Assembly: GCA_964455165.1 (NCBI GenBank) | Contig: CAYVXP010000001.1 | Span: 1-30,477 of the forward strand | DNA from: an uncultured Gammaproteobacteria bacterium | Lineage (GTDB): Bacteria; Patescibacteriota; Patescibacteriia; UBA1558; GWA2-36-10 | Reading direction: 5' to 3' | Length of the DNA stretch: 30,477 nt | Part shown: piece after piece, positions 1-30,477 of the stretch | Numbering within the stretch: the first letter of the stretch is position 1 | How the letters are laid out: each line of letters starts with the position of its first letter | Notes under the pieces: generated by a model | The model's input: the letters and a program-made list of their open reading frames with translations, nothing else | Database searches by the model: none | What the model was told of the DNA's origin: nothing | Program-made: the position numbers and the translations under genes

Positions 1-405
1 TAAGCCAACAACTAGCATACCAGTGACTGAGCCACCGAGTACAGCCATGCGCATGGCAGACTGTATGCTTGTTTTGGCTGCTTCGGTAGTGCGGACATTG
101 GTGCGCACAGAGACATTCATGCCGATAATACCAGCAGCGGCTGATAGGACAGCTCCGATAATAAAGGCAAAAGCTGTACCAAAATCAATAGCGATCCACA
201 AAACTATAAATAGAGCGACAGCTAAGTAAGCAATGGTTTTGTATTGTCTGATTAAATAAGCCTTGGCACCTTCTTGGATAGCCTTGGCGATTTCTTTCAT
301 CTTGTCATCACCGGCTGGACTTTTCAAAATACGTGTAATCATCCAAGCGCCAAAGCCGATATATAGCAATGAAGATAAAATAGCTAATAATTTAATTGTT
401 CCCAT
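1..405 (-). CDS. hppA: Membrane-bound H+/Na+-translocating pyrophosphatase, N-terminal part (runs off the window start)
   Basis: Manual translation from ATG at 405: MGTIKLLAILSSLLYIGFGAWMITRILKSPAGDDKMKEIAKAIQEGAKAYLIRQYKTIA...GMNVSVRTNVRTTEAAK...GGSVTGMLVVGL. This matches the M-PPase N-terminus (G..M..IA..IQEGA.A.L.RQY). Not in the ORF track because it is incomplete. Confidence 0.9.
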   Translation of the reverse strand, partial: MGTIKLLAILSSLLYIGFGAWMITRILKSPAGDDKMKEIAKAIQEGAKAYLIRQYKTIAYLAVALFIVLWIAIDFGTAFAFIIGAVLSAAAGIIGMNVSVRTNVRTTEAAKTSIQSAMRMAVLGGSVTGMLVVGL

Positions 406-430
406 AGTTTTTTTAATTATTAAATATTAC

Positions 431-1747
431 TTATTTAGTTTTTTTAGATTTAGCGGGTTTCTTTTCTTTTTTGACCTTTGTCTCCTCCCCGCCAGAGGCG
501 GGTCCGCCTTTGGCGGATACTTCATCCGTTTCTTCAACACTCTCTTCTTGTGTCTCCTCTACTTCTTCGGCTTTGTCAGCTGTGCTTAGAGGAGCGTGGT
601 TACTGGGGTTTTTATCAGGGTTACTAGGAGATATGATATCAATTTTCCAGCCAGTCAACTTGGCAGCTAGACGAGCATTTTGCCCACCGCGACCAATAGC
701 TAGTGATAGTTGATCATCATTGACCATGACTTTGGCGGTTTTACTTTCTTCGTCTACTTCTATTTTGCCGATGCTAGCTGGACTCAAAGAGTTGGCAATA
801 AAAGTTTTTGGATCACTATTCCAATGAATGATATCTATTTTTTCACCACCGAGCTCACTGATGACGGTTTGTACTCTGGCACCCCTTTGACCAACACATG
901 AGCCAATTGGGTCGATATTTTCGTCAGCGGTAAAGACAGCTATTTTGGTACGAGCACCAGCTTCACGAGCAATGGATTTTATCTCTACTGTACCAGCAGC
1001 AATTTCTGGTACTTCGGTAGCGAATAATTCTTTGACAATTTCTGGATGAGTGCGGGATAGGATGATTTCTGGTCCTTTGCTACCCATGCGGACAGCGGAG
1101 ATATAAAAGTTTAAGCGAGTACCAATATTGTAGCCTTCACTACGAATTTGTTCTTCGGGGGCCAAGACTCCAGTAGCTTGACCAAGGTCTACGATAAAGC
1201 GACGACCTTCTCGTCTTTGGATAGTACCTATAGTCAATTGACCTTCTTTATCTTTATATTCACTGAAGATATGATCTCTTTCAGCTTCACGTAGACGTTG
1301 GATGATGACTTGTTTGGCAGTCTGAGCAGCCATGCGACCATACTCTTCTGGTACTGGTAGTTTGGTTTCTATGACATCACCAATCTTGTAGTCACTGTTG
1401 ATAGTTTGAGCTTCAGCAATCATGATTTCAGCGCGAGGATTAAATTTCTTAATCATCTCTTCTTCACTGATTTCTTCGCCAGCTTCTTTGCGGGCATGCA
1501 TTTCTTCTAGTTGCTTTTCTTGTTCTTCTAGGTCAACATTTTCGACGACAGTTTTTACGTCAAAAACTGCTGTTTGGCCATTGTCAGCATTGAAGACTAC
1601 TTTGATGTTTTGATTAGGGGTACCATACTCCTTGCGGTAGGCAGCAGCTAGAGCCGCCTCGATGGCACCAATGACTGCCTCAGTGGACAGGTTTTTTTCT
1701 TGGCAAACCTGCTTGATAGCAGCGAGCATTGTGTTATTACTCGACAT
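431..1747 (-). CDS. nusA: Transcription termination/antitermination factor NusA with an acidic/Lys-rich C-terminal tail
   Basis: Motifs YGRMAAQTAKQVIIQRLREAER, AREAGARTKIAV, IDPIGSCVGQRGARV, QLSLAIGRGGQNARLAAKLTGWKIDI. Confidence 0.98.
   Translation of the reverse strand: MSSNNTMLAAIKQVCQEKNLSTEAVIGAIEAALAAAYRKEYGTPNQNIKVVFNADNGQTAVFDVKTVVENVDLEEQEKQLEEMHARKEAGEEISEEEMIKKFNPRAEIMIAEAQTINSDYKIGDVIETKLPVPEEYGRMAAQTAKQVIIQRLREAERDHIFSEYKDKEGQLTIGTIQRREGRRFIVDLGQATGVLAPEEQIRSEGYNIGTRLNFYISAVRMGSKGPEIILSRTHPEIVKELFATEVPEIAAGTVEIKSIAREAGARTKIAVFTADENIDPIGSCVGQRGARVQTVISELGGEKIDIIHWNSDPKTFIANSLSPASIGKIEVDEESKTAKVMVNDDQLSLAIGRGGQNARLAAKLTGWKIDIISPSNPDKNPSNHAPLSTADKAEEVEETQEESVEETDEVSAKGGPASGGEETKVKKEKKPAKSKKTK
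488..517. repeat. 30-bp double-hairpin element (CCCGCC-AGA-GGCGGG + TCCGCC-TTT-GGCGGA) in frame within nusA
   Basis: Two adjacent perfect 6-bp-stem palindromes; they encode SAKGGPASGG (NusA codons 411-420). Confidence 0.85.
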
Positions 1748-1766
1748 TTTATGGATTTTAATTTTT

Positions 1767-1797
1767 AAAAAAAACTAGTTTATAATTAAACTAGCTT
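1767..1797 (-). terminator. Weak intrinsic terminator/attenuator in the nusA 5' leader
   Basis: Minus strand CTAGTTTA-ATTA-TAAACTAG stem followed by a T8 tract, between the promoter and the nusA ATG. Confidence 0.65.
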
Positions 1798-1806
1798 AAT
1801 AAACAT

Positions 1807-1835
1807 ATTCTACGGTATTTTGCGTTATTAGTCAA
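1807..1835 (-). promoter_or_regulatory. sigma70-type promoter for nusA
   Basis: Minus strand TTGACT-17 nt-TAGAAT; the -35 box overlaps the yraN stop codon. Confidence 0.7.
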
Positions 1836-2170
1836 TAGTTATCTATGGGAAACCTTTTTATTTTAGTCTGTTTATTTTTTAAATAAATGACGATTATTTC
1901 TAAATACCAATCAGCTTGTGGAGCAAATAAGTGACATGTTCGACGCATTTTTTCAATTTTATTTTTATTGATCATTTCTTCAGCAAAGCCATATGTATAG
2001 TTAGTCCTAGTTTTTACCTCGATGCCATAAAATATCTTATTTTTGTATAAGACTAAATCAAGCTCGCCATAGCGAGTGAAATAATTTTTGGCTAATAAAA
2101 TAAAACCATGATTAAGATAATATTTTAAAGCAATTTTTTCACCGATAGATCCTAGATATTTTTTAGACAT
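1832..2170 (-). CDS. yraN: YraN family (UPF0102) nuclease-like protein
   Basis: G..GE..A..Y....G..LL..NY....GELDLV......IEVKTR pattern; 112 aa. Confidence 0.9.
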   Translation of the reverse strand: MSKKYLGSIGEKIALKYYLNHGFILLAKNYFTRYGELDLVLYKNKIFYGIEVKTRTNYTYGFAEEMINKNKIEKMRRTCHLFAPQADWYLEIIVIYLKNKQTKIKRFPIDNY

Positions 2171-2171
2171 A

Positions 2172-2195
2172 AAAAACAGACCAAGGCCTGTTTTT
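2172..2195 (-). terminator. Intrinsic terminator-like hairpin directly upstream of the yraN start
   Basis: AAAAACAG.CC-AA-GG.CTGTTTTT inverted repeat. Confidence 0.5.
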
Positions 2196-2211
2196 ATATT
2201 TTATTTGAAAA

Positions 2212-2622
2212 TTATTTTTTAGCCTTAGGCAACCATTTGTTGAATTCGGCATTTTCTTCTTTTTTCTTTTTGATTTTTGGAATAGTGATCAAATAGTAAA
2301 ATAGTAGATAAATAGCCCAGACCAATATACCTATAGCCCAAAGCAAAAGCCACAAACGAGAGCCTAAATACATGGCTCTGGTTTCTCGAAATAGTATAAA
2401 TAGTAAACCGACGATACTGCTAGTCCAGCCAAAGCCAATCAATTTTTTGTAAAAAGATTTTTTGTAGCCAGGATTTTTGGCTAATTGGCGTTGAGCCAAA
2501 ATAGCTAGCACAATAGCCAAGACACAAAAACCATAAAGAGCCACTCGAAAAGGAGTAGATAAGGCTTCAAAGGTATAGGCACGGAATAGGTAAGACCAGT
2601 CCAATAGTTTTGTTAAATCCAT
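2212..2622 (-). CDS. Hypothetical membrane protein (about 3-4 TM, basic C-terminus)
   Basis: 136-aa ORF with hydrophobic stretches, same orientation as its neighbours. Confidence 0.8.
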   Translation of the reverse strand: MDLTKLLDWSYLFRAYTFEALSTPFRVALYGFCVLAIVLAILAQRQLAKNPGYKKSFYKKLIGFGWTSSIVGLLFILFRETRAMYLGSRLWLLLWAIGILVWAIYLLFYYLITIPKIKKKKEENAEFNKWLPKAKK

Positions 2623-2708
2623 AATGTTTATTTATATGAGATATGTTAGATAATTTACGGAATAAAGTCAAATATAAAAGCGCCTGATTATTGGCGCTAG
2701 TATTTTTA

Positions 2709-3314
2709 TTATTTTTTGCTAAAAATCAAACCAAAGTGGTATGGGCCAGCCTTGAACTGCTGGACTAGGTCCAAATCCATTTGCGAGGCTAGACTCATGA
2801 TTTCTTCTGGTTTGGCTAGTCTTTCTTTAGAGGGTCCAAATGACAAATCATTGTCAGCCCAGTCAATCACTAGTAGTTTAGCACCTTTTTTTAATAAGCG
2901 AGTGGCTTCAGACATTATTTCAAAATGTTTTTCGGACTGATATAGGACATTGACCAAAATAGCGGAGTCCAGACTTTCACTATTTATTTTGGTAGCACCA
3001 ATGAGCTCTAGATTGCTCCAGACAGTTTTTATGTTATTGAGTCCGGACAGTCTAGCTTTTGATTCTAGTTCAGATAAAATATTTTTTACTACATCGACAG
3101 CATAGACTTGGCCCTGATCACCGACGAGGCGAGCGGCTTGCATCAAAAATAATCCGCCACCAGCACCTAGGTCACCGACCATATCTCCTTTTTTGACTTG
3201 CAATAATTCACTGAGTATTTTACCAGCGTCCATTAGTTCACTCTTGCCACCGACATTTGGAGTAGTCAAGGCAGAGTTGTTACTTGGTGTAATTTGTGTA
3301 GTTATTTCATTCAT
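2709..3314 (-). CDS. Class I SAM-dependent methyltransferase (UbiE-like)
   Basis: VGDLGAGGG motif I, VYAVD motif II, LLVIDW. Confidence 0.88.
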   Translation of the reverse strand: MNEITTQITPSNNSALTTPNVGGKSELMDAGKILSELLQVKKGDMVGDLGAGGGLFLMQAARLVGDQGQVYAVDVVKNILSELESKARLSGLNNIKTVWSNLELIGATKINSESLDSAILVNVLYQSEKHFEIMSEATRLLKKGAKLLVIDWADNDLSFGPSKERLAKPEEIMSLASQMDLDLVQQFKAGPYHFGLIFSKK

Positions 3315-3363
3315 ATTTTTGTATATTTATTATACCAAAAAATATAAGTATCCGCCACCAGCA

Positions 3364-3392
3364 TTGACTTTTGTCAAAGATCAAGTTATAAT
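3364..3392 (+). promoter_or_regulatory. sigma70-type promoter for the tRNA-Glu locus
   Basis: TTGACT(3364-3369)-17 nt-TATAAT(3387-3392). Confidence 0.75.
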
Positions 3393-3449
3393 CTGCCTTG
3401 TATTTTATATATTTGGCCCTATCGTCTAATGGTTAGGACACCAGGTTTT

Positions 3450-3480
3450 TCCCGCGTAGCGGGACCCCGCTCTGCGGTGG
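3450..3480. repeat. 31-bp double-hairpin element (TCCCGC-GTA-GCGGGA + CCCCGC-TCT-GCGGTGG) in the anticodon of the outer tRNA copy
   Basis: First palindrome perfect, second with one extra T; same 15+15 layout as the nusA element. Confidence 0.8.
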
Positions 3481-3544
3481 CATCCTCATGGCCAATAAGT
3501 TGTTTGAAAATTAATAATAATTCATCTCGGCTTGGTGACCTGAC

Positions 3545-3619
3545 GGCCCTATCGTCTAATGGTTAGGACACCAGGTTTTCATCCTGGCAATCGGGGTTCG
3601 ATTCCCCGTGGGGTCACCA
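3545..3619 (+). tRNA. tRNA-Glu (anticodon TTC), intact, CCA encoded
   Basis: Acceptor GGCCCTA/TGGGGTC, anticodon arm CCAGG-TTTTCAT-CCTGG, T arm CGGGG-TTCGATT-CCCCG, 3' ACCA; 75 nt. Confidence 0.97.
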
Positions 3620-3679
3620 AGCCGGCAAGAATTAATAACAGTTTGGCAATCGGGGTTCGATTCCCCGTGGGGTCACCAG

Positions 3680-3710
3680 AAAAAAATCAACCAAAATAGG
3701 TTGTTTTTTT
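3680..3710 (+). terminator. Intrinsic terminator after the tRNA locus
   Basis: CAACC-AAAATA-GGTTG followed by T7. Confidence 0.65.
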
Positions 3711-3735
3711 GTTTTAGGCTAGTCAAGCTTTTTCT

Positions 3736-3764
3736 TTGACATTTAGCTTCAAAGATGCTATTAT
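3736..3764 (+). promoter_or_regulatory. sigma70-type promoter of the cold-shock gene, giving a 5' UTR of about 125 nt
   Basis: TTGACA(3736-3741)-17 nt-TATTAT(3759-3764) with an extended -10 TG. Confidence 0.75.
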
Positions 3765-3894
3765 CATGGACAAACGATTGTCTTGGTGCGCTTTATTCAT
3801 AAAGCCTGCCAAAACAGTAGTTTATGCATTCACTAGCGGAAATATAGTCGAATTTCTAGCTACCTATGCTTTAATTCACTTTATTTCTAAAATT

Positions 3895-4095
3895 ATGCAA
3901 GGCAAAATCAAGAAATTAGTAAGCGATAAAAATTTTGGTTTCATTACTCCAGAAGATGGCGGAAAAGATTTATTTTTTCATGCCAACGAATTGAGTGGTG
4001 TTTCATTCGATCAATTACACGAAGGTGACGATGTCACTTTTGACATGAGCGATACACCAAAAGGACCAGCAGCTGTTAAAGTTAGCTTAGTCTAA
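3895..4095 (+). CDS. cspA: Cold-shock protein (CSD), 66 aa
   Basis: MQGKIKKLVSDKNFGFITPEDGGKDLFFHANEL with RNP1/RNP2 motifs. The true start is ATG 3895, not the 3736 start in the ORF track. Confidence 0.93.
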   Translation: MQGKIKKLVSDKNFGFITPEDGGKDLFFHANELSGVSFDQLHEGDDVTFDMSDTPKGPAAVKVSLV

Positions 4096-4120
4096 TACTT
4101 CTTAGATAATAAGAAATTTA

Positions 4121-4149
4121 AAACAACCCTCGCATTGCGAGGGTTGTTT
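4121..4149. terminator. Bidirectional terminator between csp and the convergent secreted-protein gene
   Basis: Perfect 13-bp stem AAACAACCCTCGC-ATT-GCGAGGGTTGTTT. Confidence 0.8.
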
Positions 4150-4156
4150 ATTTATT

Positions 4157-5512
4157 TTAGCGATTAATATAATTTTGGTAATCCTGACTATTTTGCCACT
4201 GAGCAAAGGGGATGCTAGGATGCACAGTTTTGCCACCAAAGCGGATAGACTGTTTGATAGCTTGTTCAGAGTAACCACTGTAGGTGTAGGCATTGACTAG
4301 GATCGCCCAATCTCTGGCGCTGACACTATAAGTACCTAGATTATTTTTCAACCAATTTTTTAGATAAGCTGATTGTTTAGCTTCCAAGGTATTGGTATTT
4401 TTTAGGCGAAGTAATATTTCAGAAATGGTGCGTCCATAACCATAAGGATTATATTTGTGAGCAACTTCTTCTTGATCAGTGTAGCCGTCATAGTCACTAT
4501 CTAGTGTAGAGCTGTAGATTTTTTCGCCAGCTACTTGTGGTACAGTGATGACAGCTCTTTGCTTTGGCAAAGTCATGAAGCTATGACCAGTGGCTTCAAT
4601 TTTTTTATTATAAATACCTTTTTCTATGACTATTTTATAGTAATAAATAGTATTTGGTGTCAGGTTGGTCAAAAAAATCTCATGTTCATATTTTGGTGTA
4701 GCGCTGACAGCAACTTTTTTATTTAAACTAGTAGATTTCGTGCCATAATAAATAGTACTGTTGGCTACGTAGTTGCTGGACCAACTAATCAAAGCAGTAG
4801 TATCGCTGATTCTATTGGGATCCAACTGTAGTGGTCTGATATTATTGATGGCAAGATTTGAGCCATTCTGTGTGCCAGAAGAAGTATTGAAAACAATGTA
4901 TTTTTTTTCACCACTATTTTTATCTTTATCAATGGCAGTTATTTCTGCTGTGTATCTAGTATCAGCTGCCAGCTTGTAAATATACAAGACATGATCAGTA
5001 GTGTAGGCACTTTGATTAATAGTTGATTTACGAGTAGCATCGACAACACTATAAACTATTGTACTTCTGGTGACTTCATCAGTGGTCCAGGAAATAGCTA
5101 CAGCGTTGCCAGTACTTTGTAGTAATTTATAATTTGAGATAGTCGGCTTATGGGTATCGATCATGCCCTTAGTGGAAAAAGTTTGGATATAAGTTTCGTA
5201 GCGACGAGCACCCTGATCTTCAGCGATTATTTTATAATAATAATTTTTATCTTTTACTAAACCGGTCAAAACACTTTGATGGCCATAATCAAAAGCGCCA
5301 TAACCCATACTTAGGTTTAGGTCGTCGGGGTTTAAGCCATAATAGATATAAGCTTTACTAGGCTCAGTAGTATTCCAAGACATATCGACCATACCATTGC
5401 GAAGGTTGGAGATTTTGATATTAGAAATAATAACATCAGCCCTGACAAATAGGGGACTTAATAAAGATAGTAATAAGGCACTTATTACGATGATTTTATT
5501 GATGTATTTCAT
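4157..5512 (-). CDS. Secreted protein with three fibronectin-III/purple-acid-phosphatase-N-terminal-like repeats, a DSDxDG Ca-binding-like motif and an uncharacterised C-terminal domain
   Basis: N-terminal signal peptide; repeats W(N/T/S)T.E.....I.YG...H...L..L.....Y.Y.I; LDSDYDGYTDQEE. Confidence 0.8.
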   Translation of the reverse strand: MKYINKIIVISALLLSLLSPLFVRADVIISNIKISNLRNGMVDMSWNTTEPSKAYIYYGLNPDDLNLSMGYGAFDYGHQSVLTGLVKDKNYYYKIIAEDQGARRYETYIQTFSTKGMIDTHKPTISNYKLLQSTGNAVAISWTTDEVTRSTIVYSVVDATRKSTINQSAYTTDHVLYIYKLAADTRYTAEITAIDKDKNSGEKKYIVFNTSSGTQNGSNLAINNIRPLQLDPNRISDTTALISWSSNYVANSTIYYGTKSTSLNKKVAVSATPKYEHEIFLTNLTPNTIYYYKIVIEKGIYNKKIEATGHSFMTLPKQRAVITVPQVAGEKIYSSTLDSDYDGYTDQEEVAHKYNPYGYGRTISEILLRLKNTNTLEAKQSAYLKNWLKNNLGTYSVSARDWAILVNAYTYSGYSEQAIKQSIRFGGKTVHPSIPFAQWQNSQDYQNYINR

Positions 5513-5639
5513 GATTCTTCAAATTAATTAATATATAATTATAGCATATATACGATGTTCTGTCAATGTTAAGGAAAAGAGCAATTTATGTTACTATTTT
5601 TTATTATTTTTAGAGTGAGTATTTATAATACCGATCTCG

Positions 5640-5676
5640 CCCCGCGAAGTCCCGCCTTAGCGGGAAGGGGGCGGGG
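5640..5676. repeat. Nested GC-rich palindrome (CCCCGC ... TCCCGC-CTTA-GCGGGA ... GCGGGG), intergenic
   Basis: Inner stem 5650-5665 lies inside outer stem 5640-5645/5671-5676, in otherwise AT-rich DNA. Confidence 0.75.
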
Positions 5677-5721
5677 TCAATATTAAAAAAGACCTAATAG
5701 TAGGCCTTTTCTGGCGTTGTT

Positions 5722-6369
5722 TTAGCTAGTTTTCTGTATTTTCAAGTAATGGATCTTCTTCTTGTTTGCTAGGTGTTTTTCTTCAAAATAGGTTTTTATT
5801 TTAAGCTCTGGCTTCAAGCTTTTTTGTTTATAGATATCAACTATTTTTTTACTGATTTTAAAGTTCTCTTCTGTGGCGGTTTTTACAGTAAAATTGAATA
5901 ATTTTTTATCGTCAGTTTTGAGATTTATAAATCCCTTAGCTTTTAATATTTTTTTATATTTTTTTAAAAATTGGACAGACACTAGTCTTTTTTTAGCTTG
6001 TTTTTTTCGTGGGTAAGGATCAGGAAAAGTGATCCATATTTCGTCTATTGATTGCTCAGGAAAAATCTTTTCTAAAAAGTCAGCTTGGAAACGTACGAAT
6101 AATAAATTATTTAATTTTTTTGTCTGAGCAATTTTTGCACCATGCCACAATCTTTCGCCTTGGATATCTAGGGCTAGGTATTTGTATGCAGGATTTTTTT
6201 CAGCTAGAGCCAAGCTATACTCACCCTTGCCGCAACCCAATTCTAAAATAATCTTATCATCGTGCTTGATAAATTGTTTTAGTTTTTTATTAAAATTTTT
6301 ATCACCGAATTCTAAGACATTGGTAAAAGATTTTAGTTCGGCGAATTTCTTGAGTTTTTGGCGGGACAT
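5722..6369 (-). CDS. trmB: tRNA (guanine-N7)-methyltransferase
   Basis: LELGCGKGE, IDEIWITFPDPYPRKKQAKKRL, LKTD. Confidence 0.95.
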   Translation of the reverse strand: MSRQKLKKFAELKSFTNVLEFGDKNFNKKLKQFIKHDDKIILELGCGKGEYSLALAEKNPAYKYLALDIQGERLWHGAKIAQTKKLNNLLFVRFQADFLEKIFPEQSIDEIWITFPDPYPRKKQAKKRLVSVQFLKKYKKILKAKGFINLKTDDKKLFNFTVKTATEENFKISKKIVDIYKQKSLKPELKIKTYFEEKHLANKKKIHYLKIQKTS

Positions 6370-6456
6370 ATTTATAGCTTATAGCATTTTTACAGAAAAG
6401 AAAACAGTAGTCCACAAGATTGACAGAGCGGTCTTTTTATCATAAAATATTAAATC

Positions 6457-6465
6457 TGCTATAAT
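6457..6465 (+). promoter_or_regulatory. Extended -10 promoter placing the transcription start at the tsaD ATG (leaderless)
   Basis: TGC-TATAAT, then 6 nt, then ATG 6472. Confidence 0.55.
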
Positions 6466-6471
6466 AGATAT

Positions 6472-7518
6472 ATGCGCATTTTAGCAATTGAAACATCCTG
6501 TGATGAGACTGCCTTGGCTGTCATTGGTGAGCGAAGGGGTTTTTTGTATTTAGAAAAAGATTCTGTCTATTCTCAAGTCAATATTCACAAAAAATATGGC
6601 GGTGTAGTGCCAGAGCTAGCCTCTCGCAAGCACCTAGAAACTATCATGCCATTACTTGACCATACTCTGGGTAAAAATAAGCTAAAAAATATTGACTATA
6701 TTGCCTTTACCCAAGGACCAGGCTTGGTGACTTCTTTAGTTTTGGGAGTGGCAACCGCCAAAGCCCTAAGTCTAGCAAGTAATAAGCCACTAGTGCCTAT
6801 CAATCATCTGGAGGGACACATATATTCCAATTGGCTTACTCACCCAGAATTGCAGACTAACAAAATAAATGTTTTTCCTTGTATTGTTTTAGTGGTTTCT
6901 GGTGGACACACCGAGTTGATCCTGATGACTGATCATGGCAAATATGAACTGATCGGTAAAACACTTGATGATGCTGTAGGTGAAGCCTTTGATAAGGTAG
7001 CTAAACTTTTGAATCTTGGCTATCCTGGTGGGCCGATCGTCAGTAAATTGGCTGCCATGGGCAATGCTCAAAAATATGATTTTCCACGACCAATGATCAA
7101 TAGTCATGATTTTGATTTTAGTCTTTCTGGACTCAAAACTTCTATCTTGTATTTTATGGAAAAGAAGCAAAAAATAAATCAACAAGATGTAGCAGATATT
7201 TGTGCCGGTTTTCAACTAGCGGTCACGGATGTTTTGGTCAAAAAGACTTTTTTGGCCGCTAAAAAATATGAAGCTAAGGCCATAATGCTTGCCGGTGGAG
7301 TCTCAGCTAATACTTTTTTGAAAAAGATCTTAAAATATAAAGCTGATAAACTAGCTCTACCTTTTTTTGCACCAGATATCAAGTTCACTGGCGACAATGC
7401 TGCTATGATTGGAGCGGCCGCTTTCTATAGATTAAAAAATAAACGAGCTAGCATCTTGCGTGGGGAAAATATCAGTAAATTAGAGCCACAGGCCAACTGG
7501 CAATTAGTTGAAAAGTAG
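6472..7518 (+). CDS. tsaD: tRNA N6-threonylcarbamoyladenosine (t6A) synthesis protein TsaD
   Basis: ILAIETSCDET, YGGVVPELASRKH, HLEGH, VSGGHT, TLDDAVGEAFDKVAK, GDNAAMIG. Confidence 0.98.
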   Translation: MRILAIETSCDETALAVIGERRGFLYLEKDSVYSQVNIHKKYGGVVPELASRKHLETIMPLLDHTLGKNKLKNIDYIAFTQGPGLVTSLVLGVATAKALSLASNKPLVPINHLEGHIYSNWLTHPELQTNKINVFPCIVLVVSGGHTELILMTDHGKYELIGKTLDDAVGEAFDKVAKLLNLGYPGGPIVSKLAAMGNAQKYDFPRPMINSHDFDFSLSGLKTSILYFMEKKQKINQQDVADICAGFQLAVTDVLVKKTFLAAKKYEAKAIMLAGGVSANTFLKKILKYKADKLALPFFAPDIKFTGDNAAMIGAAAFYRLKNKRASILRGENISKLEPQANWQLVEK

Positions 7519-7608
7519 TTTTTGAGTAATTCGGTGCAGTATTGTATAATTAAGCAATTGTCCTGGATTAGTTTACGCTAGATTTCTCCAAACAATAAAA
7601 TAATAAAA

Positions 7609-8031
7609 ATGAAAGAATATACATCAAAAACTCAAGGTGAGACAGAAAAAATCGCCCAAGATATTGTGGAACAACTTCAGGGTGGCGAGGTTTTGGCTTT
7701 GGTAGGAAACTTGGGTGCTGGCAAGACAGTTTTTGTAAAAGGCTTGGCCAAGGCGCTGGGTATCGAAGACAATATCACTAGCCCTACTTTTGTTTTGATG
7801 AAAATATATCAGACCAAGCATGCTCGAGTAAAAAGACTAGTGCATGTCGATTGCTATCGCTTGGAAAAAGCTGAGGATCTAGAAGAAATTGGTTTAGCTG
7901 ATTATCTTCATGATCCAGAAAATATTGTTGTGATCGAATGGGCTGATCGAGTAATTAGTTTGCCAAAAAATACTATCAATATTAATATTGAATATATCAA
8001 TAATCAAGAAAGACACGTGGTCATAAAATAA
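7609..8031 (+). CDS. tsaE: t6A ATPase TsaE
   Basis: GNLGAGKT P-loop, ITSPTF, HVDCYRL, IEWA. Confidence 0.96.
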   Translation: MKEYTSKTQGETEKIAQDIVEQLQGGEVLALVGNLGAGKTVFVKGLAKALGIEDNITSPTFVLMKIYQTKHARVKRLVHVDCYRLEKAEDLEEIGLADYLHDPENIVVIEWADRVISLPKNTININIEYINNQERHVVIK

Positions 8032-8034
8032 TAT

Positions 8035-10578
8035 ATGGGTGATCAGGATAGACAAATAGATTTACCAAAGGCCTACGAAGCCTCAGAGCATGAAAAAGCT
8101 ATTTATCAGCTGTGGCTTGATAGTGGTTTTTTTAATCCTGATAATTTAAAAAATGATGGTCCAGCTTTTACTATATCTATGCCCCCGCCAAACGCTACTG
8201 GTATTTTACACCTTGGGCATGCGGCTGGTTTGGCTGTAGAGGATATAGTGATTCGTTATAAGCGTTTGCAAGGCTACAGAGCTTTATGGTTACCGGGTAC
8301 TGATCACGCCTCTATTGCTACACAAACCAAAGTAGAAAAAATATTAGCCAGCGAAGGTACTGATCGCTATACTTTGGGTAGAGAAAAATTTTTAGAACGG
8401 GTTAAGCAATATGTGGCTGATTCTCAGGGTACTATCCGTGAACAAATAAGACGCATTGGTTCTAGTTGTGATTGGTCTCGTGAGCGCTACACTTTTGATG
8501 ATGGGCTATCTCGAGCAGTCAATGAGGCTTTTATCCGCATGTATAATGACGGTCTGATTTACCGCGGTTATCGTATCGTCAATTGGTGTCCGCGTTGCGC
8601 CTCTACTATAGCTGATGATGAAGTAGAGCACGAAGAACAAGACGCTAAATTGTATTATATAAAATACGGTCCCTTTGTCGTCGCTACTACTAGACCAGAA
8701 ACCAAGCTAGCTGACACTGGCGCAGCTGTCCATCCTGATGATGGGCGTTATCAGCAATACCTTGGTCAAACTTTGGAGATTGATCTGGCTGGTCACAAGA
8801 TCAAAGTAAAAGTTTTTGCTGATAAGAGTATTGATCCAACATTTGGCTCTGGTGTAGTTGGTGTCACACCAGCCCATAGCTTGGTGGACTACGACTTTGC
8901 TCAAAAAAATAATCTAGAAATAATCAAGCTCATAGATGAGCAAGGAAAATTATTGGCTAGTGGAGGTAAGTATTCCGGACTAGACGTACTAGAAGCTAGG
9001 AAGCAATTCGTAGCTGATCTACAAGCCGGTGGCTTATTAGAAAAAACAGAGGACATAAAAAATAATTTGTCAGTCTGCTATCGCTGTCAGACAGCCATCG
9101 AACCTCTGCCATCAGAGCAGTGGTTTGTGGCCGTTGATAAAAAAATTCCTGGTCGTGATAAGTCACTCAAAGAGCTTTCCACTGAAGTTGTCAAACACAA
9201 AGATATCAGGATCATGCCCCATCGTTTTGAAAAGATATATTTTAATTGGATGGAAAATCTCCATGACTGGTGTATCTCTAGACAATTGTGGTGGGGGCAC
9301 CGCATCCCTATCTGGTATACAGATGACAAGCAGATTATAGTAGCTCATGATGAAGCCGAGGCCAAAGCCAAGGCTAATGGTCAAAATATTACTCAAGATC
9401 CGGATACCCTAGATACTTGGTTTTCATCTTCATTGTGGACTTTTTCTACCCTAGGCTGGCCAGATAATACCAAGGATCTACAGCTCTATCACCCGACTGG
9501 CTTGATGGAGACTGGCTATGATATTATTTTCTTCTGGGTAGCCAGGATGATTTTGATGACGGAATATTTACTGAATGACAAGCCTTTTTCTTTGGTTTAT
9601 TTACACGGCATAGTGCGTGACAAGGAAGGGAGAAAATTAAGTAAATCTCTGGGCAATGGTATTGACCCAATAGAGATGATAGACAAGTATGGTGCTGATG
9701 CTTTGCGTTTGTCGGTTATTATCGGTGCTACTCCTGGCAATGACTCTCGTGTTTATGAAGAAAAGATTGCTGGCTATCGTAATTTTGTAAATAAACTTTG
9801 GAACATTTCTCGCTTTATTTTTTCCTCAGTCAGCGTGATCAAAAGAGTACAACATGAGCCAGAGGCAAAAACCTTAGCCGATGCTTGGATTTTGTCGGAG
9901 TACAATAATCTAGTAGAAGAGGTGACCACTGATTTTCATAAATATAATCTATCAGTAGCCGGAGAAAAGCTTTATGAGTTTACTTGGTCAAAGTTAGCTG
10001 ATTGGTATCTAGAACTAGCTAAGTTTGAAAAAAATAAGGACGAAATTTTACTTTATATTTTGGAGCGTCTACTTATTATGTGGCATCCTTTTACACCTTT
10101 TGTCACTGAGTTGATTTGGAAGCAATTCCAATCAAAAAATTTAATCATGGTCGAGCATTGGCCAAAAGCTAAAGCACAAAATCAAGAGGCAGTCACAGCC
10201 TTTGCTGAGCTGATGGAGCTAGTGACTATGGTCCGCAACCTCAAAGCAGAAAATAAAATGCGTACAGCGGACAAACCAGATTGTTATATTGAAAATAAAA
10301 TTTTATTTCAAGAGTCAAAATTGACAGCCTCTCATTTGGCTGGTGTCACTTTGCAGGCTAGTGTTATTGATGGAGTAAAGTTTAATACTAGTCATGGCTA
10401 TTTTATCATCAATCTGCATAAGCCACTCAAAGAGCAAGAAGTAGCTAGTATGCAAAAGTATATCGCCGAGCTAGAAGCAAAATTAGCCAACAAGGCTTTT
10501 ACGGAAAATGCTCCACGGCAAATTGTCGATGAGGCTAGACAAAAATTAGAACAAGCTAAGAAAAAAATAGCCCCCTAG
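8035..10578 (+). CDS. valS: Valine--tRNA ligase
   Basis: PPPNATGILHLGHA, PGTDHASIATQ, DWCISRQLWWGHRIP, DPDTLDTWFSS, KLSKSLGN. Confidence 0.98.
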   Translation: MGDQDRQIDLPKAYEASEHEKAIYQLWLDSGFFNPDNLKNDGPAFTISMPPPNATGILHLGHAAGLAVEDIVIRYKRLQGYRALWLPGTDHASIATQTKVEKILASEGTDRYTLGREKFLERVKQYVADSQGTIREQIRRIGSSCDWSRERYTFDDGLSRAVNEAFIRMYNDGLIYRGYRIVNWCPRCASTIADDEVEHEEQDAKLYYIKYGPFVVATTRPETKLADTGAAVHPDDGRYQQYLGQTLEIDLAGHKIKVKVFADKSIDPTFGSGVVGVTPAHSLVDYDFAQKNNLEIIKLIDEQGKLLASGGKYSGLDVLEARKQFVADLQAGGLLEKTEDIKNNLSVCYRCQTAIEPLPSEQWFVAVDKKIPGRDKSLKELSTEVVKHKDIRIMPHRFEKIYFNWMENLHDWCISRQLWWGHRIPIWYTDDKQIIVAHDEAEAKAKANGQNITQDPDTLDTWFSSSLWTFSTLGWPDNTKDLQLYHPTGLMETGYDIIFFWVARMILMTEYLLNDKPFSLVYLHGIVRDKEGRKLSKSLGNGIDPIEMIDKYGADALRLSVIIGATPGNDSRVYEEKIAGYRNFVNKLWNISRFIFSSVSVIKRVQHEPEAKTLADAWILSEYNNLVEEVTTDFHKYNLSVAGEKLYEFTWSKLADWYLELAKFEKNKDEILLYILERLLIMWHPFTPFVTELIWKQFQSKNLIMVEHWPKAKAQNQEAVTAFAELMELVTMVRNLKAENKMRTADKPDCYIENKILFQESKLTASHLAGVTLQASVIDGVKFNTSHGYFIINLHKPLKEQEVASMQKYIAELEAKLANKAFTENAPRQIVDEARQKLEQAKKKIAP

Positions 10579-10593
10579 TCGGGGGCTTTTTTA
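10562..10593. terminator. Bidirectional terminator between convergent valS and the PilB-like gene
   Basis: AGCCCCC-TAGTC-GGGGGCT flanked by A and T tracts; overlaps the valS stop. Confidence 0.8.
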
Positions 10594-10594
10594 T

Positions 10595-12316
10595 TTAATC
10601 TTTTACTTTGCCAAATACTTCTTGGACCGAGGTCAGTCCTTCGAGAGCTTTGAGTAAGCCGTCTTGTAGCATGGTGATCATACCATTTTTTACGGCTATT
10701 TTTTCAATCTCATATTCAGAAACATTACCAGCTAAGATGAGCTTTTCTATCTCTGGTGTCATCATAAATATCTCATAGATACCCACTCGTCCTTTGTAGC
10801 CGAGATTGTGACATTTGTCGCAACCTTTGGCTTGGAAAAATTTTAGGTTATTGATATCAGCTACCGAGTGTCCTGATTCCGGAGCGATAGTACTCAGGGT
10901 GTTTAATACTTCTGTTGTTGTAGTTGTGTCTATAGTATTGTCTTCTATTTTGCAATATGGACAGAGTCTTCTGACTAGACGCTGACCAATGATAGCATCC
11001 AAAGATGGTGCCAACAGGAAAGACTGTACACCCATAGCAAGGAGACGGGGTATAGTAGCGGCCGCTGAGTTGGTGTGCATGGAGCTGAGCATCAAGTGTC
11101 CAGTCAAGGCAGCATTGATAGCCACATCAGCCGTTTCTAGGTCGCGGATTTCACCAACCATGACAATGTCAGGGTCTTGACGCAAGATGGCGCGCAAGCC
11201 ACGGGCAAAAGTGTAGCGAGTATTTTTTTCGTTTTCAGATTTATTGTCTGTGCTAGATTTGCTTTCTACTTGGCTTTGGATGATACCAGGGAGTTTGTAT
11301 TCGATTGGGTCCTCGAGAGTGATTATTTTTGTTTCTGGGCGATTGAGTTTATTCAAAATCGCATAAAGCGTAGTAGTCTTACCAGAACCAGTCGGACCAG
11401 TGGCGATTAGCATGCCATTGGGCTTGGTCATTTGTTTGGCTAGGTCATTGTAGGCCTTACCCTTCAAACCTAGCTCATCAAACTGTAGGCCAGCACTAGA
11501 GGCGCGGAGTAAACGCATAACAATACTTTCTCCATATGCTGACGGTATGATAGAGACGCGGACATCAACCTTGTCACTAGTCAAAGTGATTGAGAAGCGA
11601 CCATCTTGTGGTTTGTTGCCAGTGTTGAGTTTTAACCCGGCTAGTAGCTTGATACGCGAACCTATTTTTTCATTAGCCTCTTTGGGCATGGAGAGGGCAT
11701 TGTAGAGAGCGCCATCGATACGAAAACGAACTTTGACATCATTTTCTTCGGCTTCAATATGAATATCAGAAGCTAAAAATTTTAGACCAGCAGCGATTAC
11801 TAGGTTGATAGCTTCAGTTAGACTAGTTTCTTTGACTAGGTTTTGTAAAGAATCAAAGTTTGTTAATTTTTCATCAAATTTTGCTAAGGCTTCTTCGGTG
11901 ATATTGATGCCCTCGAGGTGAATGATAGTGGGTATCTTGGCGTAGATCTTAGCGGCTAGTGCCAAGCTGTTTTCCGATATCATATATACTTTGACGCGGG
12001 CGTGGTGATTGTCTCCCAGCTCTTTAGCTAGATTGGATACTTGCGGGTTGCCAGGATTGAGAGAGGCGAGACGAATTTCTTCGCCAGTAAAGAGAAAACA
12101 AATAGTTTGCAAAGCTTCAGCTTGTTCTTCGCTTATTAATTTTAGGGCATCCTGAGAAATAGGAAACTTATCGAGATTGATATAAGACAGACCAATGGCA
12201 GTGGCTTTTTTTTCTATTTCATTTTCCTTTTCTTTGTTAGCCAGATCACTCAGCTTGCTACTTAGTTTTTGAGTGACTGCATCAGAAAATGGTTTAGTTT
12301 TTTTTGGGTCGTCCAT
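10595..12316 (-). CDS. pilB: GspE/PulE/PilB family type IV pilus assembly ATPase
   Basis: ASDIHIE, PQDGRF, GPTGSGKTTTLY, LEDPIEY, LRQDPDIVMVGEIRD, AALTGHL, CxxC pairs, GYKGRVGIYE. Confidence 0.92.
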   Translation of the reverse strand: MDDPKKTKPFSDAVTQKLSSKLSDLANKEKENEIEKKATAIGLSYINLDKFPISQDALKLISEEQAEALQTICFLFTGEEIRLASLNPGNPQVSNLAKELGDNHHARVKVYMISENSLALAAKIYAKIPTIIHLEGINITEEALAKFDEKLTNFDSLQNLVKETSLTEAINLVIAAGLKFLASDIHIEAEENDVKVRFRIDGALYNALSMPKEANEKIGSRIKLLAGLKLNTGNKPQDGRFSITLTSDKVDVRVSIIPSAYGESIVMRLLRASSAGLQFDELGLKGKAYNDLAKQMTKPNGMLIATGPTGSGKTTTLYAILNKLNRPETKIITLEDPIEYKLPGIIQSQVESKSSTDNKSENEKNTRYTFARGLRAILRQDPDIVMVGEIRDLETADVAINAALTGHLMLSSMHTNSAAATIPRLLAMGVQSFLLAPSLDAIIGQRLVRRLCPYCKIEDNTIDTTTTTEVLNTLSTIAPESGHSVADINNLKFFQAKGCDKCHNLGYKGRVGIYEIFMMTPEIEKLILAGNVSEYEIEKIAVKNGMITMLQDGLLKALEGLTSVQEVFGKVKD

Positions 12317-12423
12317 GTATTTTTTCTTATTCTATCTTATAATAAATTATACTTTTGCTAAGGTCAAAAGTCAATTAAAAAACCGCTTCCAGTAAATTTT
12401 AGAAACGGTTTTTTTATATTATT

Positions 12424-13398
12424 TTAGCGAGTCAAGGCTGGTAAATTTCTATGAGCAAATCTGTGTATCTTGCTATGACTTGGCGCTTTACCATTGAGGC
12501 GTATAAAAATATTGGCCCATAGTAGATTATAAAAGGCGCCATAAAAAGAAGTAATAAGTAGGAAAGTGGCTATAGCCGCAAAAGAACCGAGGACGACTAA
12601 GAGGTAAAATACTACTGTGCTGACCTGCATCAATAGAGCTAGGACAATAAATGGAGTGAAGATAAAGGCTATGGCGGCCATACCAACCACAATATAAATG
12701 ATAGAGAATAATAATATGGTAATGGCACTTTCTACAGTAATCATCCAGTTGGCTCGAAATAATTCCCAGCCGTTATTAAAAGCTTTCCAGAGCGATTGAT
12801 TATAGATGACTATGTAGGCCATACCAAAGCGAGTAGCAAAAGAAATCATGACCATCAGTGGTATGAGCAGGAAGAATACTATCAAGGAGAGTAGGAAATA
12901 AAAAGTTAGACCGCTGTTTACAACTATCAGGCTAATCATTGGACTGATGACAAAGACAATAAAGAAGTAGCCTATCAGAGTGTTGATTAAATTTATGCCC
13001 AATAGTGGCCAAAATTTTTCTAAAGCCACGGCTAGACTATTATTTACTTTTCCTTTACTGCTTTTTAGATATTTGGAAGCACTGTGTATCAAGGCGCCTT
13101 GTGAGGAGACGGAAAGTATCAGGATGATGGCGTAAATAATGAATAAGCCAATGAGAGTGATATAGCTATCAGCCATAGACCAGTCTATTTGATTCTGACT
13201 GGCTAGTTTTTGTATGCTATTCCACCAAGTGATCACCCAAGAACCCAAGAAATCAGGATTGGCCCCCTGAAAATTAAAGGCCATTTTTATTTCGTTGAAT
13301 CCGAGGAGTGAGGCGAATAGACCAAAAAATAATAAATGAAAGTTTTGTTTAATGATTTGCCACGATTGACTAAAAATTTTACGATAGAATGGTTCCAT
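12424..13398 (-). CDS. Hypothetical polytopic membrane protein
   Basis: 324-aa ORF with several TM segments; resembles conserved CPR membrane proteins. Confidence 0.8.
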   Translation of the reverse strand: MEPFYRKIFSQSWQIIKQNFHLLFFGLFASLLGFNEIKMAFNFQGANPDFLGSWVITWWNSIQKLASQNQIDWSMADSYITLIGLFIIYAIILILSVSSQGALIHSASKYLKSSKGKVNNSLAVALEKFWPLLGINLINTLIGYFFIVFVISPMISLIVVNSGLTFYFLLSLIVFFLLIPLMVMISFATRFGMAYIVIYNQSLWKAFNNGWELFRANWMITVESAITILLFSIIYIVVGMAAIAFIFTPFIVLALLMQVSTVVFYLLVVLGSFAAIATFLLITSFYGAFYNLLWANIFIRLNGKAPSHSKIHRFAHRNLPALTR

Positions 13399-13459
13399 AT
13401 TTTTTATTTTAAGCTTTTATTTTAGTTCGATATTATTATAACATATTTTAGTCTTATAT

Positions 13460-13491
13460 AAAAGAACAACCAAAGTCTTGGTTGTTCTTTT
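13460..13491. terminator. Intrinsic terminator
   Basis: Perfect 14-bp stem AAAAGAACAACCAA-AGTC-TTGGTTGTTCTTTT. Confidence 0.8.
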
Positions 13492-13508
13492 GTTAGGCTG
13501 ATAATTTT

Positions 13509-14174
13509 TTATTCTTGCTTTGGTTTCATCGAAGAATGATTGTGGGTTATTTCCCACGCACCATCTTTATTCTTTTCCCAGATAAATGAAAATCTAGCTT
13601 CAATAATTTGTTGTGCATCTTCTGGTCCTATTATAAAATTTTGTAAGCCAGACTGTAAATATTTGTCGGGACCAAGGTGTTGTACTTGCTCTTCAATGAT
13701 TTCACCTTTGGTATTTTTTTCAAGTATATTTTTAAAATTAAGCGCCTCTTTTTCACTTGGCTTTATAGAAGAATGGTGGTGTATAATCTCCCATTGATTA
13801 TCTTCGTTTTTTTCCCAGACAAAAGAAAATTCTGCCTCAACCATCTGTCTTTGTTCACTTGGCCCTATTTCAAAATCATATTTGCCGTAATGTAAATAAC
13901 TATTTTCTCCTAGTGGCCTTACTTGTTCTTCTATAATTTTGCAGCTAGGATTTTTTTCTAGAAAATGAGTAAAATACTCAGCTGCTTCACCAGGACCTTT
14001 TTTAAAATCTGGAGAAACTGTGGGTAAAAAAGTTGATTCTGGTCCGTAGAGTCTTGCTATTGTTTTAGCGTCTTCGCCAAGGGCGTCTTGCCAGCGCTGA
14101 GAATTAAGTTGGGCTATTTCCATTGTAGTTTCTTTTTTCGTTTCTATTGATGTATTGGTAGGAAATTGTTCCAT
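13509..14174 (-). CDS. SgcJ/EcaC (DUF4440, CaMKII-association/SnoaL-like fold) protein with a duplicated C-terminal half
   Basis: W..AL......A.LY.....FLPTVS, ARF(S/T)FVW......W.I.HHHSS..P family motifs; internal repeat with a 79-aa period. Confidence 0.82.
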   Translation of the reverse strand: MEQFPTNTSIETKKETTMEIAQLNSQRWQDALGEDAKTIARLYGPESTFLPTVSPDFKKGPGEAAEYFTHFLEKNPSCKIIEEQVRPLGENSYLHYGKYDFEIGPSEQRQMVEAEFSFVWEKNEDNQWEIIHHHSSIKPSEKEALNFKNILEKNTKGEIIEEQVQHLGPDKYLQSGLQNFIIGPEDAQQIIEARFSFIWEKNKDGAWEITHNHSSMKPKQE

Positions 14175-14239
14175 GGTATTTGTAAATATTTAATTAGCAA
14201 GCCTAGAGAAAGTATAACTAAAATTATAAATTATGTAAA

Positions 14240-14271
14240 AAAATATCCTCGCTAGAGAGCGAGGATATTTT
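14240..14271. terminator. Intrinsic terminator after ftsH
   Basis: Perfect 14-bp stem AAAATATCCTCGCT-AGAG-AGCGAGGATATTTT. Confidence 0.85.
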
Positions 14272-14273
14272 AC

Positions 14274-16079
14274 TTAAGCCATGATAGCTTCAAATTCTTC
14301 TTTTTCTATAGTTTCTTTTTCAATCAAGTGGGCGACTATTTTTTCCATCTTATCTTTATTGTCTTTTATAGTAGTTTCAGCAGTCTTGAGAGCGGTCTTG
14401 ATGTAGTTGGATATTTCCTCATCGATTACTTCAGCTGTTTTTTCACTATAGTCTCGACGTTCGTGTATTTCTTTGCCCAAGAAAATCATTTCTTCTTTTT
14501 CACCAAAGGTACGAGGTCCTAGTTTGGCATCCATACCGTATTGGGTCACTATCTGTCTAGCCATTTTAGTGACTTTTTTGAGGTCACTGCTAGCACCAGT
14601 AGTTACTTCATCAAAAAATATTTTTTCAGCCGCAAAGCCTCCAAGTAGGACAGCCATGTTATCAATAAAGTCAGAATAGCTAGTCATCTTTTTCTCTTCA
14701 TCTGGGAGATTGATGGTATAGCCAGCGGCTCGTCCACGAGAGATGATAGATACTTTGTGTACTGGATCAGAGTGTGGTAGGACATGGGAGATGAGAGCGT
14801 GACCAGCTTCATGATAGGCGGTGATTTTCTTTTCTTTGTCAGACAAGATATGAGATTTTCTTTCACGACCGAGGAGTACACGCTCGATAGCATCCAAGAC
14901 ATCTTGGCCTTTGATTTTTTTCTCATTTCTTTTGGCAGCGACGATTGCAGCTTCATTCAAAAGGTTGGCAAGATCGGCTCCAGAAAATCCTGGAGTTCTT
15001 TGGGCGACCATTTTTAGATTGGTATCTTCATCCAGTGGTTTATTCTTGGCGTGGATTTTCAAAATTTCTTCACGATCTTTGATGTCTGGCAAATCAATCA
15101 CTACTTGGCGATCAAAACGACCTGGTCGTAGTAAGGCTGGGTCCAAGACATCTGGTCTATTGGTAGCGGCGATGACGATGATATTGGTTTGGTTATCAAA
15201 GCCATCCATCTCGACTAGTATTTGATTCAAAGTCTGTTCTCTTTCGTCATGTGAGCCACCAAGGCCAGCGCCTCTTTGGCGACCGACAGCGTCTATTTCA
15301 TCAATGAAGATCAAACATGGAGCAGCTTTCTTGGCCTTTTTAAATAAGTCACGGACACGAGAGGCGCCAACACCGACAAACATCTCGACAAACTCTGAAC
15401 CAGAGATATGAAAGAAAGGCACCTTGGCTTCGCCAGCGACAGCGCGAGCGAGCAGAGTCTTACCAGTACCAGGAGCGCCGAGTAACAAAACTCCGCGTGG
15501 TATCTTGGCACCGACATCGATAAACTTTTGGGGATTGCGCAAGAAGTCAACAATTTCTTTGAGATCTTCTTTGGCTTCATAGGCACCAGCCACATCACCA
15601 AAGTTGACTTTGTTATTTTGAGTGGCCATCTTGGCACCAGATTGTCCAAAAGACATAGCGCGATTGTTGACGCCTTGTACTTGGCGCATCATAAACCAAA
15701 CTACAGCAATGATTATGACTAATGGTAAGAGATAGGGTAGTAGAGTCATCCACCAGGCACCTTCACCACTTTCATCTTTGACGGTGATATCGACAGCGGC
15801 TATTTTTTCACTACTGACACCGTAGTTTTTCAACATGTCACTCAAAGGTTCGTTGACCTCTTTGTGAGTAGTAGCAGTAGTATCATCTTTGAGTGTGATA
15901 TCTAGCTTGCTACCGACGACAGTGATGTTTTTGACTTGGTCAGCGTTGATTTGGCTGACTAGCTTAGCCACACTTATTTCTGAAGATTTTTTGTTGGAAG
16001 TGTCAAAAAAACTAAAGATACCCAACAACAAAACCAGCATTAGAAAAAAGATGGCAATATTTTTTATATTCTTATTCAT
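14274..16079 (-). CDS. ftsH: ATP-dependent zinc metalloprotease FtsH
   Basis: Two N-terminal TMs, [48 protein letters not shown]. Confidence 0.99.
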
Positions 16080-16126
16080 AATATTGCTTAATTATATTTT
16101 ATTTTAGCACCAAAAGAAAATAATGT

Positions 16127-16185
16127 CCCGCTTCGCCGTTTTTTTGCGAGGCGAGCCCGCTTCGACTGGCTAAAAGCGAGGCGAG
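16127..16185. repeat. Tandem pair of about 30-bp units CCCGCTTCG-N10/11-GCGAGGCGAG between rpsA and ftsH
   Basis: Unit 1 16127-16155 (29 nt) and unit 2 16156-16185 (30 nt) have identical ends and different middles. Confidence 0.8.
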
Positions 16186-16191
16186 CAGCTT

Positions 16192-17376
16192 TTACTCTTT
16201 AGGAGTTTCAGTAACAGGAGCCTCTACAGCTTCTTCTGTTTTTTCAGCAACTTTTTCTTCCTTTTCCTCTTTGGCTTTTTTTGGTCCTTTGAGAGATAGA
16301 CCTAGACGGTGGTTTTCTGGCTCAATACTCAAGATAGTGAAGTCATAGTTTTCACCGACTTTGATAGCGGCTTCTGGTGAGTTGATTTTTTTGTCACTCA
16401 ATTCAGAAATATGGACTAAACCATGAATATCATGATCCAGCTCCACAAAAGCACCAAAAGGATTGACCTTCAATACTTTGCCTCGGACTTTATCATTGAT
16501 CTTGTACTTTTCTTGCACAGTAGTCCAAGGATCTTTTTGTAATTTTTTGATAGACAAAGAAATCTTAGTTTCTTCGATTTCGATAATTTCAGCTTCGACG
16601 ATGTCACCGACTTTGATGATGTCGCGTGGGTCATCGATTCTTTGCCAAGCTAGCTCAGAAATATGGACCAAGCCTTCTAGGCCATCGCCAAATTCCACAA
16701 AGGCACCAAAGTTCACTACGCCAGTGACCTTACCTTTGATCTTATCGCCAACTTTGAATTGGGAAACAACTTTTCTTTGCTTGTCATCCCAGGCAGCTTT
16801 TTCAGAAACAATCAATTTTTCGTCTTTTTCATTGACATCAATAATCTTGGTTTTTAGTAATTGATTGGTAAAGCTCTTGAGGTGAGTCAATATTTTATTC
16901 TTGTCGCCACCTTCGATACGAGGATAGTGCTCGATGGTCAACTGGGACACTGGTAAGAAACCAATGACATTACCAATTTTGATCATCAAACCACCTTTAT
17001 TAGCATCGATGACTTTGGAGTCAACGATTTTACCTTCTTTGTATAGCTTCTCGAGATTATCCCAGGCTTTTTTATGGCCAGCTTCACGCAAGGATAATTC
17101 CATGTAGCCGTTTTCATTGTCTAGTCCGACAACAGTAGCCTGAGCTACATCACCGATTTTCAAATTGGAAAACTCAGTGGATTCATCGTAGATTTCACGG
17201 CCACGAATAATACCGGTAGTGATACCGGCTAAGTCTAAGTAAATCTCATTTTTTGAGAGACTGATTACAGTACCTTCAACCAAATCGCCAACTTTTGGAA
17301 CCTTTATTGCGTCTGTTTTTTGCAATAAGATATCCATTGGGTGGTCAGAAACTACTGCGGGTTTTTTGCTTGTCAT
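16192..17376 (-). CDS. rpsA: 30S ribosomal protein S1 (four S1 domains)
   Basis: Repeated G.V......FGAFVE....(L/I)(E/H)GLVHISEL S1 motifs; DANKGGL...GFLPVSQL. Confidence 0.92.
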   Translation of the reverse strand: MTSKKPAVVSDHPMDILLQKTDAIKVPKVGDLVEGTVISLSKNEIYLDLAGITTGIIRGREIYDESTEFSNLKIGDVAQATVVGLDNENGYMELSLREAGHKKAWDNLEKLYKEGKIVDSKVIDANKGGLMIKIGNVIGFLPVSQLTIEHYPRIEGGDKNKILTHLKSFTNQLLKTKIIDVNEKDEKLIVSEKAAWDDKQRKVVSQFKVGDKIKGKVTGVVNFGAFVEFGDGLEGLVHISELAWQRIDDPRDIIKVGDIVEAEIIEIEETKISLSIKKLQKDPWTTVQEKYKINDKVRGKVLKVNPFGAFVELDHDIHGLVHISELSDKKINSPEAAIKVGENYDFTILSIEPENHRLGLSLKGPKKAKEEKEEKVAEKTEEAVEAPVTETPKE

Positions 17377-17640
17377 TTAATTATTAAATGGTTAACCTAC
17401 AGCTTGCGCCATAAGTTCTTGAAAGGTCAGCAAATATTAGCCATTCAAGATGCTTGTTAATAAAATAAGTTGCTTCATATTAACATAAACTGTTAAAAAA
17501 ATCAAGGGGTCTAGGCAAGCACCAAAAAGAGGCTTTTTTGTCTGAAAAAAGGCTTATTTTTAGCCATTTTTCGAGTTTACTTTTATCAAAAATCATGTTA
17601 AAATTATGAGGATTTAATAAGCTTAAATTGGTAAAAATCT

Positions 17641-18246
17641 ATGTATATTTCATGGTCCGGCTATAACTATTTTAAGATCCAAAATAGCCAGCACAGCATT
17701 GCTTTGAATCCCTATTCATTAGACAAAAATTTTAAATTCGGCAAAATCAAAGGCGATATTGCCATTTTTACTGATCCACAAAAAGTAGCTGATTGTAAAC
17801 TAGACGAAGGAGTGATGTTGATCGACAGTGCTGGTGAATATGAAGCCAAGGATATTTTTGTCTACGGACGCCAAGCCAATAATAATCTCATCTATCTTAT
17901 TATTTTTGAAGACGTACGCATTGCCTTTTTGGGTGAGTACGACGGACAAGCTTTGACTGACAAAGATTTGGAGCTGGTATCTGGTGCAGATATTTTGATT
18001 TTGCCAGTTGGTGGCACTGATATGGCCAATGCCAAGCAAGCCAATAGTGTCATCGGCCAGATCGAGCCACGTCTCGTCATACCGAGTGCCTACGAAGTAA
18101 AAGAATTAAAAAATAACGCTGACTCTCTGGATATATTTGTCAAAGAGTTTGGTGTCAAAGTAGAGGAATGTGACAAATTCAAAGTTACTAAGAAAGATTT
18201 GCCACAAGATGACGTGAAGTTGGTCGTGCTAAAACCACAATTATGA
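17641..18246 (+). CDS. MBL-fold (Lactamase_B_3-like) protein lacking recognisable metal ligands
   Basis: Family scaffold (I.W.G...F.I, GEYE, DILILPVGG, IEPR.VIP) is present but His/Asp ligands are substituted. Confidence 0.75.
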   Translation: MYISWSGYNYFKIQNSQHSIALNPYSLDKNFKFGKIKGDIAIFTDPQKVADCKLDEGVMLIDSAGEYEAKDIFVYGRQANNNLIYLIIFEDVRIAFLGEYDGQALTDKDLELVSGADILILPVGGTDMANAKQANSVIGQIEPRLVIPSAYEVKELKNNADSLDIFVKEFGVKVEECDKFKVTKKDLPQDDVKLVVLKPQL

Positions 18247-18599
18247 TAATTTTGCACAATAACAAAAATAAAATTTACTTAACATTTTTTTTGTCAGCGC
18301 TAGTCTTTATTGGACTGCTTATAGCTTGGGGGAAATTCGGTATTTCTTCACAAGCCTCTTCCAAAACAAAATCAGAAGTATCTGTCCAGTCTGGTGAAGC
18401 AAGTAGTTTGCTCAAAGATATCCAAAATACCGTAGAGCTCGGTCAAATCCAGTGGAATGAAGTACAAGAAAAAATAGCCAAGACTCAAAAACAACAAGAG
18501 TTGCTCGCAGCCGCCCGTGAATATTTAAATAACAAAGCATCAACAACGCCGACTAGTACGATAGTTTCGACTAGTACTGCTACTACAAGTATTAAATAG
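18243..18599 (+). CDS. Hypothetical single-TM protein with coiled-coil-like and Thr-rich C-terminus
   Basis: 118-aa ORF overlapping the upstream stop (ATGA); N-terminal hydrophobic helix. Confidence 0.7.
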   Translation: MIILHNNKNKIYLTFFLSALVFIGLLIAWGKFGISSQASSKTKSEVSVQSGEASSLLKDIQNTVELGQIQWNEVQEKIAKTQKQQELLAAAREYLNNKASTTPTSTIVSTSTATTSIK

Positions 18600-18603
18600 T
18601 TTT

Positions 18604-20424
18604 ATGCCAAAAGTAAAATCAAATTCTAACAAGGATAAAAATTTAGAGGAAAAAAATTTGACCATTCCAATCGATGATAATAATCGTGGTCACGTCGAAG
18701 AGCTTTCGCTAGCTGAAGAAATGCAGAGTTCCTATCTAGACTATGCCATGAGTGTCATAGTCTCTCGTGCTTTGCCTGATGTCAGAGATGGTTTGAAGCC
18801 AGTGCATCGCAGGATCTTGTATGCCATGTGGAGTGTTGGCTTGAGACACAATGTAAAATTCAGAAAGTCAGCGACCGTAGTCGGAGAAGTGATGGGTAAA
18901 TATCATCCTCATGGTGACTCGGCTATCTATGACACCATGGCTCGTATGGCTCAGGATTTTGCTATGCGCTATACCTTGGTCAATGGTCAAGGAAACTTCG
19001 GATCTATGGACGGTGATAGACCAGCGGCCATGCGTTATACTGAGGCCAAACTAGAAGCTTTAGCTGAGGAGTTATTATTTGATATTGATAAAAATACTGT
19101 TGACTTCATCCCCAACTACGATGGTTCTCACCAAGAGCCAAAAGTCTTGCCAGCCAAGCTACCAAACCTTTTGCTCAATGGTGCTACTGGTATTGCCGTC
19201 GGTATGTCGACTGCCATCCCACCACACAATCTAGGTGAGTTGATCGATGCTACTACTACTATCATCGACAATCCTGATGCCACAGTCGACGATCTATTGG
19301 AATTCGTCAAAGGACCAGACTACCCAACTGGCGGCGTGATCTACAGCGCCGAAGACATCAAGACTGTCTATGCCACTGGTCGCGGCGGTATCGTCTGTCG
19401 TGGTGAAGCGGAAATTACTGAGACCAAAGCTGGTCAATATCAGATCATCATCACTTCTATTCCTTTCCAAGTAAACAAAGCGACACTATTAGAAAAAATT
19501 GCCCTCCTAGTCAAAGATAAAAAAATTGATGGCATCAGAGATTTACGCGATGAGTCAGATCGTGATGGTGTCCGCGTAGTGATCGAGCTCAAGAAGGAAG
19601 CTTATCCAAAAAAAGTTTTAAATAATCTCTACAAACATACTCAACTCCAAGAAACTTTTCATGTAAACATGTTGGCTTTGATCGATGGCTTACAACCTCG
19701 TGTTTTGACTTTGAAAAATATCTTGGAAGAATATATCAAGCATCGTCAAGTAGTAGTCGTACGTCGTACGCAATTTGATTTGGATAAAGCTAAAGAGCGA
19801 GCACATATTTTGGAAGGTTTGAACATCGCTCTCGATAAGATCGATATGGTCATCAAGACTATCCGCGCTTCCAAAGATAAAGAAGTAGCCAAAGTCAATT
19901 TGATGACTAAATTTAAGTTATCTGAAAGACAAGCTTTAGCTATCTTAGAAATGCGTTTGCAGAACTTGGCTAACCTCGAGAGACTGAAGATTGAACAAGA
20001 GTTGAAAGATAAATTAAAACTTATCAAAGAGTTGATGGCTATTTTAAATAGTAAGTCTAGAGTCTTATCAATCATCAAAGATGAACTCAAAGATTTGCGT
20101 GATCGCTTTGCTGATGAGCGCCGTACTCGTGTCGTGAAGTCCGCCGTCAACAAGATGAACACCGAAGACTTGATTCCAAACGAATCCACTGTCATTACTT
20201 TGACTCACGATGGCTACATCAAACGTTTGTCACCAGAGATTTTTAAGACCCAAGGACGCGGTGGCAAGGGAGTGATCGGCCTGACGACCAAAGAGCAAGA
20301 CGAAGGACAGTTATTCTTGGAGACCAACACTCATGCTGATTTGATGTTTTTTACCTCAAAAGGCAGAGTTTTTCAGCTGAAGTGCCACCAATGTCTAGAA
20401 CCTCCAAGGGTCAAAATATTGTGA
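18604..20424 (+). CDS. gyrA: DNA gyrase subunit A, N-terminal part (breakage-reunion domain plus start of the CTD), frameshifted near 20381
   Basis: YLDYAMSVIVSRALPDVRDGLKPVHRR, YHPHGD, AAMRYTE, GyrA-box QGRGGKG. After GRVFQLK the frame becomes non-homologous and stops. Confidence 0.95.
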   Translation: MPKVKSNSNKDKNLEEKNLTIPIDDNNRGHVEELSLAEEMQSSYLDYAMSVIVSRALPDVRDGLKPVHRRILYAMWSVGLRHNVKFRKSATVVGEVMGKYHPHGDSAIYDTMARMAQDFAMRYTLVNGQGNFGSMDGDRPAAMRYTEAKLEALAEELLFDIDKNTVDFIPNYDGSHQEPKVLPAKLPNLLLNGATGIAVGMSTAIPPHNLGELIDATTTIIDNPDATVDDLLEFVKGPDYPTGGVIYSAEDIKTVYATGRGGIVCRGEAEITETKAGQYQIIITSIPFQVNKATLLEKIALLVKDKKIDGIRDLRDESDRDGVRVVIELKKEAYPKKVLNNLYKHTQLQETFHVNMLALIDGLQPRVLTLKNILEEYIKHRQVVVVRRTQFDLDKAKERAHILEGLNIALDKIDMVIKTIRASKDKEVAKVNLMTKFKLSERQALAILEMRLQNLANLERLKIEQELKDKLKLIKELMAILNSKSRVLSIIKDELKDLRDRFADERRTRVVKSAVNKMNTEDLIPNESTVITLTHDGYIKRLSPEIFKTQGRGGKGVIGLTTKEQDEGQLFLETNTHADLMFFTSKGRVFQLKCHQCLEPPRVKIL

Positions 20425-21110
20425 ATTTCCTACAGCTATCACCAGATGAGAAGATATCATCTATTTTGCAGAGCGAAGATTTCACAGCTTTCAAATATTT
20501 TGTCATGGTCACTCGTCTGGGTATCATCAAAAAAGTAGCTTTGGATCAATTTAATAATGTCCGTCGCTCTGGTCTGATTGCTATAAAGCTCAAAGGCGAC
20601 GATGCCTTGAATTGGGTCCAGCCATCTACGGGCAAAGACGAGATTATACTCGTGACAGCCAATGGTCAATCTATTCGCTTCAAAGAAAAAGATGTGCGTG
20701 ATATGGGACGCAACGCCGCTGGTGTGCGCTCAGTCCGCCTCAAGAAAAATGATGAGGTAGTTGGCTTTGATATCATTGCCGAAGGTAAGGTAGGCAAAGA
20801 AGAGCAATTATTTGTCATCATGTCTCATGGCTTTGGCAAGCGCACCGGACTATCAGCTTACAAGGTGCAGTCTCGTGGCGGCTCAGGTATCAAGACCGCT
20901 CAGATTAGTGCCAAGACCGGTACTATTGTCGGCGCTCGTATCATCAGCTCAAGAGTAGAAAGTGAAGATATCATTATCATCTCCAAAAAAGGCCAAGTCA
21001 TTAGACTGCCGATAAAAGCCGTTAGTATTCTTGGACGCGCTACTCAAGGTGTGAGATTGATGCGCTTCAAAGATGCTGACGACAAAGTATCAAACATCAC
21101 TTTTATATAA
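20382..21110 (+). CDS. gyrA: DNA gyrase subunit A, C-terminal beta-pinwheel part in the -1 frame
   Basis: VPPMSRTSKGQNIVNFL, NVRRSGLIAIKL, MGRNAAGVRSVRL, QSRGGSGIK, LGRATQGVRLM. Confidence 0.93.
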   Translation: MPPMSRTSKGQNIVNFLQLSPDEKISSILQSEDFTAFKYFVMVTRLGIIKKVALDQFNNVRRSGLIAIKLKGDDALNWVQPSTGKDEIILVTANGQSIRFKEKDVRDMGRNAAGVRSVRLKKNDEVVGFDIIAEGKVGKEEQLFVIMSHGFGKRTGLSAYKVQSRGGSGIKTAQISAKTGTIVGARIISSRVESEDIIIISKKGQVIRLPIKAVSILGRATQGVRLMRFKDADDKVSNITFI

Positions 21111-21126
21111 TAGTTTTTAAAAAAAT

Positions 21127-22512
21127 ATGTTAAATACCCAAAGGACAAAAATTTCAGATATTATCAAAGATTCTTTTGAGCCAAAAGAAGTGTCTGTCTA
21201 TGGCTGGATCAAAACTGTCCGCTCTAGTAAAAATTTATTTTTCATCGAGCTCAACGATGGTTCTTGTTTTGAGTCCTTGCAACTAGTCTTGGATGCAAGT
21301 TCGGCTAAGTCGGGCTTGGGAGAGGGAGACTTACTCACTGGCGTCTGCATCAGTGCCACTGGTGCTATAGTGTCTTCACCAGCTGTGGGTCAAAAAAAAG
21401 AAATGCAAGTCAAAGATTTGCAAATTGTCGGTCCAGTAGACGCAGAATATCCCATGCAAAAGAAAAGGCATACTATGGAGTTTTTACGCTCCTATCCACA
21501 CCTACGCGCCAAGACCAATACTTTTTATGCCGTCTTCAAGATGCGTTCAAAATTGGCTGCTGCTATACATAATTATTTTCAAAATAAAGATTTTGTCTAT
21601 CTGCATACACCTATCATCACCGTCAATGACTGTGAGGGTGGTAGCGAGGCTTTCCAAGTCACTAGTTTGAATCTGAACGATGTCAAAGACAAAGGCCTAG
21701 ACTATGCTAATGATTTTTTCAAACAGCCAGCCTTTTTGACTGTCAGTGGACAGCTCGAGGCTGAACCTTTTGCTTTGTCACACAATGCTGTCTATACTTT
21801 TGGTCCGACTTTTCGAGCTGATCCATCAGACACACCACGCCATGCGGCTGAGTTTTGGATGATGGAACCAGAAATGGCTTTTTATGATTTTGAAGATTTA
21901 TTAGATTTGATCGAAGACTTTATCAAGAGTGTCACAAGAGAGATCCAGGGTAGCTGTCCAACTGAAATAGAGTTTTTCCAAAAATATATTGAGCCAGATT
22001 TACAAAAGCGTTACGAGGCTATCCTCGATGGTAAATTTGAGCGCGTAGATTTTGCTGAAGTCATCGAGATACTCCAGAAGTCTGGTCAGAAGTTTGAGAA
22101 TCAACCAAAGTGGGGAGAAGATTTATTCATCGAGCATGAGCGCTACTTGGTGGATGAGTATTTCAAAAAACCAGTCCTCGTGACCAACTATCCAGAAAAT
22201 TTTAAATCTTTTTATATGCGCCTCAATGACGATGGTCGTTCAGTGGCTTGCGTCGATTTACTCTTACCAGGTATTGGTGAAGTAGTTGGCGGCTCGCAGA
22301 GAGAGGAACGCTATGATCATCTCAAGAAGCGTATGGAGCAAAAGAAAATGGACCCCAAACTATATGAGTGGTACCTAGAGACTCGTCGCTGGGGCTCAGC
22401 TCCACACTCAGGTTTTGGTCTAGGTTTTGAGCGCTTGGTCATGTATCTGACGGGCATGAAAAATGTCAAAGATGTCATCCCATATCCTCGTGCTGCTCGC
22501 AAAATTTATTAA
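21127..22512 (+). CDS. asnS: Asparagine--tRNA ligase
   Basis: FIELNDGS, YPHLRAKTN, FLTVSGQLEAE, YTFGPTFRADPSDTPRHAAEFWMMEPE, GEVVGGSQRE, PHSGFGLGFER. Confidence 0.96.
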   Translation: MLNTQRTKISDIIKDSFEPKEVSVYGWIKTVRSSKNLFFIELNDGSCFESLQLVLDASSAKSGLGEGDLLTGVCISATGAIVSSPAVGQKKEMQVKDLQIVGPVDAEYPMQKKRHTMEFLRSYPHLRAKTNTFYAVFKMRSKLAAAIHNYFQNKDFVYLHTPIITVNDCEGGSEAFQVTSLNLNDVKDKGLDYANDFFKQPAFLTVSGQLEAEPFALSHNAVYTFGPTFRADPSDTPRHAAEFWMMEPEMAFYDFEDLLDLIEDFIKSVTREIQGSCPTEIEFFQKYIEPDLQKRYEAILDGKFERVDFAEVIEILQKSGQKFENQPKWGEDLFIEHERYLVDEYFKKPVLVTNYPENFKSFYMRLNDDGRSVACVDLLLPGIGEVVGGSQREERYDHLKKRMEQKKMDPKLYEWYLETRRWGSAPHSGFGLGFERLVMYLTGMKNVKDVIPYPRAARKIY

Positions 22513-22533
22513 AAATATTTTATACATTAGCTG

Positions 22534-23547
22534 ATGAGCGAAAGAGTAATATCAGCGGTAGAGCAGAGCTCTGACAAAGTGCTGGATCTGACTTTACGGC
22601 CACAAAATTTGCAGGACTATATCGGCCAGAGTCAAGTCAAGGCCAATCTTGATATTGTCCTGCAGGCTGCTAAGGGTAGGAATGAGCCACTGGATCATGT
22701 CTTACTCTATGGTCCTCCAGGCTTGGGTAAGACTACCCTAGCTCATATCATAGCCCGTGAGATGGGAGCTGGTATCAAGGTCACCTCAGGACCAGCCATC
22801 ACCAAGGCTGGCGATCTGGCGGCTGTGATCACCAATCTCCAACCCGGTGATGTCCTCTTTATCGACGAAATACATCGCCTCAACAAAACCATCGAAGAAA
22901 TACTCTATCCAGCGATGGAGGATTTTGCTTTGGACATCATCCTAGGCAAAGGTCCGTCAGCGCAGATTTTGCGCCTAGACTTACCAAAGTTTACTTTGAT
23001 TGGGGCTACCACTAGGTACAATCTTTTGTCCTCACCGTTGCGTGATAGATTTGGTATGACTTTTCGTCTGGACTTCTATAGTCCCGAGGAGCTATCAGAT
23101 ATTTTGAAGCGCTCCAGTCAAATCCTAGGAGTGCCTATAGTACCAGAAGCAAGACAAGAGATTGCTTCTCGTAGTCGGGCTACTCCACGTATTGCCAATC
23201 GCGTGTTAAAACGCGTACGTGACTATGCTCAGGTCAAAGCTGATGGCAATATCTCACTAGATTTGACTAAAAAATCACTTGATCTCATGGCTATAGACCA
23301 ATACGGATTAGATGATCTAGATCGCAGATTGCTGAAAGTAATAATTGATAACTTCAAAGGCGGACCAGTGGGCCTCAATACTCTAGCCGCTGCTGTCCAA
23401 GAAGAAGCTGGTACTATAGAGGAGATCATCGAGCCCTATCTCATGCAGCTCGGCTTTTTGGCACGCACGGCCAAAGGCCGAGTGGCTACACCTCGGACTT
23501 ATGAATATTTTGGTCTCGCAGTCCCAGAAGATGGGAAGTTGTTTTAG
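22534..23547 (+). CDS. ruvB: Holliday junction branch migration helicase RuvB
   Basis: [48 protein letters not shown]. Confidence 0.98.
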
Positions 23548-23559
23548 ATATTTTTAAAT

Positions 23560-23613
23560 ATGCCAAAATCTCAAATACTTTTTATTCACGGCGTAGTTAT
23601 TTTAATAATATGA
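23560..23613 (+). pseudogene. Possible 17-aa N-terminal remnant of an alpha/beta hydrolase (MPKSQILFIHG...)
   Basis: Manual translation MPKSQILFIHGVVILII*; ILFIHG resembles hydrolase beta-strand 1; the stop overlaps the next ATG (ATGA). Confidence 0.4.
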
Positions 23614-23972
23614 AAAAATTAAACATTTTAAGAATAGTTGTTTTGTTGGCTTTGATAGTTTGGGTTTTGAAAGATAAAGAGTATAAAATTTTGCATCTAA
23701 GTAATTTTTCATTAAGCAACATGGCGGGCGATATTTTTTATCCCGTATTATTTATTTTATTGGGTTTGTTTATCTTATTGTACGCTATATTAGTCAGGCG
23801 TGATGATGGTTTTGCTAAGAAGATAGCCACAGGTACTAGTGAGGGTACCTTATGGAGTAAAATACTGGGAGTCGAAAGAACAGTGAAACTTTATCAATCT
23901 TTGGCCCCATCTTCTATTGTTATCTCAGTTGGAGTTATAATTTTTGGTATAGTATTATTTTTTATTTTATAA
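23610..23972 (+). CDS. Hypothetical membrane protein (about 3 TM)
   Basis: 120-aa hydrophobic ORF, visibly more AT-rich than ruvB. Confidence 0.7.
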   Translation: MKKLNILRIVVLLALIVWVLKDKEYKILHLSNFSLSNMAGDIFYPVLFILLGLFILLYAILVRRDDGFAKKIATGTSEGTLWSKILGVERTVKLYQSLAPSSIVISVGVIIFGIVLFFIL

Positions 23973-23975
23973 AAT

Positions 23976-24410
23976 ATGAAAAAGGGCTTTGATTATACGG
24001 GAGTCAGTATTAGCTACTTTTGTCACGACGGTAAAGGTAATTTTTTAATGGCTAAAAGGTCAAATAATTGTCGGGATGAACATGGTAGATGGGATCAGGG
24101 TGGAGGTGGTTTGGAGTTTGCCGACACGGTGCTAGGAACTTTGAAAAAAGAAATCCAGGAGGAATATTGTACAGATGTTTTGGCTTATGAGTTTTTAGGT
24201 TACCGTGATGTACATCGCGAGCATGAGGGACAAAAAACTCATTGGGTGGCTTTAGATTTTAAAGTATTGGTTGATAGAGAAAAAGTAAAAAATGGAGAGC
24301 CTCATAAATTTAATGATTTAGCTTGGTTTAATTTGGATAATTTACCTGAGCCACTACACTCACAGTTTCTTAATGCTTTGGCACTTTATAAAGATAAGTT
24401 ATTGCAATAA
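23976..24410 (+). CDS. NUDIX hydrolase
   Basis: Nudix-box-like GGGLEFADTVLGTLKKEIQEEY; GEPHKF..L.WF. Confidence 0.9.
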   Translation: MKKGFDYTGVSISYFCHDGKGNFLMAKRSNNCRDEHGRWDQGGGGLEFADTVLGTLKKEIQEEYCTDVLAYEFLGYRDVHREHEGQKTHWVALDFKVLVDREKVKNGEPHKFNDLAWFNLDNLPEPLHSQFLNALALYKDKLLQ

Positions 24411-24421
24411 TTTTTTAATTA

Positions 24422-24961
24422 ATGAAACCCAAATTACTTCTGCACGCTTGTTGCGCGCCTTGCTCAATCTATGTTTTACAAAAATTGTCCGCTGACTATC
24501 AGGTGACAATTTATTTTTACGATCCTAATATTCATCCAAGGGTAGAGTACAACAAGCGTCGTGATGAATTGAAAAAGTATGCCGATAAATTACAACTAGA
24601 TTTTATGGAGGGGCCATATGATAGCGCCCATTGGCTAGAGCGTACTAGAGGCCTAGAAAATGAGCCAGAAAAGGGTCAGCGTTGCGAAGTCTGTTTTGAT
24701 ATCCGCCTGGCCGAATCAGCTCGCTATGCCAAGGAACAGGGCTTTGATTATTGGGCTACTGTCCTATCAATCAGTCCACACAAGAGTGCCGAGCAAATCA
24801 ATAGGATAGGCACAAGGATTGCTGATATTGTGGGCTTGCCATTTATTACCGCTGATTGGAAGAAAAATGATGGCTTCAAAATAGCTAGTCAGATGTCTAA
24901 GGAGGAGAATTTTTATCGACAAGATTATTGTGGGTGTATTTATTCGAAGAATAATAAGTAA
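24422..24961 (+). CDS. queH: Epoxyqueuosine reductase QueH (DUF208)
   Basis: LLHACCAPCS, YDPNIHP, RCEVCF..RL, SPHK, YRQDYCGCIYS. Confidence 0.94.
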   Translation: MKPKLLLHACCAPCSIYVLQKLSADYQVTIYFYDPNIHPRVEYNKRRDELKKYADKLQLDFMEGPYDSAHWLERTRGLENEPEKGQRCEVCFDIRLAESARYAKEQGFDYWATVLSISPHKSAEQINRIGTRIADIVGLPFITADWKKNDGFKIASQMSKEENFYRQDYCGCIYSKNNK

Positions 24962-24963
24962 AC

Positions 24964-25057
24964 TTCTCGACTCTCCCTCTCCGCCTCCGCCAGTGGGCGG
25001 ATGGCGGATCGGGATCGCTCGAAGAAAAAAAGCCTTTTGTTCGAGCGAAGTCGAGAA
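24964..25057. repeat. Nested palindromic element between queH and queA
   Basis: Outer arms TTCTCGACT|TCGCTCGAA and TTCGAGCGAAGTCGAGAA. The left arm is split by a 42-nt insert (24973-25014) that holds TCCGCC.TCCGCC-AGTG-GGCGGA.GGCGGA. Confidence 0.85.
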
Positions 25058-25065
25058 CTAAATAT

Positions 25066-26103
25066 ATGAACATAAAATTATTTGATTATCATTTACCGGC
25101 AGAGCTCATTGCTCAAAAGCCTAGTAGCCCACGCGATCACTCGCGCTTGTTTGTTTTTGATAAGGTAAGTAAAAAAATACAGCACAAGCATTTTTATGAT
25201 TTAGCCGATATGCTAGGAGCTGATGATGTCCTAGTGCTCAATGAAACTAAAGTTTTCCCAGCCCGACTGCAAGCAGTCAAAAAAACTGGCGGTATTTTAG
25301 AAATATTTTTGTTACAAGAAATAGCGGCCGATAGCTATCAGGTTATGGTCGGCGGTCGGCGCTTTGCTGTAGGTGATAAAATAGATTTTGCTAGGAATTT
25401 TTCCGGTGAATTCATCAAACAAGAAAAAGATAATATTTGGCAGATCAAATTCAATGTCTCCGGGCGGACTTTGGACAAAAAAATAGAGCAGCATGGACAG
25501 ACACCTTTGCCGCCATATATCAAAGCCAAAGATACCAAGGCCGTCCGCCAGCGTTATCAGACTACTTATGCCAAAAACAGAGGATCAGTAGCTGCGCCGA
25601 CCGCCGGACTACATTTTACCCCTCAGTTGCTAAAAAAATTAGAAAAAAAAGGTGTCCAAATTTTCAAAGTCACTCTCCATGTAGGCCTAGGTACTTTTGC
25701 GCCAGTGACGACTACTGATATCACTCAGCATCATATCCACCAAGAGTGGGTAGAGATAGATCCGCAGACAGCCAAGGCTTTGAATCAATTAAAAAAGCAA
25801 GGTAAGAATATCATTGCTGTCGGTACAACCTCTGCTCGTAGTCTAGAAGCCATGAGCAATTCCCGTGGTCAGCTCCAGAGTGGAGCTAAATGGGTTGATA
25901 TTTATATTTATCCTGGTTACAAATATCGCTTTGTTGATGAACTGATTACCAACTTTCATTTGCCCAAGAGTTCGCTATTATTTATGGTCTCAGCCTTAGC
26001 TGGTAGGCAGGCTATTATGGATTGCTACAAGCTAGCGATCAAACAAAAGTATCATTTCTTTTCTTTTGGTGATGCTATGATGATTGCCAAAAACCGCCTC
26101 TAA
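25066..26103 (+). CDS. queA: S-adenosylmethionine:tRNA ribosyltransferase-isomerase
   Basis: FDYHLPAELIAQKP, LNETKVFPARL, PLPPYI, YQTTYA..GSVAAPTAGLHFT, LHVGLGTF, TNFHLPKS, FSFGDAM. Confidence 0.98.
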   Translation: MNIKLFDYHLPAELIAQKPSSPRDHSRLFVFDKVSKKIQHKHFYDLADMLGADDVLVLNETKVFPARLQAVKKTGGILEIFLLQEIAADSYQVMVGGRRFAVGDKIDFARNFSGEFIKQEKDNIWQIKFNVSGRTLDKKIEQHGQTPLPPYIKAKDTKAVRQRYQTTYAKNRGSVAAPTAGLHFTPQLLKKLEKKGVQIFKVTLHVGLGTFAPVTTTDITQHHIHQEWVEIDPQTAKALNQLKKQGKNIIAVGTTSARSLEAMSNSRGQLQSGAKWVDIYIYPGYKYRFVDELITNFHLPKSSLLFMVSALAGRQAIMDCYKLAIKQKYHFFSFGDAMMIAKNRL

Positions 26104-26111
26104 AAAAACAA

Positions 26112-26136
26112 CACTAGCACCTGGTTGGTGCTAGTG
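26112..26136. terminator. Bidirectional terminator after queA and after the convergent candidate ncRNA
   Basis: Perfect 10-bp stem CACTAGCACC-TGGTT-GGTGCTAGTG; T tract on the minus strand. Confidence 0.8.
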
Positions 26137-26150
26137 CTTAAAAATCCTCC

Positions 26151-26295
26151 ATGCTATTGTATTCAATTGTCTTATTTTTTTGAGCTTCGCCGTCAAGGAC
26201 AACTATTGTTTTTTGTTTTTATCCTGCTATATATAGCGGGGATGTTTTAGTTATGCCTCATGGCTGCTCAAAAGTGTAGAATGAACCATCAACAT
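26151..26295 (-). ncRNA. Candidate rod-shaped ncRNA (6S RNA-like)
   Basis: Hand-folded long hairpin with a central bubble; extended -10 TGCTATAAT at 26300-26308 and a terminator downstream; no ORF over 60 aa. Confidence 0.5.
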
Positions 26296-26551
26296 GCTTA
26301 TTATAGCATAAACTAGTGATTTAATTAATTTTTTTGAGAGCAGAAAGACGTTTTATTTGAAGTATGTCACTACCACGAGATGTTAGTAGAGGGGATATTA
26401 AGAATTTTTTAGGACATTTTAATATAAATATTTATGTGATACTATTATTTTATATTTAGGAATTAAAAATTTATATAGTAGAGGCTAGATATTATCGAAT
26501 GGAAAGTATATATTTCTTGATTTGTAAGCTAAACATGAATAATAAAATAAG

Positions 26552-27274
26552 ATGGATTTAGTAGAAAAAACAGAAAATAACCATAGACATCCTTGGGAAC
26601 TGTCACGAAGTTACTCTATATTAAATATATTGAAAAAAGATAGTGGAAACGTCATATATGCGGATATTGGTGCCGGTGATAAATTTTTTGCATCAAAATT
26701 AAAATCTCTTAACGCAAAAACTATCTATGCAATAGATACTGCCTACAGAGATATTAGAGTAGAGAGGGACGGTATAATTAGTCTTAATGACATATCTTGT
26801 CTTAAGGATGGTAGTGTAGATTTCTTTATAGCAATGGATGTGTTGGAGCACATTGAAGATGACAAGGTATTTTTGTGTCAAGTCCACAGAAAGCTTAAAA
26901 CTAACGGCCAAATATTAATAACTGTTCCGGCAATACAGTATATTTTTTCATCACATGACATTTTTTTAAAACATTTTCGTCGTTATGATAAAAAAAATAT
27001 AAAAAATAAACTCGATGACAAGTTTATAATTCAAAAATGTTTCTATTTCTATAGTTCCCTTTTAATTCTAAGAATTATCTTACTATTGTATGAAAGACTT
27101 GCTCACGTGAGTGTTAAAAATGTAGGTATTGGACTTTGGAGATATAATAATAACCCCATAACACGTTTCTTTTACTATTTACTGAATGTTGATTTTTTGT
27201 TGTGTAAAAAATTGAACGACCTAAATATTCACCCGCTGGGACTTTCGCTTTTAATAATTTGCAAAAAATCTTAG
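26552..27274 (+). CDS. Class I SAM-dependent methyltransferase of the type found in glycosylation clusters
   Basis: YADIGAG, MDVLEHIEDD, ITVPA...FSSHD..L.HFRRY. Confidence 0.9.
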   Translation: MDLVEKTENNHRHPWELSRSYSILNILKKDSGNVIYADIGAGDKFFASKLKSLNAKTIYAIDTAYRDIRVERDGIISLNDISCLKDGSVDFFIAMDVLEHIEDDKVFLCQVHRKLKTNGQILITVPAIQYIFSSHDIFLKHFRRYDKKNIKNKLDDKFIIQKCFYFYSSLLILRIILLLYERLAHVSVKNVGIGLWRYNNNPITRFFYYLLNVDFLLCKKLNDLNIHPLGLSLLIICKKS

Positions 27275-27281
27275 TTTAAGA

Positions 27282-29204
27282 CTAGTTAGTACTTATTGAT
27301 TTACTAAACTCAACCCTATCAAGCACCTTGTTTCTTTGTGTAAGCAGTCCCAAATTACTCCAATCGCCTAAAATATTGCGACTCTTATAACTATAAATCT
27401 CAAAGGAATCAACTTGACTATTCAGATAGTAATAAGCTGTCGCTGTCTGACCGGCCATATTTTGGGCCTTAGAATAAAGACCATAATCAAAGAGTGTTTC
27501 CCAATATTGATCGTTTTGATAAAACCGAACTAAATAATAATTGGAGTCTAGCTTACTATAGTTTATCTTTAATACTTGCCCATCTGACTCTTTGGTCAAT
27601 GACCAATCTCTGACCAATTCATTCTCGCCACCTTCAATAGACCTAAGTTCAAAATAGGGCAAGCTTTTTGTAGCCACTGCTTCTTTTTTTTGCCACAAAA
27701 AAATACTATCTTTAGAGTAGATTAAATTGTAATTCGTCAGGGTAATACCCCAATTATCCGGCATTTCAAATGGCTTAGCTTTTTTCCATAAATATTGCGA
27801 ATCACGCTCACTTATAGTAAAAATAAAGCTGGTCATATCTAAAAAAATATAATCAACATCTGGTAAAACAAAATCACTCTCTGCAAAAGCAGATTTTCTA
27901 AAATATGCATAATTAACATTGTATAATTCAGGGCGCAAACTTAAGGCTGACAAGAGTGAGGAGTCAGCACAAACTGAAGCATCGCTGGGAATAGCATCGA
28001 TAATTTTTTGCCTATCTTGATGATAATTTGGTAAATGTTTTTTACTCAATATCGAAACTGTGGGTGTATCAAAAAAAAAAAAAAATAATAGGGAAAAAAT
28101 AAATATGACAACAAAAAATTCTTTGTTTTTGTGTATTAGTCTAAAATGCTTATTTTCTTTATTCTTCAGTATAGCCCATAGACCAAATATATAGGCCAAA
28201 AAAATCCCTGGCATCAAAAACATGACATAATGTGTATGAAGTTCTGCTCCATTTATACCACTGCTTTTCATAATATAGAGCAAAAAGGGAAATAGTGATA
28301 GTAATAAATATTTCTTGGCAAAAAAAGGAATAAAAAGAAAGGGTAAAAAATAATAAAAAATTAGAATAATATTATTAAACGTAAAAATATGTCCAAGCAC
28401 TGCCAAGGGGTGTTTTAGCCAAACGAAAATAATACTGGCAAAACTATCGCCACCCAGCCAATTATAATACGCCAAAAACTTGAAGCTATCAACTGGGGAG
28501 AATATGCGAATAATGTAAATGGCTATAAAAAAATATACTAAAGACCAAGCGAAAATATTCAAACTAAACTTCCATGATCTTTTTTGCATTACATTAAATA
28601 AAGCCAAACCTAAAAACAAAAAAAATGCATCTTCGCGAGTAAGTAAAGTTAAAATAAAAAATAATATAAACCAAGCTATTTTTTTTTGTTGGTAAAAATA
28701 AAAAGCCCAAAAAAATAAAAATACCATCAGATGAAACATGTGAAATTCAAATAATACCTGTCGATGGACAAAAGGATTGACTAGCCACAAAAAAGAAGCA
28801 CTATAGGCAAAAATGACATTAGTAGAATGTTTTTTGGCAATAAAAAAAATTGGCCAAGCGCATAGTGCCGTGATAACCACCTGTATTATAAGTAGGGTAA
28901 TAGCTGAGGGCCTGATAGCATAAAATGGTAATAGCAAAAGCAAGGCCGGTGAAAAATGATCAGCTAAATAATTATTCAAAGTGATGGTTTCAGCAAACCA
29001 GCGACCATGTAAAGTATTAAAAAAGGTCTGATTAAAAATAGCTAAATCCGAAATATTGTAGCCAAAATAATAATATTTTTTCAGAACCAAAAAACTAAAA
29101 AATAAAATAAAAATCATAATACTTAGCCACAAGTATCTCTGACTATGTTTTTCTATGTCTAGCTTAATTTTATTAATAAAAATTATAAAAGATTGCGATA
29201 ACAT
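27282..29204 (-). CDS. DUF2079 polytopic membrane protein (GT-C-like glycosyltransferase)
   Basis: DLAIFNQTF.NT..GR, YLADHFSP.LLLL.PFY, FEFH, LTRED, HYV; many TM segments. Confidence 0.85.
   Translation of the reverse strand: MLSQSFIIFINKIKLDIEKHSQRYLWLSIMIFILFFSFLVLKKYYYFGYNISDLAIFNQTFFNTLHGRWFAETITLNNYLADHFSPALLLLLPFYAIRPSAITLLIIQVVITALCAWPIFFIAKKHSTNVIFAYSASFLWLVNPFVHRQVLFEFHMFHLMVFLFFWAFYFYQQKKIAWFILFFILTLLTREDAFFLFLGLALFNVMQKRSWKFSLNIFAWSLVYFFIAIYIIRIFSPVDSFKFLAYYNWLGGDSFASIIFVWLKHPLAVLGHIFTFNNIILIFYYFLPFLFIPFFAKKYLLLSLFPFLLYIMKSSGINGAELHTHYVMFLMPGIFLAYIFGLWAILKNKENKHFRLIHKNKEFFVVIFIFSLLFFFFFDTPTVSILSKKHLPNYHQDRQKIIDAIPSDASVCADSSLLSALSLRPELYNVNYAYFRKSAFAESDFVLPDVDYIFLDMTSFIFTISERDSQYLWKKAKPFEMPDNWGITLTNYNLIYSKDSIFLWQKKEAVATKSLPYFELRSIEGGENELVRDWSLTKESDGQVLKINYSKLDSNYYLVRFYQNDQYWETLFDYGLYSKAQNMAGQTATAYYYLNSQVDSFEIYSYKSRNILGDWSNLGLLTQRNKVLDRVEFSKSISTN
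28071..28085. repeat. A15 (coding T15) homopolymer in the DUF2079 gene
   Basis: 15 consecutive A encode FFFFF; the longest homopolymer I noticed in the window. Confidence 0.9.
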
Positions 29205-29250
29205 AATTATTATATTATTTTTAATGTTTTTTTAAAACGAAGATATTTTT

Positions 29251-29364
29251 TTAAATAAAAATATCTACCAAAATTGGTAGATACAAAATCTGCTCTATGA
29301 GCTTAGCTATATTATCACGTTCATTGTAGGTGGGTATTATGATTAAACCCTCTTGATTTAGCAT
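29251..29364 (-). pseudogene. 37-aa N-terminal fragment of a polyprenol-monophosphomannose-synthase-like GT2
   Basis: Manual translation MLNQEGLIIIPTYNERDNIAKLIEQILYLPILVDIFI*. The IIIPTYNE..NI..LI..IL motif is present; it stops just before the expected VDDxSxDGT. Confidence 0.8.
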
Positions 29365-29382
29365 GGGTATATTTTACCACAC

Positions 29383-30444
29383 CTAGTTAAAATGAAAATG
29401 CACCGTATCCCCATCCTTGATTTCGTAGTCCTTACCTTCCATACGGATCAAGCCCTTTTCTTTGGCTTGGTTCCAGCCACCACAGGTGATGATATCTTGC
29501 CAGTTGACTACCTCAGCACGGATAAAGCCTTTTTCAAAATCAGTATGGATGACACCAGCGGCCTGAGGAGCCTTGGTCCCGCGGACTACTGTCCAAGCTT
29601 TACTTTCCATGGGGCCAGTAGTGATAAAAGTTATTAATCCTAATAGTTTGTAACTGGCTTGGATTAATGAATCTAAGCCGCTTTTTTTGATACCTAGCTC
29701 ATTCAAATATTCTTGGGCTTCTTCTGGTGTCAGGTCGGCTAGCTCAGCTTCTATCTTGGCACAGACAGCGATAGCATTGTCTGGCAGATTCAAATCTTTA
29801 TCTACTGCGTTTTCATCAATGTTGTATAGATAGATGATGGGCTTCAGAGTCAGGGGATTTAAAATTTTTAAAATTTTGTGTTCTTCTTCAGTCCAGCTTT
29901 CTTGATTTAAGAGCTGATTATTTTCCAGCATAGTACAAGCTTTTTCCAAAACAATTTTTTCTTGATCAAGAGTTTTTTCGTAAGTGCCTTTCATTTGTCC
30001 AATCACTTTTTTCAAATATTTGCTCAAGCTATCAAGGTCAGAAAGGATTAATTCTAAATTAATGATTTGCTTGTCATACTCTGGGTCTATATTGCCATGG
30101 ACATGGATGACATTGCCATCAGAAAAGTTTCTGATCACCTGGACGATAGCGTCAACCTCTCGGATGTTTGCTAAAAATTTATTACCCAAGCCTTGGCCTT
30201 CGCTAGCACCCTTGACTAGACCAGCAATATCGACAAATTCAATAGTAGTTGGCACCACTTTTTCAGAATTAGAAATTTTCGCTAGTTGGTCTAGACGATT
30301 ATCAGGCACAGCTACTACTCCGACATTGGGATCAATGGTGCAAAAGGGGTAGTTGGCAATATCTACTTTATTTTTGGTCAGGGCCTTGAAAATGGTTGAT
30401 TTTCCGACATTTGGCAGACCGACAATTCCTAATGAAAATGACAT
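29383..30444 (-). CDS. ychF: Redox-regulated ATPase YchF
   Basis: GIVGLPNVGKST, ANYPFCTIDPNVG, VDIAGLVKGASEGQGLGNKFL, IHTDFEKGFIRAE. Confidence 0.98.
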   Translation of the reverse strand: MSFSLGIVGLPNVGKSTIFKALTKNKVDIANYPFCTIDPNVGVVAVPDNRLDQLAKISNSEKVVPTTIEFVDIAGLVKGASEGQGLGNKFLANIREVDAIVQVIRNFSDGNVIHVHGNIDPEYDKQIINLELILSDLDSLSKYLKKVIGQMKGTYEKTLDQEKIVLEKACTMLENNQLLNQESWTEEEHKILKILNPLTLKPIIYLYNIDENAVDKDLNLPDNAIAVCAKIEAELADLTPEEAQEYLNELGIKKSGLDSLIQASYKLLGLITFITTGPMESKAWTVVRGTKAPQAAGVIHTDFEKGFIRAEVVNWQDIITCGGWNQAKEKGLIRMEGKDYEIKDGDTVHFHFN

Positions 30445-30477
30445 ATAATAGTGATAAGGTTTATTAAAGAATGTTTA

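Follow-up and report, generated by a model that had tools for sequence, protein, structure and literature searches.

Twin-hairpin repeats in a small freshwater bacterial genome, probable solo copies of a selfish DNA class built around tiny GIY-YIG nucleases

The window, a 30,477-nt stretch from the 789-kb genome of a small-genome freshwater bacterium (G000), holds GC-rich hairpins at five spots, all of which match the original prediction in position and description.

488..517, minus strand: family A twin hairpin (CCCGCC-AGA-GGCGGG + TCCGCC-TTT-GGCGGA), 30 nt, two perfect 6-bp hairpins
3450..3480, plus strand: family B twin hairpin (TCCCGC-GTA-GCGGGA + CCCCGC-TCT-GCGGTGG), 31 nt
5640..5676, no strand assigned: nested hairpins, TCCCGC-CTTA-GCGGGA within CCCCGC...GGCGGGG
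16127..16185, no strand assigned: tandem pair of ~30-nt units with weak folding (CCCGCTTCG...GCGAGGCGAG)
24964..25057, no strand assigned: long hairpin, arms TTCTCGACT/TCGCTCGAA and their complement

In this order, their DNA folding z-scores are -4.1, -3.0, -2.4, -1.1, and -8.3. The modules occur as doublets of about 30 nt and also nested inside other hairpins, as had been proposed. At 24964..25057, a 42-nt insert splits the left arm of the long hairpin (-38 kcal/mol) and consists of three nested layers, TCCC..GGGA, TCCGCC..GGCGGA, and TCCGCC-AGTG-GGCGGA. This hairpin ends 8 nt upstream of queA, and comparison of the orthologous spot reveals a different GC hairpin set in every genus-mate. The hairpins at 5640..5676 lie at the right-hand end of ~110 extra nt, which the sister genome G001 lacks and which have an imperfect ~17-nt direct repeat (TCAATGTTAAGGAAAAGA / TCAATATTAAAAAAGA) on either side. 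The units at 16127..16185 begin 6 nt past the rpsA stop codon, upstream of ftsH. This spacer has two units in G000 (59 nt), one in G004, and none in sister G001, with a diverged element at the same point in G003; the tree favors precise loss in G001 over gain. The original prediction regarded these units as a looser relative of the other modules. Weakly folding tandem units are indeed present, but they constitute a separate, locus-restricted unit.

The hairpins are in marked excess. The pattern [TC]CC[CG][GC]C-N3,4-G[GC][CG]GG[AG] occurs 37 times in the genome, whereas 40 dinucleotide shuffles averaged 0.6 (7 versus 0.015 within the window), and its reversed order, with the G-rich arm first, has three matches. 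Generic GC hairpins with a 6-bp stem number 95, against ~8 expected. The repeats of this genome measure 15-35 nt and are sited in genes, in a dead tRNA copy, and in spacers. Among 61 relatives, family A is found in 27 and family B, a module class found in tRNA fragments, in 21, at 1-8 copies per genome (eight doublets in G004); the reversed-pattern controls give none.

Comparison of filled and empty sites in sister genomes indicates that the modules come and go, as expected of non-autonomous elements. The family A copy at 488..517 lies, as predicted, within a protein gene: it is in frame in nusA (431-1747, minus strand; NusA_N and KH_5 domains), within the part encoding the acidic C-terminal tail, and is translated as SAKGGPASGG. 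This site is filled in G000 and empty in four genus-mates. The tgt gene of G000 has gained an exact 30-nt insert at AATTTT^TATAAA for which there is no local template; G001 has a decayed orthologous copy with stem-breaking changes, and 28 relatives are empty. The smc gene is filled in G000 only, among 30 orthologues, and the 59 nt of the rpsA spacer provide a further case of presence and absence. Translated in-frame modules are found in NusA, TGT, SMC, the tail of L3 (rplC), and the N terminus of transketolase. Across many phyla, 41 of 51 family A twin-hairpin copies within open reading frames of at least 250 amino acids use the A-x-G-G frame. Many copies lie just after stop codons or within larger terminator-like stems.

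The family B copy of the window is part of a nested tRNA-Glu locus.

3415..3449, plus strand: outer (displaced) 5' half of tRNA-Glu(UUC), nt 1-35, 100% identical to the intact tRNA and directly behind the promoter
3450..3480, plus strand: family B insert in the outer copy, between anticodon positions 35/36, GGTTTT^CATCC
3481..3544, plus strand: tRNA nt 36-41 (CATCCT) and a 58-nt spacer
3545..3619, plus strand: intact tRNA-Glu(UUC), the functional inner copy (ARAGORN; Rfam 62.6 bits)
3645..3678, plus strand: outer (displaced) 3' half of tRNA-Glu, nt 42-75 with CCA, followed by a terminator

The match of the outer 3' half to tRNA nt 41-75 is perfect (35/35), and the 3' part of the 58-nt spacer is the reverse complement of the 3' end of the inner tRNA and its trailer. 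In the genus series, the outer 3' half is present at the orthologous locus of G005 and absent from that of G003. The claim that a module had entered a tRNA needs qualification, because 3450-3480 does lie in a tRNA copy, but that copy is the broken, non-functional outer one and the working tRNA at 3545-3619 is intact. In other genomes a GIY-YIG gene occupies the position of the spacer; locus L268, for example, has tRNA-Glu, a doublet at 35/36, and then GIY-YIG. The locus in the window is probably such a cassette after loss of its nuclease gene.

The two families share a flank preference. The 121 family A copies collected from many phyla have the flanks T-K-[30 nt]-A-A-A, and TK^AAA reads as TT^CA on the other strand, as in tRNA loops. 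For family B the site is TT^CA in the T, anticodon, or D loop, and 22 of 33 copies are no more than 400 nt from a tRNA. The suggestion that existing hairpins are favored targets is upheld, as the modules prefer hairpin loops, those of tRNAs most of all. What follows the hairpins is a run of A, not the run of T expected of a terminator.

The 30-nt twin hairpin found in the NusA tail extends beyond this lineage. It recurs without a mismatch on over 119 contigs of CPR, Omnitrophota, Planctomycetota, Chloroflexota, and other phyla, and the AGA/TTT loop pair of 488..517 is the commonest among copies from many phyla. Plasmid and phage collections gave no full-length matches. All carriers found so far are uncultured metagenome-assembled or single-amplified genomes (MAGs or SAGs), and words of the contig studied here are present in several independent lake metagenomes.

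The association that holds is with small GIY-YIG nuclease genes, which the original prediction had not considered. At 119 loci from many phyla, 13 of 18 GIY-YIG open reading frames lie within 88 nt of a doublet, where ~0.6 would be expected, and the doublet-linked frames score above the cut-off of the Pfam GIY-YIG model. The gene order is tRNA fragment, doublet, small single-domain GIY-YIG gene, and intact tRNA, and it recurs in relatives G001, G007, G009, G035, and G055. Of 30 sampled GIY-YIG genes, 16 lie between or beside tRNA genes. Across the relatives, GIY-YIG copy number covaries with the number of A and B modules (Spearman 0.57, a raw value without correction for phylogeny or general repeat richness), and the 12 genomes in which GIY-YIG matches number one or none lack A and B modules altogether. 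The earlier statement that no enzyme gene lies beside the modules is correct for the window but not for relatives and other phyla, in which a small GIY-YIG gene abuts the same modules. In the G000 assembly no GIY-YIG gene adjoins a family A or B module, and its two small GIY-YIG genes (contigs C64 and C79) have other hairpin families downstream. This assembly contains only 26 tRNA genes, so its tRNA loci are under-assembled, a circumstance that could account for the missing neighbors but does not count in favor of the link. About 89% of the copies from many phyla are solo, with no nuclease gene nearby. The nearest PDB structures to the tRNA-nested nuclease are UPF0213 (BH0048) and SLX1. A GIY-YIG gene resident among tRNA genes has a parallel in phage T4 SegB, a free-standing homing endonuclease in a tRNA gene cluster for which tRNA genes are the likely cleavage target. 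Seg proteins are larger, have a DNA-binding domain, and are not known to involve a hairpin repeat or partial tRNA duplication, whereas the nuclease described here is smaller, is linked to a hairpin repeat, and accompanies duplication of part of the tRNA.

The original prediction invoked REP/RAYT-like mobilization in trans, in which an HUH Y1 transposase moves REP-like hairpins as single-stranded DNA and the twin hairpin would be a minimal left and right end. G000 has one RAYT-like gene, on contig C60 (193 aa; HFH and Tyr motifs; Pfam Y1_Tnp 30.9 bits), with an NCBIfam REP_Tyr_transpos score of 66 bits that falls below the cut-off of 80. G000 is also the only genus member with such a gene and has several lineage-specific insertions, and insertion next to a short specific sequence with no duplication of the target is in the style of IS200/IS605. 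The 12 RAYT-like genes examined from the order, including that on C60, nevertheless have their own palindromes in most cases (the AACCTCGAAGGTT type in most), and none is flanked by A or B. In G000 the AACCTCGAAGGTT-type palindrome occurs at three loci only (C60, C11, and C70) and is unrelated to families A and B. Moreover, no Y1 genes were found in six genus-mates that carry A and B modules, including G004 with its eight doublets, and Y1 presence does not track module number over the relatives (rho -0.07; both in 13, modules only in 14, Y1 only in 13, neither in 21). The hairpin foot bears neither a GTAG nor a CGTC tag, the flanks being T-K before and A-A-A after the element. With its own different palindrome at C60 and no co-occurrence of Y1 with modules, HUH mobilization is improbable. 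Miniature elements derived from IS200/IS605 (PATE) were rejected, as no Y1 gene was found in the module-bearing genus-mates. IS200-type matches are rare in the order. RNA-templated copying had also been suggested, and no reverse transcriptase was found in the G000 genome. Host replication and repair might instead act with no dedicated enzyme, by template switching, fold-back synthesis, or ectopic gene conversion, the GIY-YIG genes being fellow travelers in repeat-rich genomes. The local inverted repeats that flank inner tRNAs resemble template-switch products, units have been duplicated in tandem (one in G004, two in G000), some insertions have flank duplications of 12-41 nt, and most copies have no nuclease gene near them. 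However, distant phyla have the same 30-nt sequence almost unchanged and with a common flank consensus, the exact tgt insert has no local template, and modules are missing from all 12 genomes poor in GIY-YIG matches, making this explanation unlikely.

Host-selected sites, such as terminators, RNA-stability or processing elements, or protein-binding sites like the Neisseria NTS, would not be selfish DNA at all. The many copies after stop codons or in terminator-like stems fit such roles, and in Neisseria NTS repeats measurably affect transformation (PMC11893778). On the other hand, copies inside tgt, smc, nusA, and rplC cannot be terminators, A runs rather than T runs lie downstream, the orthologous tgt copy in G001 has decayed in a stem-breaking manner, sites vary between sister genomes, the set upstream of queA differs per lineage, and copies per genome are few. 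A host function thus has little likelihood as the general explanation. It is extremely unlikely that the repeats are assembly or sequencing artefacts of metagenome-assembled genomes. The restriction of known carriers to uncultured MAGs or SAGs and the lack of full-length plasmid or phage matches would be compatible with an artefact, but independent assemblies have orthologous copies that differ by substitutions (tgt in G000 and G001; loci L007 and L009), the reading-frame bias is consistent, and the contig words recur in several independent lake metagenomes.

The closest published system is Ssn/NTS. Ssn nucleases are single-domain GIY-YIG enzymes that bind their own hairpin repeat and cleave single-stranded DNA next to it, and they have an IS-like repeat-gene-repeat layout (Chenal et al. 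2025, PMC11893778). Like Ssn/SRM, the system described here has a single-domain GIY-YIG gene physically linked to a GC-rich hairpin repeat that is also scattered in the genome, an IS-like repeat-gene layout with directional repeats, and co-occurrence of repeats and nuclease across genomes. In contrast, A and B are twin hairpins of other sequence at 1-8 copies per genome versus hundreds, they lie in frame in housekeeping genes and in tRNA fragments, and the gene of the linked, predicted nuclease is nested in tRNA genes, its product having UPF0213/SLX1 as the nearest PDB structures. The original prediction knew of no formal description of the family. GIY-YIG nucleases with cognate hairpin repeats have been described, but that paper makes no mention of tRNA, in-frame copies, this twin hairpin, or the tRNA-nested layout. 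Assignment of A and B as SRM/NTS repeats was rejected, since they do not match the consensus CGTCATTCCCGCGMAVGCGGGAATCYRG and have other stems and twin hairpins. A separate G000 family does resemble CGTCATTCCCGCGMAVGCGGGAATCYRG, with members at, for example, C10:4509, C73:3874, and a site downstream of the C64 gene, and its SRM-like repeats, of the GTCAT-TCCCGC...GCGGGA-ATC type, adjoin the small GIY-YIG gene on C64.

Other repeats offer partial likenesses. Rickettsia palindromic elements, as summarized in PMC10969869, are ~100-150 bp long and confined to Rickettsia. They too are palindromic selfish DNA that lies in frame in essential genes of a reduced genome and adds a translated surface segment to the protein, whereas the present modules are 15-35 nt, occur in many phyla, prefer defined flanks, and are linked to a nuclease gene. 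REP/BIME/REPIN sequences with RAYT (PMC2817692, PMC3333891) are likewise short, GC-rich, non-autonomous hairpins, often in doublets and with a single-copy enzyme gene; here the cognate-enzyme test fails, the GTAG tag is missing, and many copies are inside genes. Yeast mitochondrial GC clusters and fungal mitochondrial double-hairpin elements (PMC4478555) are also tiny GC-rich (twin-)hairpin modules of AT-rich genomes that are mobile, nested, sometimes in frame, and without a known enzyme, but they are organellar, unrelated in sequence, and have no tRNA-nested nuclease cassette.

The modules are probably solo copies, without a gene, of hairpin repeats from a widespread kind of selfish DNA whose core is a tiny single-domain GIY-YIG nuclease. 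The full element would be a nuclease gene of ~85-100 codons inside a tRNA gene. On one side it would have a displaced fragment of that tRNA, whose anticodon, D, or T loop bears the twin hairpin, and on the other an intact tRNA that has been rebuilt. Twin hairpins of 30-35 nt would also spread alone, added at the DNA level without target duplication, preferably at 5'-TK^AA(A) (TT^CA on the other strand), which would be exposed in tRNA loops and A/T runs. Selection may keep only harmless copies, between genes, in dead tRNA fragments, and in floppy protein segments, where one frame, A-x-G-G-[S/P]-A-x-G-G, would be retained; old copies would decay or vanish. By analogy with Ssn/NTS, the GIY-YIG nuclease may recognize the hairpin as single-stranded DNA and cut beside it, and host repair or replication may then copy the hairpin into the cut site. 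GIY-YIG enzymes cut and do not join DNA, and the insertion step therefore lacks demonstrated chemistry. It is possible, although rather doubtful, that a family of single-strand DNA elements across many bacterial phyla has the 30-nt twin hairpin as its smallest mobile unit, that its spread depends on a ~90-aa GIY-YIG nuclease that recognizes the hairpin and cuts TK^AA targets including the universally conserved tRNA loops, and that the full-length form colonizes and rebuilds tRNA genes.

If so, these elements would move without an HUH, DDE, or recombinase enzyme and would be among the smallest known mobile DNA units, common to CPR, Omnitrophota, Planctomycetota, Chloroflexota, and others. They would add ten-residue loops to essential proteins and remodel tRNA loci. 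In metagenome-assembled genomes they could account for contigs that repeatedly break off, for strange "hypothetical" peptides, and for tRNA genes that are overlooked. The pairing of nuclease and hairpin specificities might serve as a source of single-stranded-DNA tools, and the recently described hairpin-guided GIY-YIG single-strand nucleases would gain a genomic role as drivers of selfish repeats.

Hairpins matching the original description are present at all five of the GC-rich spots it had singled out in the window.

GC-rich hairpin modules in the window, with DNA folding z
488-517: adjacent perfect hairpin pair, CCCGCC-AGA-GGCGGG and TCCGCC-TTT-GGCGGA (z = -4.1)
3450-3480: twin hairpin, TCCCGC-GTA-GCGGGA followed by CCCCGC-TCT-GCGGTGG (z = -3.0)
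5640-5676: hairpin nested in a second hairpin (z = -2.4)
16127-16185: tandem pair of ~30-nt units with weak folding (z = -1.1)
24964-25057: long hairpin whose left arm is interrupted by three nested layers (z = -8.3)

The proposed stem-loop pattern also exceeds background as expected, with 37 matches in the genome versus 0.6 in dinucleotide shuffles, and 7 versus 0.015 in the window. Just 3 genome matches remain when the arms are swapped to put the G-rich one in front, so that the C-rich arm always being 5' is a real property of the modules. The window covers the opening 30,477 nt of contig C1. The genome (789 kb in 131 contigs, 37.6% G+C) belongs to an order in which the relatives compared here have genomes of 0.5-1.2 Mb, and words of the window's contig are contained in lake, freshwater, and groundwater metagenomes. 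A genome census separates the families listed below; an Rfam search has tRNA as its sole match.

Hairpin families in the genome census
Family A: 30-nt twin hairpin, and single TCCGCC units
Family B: 31-35-nt twin ending in GGTGG
Family C: unit directly 3' of tRNA 3' ends, GTCCCGC-nnn-GCGGGAC
SRM-like family: GTCAT-TCCCGC...GCGGGA-ATC
CCCCCT...AGGGGG type
rpsA-ftsH unit: restricted to that one locus

Comparison with sister genomes bears out the idea of inserted modules, as filled and empty sites exist in several genes and spacers (named by Pfam), such as tgt, smc, the NusA tail, and the rpsA spacer. In tgt (contig C21), exactly 30 nt have been inserted at AATTTT^TATAAA, without target duplication; the sister genome G001 has the insert with stem-breaking substitutions, and the site is empty in the other 28 relatives. 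The same tgt loop holds unrelated GC hairpin inserts in genus-mates G002 (locus L075) and G006 (L076), and is therefore a hot spot or permissive site. In smc (contig C23), the peptide SAQGGPAFGG is found in the source genome only, among 30 orthologues, and is missing from the G001 protein at 95% identity. The NusA tail insert is missing in four genus-mates. The spacer after rpsA contains no unit in G001, one in genus-mate G004, two in the source genome, and a diverged element in G003; the favoured history on the tree is a precise loss in G001 with a tandem duplication in the source genome. Upstream of queA, the set of nested hairpins differs in every genus-mate, and in G001 the loop of one hairpin contains a 16-nt TCCGCC unit where G005 has 7 other bases. 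About 110 nt around position 5640 (window 5530-5700) is missing from G001, and an imperfect 17-nt direct repeat of the flank brackets the stretch. This repeat resembles a long target duplication, unlike the exact inserts at other sites.

The twin hairpin extends beyond a single lineage. Of 61 relatives spread over the order, 27 have family A and 21 have family B, with no matches to reversed-pattern controls in the same genomes. When one genome per prokaryote species is searched, the exact family A pattern occurs on at least 119 contigs, and the carriers listed include Omnitrophota, Planctomycetota, Kiritimatiellota, Lentisphaerota, Chloroflexota, Acidobacteria, low-GC Gammaproteobacteria MAGs, Saccharibacteria, and many other groups of the candidate phyla radiation (CPR). 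Full-length copies were not found in plasmid and phage collections, and IMG/VR gave two matches, both doubtful and high-GC. In Omnitrophota, the genes enclosed by doublets in inverted orientation were considered and rejected, being ordinary operon genes.

Among the matches listed, 121 copies give the consensus T-K-[C CCGCC nnA GGCGGG TCCGCC Tnn GGCGG A]-A-A-A, and the commonest loop pair is that of the NusA copy (AGA/TTT). The idea that the second loop is the reverse complement of the first was rejected, with exact cases in only slight excess (20 versus 14.4). The A run is part of the target, because it is present in the empty tgt site. Read on the opposite strand, TK^AAA corresponds to the TT^CA used by family B, so families A and B appear to share one target rule. 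Copies within reading frames favour A-x-G-G-[S/P]-A-x-G-G, which is used by 41 of 51 listed copies in ORFs of at least 250 aa and 28 of 34 in ORFs of at least 400 aa; the simplest reading of this bias is selection for small flexible residues.

Insertion into a tRNA had also been proposed, and this holds in part: the module at 3450-3480 does lie in tRNA sequence, but its host is a broken outer copy rather than the intact gene, which both ARAGORN and Rfam identify as the single tRNA of the window (3545-3619). The tRNA-Glu locus (3415-3678) reads, in order, tRNA nt 1-35, the module, nt 36-41, a 58-nt spacer, the intact tRNA, a 25-nt spacer, and nt 42-75. The outer pieces match the inner tRNA at 100% identity. 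An inverted repeat surrounds the inner tRNA, its leader being able to pair with the 3' end of the tRNA and the trailer. At the orthologous locus, G003 has a plain tRNA, G005 has a tRNA and a displaced 3' half, and the outer 5' half is present in G001 and G002, where it contains module variants at 35/36 and extra GC hairpins at positions 9/10, 12/13, and 22/23. The genus thus shows a graded set of states, with the plain tRNA of G003 at one end and the heavily invaded outer copy of G001 at the other.

Similar arrangements recur elsewhere. Partial self-copies lie near 6 of the 26 assembled tRNA genes, and all four family B copies of the genome are inside such self-copies; in the relatives, 22 of 33 family B copies have a tRNA within 400 nt, the sites being GGTT^CAAAT in the T loop, TTTT^CAT or TTTT^CAAG in the anticodon loop, and AGTT^CAG in the D arm. 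Two further elements are associated with tRNAs of the genome. A conserved element of ~75-90 nt begins immediately 3' of CCA in four tRNAs or tRNA fragments, and runs from TCGACTC through the hairpin GTCCCGC-nnn-GCGGGAC to a second, long hairpin with CAACCA at its end; two of the copies have a 16-nt TCCGCC unit in the loop of this second hairpin. An insert of ~80 nt (ATCTCCGTC...GACTACGAAAATTGGTTCTCAGTTTAGTCTAA...) after position 12 is common to two different tRNA-Leu genes, and a rebuilt 5' end follows it.

tRNA-linked elements elsewhere in the genome
C15 (~9050): post-CCA element
C18:11053-11140: post-CCA element
C31 (~780-860): post-CCA element
C37 (~2230-2330): post-CCA element
C18:10800-10965: tRNA-Leu insert of ~80 nt
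C31, upstream of tRNA-Leu 923-1009: tRNA-Leu insert of ~80 nt

When the ORFs around the doublet in 119 listed loci are compared all against all, a sole recurrent neighbour emerges, a GIY-YIG protein of ~90-100 aa. In 836 kb of these loci, 13 of 18 matches to a profile built from the neighbour proteins are no more than 88 nt from a doublet, against an expectation of ~0.6. The layout is constant and takes one of two orders: either the 5' part of a tRNA, a doublet in either the D loop or the anticodon loop (35/36), a few further bases of the tRNA, the GIY-YIG ORF, and an intact tRNA, or an intact tRNA, the GIY-YIG ORF, and a truncated tRNA copy carrying the doublet. The same layout is found in relatives, at tRNA-Gln in G001 and at tRNA-Ser in G007, G009, G035, and G055, with hairpins of family A, family B, or other GC types. 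Of 61 relatives, 57 have small GIY-YIG genes in multiple copies, and 16 of 30 sampled genes are between or beside tRNA genes. GIY-YIG number correlates with A and B modules combined (rho 0.57, in a statistic that ignores phylogeny), and no A or B module occurs in any of the 12 genomes that have one GIY-YIG match or none. The tRNA-nested type of protein exceeds the Pfam GIY-YIG cut-off, and its closest solved structures are UPF0213 and SLX1. In three loci from other phyla (L255, L256, and L258), the GIY-YIG ORF overlaps the downstream tRNA-Ser gene, reading through its 5' half and stopping at the TGA anticodon, so that the final dozen-odd codons are tRNA sequence.

The source genome itself has two small stand-alone GIY-YIG genes at ordinary intergenic sites (C64:849-1133, between dut and tmk, and C79:1902-2222). 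Other hairpin families lie 3' of them, one NTS/SRM-like and one of the GTCATTGCGAG...CTCGCAATGAC type. No tRNA-nested GIY-YIG copy was found among the 26 tRNAs of the assembly. The assembly is rated 91.6% complete with those 26 tRNA genes, and contig ends lie close to several modules in this genome and its relatives; repeat-bearing tRNA loci probably break assemblies.

Other enzymes account less well for the modules. The REP/RAYT (HUH) mechanism originally suggested is not upheld. The genome has a single RAYT-like Y1 gene (C60:3678-4259; L145:1179-1760), which adjoins recG and is flanked by its own palindrome, AACCTCGAAGGTT. This differs from the modules and is present in the genome at three loci only (C60, C11, and C70); most RAYT-like homologues in the order likewise have their own flanking palindrome, mostly of the AACCTCGAAGGTT type. 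Across the relatives Y1 genes do not track module numbers, and none was found in any of the six genus-mates. DUF559 (Vsr-like) cassettes, present in 19 of 61 relatives, were rejected as the cognate enzyme because they are flanked instead by the CCCCCT...AGGGGG family (CTCCCCCT...AGGGGGAG). They correlate weakly with A and B modules (rho 0.29), and none was found in the source genome, where a weak match on C8 has a hydrophobic N-terminus, lacks flanking hairpins, and shows no cassette layout. Classical integrase scars at tRNA genes were weighed as a source of the displaced tRNA fragments and rejected, as they leave the exact 30-nt inserts in protein genes unexplained. The genome encodes two tyrosine recombinases; no reverse transcriptase was found in it.

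The closest published system is Ssn/NTS, in which a hairpin repeat (NTS/SRM) is bound by its cognate single-domain GIY-YIG nuclease, which cuts single-stranded DNA next to it (PMC11893778). Repeats lie on the flanks of the Ssn gene as in an IS, and a mobile origin is raised by the authors (Chenal et al. 2025, PMC11893778). Absent from that paper are the twin hairpin, the spread over many phyla, the in-frame copies, the TK^AAA rule, and the tRNA-nested cassette, and literature searches by topic and by sequence and peptide strings found no description of any of these. The supposition that the family lacks a formal description is thus sustained for the twin hairpin, but not for the pairing of a GIY-YIG nuclease with a hairpin repeat. 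Rickettsia palindromic elements, REP/RAYT, and mitochondrial GC clusters and double-hairpin elements behave partly alike, but each fails on size, enzyme, or host.

The modules are real and more general than was first supposed. The nuclease would only cut, and host repair or replication would take part in the exact 30-nt insertion. The best-supported reading takes the modules as solo hairpin repeats belonging to mini GIY-YIG cassettes resident in tRNA genes, and the tRNA-Glu locus of the window as a gene-less relic of such a cassette.

Follow-up and report, generated by a model that had tools for sequence, protein, structure and literature searches.

A nested tRNA-Glu locus in a CPR-like bacterium as a probable gene-less remnant of a small GIY-YIG cassette

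In a window of 30,477 nucleotides (the whole stretch of DNA that was analyzed), an intact tRNA-Glu gene lies between the displaced pieces of a second copy of itself. The locus is most probably the gene-less remnant of a small selfish GIY-YIG cassette that resides in tRNA genes of ultra-small, CPR-like bacteria. It would form one transcription unit with one functional product, the inner tRNA-Glu(UUC), and the two half-copies around it would be the displaced remains of a tRNA-Glu gene whose anticodon arm was interrupted by a mobile cassette. Stacked integration scars, one of the explanations offered in an earlier note on this DNA, came among the closest to this reading. The host genome spans 0.79 Mb in 131 contigs, with 37.6% GC, and is 92% complete.

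Organization of the tRNA-Glu locus

All parts of the locus lie on the forward strand. A sigma-70-type promoter for the whole unit (3364-3392; TTGACT, 17 nt, TATAAT) matches 11 of 12 consensus positions and is placed 5' of the outer 5' fragment, as is also the case in other nested tRNA loci of this genome and of its relatives. The outer 5' fragment (3415-3449) corresponds to tRNA-Glu positions 1-35, ends with U35 of the anticodon and is 100% identical to 3545-3579; relatives share this fragment, there interrupted by additional GC hairpins. The following 31-nt insert (3450-3480), which had been described as a hairpin and folds as predicted, is a double hairpin of two 6-bp GC stems with 3-nt loops. 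It lies between tRNA positions 35 and 36 and is the left-junction element of the cassette. By sequence comparison, CATCCT (3481-3486) represents tRNA positions 36-41, with which the displaced 5' part ends, and in all related loci the double hairpin is followed by CATCC(T).

Downstream of this junction is an AT-rich spacer of 58 nt (3487-3544), at the place where ORF-bearing relatives have a GIY-YIG gene of approximately 85 aa. The spacer contains no ORF and no recognizable GIY-YIG remnant. It hosts a weak promoter-like site (3489-3518) and, at its 3' end, a leader arm (3528-3540) that is complementary to the 3' end of the tRNA plus the trailer. The intact tRNA-Glu(UUC), with encoded CCA, occupies 3545-3619; it was detected by ARAGORN and by the Rfam tRNA model (62.6 bits), both of which call the inner copy alone, and its counterparts in G001 and G002 are 100% identical to it. 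According to duplex prediction, the trailer arm (3612-3624) is composed of the last 8 nt of the tRNA plus AGCCG. A spacer of 24 nt (3620-3643), conserved in G005, G001 and G002, separates the inner tRNA from the outer 3' fragment (3644-3678), which corresponds to the displaced tRNA positions 41/42-75 with CCA and is 100% identical to 3585-3619 over 35 nt. Outer 3' fragments are also present in G005, G006, G025 and G038, as well as in the ORF-bearing loci L057, L058, L100 and L199. An intrinsic terminator (3688-3712), composed of a hairpin (3688-3703) and a T run, closes the unit. The neighboring genes encode a methyltransferase, NusA and a cold-shock protein.

Most of what the earlier note had described in the sequence was confirmed. 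The three outer pieces (3415-3449, 3481-3486 and 3645-3678) join to a sequence identical, letter for letter, to the inner tRNA, and a promoter and a terminator do surround the unit. The two flanking duplicates, given as 35 nt each, are both exact; T3644 can be assigned to either piece, so that the 3' half measures 34 or 35 nt. Chance cannot account for a pair of exact 35-mers in a span of 264 nt. No tRNA-Glu(UUC) gene besides the inner copy was found in the genome, which has one tRNA-Glu(CUC).

Related cassettes and shells

We found the complete form of the cassette in other genomes. In G034, an ORF of 84 aa lies between a 5' fragment and an intact tRNA-Glu, and it encodes a GIY-YIG domain (PF01541, E 4.7e-10). 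Cassette ORFs matched Pfam PF01541 alone, and searches against NCBIfam and PDB sequences returned nothing specific. When the G034 ORF was used as a query, it was present in 22 of the 39 genomes of the family. In 13 of the 30 fetched loci with small GIY-YIG ORFs in the window's family, an intact tRNA in the same orientation lies immediately downstream of the ORF, and in ten of these 13 the ORF follows a hairpin-split 5' fragment of its own tRNA. The tRNAs involved are Glu(UUC), Glu(CUC), fMet, Lys(CUU), Phe and Gln, and one tRNA-Gln locus is composed of three layers. The cassette ORFs cluster by target tRNA, and the DNA of different genera is similar (77-91%) only within the cassette.

To find the junction of the window's locus elsewhere, we scanned public genome and metagenome contigs with a 16-mer composed of tRNA-Glu positions 22-35 plus TC. 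Most matches were due to chance, for example in FtsH genes, and 13 were true loci. Six of them (L057 from Moraniibacteriota, L058, L059, L100, L137 and L199) have the order tRNA-Glu 1-35, double hairpin of around 30 nt at 35/36, CATCC, short linker, GIY-YIG ORF and intact tRNA-Glu. L057, L058, L100 and L199 have outer 3' fragments too, and hence the nested layout of the window with the gene retained. Five other loci (L134, L186, L217, L257 and L282) are ORF-less like the window, and the spacers of L134 and L282 contain remnants of the ORF, either a Shine-Dalgarno site or the first codons. L137 and L282 are tandem units, and in L257 an ORF is flanked by tRNA-Glu(UUC) and by a tRNA-Glu(CUC) that is nearly identical to it. 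Together, the two outer pieces of L100 represent a single, coherent tRNA-Glu allele, distinct from that of the inner tRNA; the outer 5' piece of L186 likewise differs from its inner allele. Since inner and outer alleles differ in these two loci (on the 5' side in L186), the inner copy was imported with the cassette.

Compared to a complete cassette, the window's locus has the displaced, hairpin-bearing 5' fragment and the intact downstream tRNA, and it lacks the nuclease ORF. It is an ORF-less derivative rather than a complete member, because its spacer has no ORF where its counterparts carry one; since the spacer has no ORF remnant either, the link to the ORF-bearing cassettes is the architecture of the junction, which they have in common. 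Cassettes that combine an ORF with the 35/36 hairpin belong to CPR lineages other than the window's family, and in the tRNA-Glu cassettes with ORFs of the family itself (G034 and G011) the insertion is at position 24, not 41.

The double hairpin has the same design and the same site in at least 11 loci of distant lineages: two adjacent 6-bp stems with loops of 3-4 nt, TC at the start and GG at the end before CATCC. Over 11 aligned copies, the first stem is paired in all, with three of its six pairs changed on both sides. When both stems are considered, 92% of the cells are paired compared to 78% in shuffles, and there are 15 double-sided changes, a value that was reached by none of 500 shuffles; controls in which the stems were slid collapse. 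As the stems covary, the constraint is on structure, either in RNA or in single-stranded DNA.

At least six further tRNA genes of this genome, namely Asp, Leu(CAG), Leu(UAG), Val(GAC), Lys(UUU) and Arg(GCG), have self-fragments upstream, downstream or on both sides. In the shells with an upstream fragment the promoter lies 5' of the fragment, and the fragments are split by GC hairpins. The gap from Arg to Lys(CUU) in this genome contains no ORF remnant; an unrelated small membrane ORF is found there instead. A search of related genomes, suggested in the earlier note, returned the nested layout in the same genus (G001, G002, G004, G005 and G006) and in other genera and another family (G025, G028, G034, G015 and G038). 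Variants of the tRNA-Glu layout occur in the other genera (G025, G028 and G015) and in the other family (G038). Within the genus, G001 and G002 lack a 3' shell, and their 5' shell contains one to two extra hairpins. Both shells are present in G006, with inserts; the 5' shell of G004 is very short; only a 3' shell occurs in G005; and the gene of G003 is plain. The inner cassettes of G004 and G006 differ. In the tree of the neighboring methyltransferase gene, which is one gene with a midpoint root, the plain and half forms are placed among the nested ones, and because of this position the plain form of G003 and the half form of G005 are most simply explained as losses. According to the same one-gene, midpoint-rooted tree, the flanks of G002 belong to one clade and its inner unit to the other. 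The cassette is therefore present in some close relatives, absent from others, and subject to turnover among them.

Outer copies in relatives are incomplete and have inserts in the D, T and acceptor arms, and different hairpins entered different sites of the fragments in different genomes. Within the genus, the outer 5' pieces show zero to one mismatch in approximately 41 nt when compared to the inner copy; between the same genomes, 15-16 of 60 positions of promoter and leader DNA differ. Outer pieces are better conserved than the nearby promoter DNA, which seems to go beyond neutral debris. That outer and inner copies are nearly identical may be due to conversion in which the hairpins were looped out, to the unit having been copied anew several times, or to selection.

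The complete cassette would consist of the GC-rich double hairpin at 35/36, tRNA positions 36-41, the GIY-YIG gene of around 85 aa and a full replacement tRNA-Glu. Its nuclease gene would be free-standing and driven by the tRNA promoter, and the host would retain a working tRNA and be unable to shed the element easily. In the genome analyzed here the nuclease gene was probably deleted, leaving the 58-nt spacer. The cassette may have spread through repair of nuclease-triggered breaks or through recombination, by analogy with phage SegB and with the Ssn-type nucleases that act at hairpins; on sequence grounds, its homing, meaning cleavage of an empty allele and copying into it, is putative. From the positions of promoter and terminator and from one low-depth RNA contig, the inner tRNA would be transcribed from the upstream promoter within a transcript of approximately 300 nt. 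The inner tRNA would then be freed by RNase P and 3' trimming and the rest would be discarded, with the outer pieces as inert passengers of the primary transcript and the helix between leader and trailer possibly helping the release.

The leader/trailer helix and other readings of the locus

In reverse complement, the 13 nt of the leader arm match the 3'-terminal 8 nt of the tRNA together with the 5 nt that follow it, and a weaker pairing extends to 39 nt between two imperfect arms (3508-3546 and 3606-3644). The resulting duplex has a free energy of -32.5 kcal/mol (z -9.3). Comparable duplexes (-32 to -38 kcal/mol, z -7 to -10 compared to shuffled leaders) are found in seven of the eight ORF-less nested tRNA-Glu loci, the exception being L134 from a distant lineage. 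The duplex is absent from ten of 11 plain loci and from all six ORF-bearing loci. The apparent exception among the plain loci is G015 (-22 kcal/mol, z -3.5), where a contig end cuts the locus, which looks nested. The leader motif was searched in 86 genomes of the order and occurs only in G000, G001, G002 and G025. The sequences of the arms differ among G000/G001/G002, G025, G004/L217 and G006, and the helix is kept by compensatory change; this maintenance, too, seems to go beyond neutral debris. G015 also keeps the helix with a different sequence. Around the tRNA-Asp of the genome analyzed here, the helix is perfect over 16 bp. Because the arms differ within the genome and covary between genomes, a requirement on structure fits better than one on sequence. 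We rejected a MITE with terminal inverted repeats that carries the tRNA, as the arms differ between tRNA-Glu and tRNA-Asp and covary between genomes. A T run follows the trailer arm in G004, G006, L217 and G015. The helix may act as a processing stem or as a terminator that depends on folding, or it may consist of a pair of hairpin arms with the tRNA copied into the loop.

Some of these data may suggest a further step beyond a remnant. The ORF-less nested units could be a second-generation, non-autonomous form of the cassette used by the host or by the element, with the hairpin as a handle for Ssn-like nucleases encoded elsewhere and the helix as an rRNA-style processing stem or a split terminator. 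We regard this as a minority possibility. If it were true, nicking of single-stranded DNA at the hairpin would move or homogenize the unit, and this would account both for the swapped cassette of G002 and for outer copies that are nearly identical to the inner ones.

A shell of whatever origin could instead now serve tRNA maturation as a co-opted nested precursor, a reading that we consider rather unlikely. The outer acceptor stem and the leader/trailer helix would keep the ends together and thereby offer defined sites to RNase P, and possibly to RNase III, or build a split terminator that closes after folding of the tRNA. The minimum-energy fold of the whole unit is indeed closed by the outer acceptor stem and the helix (-115.5 kcal/mol, z -4.6), and it does not use the pairing between CCAGG and TTTGG that the earlier note had proposed. 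The strength of the helix across at least four different sequences, its absence from plain and ORF-bearing loci, the T run after the trailer arm in the four loci mentioned above and the unusual conservation of the outer pieces all favor a role in maturation. A contig from an RNA library of a related strain extends from the spacer, with the leader, through the inner tRNA and the trailer into the beginning of the outer 3' piece. This contig fits co-transcription, but at a depth of 2 it may be carried-over DNA. RNase P RNA is present in the genome; RNase III was seen only as a fragment of 31 bits. The predicted tRNA-within-tRNA fold is largely a consequence of the repeats themselves, and the inserts of the outer fragments differ from genome to genome. 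Moreover, the gene of G003 is plain, and one side of the shell is missing in G005, G001 and G002. A processing scaffold, as put forward in the earlier note, is therefore not needed as an explanation.

We also weighed local damage and rescue with no nuclease cassette involved, in which GC palindromic repeats, on their spread across the genome, struck the single tRNA-Glu gene and a duplication restored a copy of it. Several kinds of GC hairpin do occur in many outer fragments and in intergenic DNA, repeats similar to NTS are found in the genome, and the window's locus has no ORF. However, distant lineages share the 35/36 double hairpin in both position and design, with a GIY-YIG ORF physically attached to it, the ORF is tied to the layout across many different tRNAs, and inner and outer alleles differ in L100 and L186. 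Damage and rescue without a cassette is thus very unlikely. The earlier note had proposed the rescue of an essential tRNA whose anticodon was hit by the hairpin. Of this proposal, the split of the tRNA and the supply of an intact copy hold; the hairpin as a separate hit does not, since it is the conserved junction of the cassette.

It is highly improbable that the outer copy is a true interrupted tRNA, with the double hairpin and a segment of 158 nt spliced out as introns to return a second tRNA-Glu. The three outer pieces of the window exactly make a full tRNA, a U precedes the insert and a G ends it, and the stems of the hairpin covary as in structured RNA. Against this, an Rfam search of 3250-3850 with E-values up to 10 returned the tRNA and chance matches, with no intron, group I or other ribozyme family, and 31 nt are too short for a ribozyme. 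EndA (PF01974) and RtcB (PF01139) were not found in the 92%-complete genome, in which the controls respond. A pattern search for a hairpin-bearing tRNA-Glu copy with an intact 3' continuation returned none in 401 genomes of the class. The failure to find splicing enzymes and the incomplete outer copies of the relatives, with their inserts in the D, T and acceptor arms, render a spliced outer tRNA unlikely, and with it the cloverleaf with a giant anticodon loop of the earlier note as a source of a second tRNA. A group I intron was rejected since covariance models detected no ribozyme core and the insert has 31 nt, compared to about 200 nt or more. Archaeal-type splicing was rejected since neither EndA nor RtcB was found in the 92%-complete genome and the outer copies of relatives are incomplete. 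The scar of an integrase att site was rejected since no integrase lies nearby and the duplication is two-sided instead of 3'-only.

Finally, we excluded a local misassembly, which the earlier note had left open. The nested order is borne out by exact contigs from DNA metagenomes of two independent studies (3250-3444, 3420-3574 or 3460-3579, 3590-3673, and 3649-3850), interrupted only at repeats that are longer than the 31-letter assembly word. Across the pieces, the depth is even (5.6-8.4 in metagenome X1) and, because it is single-copy, the nested order is the only linear path through them. The outer pieces of several relatives are broken by inserts, and therefore contain no long repeat that could confuse an assembler. 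Although the source is a fragmented metagenome bin of 131 contigs and no single short contig spans the unit, owing to repeats longer than the assembler word, a collapse or chimeric joining of strain variants is hardly credible with all junctions present at even depth in two unrelated data sets and the same order assembled in relatives whose repeats are broken.

Relation to known systems and significance

Our literature search returned no paper on tRNA introns or on GIY-YIG cassettes in tRNA genes of CPR bacteria, and none of the nearest described systems couples a small nuclease cassette within tRNA genes of bacteria to a replacement tRNA. New here are the covarying stems of the hairpin, the leader/trailer helix that occurs only in ORF-less nested loci, and the near-identity of outer and inner copies.

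SegB of the T-even phages is a free-standing GIY-YIG homing endonuclease in a cluster of tRNA genes (PMC2330249; PMC13096335). Similarly to the cassette, its gene lies among or beside tRNA genes and is co-inherited with the flanking tRNA DNA; it drives segmental duplication of tRNA genes through breaks and short homologies, which compares with the tandem units of L137 and L282. However, SegB has approximately 220 aa, including a DNA-binding part, is encoded by phages and lies between tRNA genes rather than inside one, whereas the cassette ORF has around 85 aa, is chromosomal in ultra-small bacteria, and is found within a tRNA gene together with a replacement copy and a conserved hairpin; the window's locus has no ORF. 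The intact inner tRNA should itself be a target of the nuclease, a point for which the cassette model has no explanation. Why the intact tRNA escapes cutting is a question that has been raised for SegB as well.

Ssn proteins (cd10448) are single-domain GIY-YIG nucleases of about 100 aa that cut single-stranded DNA beside the hairpin repeats (NTS/SRM) that flank their own genes (Chenal et al. 2025, PMC11893778). They share with the cassette a small GIY-YIG protein and GC hairpins. The first hairpin of the window's 31-nt insert comes very close to the dRS3/NTS core of that paper, with a loop shorter by one nt. The genome contains about eight near-consensus NTS-like repeats and two free small GIY-YIG ORFs, one of which (C64) is followed on its 3' side by a near-consensus NTS. 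Unlike in the Ssn system, the ORFs of the tRNA cassettes form a clade that is separate and distant from the free NTS-associated ORFs of this genome, and tRNA genes are nowhere mentioned in the Ssn paper, which describes no link to tRNA (PMC11893778).

In CPR bacteria, rRNA genes contain insertions, some of which encode GIY-YIG proteins outside recognizable introns (PMC11270868). These differ from the cassette in that they concern rRNA genes only and bring no replacement copy of the gene; tRNA genes were not treated in that study (PMC11270868). Islands and prophages inserted by integrases (attL/attR) resemble the window's locus, as a partial tRNA copy flanks the insert and the gene is restored. 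They differ from it in having a 3'-only duplication, a tyrosine integrase and kilobases of cargo, compared to a two-sided duplication and an insert of 158 nt in the window. Mobile endonuclease ORFs of fungal mitochondria, such as that of Allomyces atp6 and similar ones, bring along a replacement end for the gene that they enter. As with the cassette, an essential gene is entered, the displaced part is supplied, the gene stays functional and the old part is kept as a fragment; there, however, protein genes of organelles are affected and only at the 3' end, whereas here a whole tRNA is replaced and fragments are found on both sides. Group I introns are known in the anticodon loops of bacterial tRNAs (PMC3984707). 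Together with the intron-containing and split tRNAs of archaea, they share with the window's locus an interruption in the anticodon loop and exons that join on paper, but here no ribozyme core, splicing endonuclease or ligase was found, and the 'intron' holds a complete copy of the same tRNA.

Genes for tRNA are usually seen as passive landing sites of integrases. In the bacteria analyzed here, tiny nuclease cassettes appear to reside inside them, to pay for their entry with a replacement tRNA and to exploit the strong tRNA promoter. The layered shells that result confuse tRNA annotation and assembly, and the cassettes may create new isoacceptors, as in L257 with its near-identical tRNA-Glu(UUC) and tRNA-Glu(CUC) on the two sides of an ORF. 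They may also connect the hairpin-specific nucleases of single strands, a family described only recently, with a defined role in genomes. To this picture, which is relevant for mobile DNA, tRNA biology and CPR genomes, the window's locus would add the end state of the cycle, fully nested and with the nuclease gene lost, together with a pair of conserved structures, namely the double hairpin and the helix of leader and trailer.

Shelled tRNA genes and a shared hairpin

Outside the window, six more tRNA genes of the same genome (Asp, Leu-CAG, Val-GAC, Leu-UAG, Lys-UUU and Arg-GCG) are flanked, on the upstream side, the downstream side or both, by pieces of their own sequence that are split by hairpins. 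These shelled loci lie on contigs C15 (5349-5610), C18 (10809-11140), C31 (63-231 and 861-1121), C16 (9309-9480) and C37 (2300-2561). At tRNA-Asp, leader and trailer form a perfect helix of 16 bp. The tRNA-Arg(GCG) locus on C37 is not reliably assembled, because a 10-N scaffold gap (~2366-2375) separates the tRNA from a copy of its own 3' half. On C56 (401-509, minus strand), ARAGORN in intron mode called a tRNA-Gly(GCC) interrupted at position 12 by 33 additional nt; this may be a further hairpin-bearing tRNA copy or else a false call.

We also observed a conserved element of 45-85 nt that starts immediately downstream of the terminal CCA in several different tRNAs and terminates in another ACCA. 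It occurs on C16 (~9250-9340, minus strand), C18 (11053-11140, plus strand), C37 (~2230-2330, minus strand) and C15 (~8990-9075, minus strand), as well as in two further loci, L027 and L039. This element and the 31-nt insert of the nested tRNA-Glu have the hairpin TCCCGCGTRGCGGGA in common.

Surroundings of the nested tRNA-Glu

Among the neighbouring genes in the window, no integrase, transposase or phage gene adjoins the nested locus. The neighbouring genes encode NusA (431-1747, minus strand), a class I methyltransferase (2709-3314, minus strand) and a cold-shock protein (3736-4095, plus strand) with its own promoter (3736-3764). Additional double hairpins, GC-rich and of CCCCGC/GCGGG type, stand amid AT-rich DNA at 488-517 and 5640-5676, and one of the two falls inside the NusA reading frame region. 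Within the spacer, a weak promoter-like site (3489-3518, 9 of 12 positions) could provide the inner tRNA with its own transcription start.

Free GIY-YIG ORFs and NTS-like repeats

The genome has two free-standing GIY-YIG ORFs of ~95 aa (C64, 810-1142; C79, 1867-2180), each followed by a hairpin repeat, and about 8 repeats that are near-exact to the published Neisseria NTS consensus. Further coordinates listed with these ORFs and repeats are C10 4506, C24 8349, C73 3871 and C120 1054. Judged by sequence, they are a predicted Ssn/SRM-type system (small GIY-YIG nucleases with hairpin repeats; PMC11893778) in a CPR-like genome.

Tandem arrays and isoacceptor genes

Two public loci with related cassettes contain tandem arrays, each upstream of a single intact tRNA-Glu. 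In L137 (6280-7020) the 5' half, hairpin and ORF occur twice, and in L282 (~2460-2810, minus strand) the unit is present in three copies devoid of the ORF. Both arrays resemble segmental amplification of the SegB type, named after a phage GIY-YIG nuclease in a tRNA cluster. On the metagenome contig L257 (~12390-13700), a GIY-YIG ORF separates tRNA-Glu(UUC) from a near-identical tRNA-Glu(CUC); in L024 a GIY-YIG ORF lies upstream of tRNA-Glu(CUC). Layouts such as these last two suggest that new isoacceptor genes may arise by cassette-driven duplication.

Follow-up and report, generated by a model that had tools for sequence, protein, structure and literature searches.

The insert at positions 3450-3480 of the window (the whole stretch of 30,477 nt that was analysed) is probably a small mobile DNA double hairpin left as a scar at the left junction of a selfish cassette, consisting of a nuclease and a replacement tRNA, that no longer has its nuclease gene. 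The insert belongs to a dispersed family of double hairpins that enter T|CA sites and move as DNA, it adjoins an intact copy of the tRNA that it interrupts, and its family is associated with small GIY-YIG open reading frames (ORFs).

Results

A nested tRNA-Glu(UUC) locus

The window belongs to a Patescibacteria metagenome-assembled genome (MAG) of 789 kb in 131 contigs with 37.6% G+C, named G000 here; all genomes compared are likewise MAGs. The features of the locus, all on the plus strand, are the following.

3364..3392 (+): sigma-70-type promoter, TTGACT-17-TATAAT, 11/12 matches, driving the whole nested unit
3415..3449 (+): outer, disused tRNA-Glu(UUC) piece, positions 1-35, 100% identical to 3545-3579 (repeat finder)
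3450..3480 (+): double-hairpin insert, 31 nt, GC-rich, inserted at T35|C36; hairpin 1, 3450-3464; hairpin 2, 3465-3480
3481..3486 (+): outer tRNA piece, positions 36-41 (CATCCT)
3487..3544 (+): gene-less spacer and 5' leader of the inner tRNA, 58 nt, with the left clamp arm at 3528-3539
3545..3619 (+): intact, presumably functional tRNA-Glu(UUC) (ARAGORN; Rfam RF00005, 62.6 bits)
3620..3643 (+): trailer, 24 nt; the right clamp arm, 3613-3624, overlaps the tRNA 3' end
3644..3678 (+): outer tRNA piece, positions 41-76 including CCA, 100% identical to 3585-3619
3688..3711 (+): intrinsic terminator at the end of the unit; G001 and G003 have the same one after the locus

Joining of 3415-3449, 3481-3486 and 3645-3678 gave the inner tRNA letter for letter. 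The first-pass annotation had described a double hairpin sitting exactly at 35/36, with the 5' half ending at T35, G as the last base of the insert and the tRNA resuming at C36 (CATCCT, 3481-3486), and this description was confirmed for the tRNA-Glu(UUC) sequence both from the letters and by the repeat finder. The boundaries are fixed and allow no sliding, since T35 is followed by the T of the insert and the insert-final G by C36.

The insert has a G+C content of 77%, compared with 38% for the window, in which it occurs once. Folding with DNA parameters predicted two adjacent hairpins (-10.5 kcal/mol, z -2.9), and folding with RNA parameters predicted one longer hairpin (-16.7, z -2.2). In the Rfam search, at both the gathering and the E<=1 thresholds, the inner tRNA was the sole scorer, and no RNA family was assigned to the insert. 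No RF00028 match was obtained at either threshold for the 31-nt insert, described earlier as far too short for a ribozyme; the introns of relatives measure 224-247 nt.

The intact tRNA-Glu(UUC) lies 64 nt downstream of the insert end. The interrupted outer tRNA-Glu is therefore a dead shell and not a working gene, and neither splicing nor repair is required. The leader segment 3528-3539 pairs with 3613-3624 (inverted repeat I1), forming a clamp between the leader and the tRNA 3' end with the start of the trailer. Such leader/trailer clamps were found in G000 only at two nested loci; a repeat family made up of clamp arms was ruled out, as the arm sequences are unique. The locus contains no nuclease ORF. 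The only matches of the spacer 3487-3544 in blastn-short searches were orthologous Glu loci, and its derivation from a nuclease ORF was rejected because it has no similarity to ORF-bearing cassettes.

The Glu locus in relatives

The Glu locus of G003 is a plain uninterrupted gene with the same promoter, and that of G005 consists of the gene, the trailer and the 3' piece; in these uninterrupted loci the distance from the promoter to tRNA position 1 is equal to that in the window. The Glu shells of G001, G002, G004 and G006 are riddled with several different hairpins. The locus of G042, a member of a different genus, reads as positions 1-35 with inserts, hairpin, CATCC, spacer and intact tRNA, and in G045, from a third genus, the whole nested design was found again with covarying clamp arms. 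A survey for inserts at 35/36 thus recovered the same insert at this position of tRNA-Glu in other genera, and the doubt that it could be an assembly chimera was dispelled by homologous inserts at 35/36 of the tRNA-Glu(UUC) shells in the independent MAGs G001, G002, G042 and G045. The tRNA match of these four shells ends five bases past the hairpin (CATCC); here it extends one base more.

Hairpin 1 has decayed in G001 and G002, where the locus is retained. Together with the states of the Glu locus among the relatives, this indicates that the insert is old or recurrent and is not needed for a functional tRNA. When selection on the outer pieces was looked for, the identity of outer and inner sequences in G000 was compatible with a local divergence of ~5%, and the shells of G042 and G045 had diverged.

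A dispersed family of double hairpins

A BLAST search of the locus against 40 relatives returned many short matches confined to the insert. The family was searched with a pattern for the two stems, with the reversed pattern as a control. Copies were found in 23/39 genomes of the bacterial family, including four in G000, in 29/86 genomes of the order and in 8/401 genomes of the phylum sample; the reversed pattern gave 0. Distinct copies numbered 42 in the sample of the bacterial family and 49 overall. The recurrence of the two-hairpin design (52 times in 29 of the 86 order genomes, with no match of the reversed pattern) argues that the insert is not a chance structure.

The copies are 31-37 nt long and are made of two adjacent GC-rich hairpins with 3-nt loops. 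The loops are hypervariable, with 24 and 22 different cores in the two hairpins, and the stem sequences recur, a conservation that is partly by construction because the search pattern fixes the stems. Cores of 5 nt contribute one more closing pair, so that 3 nt remain in the loop, in 25/28 and 21/22 cases. Full-text literature searches retrieved no account of either hairpin inserts or nested tRNA genes from Patescibacteria, and the paper on rRNA insertions in CPR bacteria leaves tRNA unmentioned.

Another double-hairpin family, 30 nt long and distinguished by its second stem, was observed at 488-517 of the window, in frame in the tail of a nusA-like ORF (431-1747, minus strand), with more copies at G000 C23:7247 and C29:4668.

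Target site and mobility

The element is mostly preceded by TT (34/42 and 32/42) and followed by CA (32/42 and 26/42), which places the insertion site at T|CA. Removal of the element restores a contiguous tRNA sequence, indicating that insertion is precise and produces no target duplication. The hosts of 32/42 distinct copies are tRNA-derived, with insertions in T-loops at 55/56 (n=15), D-loops (n=12) and anticodon loops (n=5); the anticodon-loop copies comprise two in tRNA-Glu at 35/36 (G000 and G042) and three antisense in tRNA-Ser. The D-loop, T-loop, antisense Ser and ORF copies indicate that the site is set by T|CA on either strand and not by the anticodon, and the suggestion of an anticodon-targeting insertion was not borne out. 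The first-pass annotation was right that the insertion is precise and site-specific.

At least five copies lie in frame in ORFs; those of 33 nt in long ORFs encode the 11-aa peptide ATAERGPAKGG. An empty site was identified in G000 (C74), where the orthologue of a G046 protein (L078) has an exact 11-aa gap at the hairpin position, and G046 itself carries three identical copies in three different genes. These observations and the antisense copies establish that the element moves as DNA.

Among the 32 tRNA-derived hosts, every one whose contig extends far enough is accompanied by an intact tRNA of the matching type, in most cases at no more than ~400 nt. Dead 5' pieces lie upstream of the intact tRNA and dead 3' pieces downstream of it, and mostly just 0-10 nt separate the hairpin from the inner edge of its dead piece; 12/15 T-loop cases keep just 3-9 nt of tRNA upstream of the hairpin. 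This proximity to the inner edge is unlike random later insertion, and the junction pattern points to the hairpin being the end of an inserted block, or to breakage beside the hairpin.

Association with small GIY-YIG nuclease ORFs

A search with PF01541 detected 1-10 small GIY-YIG ORFs per genome (50-76 bits) in 36/39 genomes of the bacterial family. A small GIY-YIG ORF was present within 600 nt of 12/43 hairpin copies and within 30 nt (19-28 nt) of 5/43, compared with ~0.3 (about 0.65%) expected. The hairpin-adjacent ORFs encode single-domain GIY-YIG proteins of 82-84 aa; UPF0213 proteins are the best relatives with a solved structure (E 8e-9), and no equivalog was found in NCBIfam. Full units are ordered as tRNA 5' piece, hairpin in either orientation, 82-84-aa GIY-YIG ORF and intact tRNA, and the nuclease ORF lies between the displaced tRNA piece and the regenerated tRNA at L063, L064, L065, L053, L080, L221 and L222. 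In G053, an ORF-bearing and a gene-less unit stand in tandem and start in the same way after the hairpin, which suggests that gene-less units derive from ORF-bearing ones that lost the ORF. G000 has two small GIY-YIG genes, on C64 and C79, where aragorn found no tRNA; neither shares a contig with any of the four hairpin copies.

At L221 (tRNA-Glu(CUC) of G011), the GIY-YIG ORF extends into the intact tRNA, whose D-arm supplies the TAG at which it ends, and the old 5' piece has a different, long hairpin in its D-loop.

Comparison with known systems

Group I introns were found in tRNA anticodon loops of three relatives (L094, L095 and L096 in G023, G046 and G002, respectively; 81-89 bits, 224-247 nt); in G002, small GIY-YIG ORFs lie just upstream of the intron on the same contig. 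The insert resembles the group I introns of bacterial tRNAs in its anticodon-loop position, with U before it and G at its end (T35 and G3480). It differs from them in that it has 31 nt instead of more than 200, lacks the catalytic core (P3-P9, usually >200 nt), need not be removed and occurs also outside tRNAs. The rule of U before and G at the end, mentioned in the first-pass annotation, thus holds here, and such introns do exist in anticodon loops of relatives, but the rule is uninformative for the insert because the same flank and end are the consensus of the hairpin family and are true also of ORF copies.

Palindromic elements of Rickettsia, reportedly described by Ogata and colleagues in 2000, are said to be selfish sequences of ~100-150 bp that lie in frame in protein genes and add a peptide. 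The present family is similar in being palindromic DNA tolerated in frame in protein genes, as seen from the 33-nt ORF copies and the gap in the orthologue. The Rickettsia elements are larger (about 100-150 nt against 31-37 nt) and are not known to be tied to tRNA fragments or GIY-YIG genes.

The REP/BIME/REPIN elements, with their RAYT (Y1) enzymes, are likewise numerous small GC-rich hairpins, probably handled as single-stranded DNA (ssDNA), in which structure is kept over loop sequence. The double hairpins differ in having no RAYT beside them, in that their two hairpins are direct and not inverted, and in their location, which is not extragenic (32/42 in tRNA-derived DNA, at least five in frame in ORFs). 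Matches to PF01797 (Y1) were obtained in 10/39 genomes and showed no correlation with the hairpin. Mobilisation of the RAYT/IS200 type was rejected, as Y1 genes are rare and uncorrelated and the one in G000 is flanked by another palindrome. This RAYT-like Y1 ORF (C60:3717-4061, L092; 31 bits), the only one in the genome, is both flanked and internally marked by a 13-nt palindrome.

Free-standing GIY-YIG homing endonucleases can carry a partial copy of their target, as do SegB in the tRNA cluster of phage T4 and the mobile ORFs of Allomyces mitochondria. The likeness lies in a nuclease gene that has lodged in or next to another gene, in the duplicated target piece that stays behind and in the regeneration of a working gene. 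The present units are far smaller, have a conserved double hairpin at the junction and are often gene-less scars; at the 3450-3480 locus, the 58-nt spacer has neither an ORF nor homology to an ORF-bearing unit.

The Ssn proteins are single-domain GIY-YIG single-strand nucleases of ~90 aa encoded beside dispersed 20-50-nt NTS/SRM hairpin repeats, and the hairpin directs the cutting (PMC11893778). A gene for a GIY-YIG-only nuclease adjoins hairpin repeats in the relatives as well, but not at the 3450-3480 locus. Identity with SRM repeats was rejected, because the published motif (PMC11893778) was present in 0/49 copies with 15-nt flanks on both strands. The ORFs differ further from Ssn in having UPF0213 proteins as their nearest solved relatives, and tRNA splitting is not reported for Ssn.

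Fungal and sponge mitochondria contain double-hairpin elements and repetitive hairpin-forming elements, and yeast mitochondria contain GC clusters (reviewed in PMC2800124). They are short GC-rich units of one or two hairpins dispersed in an AT-rich reduced genome, occupy spacers and rRNA genes and sometimes protein genes, are kept in transcripts and have no known transposase. The present family similarly has two adjacent GC-rich hairpins dispersed in AT-rich DNA and within genes, a resemblance of form only; the mitochondrial elements are organellar, and the review reports for them neither a defined T|CA target nor a preference for tRNA loops nor an associated nuclease gene (PMC2800124). The closest known systems are therefore the mitochondrial double-hairpin elements/GC clusters and the Rickettsia palindromic elements in form, and the Ssn pairs and homing endonucleases in logic.

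Other tRNA loci and the tRNA complement

A second nested locus of G000, for tRNA-Asp (C15:5350-5620, L040), consists of outer positions 1-12, a D-loop hairpin, a perfect 18-bp clamp and an 8-nt outer 3' end. The clamp pairing of the Asp locus of G009 (L057) is kept through two compensatory changes, and an outer Asp copy with its own clamp in this genome implies that cassettes are nested like Russian dolls. The dead copies at L075 (Gly, G005) and L057 (Asp, G009) have the 15-nt T-arm replaced by a hairpin of equal length that resembles hairpin 1. Another hairpin family (stem CCTGCCTGCC...) follows GGTTA in the D-loop of dead tRNA pieces at L072, L048 and the Glu loci of G001 and G006; the position occupied in the tRNA seems to differ from one hairpin family to another. 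A conserved motif with a GC hairpin follows the CCA of tRNAs at G000 C15:9056, C16:9318, C18:11063 and C37:2309 and, on C31, lies past the outer Leu piece; in nested loci it comes after the outer, ancestral 3' piece and not after the inner tRNA.

Only 26 tRNAs were called in G000; Gly, Pro, Phe, Tyr, His and Cys are unrepresented. That the missing tRNAs are hidden interrupted genes was rejected, as a whole-assembly T-arm scan combined with RF00005 yielded one extra tRNA-like gene (C56) and a 3' fragment (C37); most missing tRNAs are therefore probably assembly gaps. The extra gene (C56:404-509, minus strand), 106 nt long and missed by ARAGORN, scored 40.5 bits with RF00005 and features a promoter of its own, a lengthened anticodon arm and an extra arm of 9 bp. 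Contig C102 begins within the 3' end of a tRNA, after which comes a 3' piece carrying the hairpin; assembly is probably interrupted at tRNA loci.

Discussion

Origin of the insert

Under the cassette origin, which we consider probable, a selfish unit of hairpin, nuclease and spare tRNA or tRNA part would have entered the tRNA-Glu gene, splitting the old tRNA-Glu(UUC), and the new copy inside would have taken over its function. The hairpin would have arrived with this cassette rather than alone, the nuclease gene would have been lost later, and the hairpin would have stayed at the old junction. It would now be transcribed only within a ~130-nt 5' leader that RNase P discards, with no decoding role. 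The nuclease presumably acts on the hairpin or its flank. GIY-YIG enzymes cut and do not join, and we know of none that pastes DNA, which counts against a cassette. More tentatively, the double hairpin may be the cognate ssDNA recognition or cut-site module of the 82-84-aa GIY-YIG nucleases; the two could then form undescribed selfish cassettes of Patescibacteria, with or without a spare tRNA, that invade tRNA loops at T|CA, regenerate a working tRNA and shed solo hairpins into protein genes, with 3450-3480 as a junction scar.

Alternative explanations

Since copies inside protein genes indicate that the hairpin can move alone, the copy at 3450-3480 may be a later, independent insertion, in which a free-moving non-autonomous hairpin entered an already redundant tRNA-Glu piece with no history of a nuclease cassette; the target T|CA occurs in many tRNA loops, and insertions would persist only where the copy is dead. 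The lone copies within protein genes, for one of which a clean empty site was identified, are consistent with this, as are the lack of an ORF at the locus, a spacer that matches no cassette and the several unrelated hairpin families gathered by dead shells. However, the hairpin is found 0-10 nt from the inner edge far more often than random later insertion would place it, GIY-YIG ORFs are strongly enriched beside it, and the Glu shells of G001, G002, G042 and G045 share their end five bases past it (one more here), so that a solitary arrival appears unlikely. A more improbable proposal is that the hairpin is kept by selection as an RNA insulator that prevents wrong pairing between the decoy 5' half and the inner tRNA, and the clamp likewise. 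The decoy has exactly the sequence of the inner 5' half and is co-transcribed with it, the clamps of G000 are restricted to the two nested loci, and the compensatory changes preserve the Asp clamp between genera; against a selected role, decay of hairpin 1 in G001 and G002 did not entail loss of the locus, and the element is also found in ORFs and in contexts where no decoy is transcribed.

Removal at the RNA level would make the outer tRNA a gene in pieces, from which the hairpin and the 157-nt inner-tRNA block are excised and the exons joined, as in archaeal multi-intron or split tRNAs. The perfect tRNA spelled by the three outer pieces, the predicted fold of the whole transcript, which pairs the outer 5' and 3' acceptor strands, and the outer 3' pieces of G045, which carry the lineage-specific T-stem of its own inner tRNA, would suit such processing. 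An intact copy was nevertheless present at every such locus examined, the outer copies of G001, G002, G004, G005 and G042 have been truncated or have decayed, G003 has none, and the same element lies antisense and inside ORFs; we also know of no bacterial machinery for splicing such inserts, and this explanation is given very little weight. Least credible is a self-splicing group I intron at 35/36 that has shrunk to 31 nt, the collapsed relic considered in the first-pass annotation. The U before the insert and the G at its end, and the introns in anticodon loops of G002, G023 and G046, speak for it; yet the insert ends have no evident similarity to the 224-247-nt introns of these relatives when compared by eye, no Rfam intron match was obtained at the locus, and the element also resides in D-loops, T-loops, ORFs and antisense positions, where an intron history is implausible. 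Repair after anticodon-nuclease cleavage, the other origin considered there, did not hold up either: anticodon nucleases cut RNA, and such damage would leave no insert in the DNA.

Implications

The apparent 31-nt 'mini-intron' of a bacterial tRNA is thus removed, and in its place stands a tiny T|CA-targeted mobile hairpin that is statistically tied to miniature GIY-YIG genes. For annotation, a GC-rich twin hairpin in a tRNA-like stretch of these genomes signals that the copy is dead and that the live gene is to be found nearby. If the link to the nuclease genes is functional, the hairpin/nuclease pairs could be of use as ssDNA tools, like the Ssn family, and the link would help to explain the fragment-littered tRNA loci and the under-counting of tRNAs by finders and assemblers in such MAGs. 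Essential tRNA genes of these gene-poor, ultra-small bacteria would then be broken and replaced time and again by a compact selfish system that they carry.

Follow-up and report, generated by a model that had tools for sequence, protein, structure and literature searches.

The stretch of DNA analyzed here, called the window, comprises 30,477 nucleotides of a 789-kb assembly (91.6% complete) of a genome (G000) whose nearest named relatives are Patescibacteria. At one of its loci, an intact tRNA-Glu gene lies between two arms able to pair with each other (the clamp), and these are in turn enclosed by two halves of the same tRNA, which we call the 5' and 3' shells. The features, all on the plus strand, are the following:

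3364-3392, plus strand: sigma-70-type promoter of the original tRNA-Glu gene (11/12 consensus matches), its position kept in relatives with an empty site
3415-3449, plus strand: 5' shell, tRNA-Glu nt 1-35, with 35/35 identity to the inner copy and its break within the anticodon (35/36)
3450-3480, plus strand: GC-rich palindromic insert of 31 nt forming a double hairpin at anticodon position 35/36, recognized from sequence and relatives
3481-3496, plus strand: decayed remnant of tRNA nt 36-47, recognized from sequence and cleaner in two relatives (G006 and G058)
3508-3544, plus strand: left clamp arm, with a core at 3528-3540 and a distal part at 3518-3523
3545-3619, plus strand: intact tRNA-Glu(UUC) of 75 nt with encoded CCA, the sole tRNA-Glu(UUC) in the assembly
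3620-3643, plus strand: right clamp arm (trailer), defined by its pairing with the left arm
3644-3678, plus strand: 3' shell, tRNA nt 41-75, with 35/35 identity and a predicted outer acceptor stem with the 5' shell (P about 0.97)
3688-3712, plus strand: intrinsic terminator of the original gene (hairpin and T-tract), recognized from sequence

Thus one promoter and one terminator enclose both shells and the inner tRNA, and the whole transcript folds at z = -4.1, with the halves forming an outer acceptor stem and the inner tRNA standing at the tip of a long stalk. Leader-trailer stalks are known in pre-rRNA. An AT-rich spacer separates the left arm from the remnant of nt 36-47, which has about 5-6 nt in common with the beginning of the 3' shell, an apparent target duplication of nt 41-45/46. 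No ORF of at least 80 aa occurs within 3415-3678, where the inserts are too short to hold one, and the flanking genes encode a methyltransferase and a cold-shock protein, with no integrase gene adjoining the tRNA fragments. In the Rfam scan of the locus, the tRNA alone reached the cut-off and no intron match appeared at E values up to 10. The window also encodes, at 3895-4095 and 5722-10578, the cold-shock protein, a TrmB-like methyltransferase, TsaD, TsaE and valyl-tRNA synthetase. An internal promoter-like site at 3489-3518 (9/12), which would start transcription at the left arm, was rejected as not significant, three such sites being present against 1.5 +/- 1.2 in shuffled sequences.

The original prediction concerned the left arm, and its observations on pairing hold: 3528-3540 and 3612-3624 are exact reverse complements, and so, at matching spacing, are 3518-3523 and 3629-3634, the two pairs sharing one register with coordinate sums of 7152. 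The 13-mer had been described as covering the acceptor 3' strand, CCA and trailer, which is right for the discriminator, the CCA and five trailer bases, while of the acceptor strand it is antisense to four bases out of seven (3612-3615, nt 69-72) and not to the whole. The two perfect 35-nt halves of the same tRNA around this unit were overlooked. A match of at least 13 nt arose in 1 of 20,000 random genomic 60-mers, about the contribution of the locus itself, and the 13-mer occurs in the genome solely as the two arms. The match thus greatly exceeds what chance would give. Unitigs of public lake and freshwater metagenomes from several studies match 3200-3444, 3420-3574, 3460-3579, 3590-3673 and 3649-3950 with zero mismatches, a piecewise support in which no single unitig spans the whole locus. 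One of the runs may come from the source sample, while two others belong to separate studies. Contigs of one RNA run gave no exact match over the locus, a result that carries no information. Because independent unitigs match the junctions and relatives have the layout in common, an assembly artefact is ruled out.

Since the shells and the remnant at 3481-3485 (nt 36-40) together provide all 75 nt of a second tRNA in order (nt 1-35, 36-40 and 41-75), and since folding of the outer halves gives an acceptor stem together with D and T arms, the inner tRNA might be regarded as a passenger in an intron of a spliced outer tRNA. We consider this very improbable, as no group I or II intron match was found in the locus and the shells of relatives are decayed, truncated or filled with further palindromes, which indicates that they are not under tRNA-like selection.

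The search for tRNA units flanked by inverted repeats elsewhere, which the original prediction had proposed, revealed the same nested design in genomes across this Patescibacteria order, at both tRNA-Glu and tRNA-Asp, the arm sequences being unrelated. In the same genome, tRNA-Asp(GTC) (G000 contig C15 5350-5610; L050:850-1110) has an 18-bp clamp unrelated in sequence to the Glu clamp, short 5' and 3' shells and palindromic inserts. At the orthologous Glu site, G001 and G002 carry the arm type of G000 and G004 and G006 each carry unrelated arms, giving three unrelated arm types inside one genus; G003 is empty, and G005 has the right arm and 3' shell only. The Asp site is filled in G003, G006, G009 and G011 and empty in G001, G002 and G005. 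The inner tRNA differs from its shell in several cases (Glu(TTC) of G006, Glu(CTC) of G002 and G009, Ile of G002), consistent with a foreign incoming allele. In G009, tRNA-Asp is nested twice (L061:1480-1830), an older inverted-repeat pair bracketing a shell that was later invaded. Upstream 5' tRNA fragments are more frequent than clamps and accompany 5 of the 24 tRNAs of the genome studied and 7-9 of about 40 in three sister genomes, and none of the 36 tRNAs of G009 by the same strict test. A pattern search for the clamp in metagenomes returned 22 matches, including 3 real tRNA loci, all 3 of the same design. A host tree built from flanking DNA was discarded as unreliable, the G002 flank not being orthologous.

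Several further observations were made in these genomes. Tandem or stacked cassettes and triplicated 3' tRNA fragments are present at L261 and L275 (G106), L255 (G246) and L198 (tRNA-Gly of G009). Palindromic repeats directly follow the CCA of many tRNAs (G000 contigs C4, C16, C17, C18, C37, C78 and C89); several of these end in an inverted ACCA copy, and similar repeats sit at fixed positions in the loops of shells. In the tRNA-Glu(CTC) loci of G006, G002 and G009 (L130, L161 and L195), it is the acceptor sequence of the inner tRNA that differs from the shell; their common clamp pairs all of ACCA, with 3-6 nt of leader looped out.

Prophages and genomic islands use tRNA genes as attB sites. 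The footprint classically left at attR by such elements is an intact tRNA followed downstream by a 3' tRNA fragment of about 35 nt. The locus could thus be the remnant of an element whose tyrosine integrase acted at the anticodon arm and which carried its own tRNA copy, all but the essential tRNA having since been deleted. As with such elements, the insertion lies in the anticodon-arm region, tRNA fragments are duplicated (35 nt, 5' and 3') and an intact tRNA is retained, and the G005 allele is exactly a tRNA, 24 nt and a 3' fragment. Still, such a remnant is quite unlikely. The cassettes have no integrase seen, combine 5' and 3' fragments with a full inner copy, and carry as cargo a tRNA with or without a nuclease; a small GIY-YIG gene is the only gene identified inside any of them, and the Asp clamp pattern found no match (0) in viral contigs in one pattern search. 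The geometry of nested Asp cassettes is also conserved and short, with about 36-39 nt on the left and 27-29 nt on the right, unlike the outcome of random deletion.

MITEs, the Rickettsia RPE and REP/REPIN sequences are short non-coding inverted-repeat units that invade RNA genes. In the present case, by contrast, the loop of the clamp hairpin is a whole essential gene, and the arms neither belong to a repeat family, dispersed copies of the arm sequence being absent from the genome (the 13-mer is limited to the two arms), nor probably stand at the true ends of the unit. Imperfect inverted arms reach near 3497 and 3643, and a conserved palindrome lies further out; at the arms there is an overlap of 5-6 nt of tRNA nt 41-46 in Glu and of 4 nt (39-42) in Asp. 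The palindrome occupies the matching shell position in G001, G002, G006, G045, G207 and G246, and repeats related to it adjoin other tRNAs of the same genome; 3450-3480 is the probable left end of a traveling cassette. The idea of a mini mobile unit carrying the tRNA is the best-supported part of the original prediction, given the split halves of the same gene, the empty sites in sisters and the nucleases in related cassettes, whereas its view of the repeats as terminal inverted repeats probably fails, the traveling segment probably beginning about 60-80 nt further left, at the anticodon palindrome.

Most clamps of relatives differ from the one studied in that they leave the acceptor stem alone, and their pairing was assessed in 238 tRNAs of 47 genomes, a sample enriched for Glu and Asp. 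At least 10 of 12 leader-trailer Watson-Crick pairs were found in 24 of the 238, against 38 of 18,371 swapped leader/trailer pairs (0.2%). In 11 related Asp clamps, 175 of 176 cells are paired over positions -3 to -18, with both-sided changes in 11 columns, and across 29 clamps G-U outnumbers A-C mismatches 18:2, where neutral decay would give about 1:1, all these counts coming from related genomes and kin that are not independent. Because the arms covary and G-U prevails to this extent, selection appears to act on the helix in the sense strand. In register-0 clamps, of which there are 22, pairing begins sharply at -3:C75, with -1:73 never Watson-Crick and -2:74 Watson-Crick in four. Pairing of -1 and -2 with RCCA inhibits RNase P, for which U(-1) is optimal (PMC9433436), and the boundary of the register-0 helix fits these rules; C75 and A76 remain paired and must be unwound. 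With a shuffled left arm, competition from the shells in the folding model lowered P(inner acceptor) in five of the six nested loci, from 0.96-1.0 to 0.0-0.22, and the usual clamp is predicted to shield the inner tRNA from its shells. A T-tract of at least 6 follows the clamp in 14 of 22 clamped tRNAs and in 26 of 217 others, and several clamps stand alone directly behind a promoter, which suggests that clamp and U-tract may serve as a terminator with the tRNA as its loop. In five stand-alone tRNA-Asp genes (L076, L077, L078, L080 and L084, about 1501-1583, tRNA strand), leader-trailer pairing is followed by a T-tract with no separate hairpin.

These data bear on whether the structure is a neutral scar, in which template switching on the folded single-stranded tRNA gene made the quasi-palindrome and goes on homogenizing it, partial duplications made the shells, and neither an RNA role nor a mobilizer is involved. 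The arm is truly antisense and starts inside the acceptor strand, hairpin repeats mirroring the CCA end follow many tRNAs in these genomes, and template switching is described as homogenizing the arms of inverted repeats (PMC8604942). However, homogenization of DNA does not predict an 18:2 excess of G-U over A-C, nor would a scar predict a helix stopping just short of the RNase P site, a one-sided U-tract or isotype-specific nucleases in the same architecture, and we regard this explanation as rather improbable. For the template-switch inversion proposed originally, this leaves a divided outcome. The left arm has an A opposite U71, where the real 5' strand has a G, and because of this it is an antisense copy of the 3' end rather than a duplicated 5' strand, in agreement with such an origin; maintenance of the arms with compensatory changes is not accounted for.

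In the locus studied, an 8-nt register shift (3533-3540) makes the left arm invade the acceptor stem, involving 4 acceptor pairs. Folding of the precursor, a check proposed with the original prediction, predicts that the leader pairs with the 3' end: P(leader helix) is 1.00 and P(acceptor stem) 0.00, with the leader-helix form 8-10 kcal/mol below the cloverleaf form in the model, the latter still possible if 8 leader bases loop out. Deletion of 3533-3540 in silico yields an ordinary clamp with P(inner acceptor) = 0.97. The acceptor stem is rich in G-U (two G-U pairs) and easily displaced in the models even without the arm, P(acceptor) being 0.35 with the leader removed and 0.02-0.04 in unclamped loci, values to be read with the fact that such models ignore tertiary structure and over-predict displacement of the weak tRNA-Glu acceptor stem. 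On this modeling, the precursor is predicted to be misfolded until trimmed. Because it is the sole tRNA-Glu(UUC) assembled, the cell must mature the inner tRNA. RNase P RNA and protein are present in the genome; RNase III was not found in this assembly and is present in 37 of 38 genomes of the family, so its gene is probably unassembled here rather than missing. The invading design occurs in five genomes with three unrelated arm sequences (G000/G001/G002, G045 and G058). By the strict pattern it is found in 4 of 86 genomes of the order (G000, G001, G002 and G045), G058 being additional, and 401 sampled genomes of the class gave two further short matches, both lacking a trailer clamp.

A leader that pairs with the 3' RCCA acts as an anti-determinant of RNase P, lowering kcat/Km 13-fold in E. 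coli (PMC9433436). In such known cases, as in the invading clamp, pairing between leader and 3' end either lengthens the acceptor helix or blocks it; they involve 2-3 bp, in contrast to a covarying helix of 13-20 bp that lies in an inserted cassette and, in the invading variant, displaces acceptor pairs. This raises the question of a dedicated maturation switch, an invading leader selected to keep pre-tRNA-Glu misfolded with its CCA hidden, so that unwinding or cleavage would set the supply. Several points speak for it: the acceptor stem is predicted to be fully displaced, such pairing inhibits RNase P, the invading design is built from three unrelated arms, and the 17 nt preceding the tRNA are identical in three species despite a diverged neighboring spacer. 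Against it, the design is rare, the invading arm is missing from this locus in sister species, neither a ligand nor a protein partner nor another trigger can be seen, and in most clamps the pairing keeps clear of both the acceptor stem and the RNase P site. We therefore consider a dedicated switch unlikely. Competition between leader and acceptor stem, which the original prediction foresaw, is thus borne out in silico, while the regulated folding or maturation switch drawn from it is not, and in the models the weak stem yields even without the arm.

Genes for small GIY-YIG proteins provide a second line of comparison. Such a gene, encoding 80-90 aa, separates the intact tRNA from a 5' shell that is interrupted by a palindrome at the Glu locus of G041, the Phe locus of G006 and the Trp, Tyr and Met loci of G002, and a palindrome within the 5' shell stands just ahead of nearly every tRNA-linked ORF. 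The tRNA-linked proteins, of 80-102 aa, have PF01541 as their sole domain and no separate C-terminal DNA-binding domain, and the group I intron endonuclease model matched them over 4-80 of its 215 positions, far below the cut-off. With the G041 protein as query against 401 genomes of the class, the best 12 genomes (about 11 families) all have the gene just upstream of tRNA-Glu, with weaker matches at Gly, Leu, Arg, Gln or no tRNA. The Glu-linked nucleases form one clade with support 98/98 (99 with order-level additions), and 18 of the 30 top order-level matches lie within 200 nt of a tRNA, 4 of the 18 being the query sequences themselves. Clamp and nuclease are directly joined at one locus only, in G058 (L295:1150-1850, plus strand), which holds a 5' shell ending at nt 45 as in the genome studied, an acceptor-invading clamp, tRNA-Glu(TTC), a Glu-clade nuclease and an extra tRNA fragment. 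At L120:1165-1575 (G041) and L258, the GIY-YIG stop codon falls within the first 15 nt of the intact tRNA-Glu. The filled and empty Glu and Asp alleles of relatives, together with a clade fixed to tRNA-Glu, amount to the site association of a homing element. In the genome studied, neither of the two GIY-YIG matches in its 91.6% complete assembly is a tRNA-linked nuclease. These two genes, of 94-96 aa (L109 and L110; G000 C64:867-1151 and C79 about 1900-2190), are flanked by hairpin repeats similar to Ssn-related motifs, lie away from tRNAs and are candidate Ssn systems in a Patescibacterium.

Two known systems come closest. SegB, encoded in the tRNA cluster of phage T4, is a free-standing GIY-YIG homing endonuclease that cuts within tRNA genes (PMC2330249). 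As in the cassettes, a GIY-YIG gene lies among tRNA genes, and SegB, though intronless, drives the inheritance of itself and of neighboring tRNA genes (PMC2330249). It differs in having a C-terminal NUMOD3 DNA-binding part and in reading a T-loop motif of many tRNAs (PMC2330249), whereas the Patescibacteria nucleases are bare domains of 80-100 aa that cluster by tRNA isotype, and their cassettes are chromosomal, occupy the interior of the target gene and restore it by supplying a full copy; the locus studied is without a nuclease gene. Ssn proteins are small, single-domain, site-specific GIY-YIG nucleases of single-stranded DNA, with SRM/NTS hairpin repeats of 20-50 nt and an IS-like layout, which act on transforming ssDNA (PMC11893778). 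The tRNA-linked proteins are similar in size and hairpin context, as are the genome's own two hairpin-flanked genes; yet tRNA is nowhere mentioned in the Ssn paper (PMC11893778), and in a tree from a short alignment the tRNA-linked proteins branch apart from the two Ssn-like proteins. On present tests, the locus is not an integrase element, a member of a MITE family or a group I intron, nor is it assigned to the Seg-type or Ssn systems.

We favor the interpretation, with a probability of about 0.6, that the locus is a non-autonomous, nuclease-less copy of a tRNA-replacement cassette. Its anatomy shows that the anticodon/variable-loop region of the resident gene contains a segment of about 150-190 bp in which inverted arms flank a complete tRNA-Glu, and that the 5' and 3' shells remain under the control of the old promoter and terminator. 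Such a cassette may have spread by homing-like repair, in which a single-domain GIY-YIG nuclease of the Glu clade would cut or nick the tRNA gene, probably in a structured single-stranded form, after which the donor allele would be copied in with the two tRNA halves as homology arms. Homing-like copying would account for the contrast between the pristine outer parts of the shells and the decay of the segment lying inside the palindrome. Comparative evidence and models suggest that the arms are kept since the transcript helix around the inner tRNA blocks its pairing with its own shells, and in many relatives this helix, ending in a U-tract, may double as a terminator of which the tRNA is the loop. 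The left arm would have originated when the tRNA 3' end was copied in antisense by fold-back; its acceptor-complementary part would have been lost in most lineages and is kept in this one as 4 bp, or the change may have run in the reverse direction. In the present case, the helix of the precursor would need to be unwound or cut, by RNase III or exonucleases, before RNase P could act, and the slower maturation is probably a tolerated by-product rather than a dedicated switch.

Support for the cassette comes from sequence comparison, namely the perfect halves, the recurrence, the empty sites, the covariation and the association of nucleases with isotypes; mobility and any switch function are what we infer from them. 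Against it, the target should persist in the intact inner tRNA, and the stacking of cassettes suggests that re-cutting may not be escaped. Part of the patchiness could also stem from a single old insertion that was inherited vertically and underwent repeated loss and gene conversion. A broader proposal, which we put forward only tentatively and consider doubtful as a whole, is a distinct class of minimal selfish elements in which an isotype-specific, single-domain GIY-YIG nuclease reads the folded tRNA gene as ssDNA and inserts a hairpin-clamped replacement, the clamp insulating the new tRNA, being able to terminate transcription and, in the present locus, controlling maturation by misfolding.

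In the literature covered, which lay mostly outside subscription journals, no description was found of nested or self-inserted bacterial tRNA genes or of tRNA palindromes in Patescibacteria, and the locus is apparently part of an undescribed, recurrent process of tRNA gene replacement in these ultra-small bacteria. Its contribution consists of a clamp that invades the acceptor stem, the finding that ordinary clamps carry a U-tract and have a geometry compatible with RNase P, the test of insulation, and the link that directly joins clamp and nuclease. The nucleases of 80-90 aa to which it points are apparently specific for tRNA isotypes, which can be examined with synthetic DNA, and the clamped precursors represent natural substrates for studying how RNase P handles a CCA end sequestered in 13-20 bp. 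If the interpretation as a replacement cassette is true, a selfish element would invade an essential single-copy RNA gene without splicing, by bringing a spare copy wrapped in a helix, which folds apart from the remains of the old gene. This would also explain the orphan tRNA halves in Patescibacteria assemblies and would provide these bacteria with a route for the horizontal swapping of tRNA alleles.

Follow-up and report, generated by a model that had tools for sequence, protein, structure and literature searches.

Nested MITEs and Rickettsia palindromic elements are non-autonomous palindromes that insert into one another and into genes, and free-standing GIY-YIG homing endonuclease genes are exemplified by the Seg proteins of T4-like phages. 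Also akin to the element described here are the REP, BIME and REPIN elements of Proteobacteria with their RAYT transposases (PMC3116915, PMC3733652). Like it, they consist of short palindromic units between genes, of which two inverted types form a long hairpin, and they share arrays with conserved linkers, compensatory stem changes and co-transcription with neighbours (PMC3116915, PMC3733652). Rickettsia palindromic elements (RPE) are also mentioned in PMC3733652. A further parallel lies in mitochondria: yeast GC clusters and fungal double-hairpin elements are cited in PMC2800124, on mitochondrial repetitive hairpin-forming elements. Here too GC-rich single, double or triple hairpins sit in AT-rich compact genomes, in spacers and tolerant parts of genes and RNAs, differ between close taxa and have no known function (PMC2800124). 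No description of the sequences reported below was found in the literature searched, in which exact strings returned unrelated primers only.

The element lies between queH and queA in the window, the whole 30,477-nt stretch of DNA analysed, which belongs to a source genome of 788,920 bp in 131 contigs (37.6% GC, 91.6% complete). It is built of two outer arms, L and R, of which L is interrupted. The pieces named in a preliminary description of this DNA, their coordinates, the 42-nt insert and the 8-nt gap before the queA ATG were all found in place:

24422 to 24961, + strand: queH (epoxyqueuosine reductase QueH), upstream gene (Pfam PF02677, 236 bits; ORF list)
24964 to 24972, + strand: first half of the L unit, TTCTCGACT, 5' strand of outer stem P1
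24973 to 25014, + strand: 42-nt fill of the L-unit central slot, side hairpin P2 (from sequence and fold)
24974 to 24979, + strand: 5' part of the nested second unit (TCCC stem and TC), shell of the TCCC-TCGACTACGCTC-GGGA hairpin family
24980 to 25008, + strand: 29-nt GC hairpin module (TCCGCC twice, loop AGTG, GGCGGA-T-GGCGGA), dispersed as a unit
25009 to 25014, + strand: 3' part of the nested second unit (TC and GGGA)
25015 to 25023, + strand: second half of the L unit, TCGCTCGAA, 5' strand of inner stem P3
25024 to 25039, + strand: 16-nt tip of the L-R hairpin, with AAAA/TTTT pairing
25040 to 25057, + strand: R unit without fill, 3' strands of P3 and P1
25066 to 26103, + strand: queA, downstream gene (NCBIfam QueA, 448 bits)

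The R unit, TTCGAGCGAAGTCGAGAA, is the exact reverse complement of the joined left halves, and a repeat search of the window recovered the same arms. The 42-nt insert reads, in order, C, TCCC, TC, TCCGCC twice, AGTG, GGCGGA, T, GGCGGA, TC and GGGA. Upstream, the queH stop codon lies 2 nt from the element. The arms are bordered by a C at 24963 and a C at 25058, the closing bases typical of L-type and R-type units, respectively.

One dominant three-way junction was predicted for positions 24964 to 25057, with the outer stem P1 (9 bp), the side hairpin P2 formed by the insert and the inner stem P3 (9 bp plus AAAA/TTTT). The RNA fold reached −59 kcal/mol (z −8.57; none of 200 shuffles was as stable). 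Folded as single-stranded DNA, both strands are predicted to adopt the same shape, at −38 kcal/mol (z −9.8) for the plus and −37.5 kcal/mol (z −8.1) for the minus strand, and the 42-nt fill alone gave −17.6 kcal/mol as DNA (z −5.1). The palindrome is thus nested, as the preliminary description had it, but forms a Y with a side hairpin in its left arm instead of three concentric layers.

The letters were checked independently against Logan contigs from lake-water metagenome runs. Contigs of run X2 (24921 to 25262) and run X3 (24825 to 25043) showed no differences from the window, and one of run X4 (24928 to 25107) showed a single difference and no gaps. Since three independent lake metagenomes agree, an assembly artefact is ruled out for the queH-queA palindrome, and the nested sequence on which the preliminary description rested is supported.

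Both arms belong to a dispersed repeat family whose core is TCGACT|NCGCTCGA and whose closing stems vary and covary. The pattern was detected in 25 of the 39 species genomes of the taxonomic family, far above a reversed-pattern control, and further copies lie in the source genome at C8, C11, C19, C94 and C18. L-type units have the closing bases C..G and extra letters between TTCTCGACT and TCGCTCGAA; R-type units have G..C and no extra letters. The two types alternate in inverted orientation with conserved linkers. Over 14 nt only, TCCGCCTCCGCCA also matches the 3'-terminal part of a tRNA-Ser gene (C98), which is likely a coincidence given so short a match.

The central slot of the L unit is the variable part of the family. 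Among 34 distinct units, 8 nt was the commonest content (17 units); the slot was empty in two (G008:C43 and G022:C19), held 10, 12, 13, 14, 19, 20, 21, 30, 37 or 43 nt in others and 42 nt in the window. Every fill begins with C. The 8-nt fills have the form C+NN+N3+N'N' with four complementary pair types (GC/GC, GT/AC, AC/GT and CC/GG), so the smallest fill is already a tiny palindrome, and the longer fills are GC hairpins. The covariation of the 8-nt fills, together with the conserved core, could reflect selection on folded DNA or RNA and not a mutational process. Module boundaries do not share one bond; in some units the fill is added to the centre of the core, and in others it takes the place of that centre. 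Neither a target-site duplication nor any other footprint of insertion was seen for these elements.

Between sister species, it is precisely this slot that differs at orthologous loci. The source C8 copy and G005:C15 have near-identical flanks and slots of 8 and 30 nt, respectively. At the C11-type locus, upstream of a gene starting MENIIRLSVSEAAKLFGV, the slot holds 8 nt in the source (C11), 21 nt in G001:C95, where the fill is a TCCC-stem unit, and 37 nt in G002:C3. Change in these elements occurs at hairpin tips. Uninterrupted forms and partly filled ones, whose complete absence would have counted against the preliminary description, do exist at other loci, and the site at which it saw the left arm interrupted is a true hot spot. 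Its further step, that pre-existing hairpins are targeted repeatedly, goes beyond this, as targeting and survival at tips alone leave the same pattern; in a compact genome, survival only at tips, as the only harmless places, could mimic targeting.

The outer part of the fill, TCCC-TC..TC-GGGA, corresponds to the shell of the nested second unit, a very common one with the consensus TCCC-TCGACTACGCTC-GGGA. The pattern TCCCTC..TCGGGA occurs in 32 of the 39 family genomes. The second unit shares its 12-nt core with the R unit but not its closing stem, and forms of it enlarged by 8 nt as well as self-nested forms exist (e.g., of the latter, G018:C7:44172); units inside units were seen at G004:C1 as well. 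In G001 (C95) and G002 (C2:30825) the shell alone occupies the L slot, which is the intermediate state between the 8-nt slot and the 42-nt slot of the window. In the window, the 8-nt centre of the second unit is replaced by the 29-nt module.

This 29-mer is itself dispersed. A search of 86 genomes of the order found it in six, against none for the reversed control: G005 has four copies, two of them with the AGTG loop of the window, G044 has nine, G002 one with a single mismatch, G007 a one-mismatch variant, and a copy in G006 is without the T bulge. Other genomes carry it in more than 120 stretches, which come from numerous Patescibacteria lineages and from some MAGs whose labels differ and are unverified; the loop was AGTT in 43 of 82 cases. 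Its contexts include tips of other palindrome families, tips of terminator-like hairpins and a tRNA D-loop, and native flanks pair with each other better than re-paired ones (Mann-Whitney test, p = 9e-6). In the tRNA case (L089, G005:C46:13836-13864) the module sits in the D-loop of a tRNA gene copy beside an intact-looking similar tRNA. An L arm with a 29-mer-type fill and no shell is seen in L174. The two innermost layers, read in the preliminary description as separate insertions, are rather one ready-made module with a T bulge, and hence not local events.

An alternative is that the palindrome grew in place, by template switching or fold-back, slippage of the 6-7-nt TCCGCC/GGCGGAT repeats and quasi-palindrome correction, with no module imported. 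Its arms are indeed tandem 6-mers and 7-mers, a triple form with three units per arm exists at G044:C5, L174 shows a tandem duplication of the left arm only, and the fill lengths form a near-continuous series that starts from the tiny 8-nt palindromes. The triple form and the one-sided duplication imply that doubling by nesting or slippage may once have occurred, not at this locus, and the wide spread of the 29-mer could in part come from repeated formation. However, in all those unrelated contexts the module keeps its T bulge and, for the most part, its loop, the AGTG loop is common to the window and two G005 copies, and the TC..TC mismatch of the shell is found in free-standing units too. 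Such identical letters are not expected from independent local growth. The whole composite arm is, moreover, present at a second locus. We consider growth in place unlikely as the full account, while growth through replication errors probably contributes.

The second locus was recovered from runs X2 and X3, whose contigs carry the same L arm with its 42-nt fill (3-4 substitutions, no gaps) behind an R-type arm and linker and not behind queH, so that the site is non-allelic. The composite arm was therefore probably not built at queH-queA, and the preliminary view of the spacer as the place where the insertions were recorded probably does not hold. Together with the 8- and 21-nt states of the C11-type locus, the second copy suggests an arm assembled stepwise somewhere and then copied whole. 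Retrieval of metagenome contigs by QueA gave 21 loci with no close allele of the spacer, the nearest carrying a G002-type element, and at the queH-queA locus the contigs of four runs held the identical sequence and no partly filled allele, although such contigs drop rare variants. As the spacer thus offered none of the intermediate strain variants hoped for, the order of local events is drawn from other loci.

The L and R arms are tied to a nuclease gene in sister genomes. In G002:C2 an L unit (12133-12158) is followed by a 91-residue GIY-YIG gene (12166-12438, − strand) and an R unit (12487-12504), and G004:C3 repeats this layout. With its leader, the gene takes about 320 nt where the window has the 16-nt tip, and at the tip of the L-R hairpin a clean indel of that length separates gene-bearing from gene-less forms. 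The gene at G002:C2:30920 (a pseudogene) and those at G016:C3 and G022:C19 also adjoin L/R-type arms; all five genes of the close clade (at least 74% identity) do so, and more distant clades often lie near related core units. A general link was rejected, as only 3 of the 31 best-scoring GIY-YIG loci of the family have L/R-type cores nearby; it holds for particular clades. Most GIY-YIG genes adjoin another palindrome family, GTCAT..ATGAC. Among solved structures, the nearest relatives of the 91-residue protein are the UPF0213 proteins 1zg2 and 1ywl. The genes have a patchy distribution, include pseudogenes and may occur in several copies per genome.

The copy in the window has no GIY-YIG ORF, and no gene of the L/R-linked clade was found in the 91.6% complete source assembly. 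The two GIY-YIG genes that the source genome has adjoin the other hairpin family; both are followed by Y-shaped GTCAT..ATGAC palindromes (C64:720-860 and C79:1800-1900). At source C90, the orthologue of the gene-bearing locus of G002 and G004, an unrelated Y palindrome was found and no gene-less L-R pair, and no orthologous pair of gene-bearing and gene-less forms was obtained. The spacer palindrome at C90:290-420 is of the AACCCCCT.. type, which also occurs in the queH-queA spacer of G003. Since the arms lack a gene in the window and bracket a nuclease gene in sister genomes, the window copy is read as an empty or miniature form of the hairpin that carries a selfish nuclease cassette.

As with MITEs, the ends of the element are shared with a longer, gene-bearing form, here the L/GIY-YIG/R arrangement of G002:C2 and G004:C3. 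It differs from nested MITEs and RPE in its units of 16-60 nt, against about 100-150 nt or more, and in having no terminal repeats with target duplications: no direct repeats border it, and the partner gene encodes a UPF0213-type GIY-YIG nuclease and not a transposase. The small stand-alone gene of the relatives behaves like selfish DNA, as GIY-YIG homing endonuclease genes do, but its product of about 91 residues is a catalytic domain that lacks a DNA-binding extension, the gene occupies the tip of a conserved palindrome, and the window copy has lost the gene or never had it. GC-rich hairpins in AT-rich spacers that vary among relatives (37.6% GC genome; sister spacers differ) match mitochondrial GC clusters, from which the element is set apart by its bacterial host, modules spread across many lineages, systematic nesting at tips and the tie to a nuclease gene. 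The likeness is one of behaviour only, since the two kinds of host are unrelated.

Three nested repeat families, graded fills, a slot that changes between orthologous loci and an association between arms and nuclease gene are established by these comparisons. Taken together, they make it reasonably probable that positions 24963 to 25058 represent a gene-less, REPIN-like inverted doublet, a nuclease-carrier hairpin whose L slot nests a TCCC unit that in turn holds the dispersed 29-mer.

Inverted doublets of dispersed palindromic units, borne out here by the source copies, the 25 of 39 genomes and the doublet fold, and conserved linkers would also fit an ordinary REP or REPIN moved by a RAYT-like Y1 transposase of the source genome. 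Such a gene exists (Y1_Tnp, C60:3678-4259; Pfam 30.9 bits), although its NCBIfam REP_Tyr_transpos score of 66 bits is below the 80-bit cut-off, and most R units contain GTAG. This tetranucleotide, however, has a central position in the R unit (..GCGTAGTCG..) and is not placed at its foot, where REP elements carry their GTAG or CGTC tag, and the window copy reads GAAG; the conserved part of the present family is the loop or core. The C60 gene is flanked by a different palindrome, AACCTTCGAGGTT, and was not found in six sister genomes that carry L/R arms, including the L/R-richest, G002 (19 matches) and G004 (13). The nuclease gene lies inside the doublet, whereas the Y1 transposase of REP systems lies beside it, and one unit type has a slot that takes further hairpins. 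Mobilization by this transposase is accordingly very improbable.

The RAYT-like gene (193 residues; C60:3536-4257, or L031:1321-2043) has AACCTTCGAGGTT palindromes both at its flanks and inside, and within the genus it was found only in the source genome. The same palindrome occurs at C11:1973-2063 and C70:830-860.

If transcribed with queH and queA, the element would form a stable Y in the RNA, its end 8 nt upstream of the AUG. It might then be a cis-acting structure, in RNA or DNA, that is functional in the operon and retained because it affects queA, whose translation the preliminary description thought it might influence. Such a structure could govern processing or stability, brake translation, act as an attenuator or form a three-way junction bound by protein. 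The stability of the fold and its position are in favour, as are family copies 8-16 nt upstream of start codons (window, C8, C11 and C19), one of which, at C11, lies in a 5' leader behind a promoter-like TTGACG-17-TAGAAT site. A single 151-nt contig of the RNA-library run X15 covers 24864 to 25014, which is weak and no proof of transcription because DNA carry-over is possible. The start codon of queA is unpaired in the predicted fold. Against such a role, a search of Rfam 15, preQ1 riboswitches included, gave no match to the element at gathering or permissive thresholds; all matches within 24900-25120 had E of at least 0.24 and scores far below cut-offs, and within the window only a tRNA reached its gathering score. 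A terminator scan found none at the element; the hairpin is followed by CTAAATAT and no U-tract. A weak promoter-like match overlapping the queA start codon was discarded, being not above shuffle expectation.

Comparison of the spacer between genomes points the same way. The adjacency of queH and queA holds across the family. The spacer is nearly absent in distant genera (0-40 nt) and is, within the genus, occupied by a different palindrome family in every species. G005, G001 and G006 share another composite palindrome there, with backbones 87% identical that differ mainly by indels at hairpin tips; G001 has a 16-nt TCCGCC hairpin where the other two have 7 nt. That hairpin keeps the CGGAG of the replaced 7 nt, as growth in place would have it. 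Elsewhere, L/R copies adjoin unrelated genes in either orientation relative to transcription. The element is thus not a queA-specific device and is probably a passenger at queA, and a dedicated cis-acting role in this operon appears quite unlikely.

In the queH-queA spacers of G002 and G007 the GTCAT..ATGAC family was found. In a relative (L117:1440-1500, metagenome contig ERZ795059 NODE-57668), queH is cut to its last few codons between a NUDIX gene and queA, an apparent queH deletion.

Hairpins are repeatedly gained or replaced at tips, whereas the mechanism is a matter of inference. In a gene-less nuclease-carrier doublet of the kind proposed above, modules would enter at hairpin tips by copy-and-insert or replacement, perhaps starting with a structure-specific nuclease that cuts extruded hairpins or cruciforms, and the composite arm would then spread as a unit. 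Two observations favour copy-and-insert: module copies in unrelated contexts are identical in every letter and have no homologous flanks, and these same palindromes carry a minimal GIY-YIG nuclease. A bolder version is conceivable but doubtful: hairpin tips would be specific sites of homology-independent movement of hairpins into hairpins, with the tip-riding GIY-YIG nuclease opening hairpins into which mini-hairpins of 16-29 nt are copied or ligated. If true, this would produce Russian-doll palindromes, and their modules, which would rank with the smallest mobile DNAs yet proposed, could pass between many Patescibacteria and perhaps reach other phyla as well.

The genomes of ultra-small bacteria contain hardly any spare DNA, yet tiny GC-rich hairpins colonise their spacers, some genes and tRNAs. 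The queH-queA locus displays the grammar of these elements clearly, with a nuclease-tied carrier palindrome, a fixed hairpin-accepting slot and a 29-nt module found across many lineages, and in this ultra-small lake bacterium it offers a clear case of tiny selfish hairpins stacked one within another. If active, the process would alter leaders and gene ends rapidly, cause assemblies to break and possibly provide a new route of movement for very small DNA.

The uL30 gene was not found in the source genome, which fits Patescibacteria, as the genome otherwise looks. L154 (G044:C17) comes from the same taxonomic family as the window and carries the public label 'uncultured Gammaproteobacteria bacterium'; public labels of several module-bearing MAGs may be unreliable.

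Other palindromes were noted in the source genome. A 30-nt double hairpin (CCCGCC-N3-GGCGGG followed by TCCGCC-N3-GGCGGA) occurs at 488-517 of the window, C2:5548-5577, C23:7247-7277 and C29:4668-4698, apparently within coding regions. A multi-layer palindrome at C11:2060-2215 has a GGCGCGGTGG..CCACCGCGCC stem that encloses a GTCATTGCGAG..CTCGCAATGAC element with further hairpins. At C33:3233-3282, a GC-rich palindrome, GGCCGACCTTCGAGGTCGG..CGACCTCGAAGGTCGGCC, lies inside an apparent UvrD/PcrA-type helicase gene and may be an in-frame hairpin insertion.
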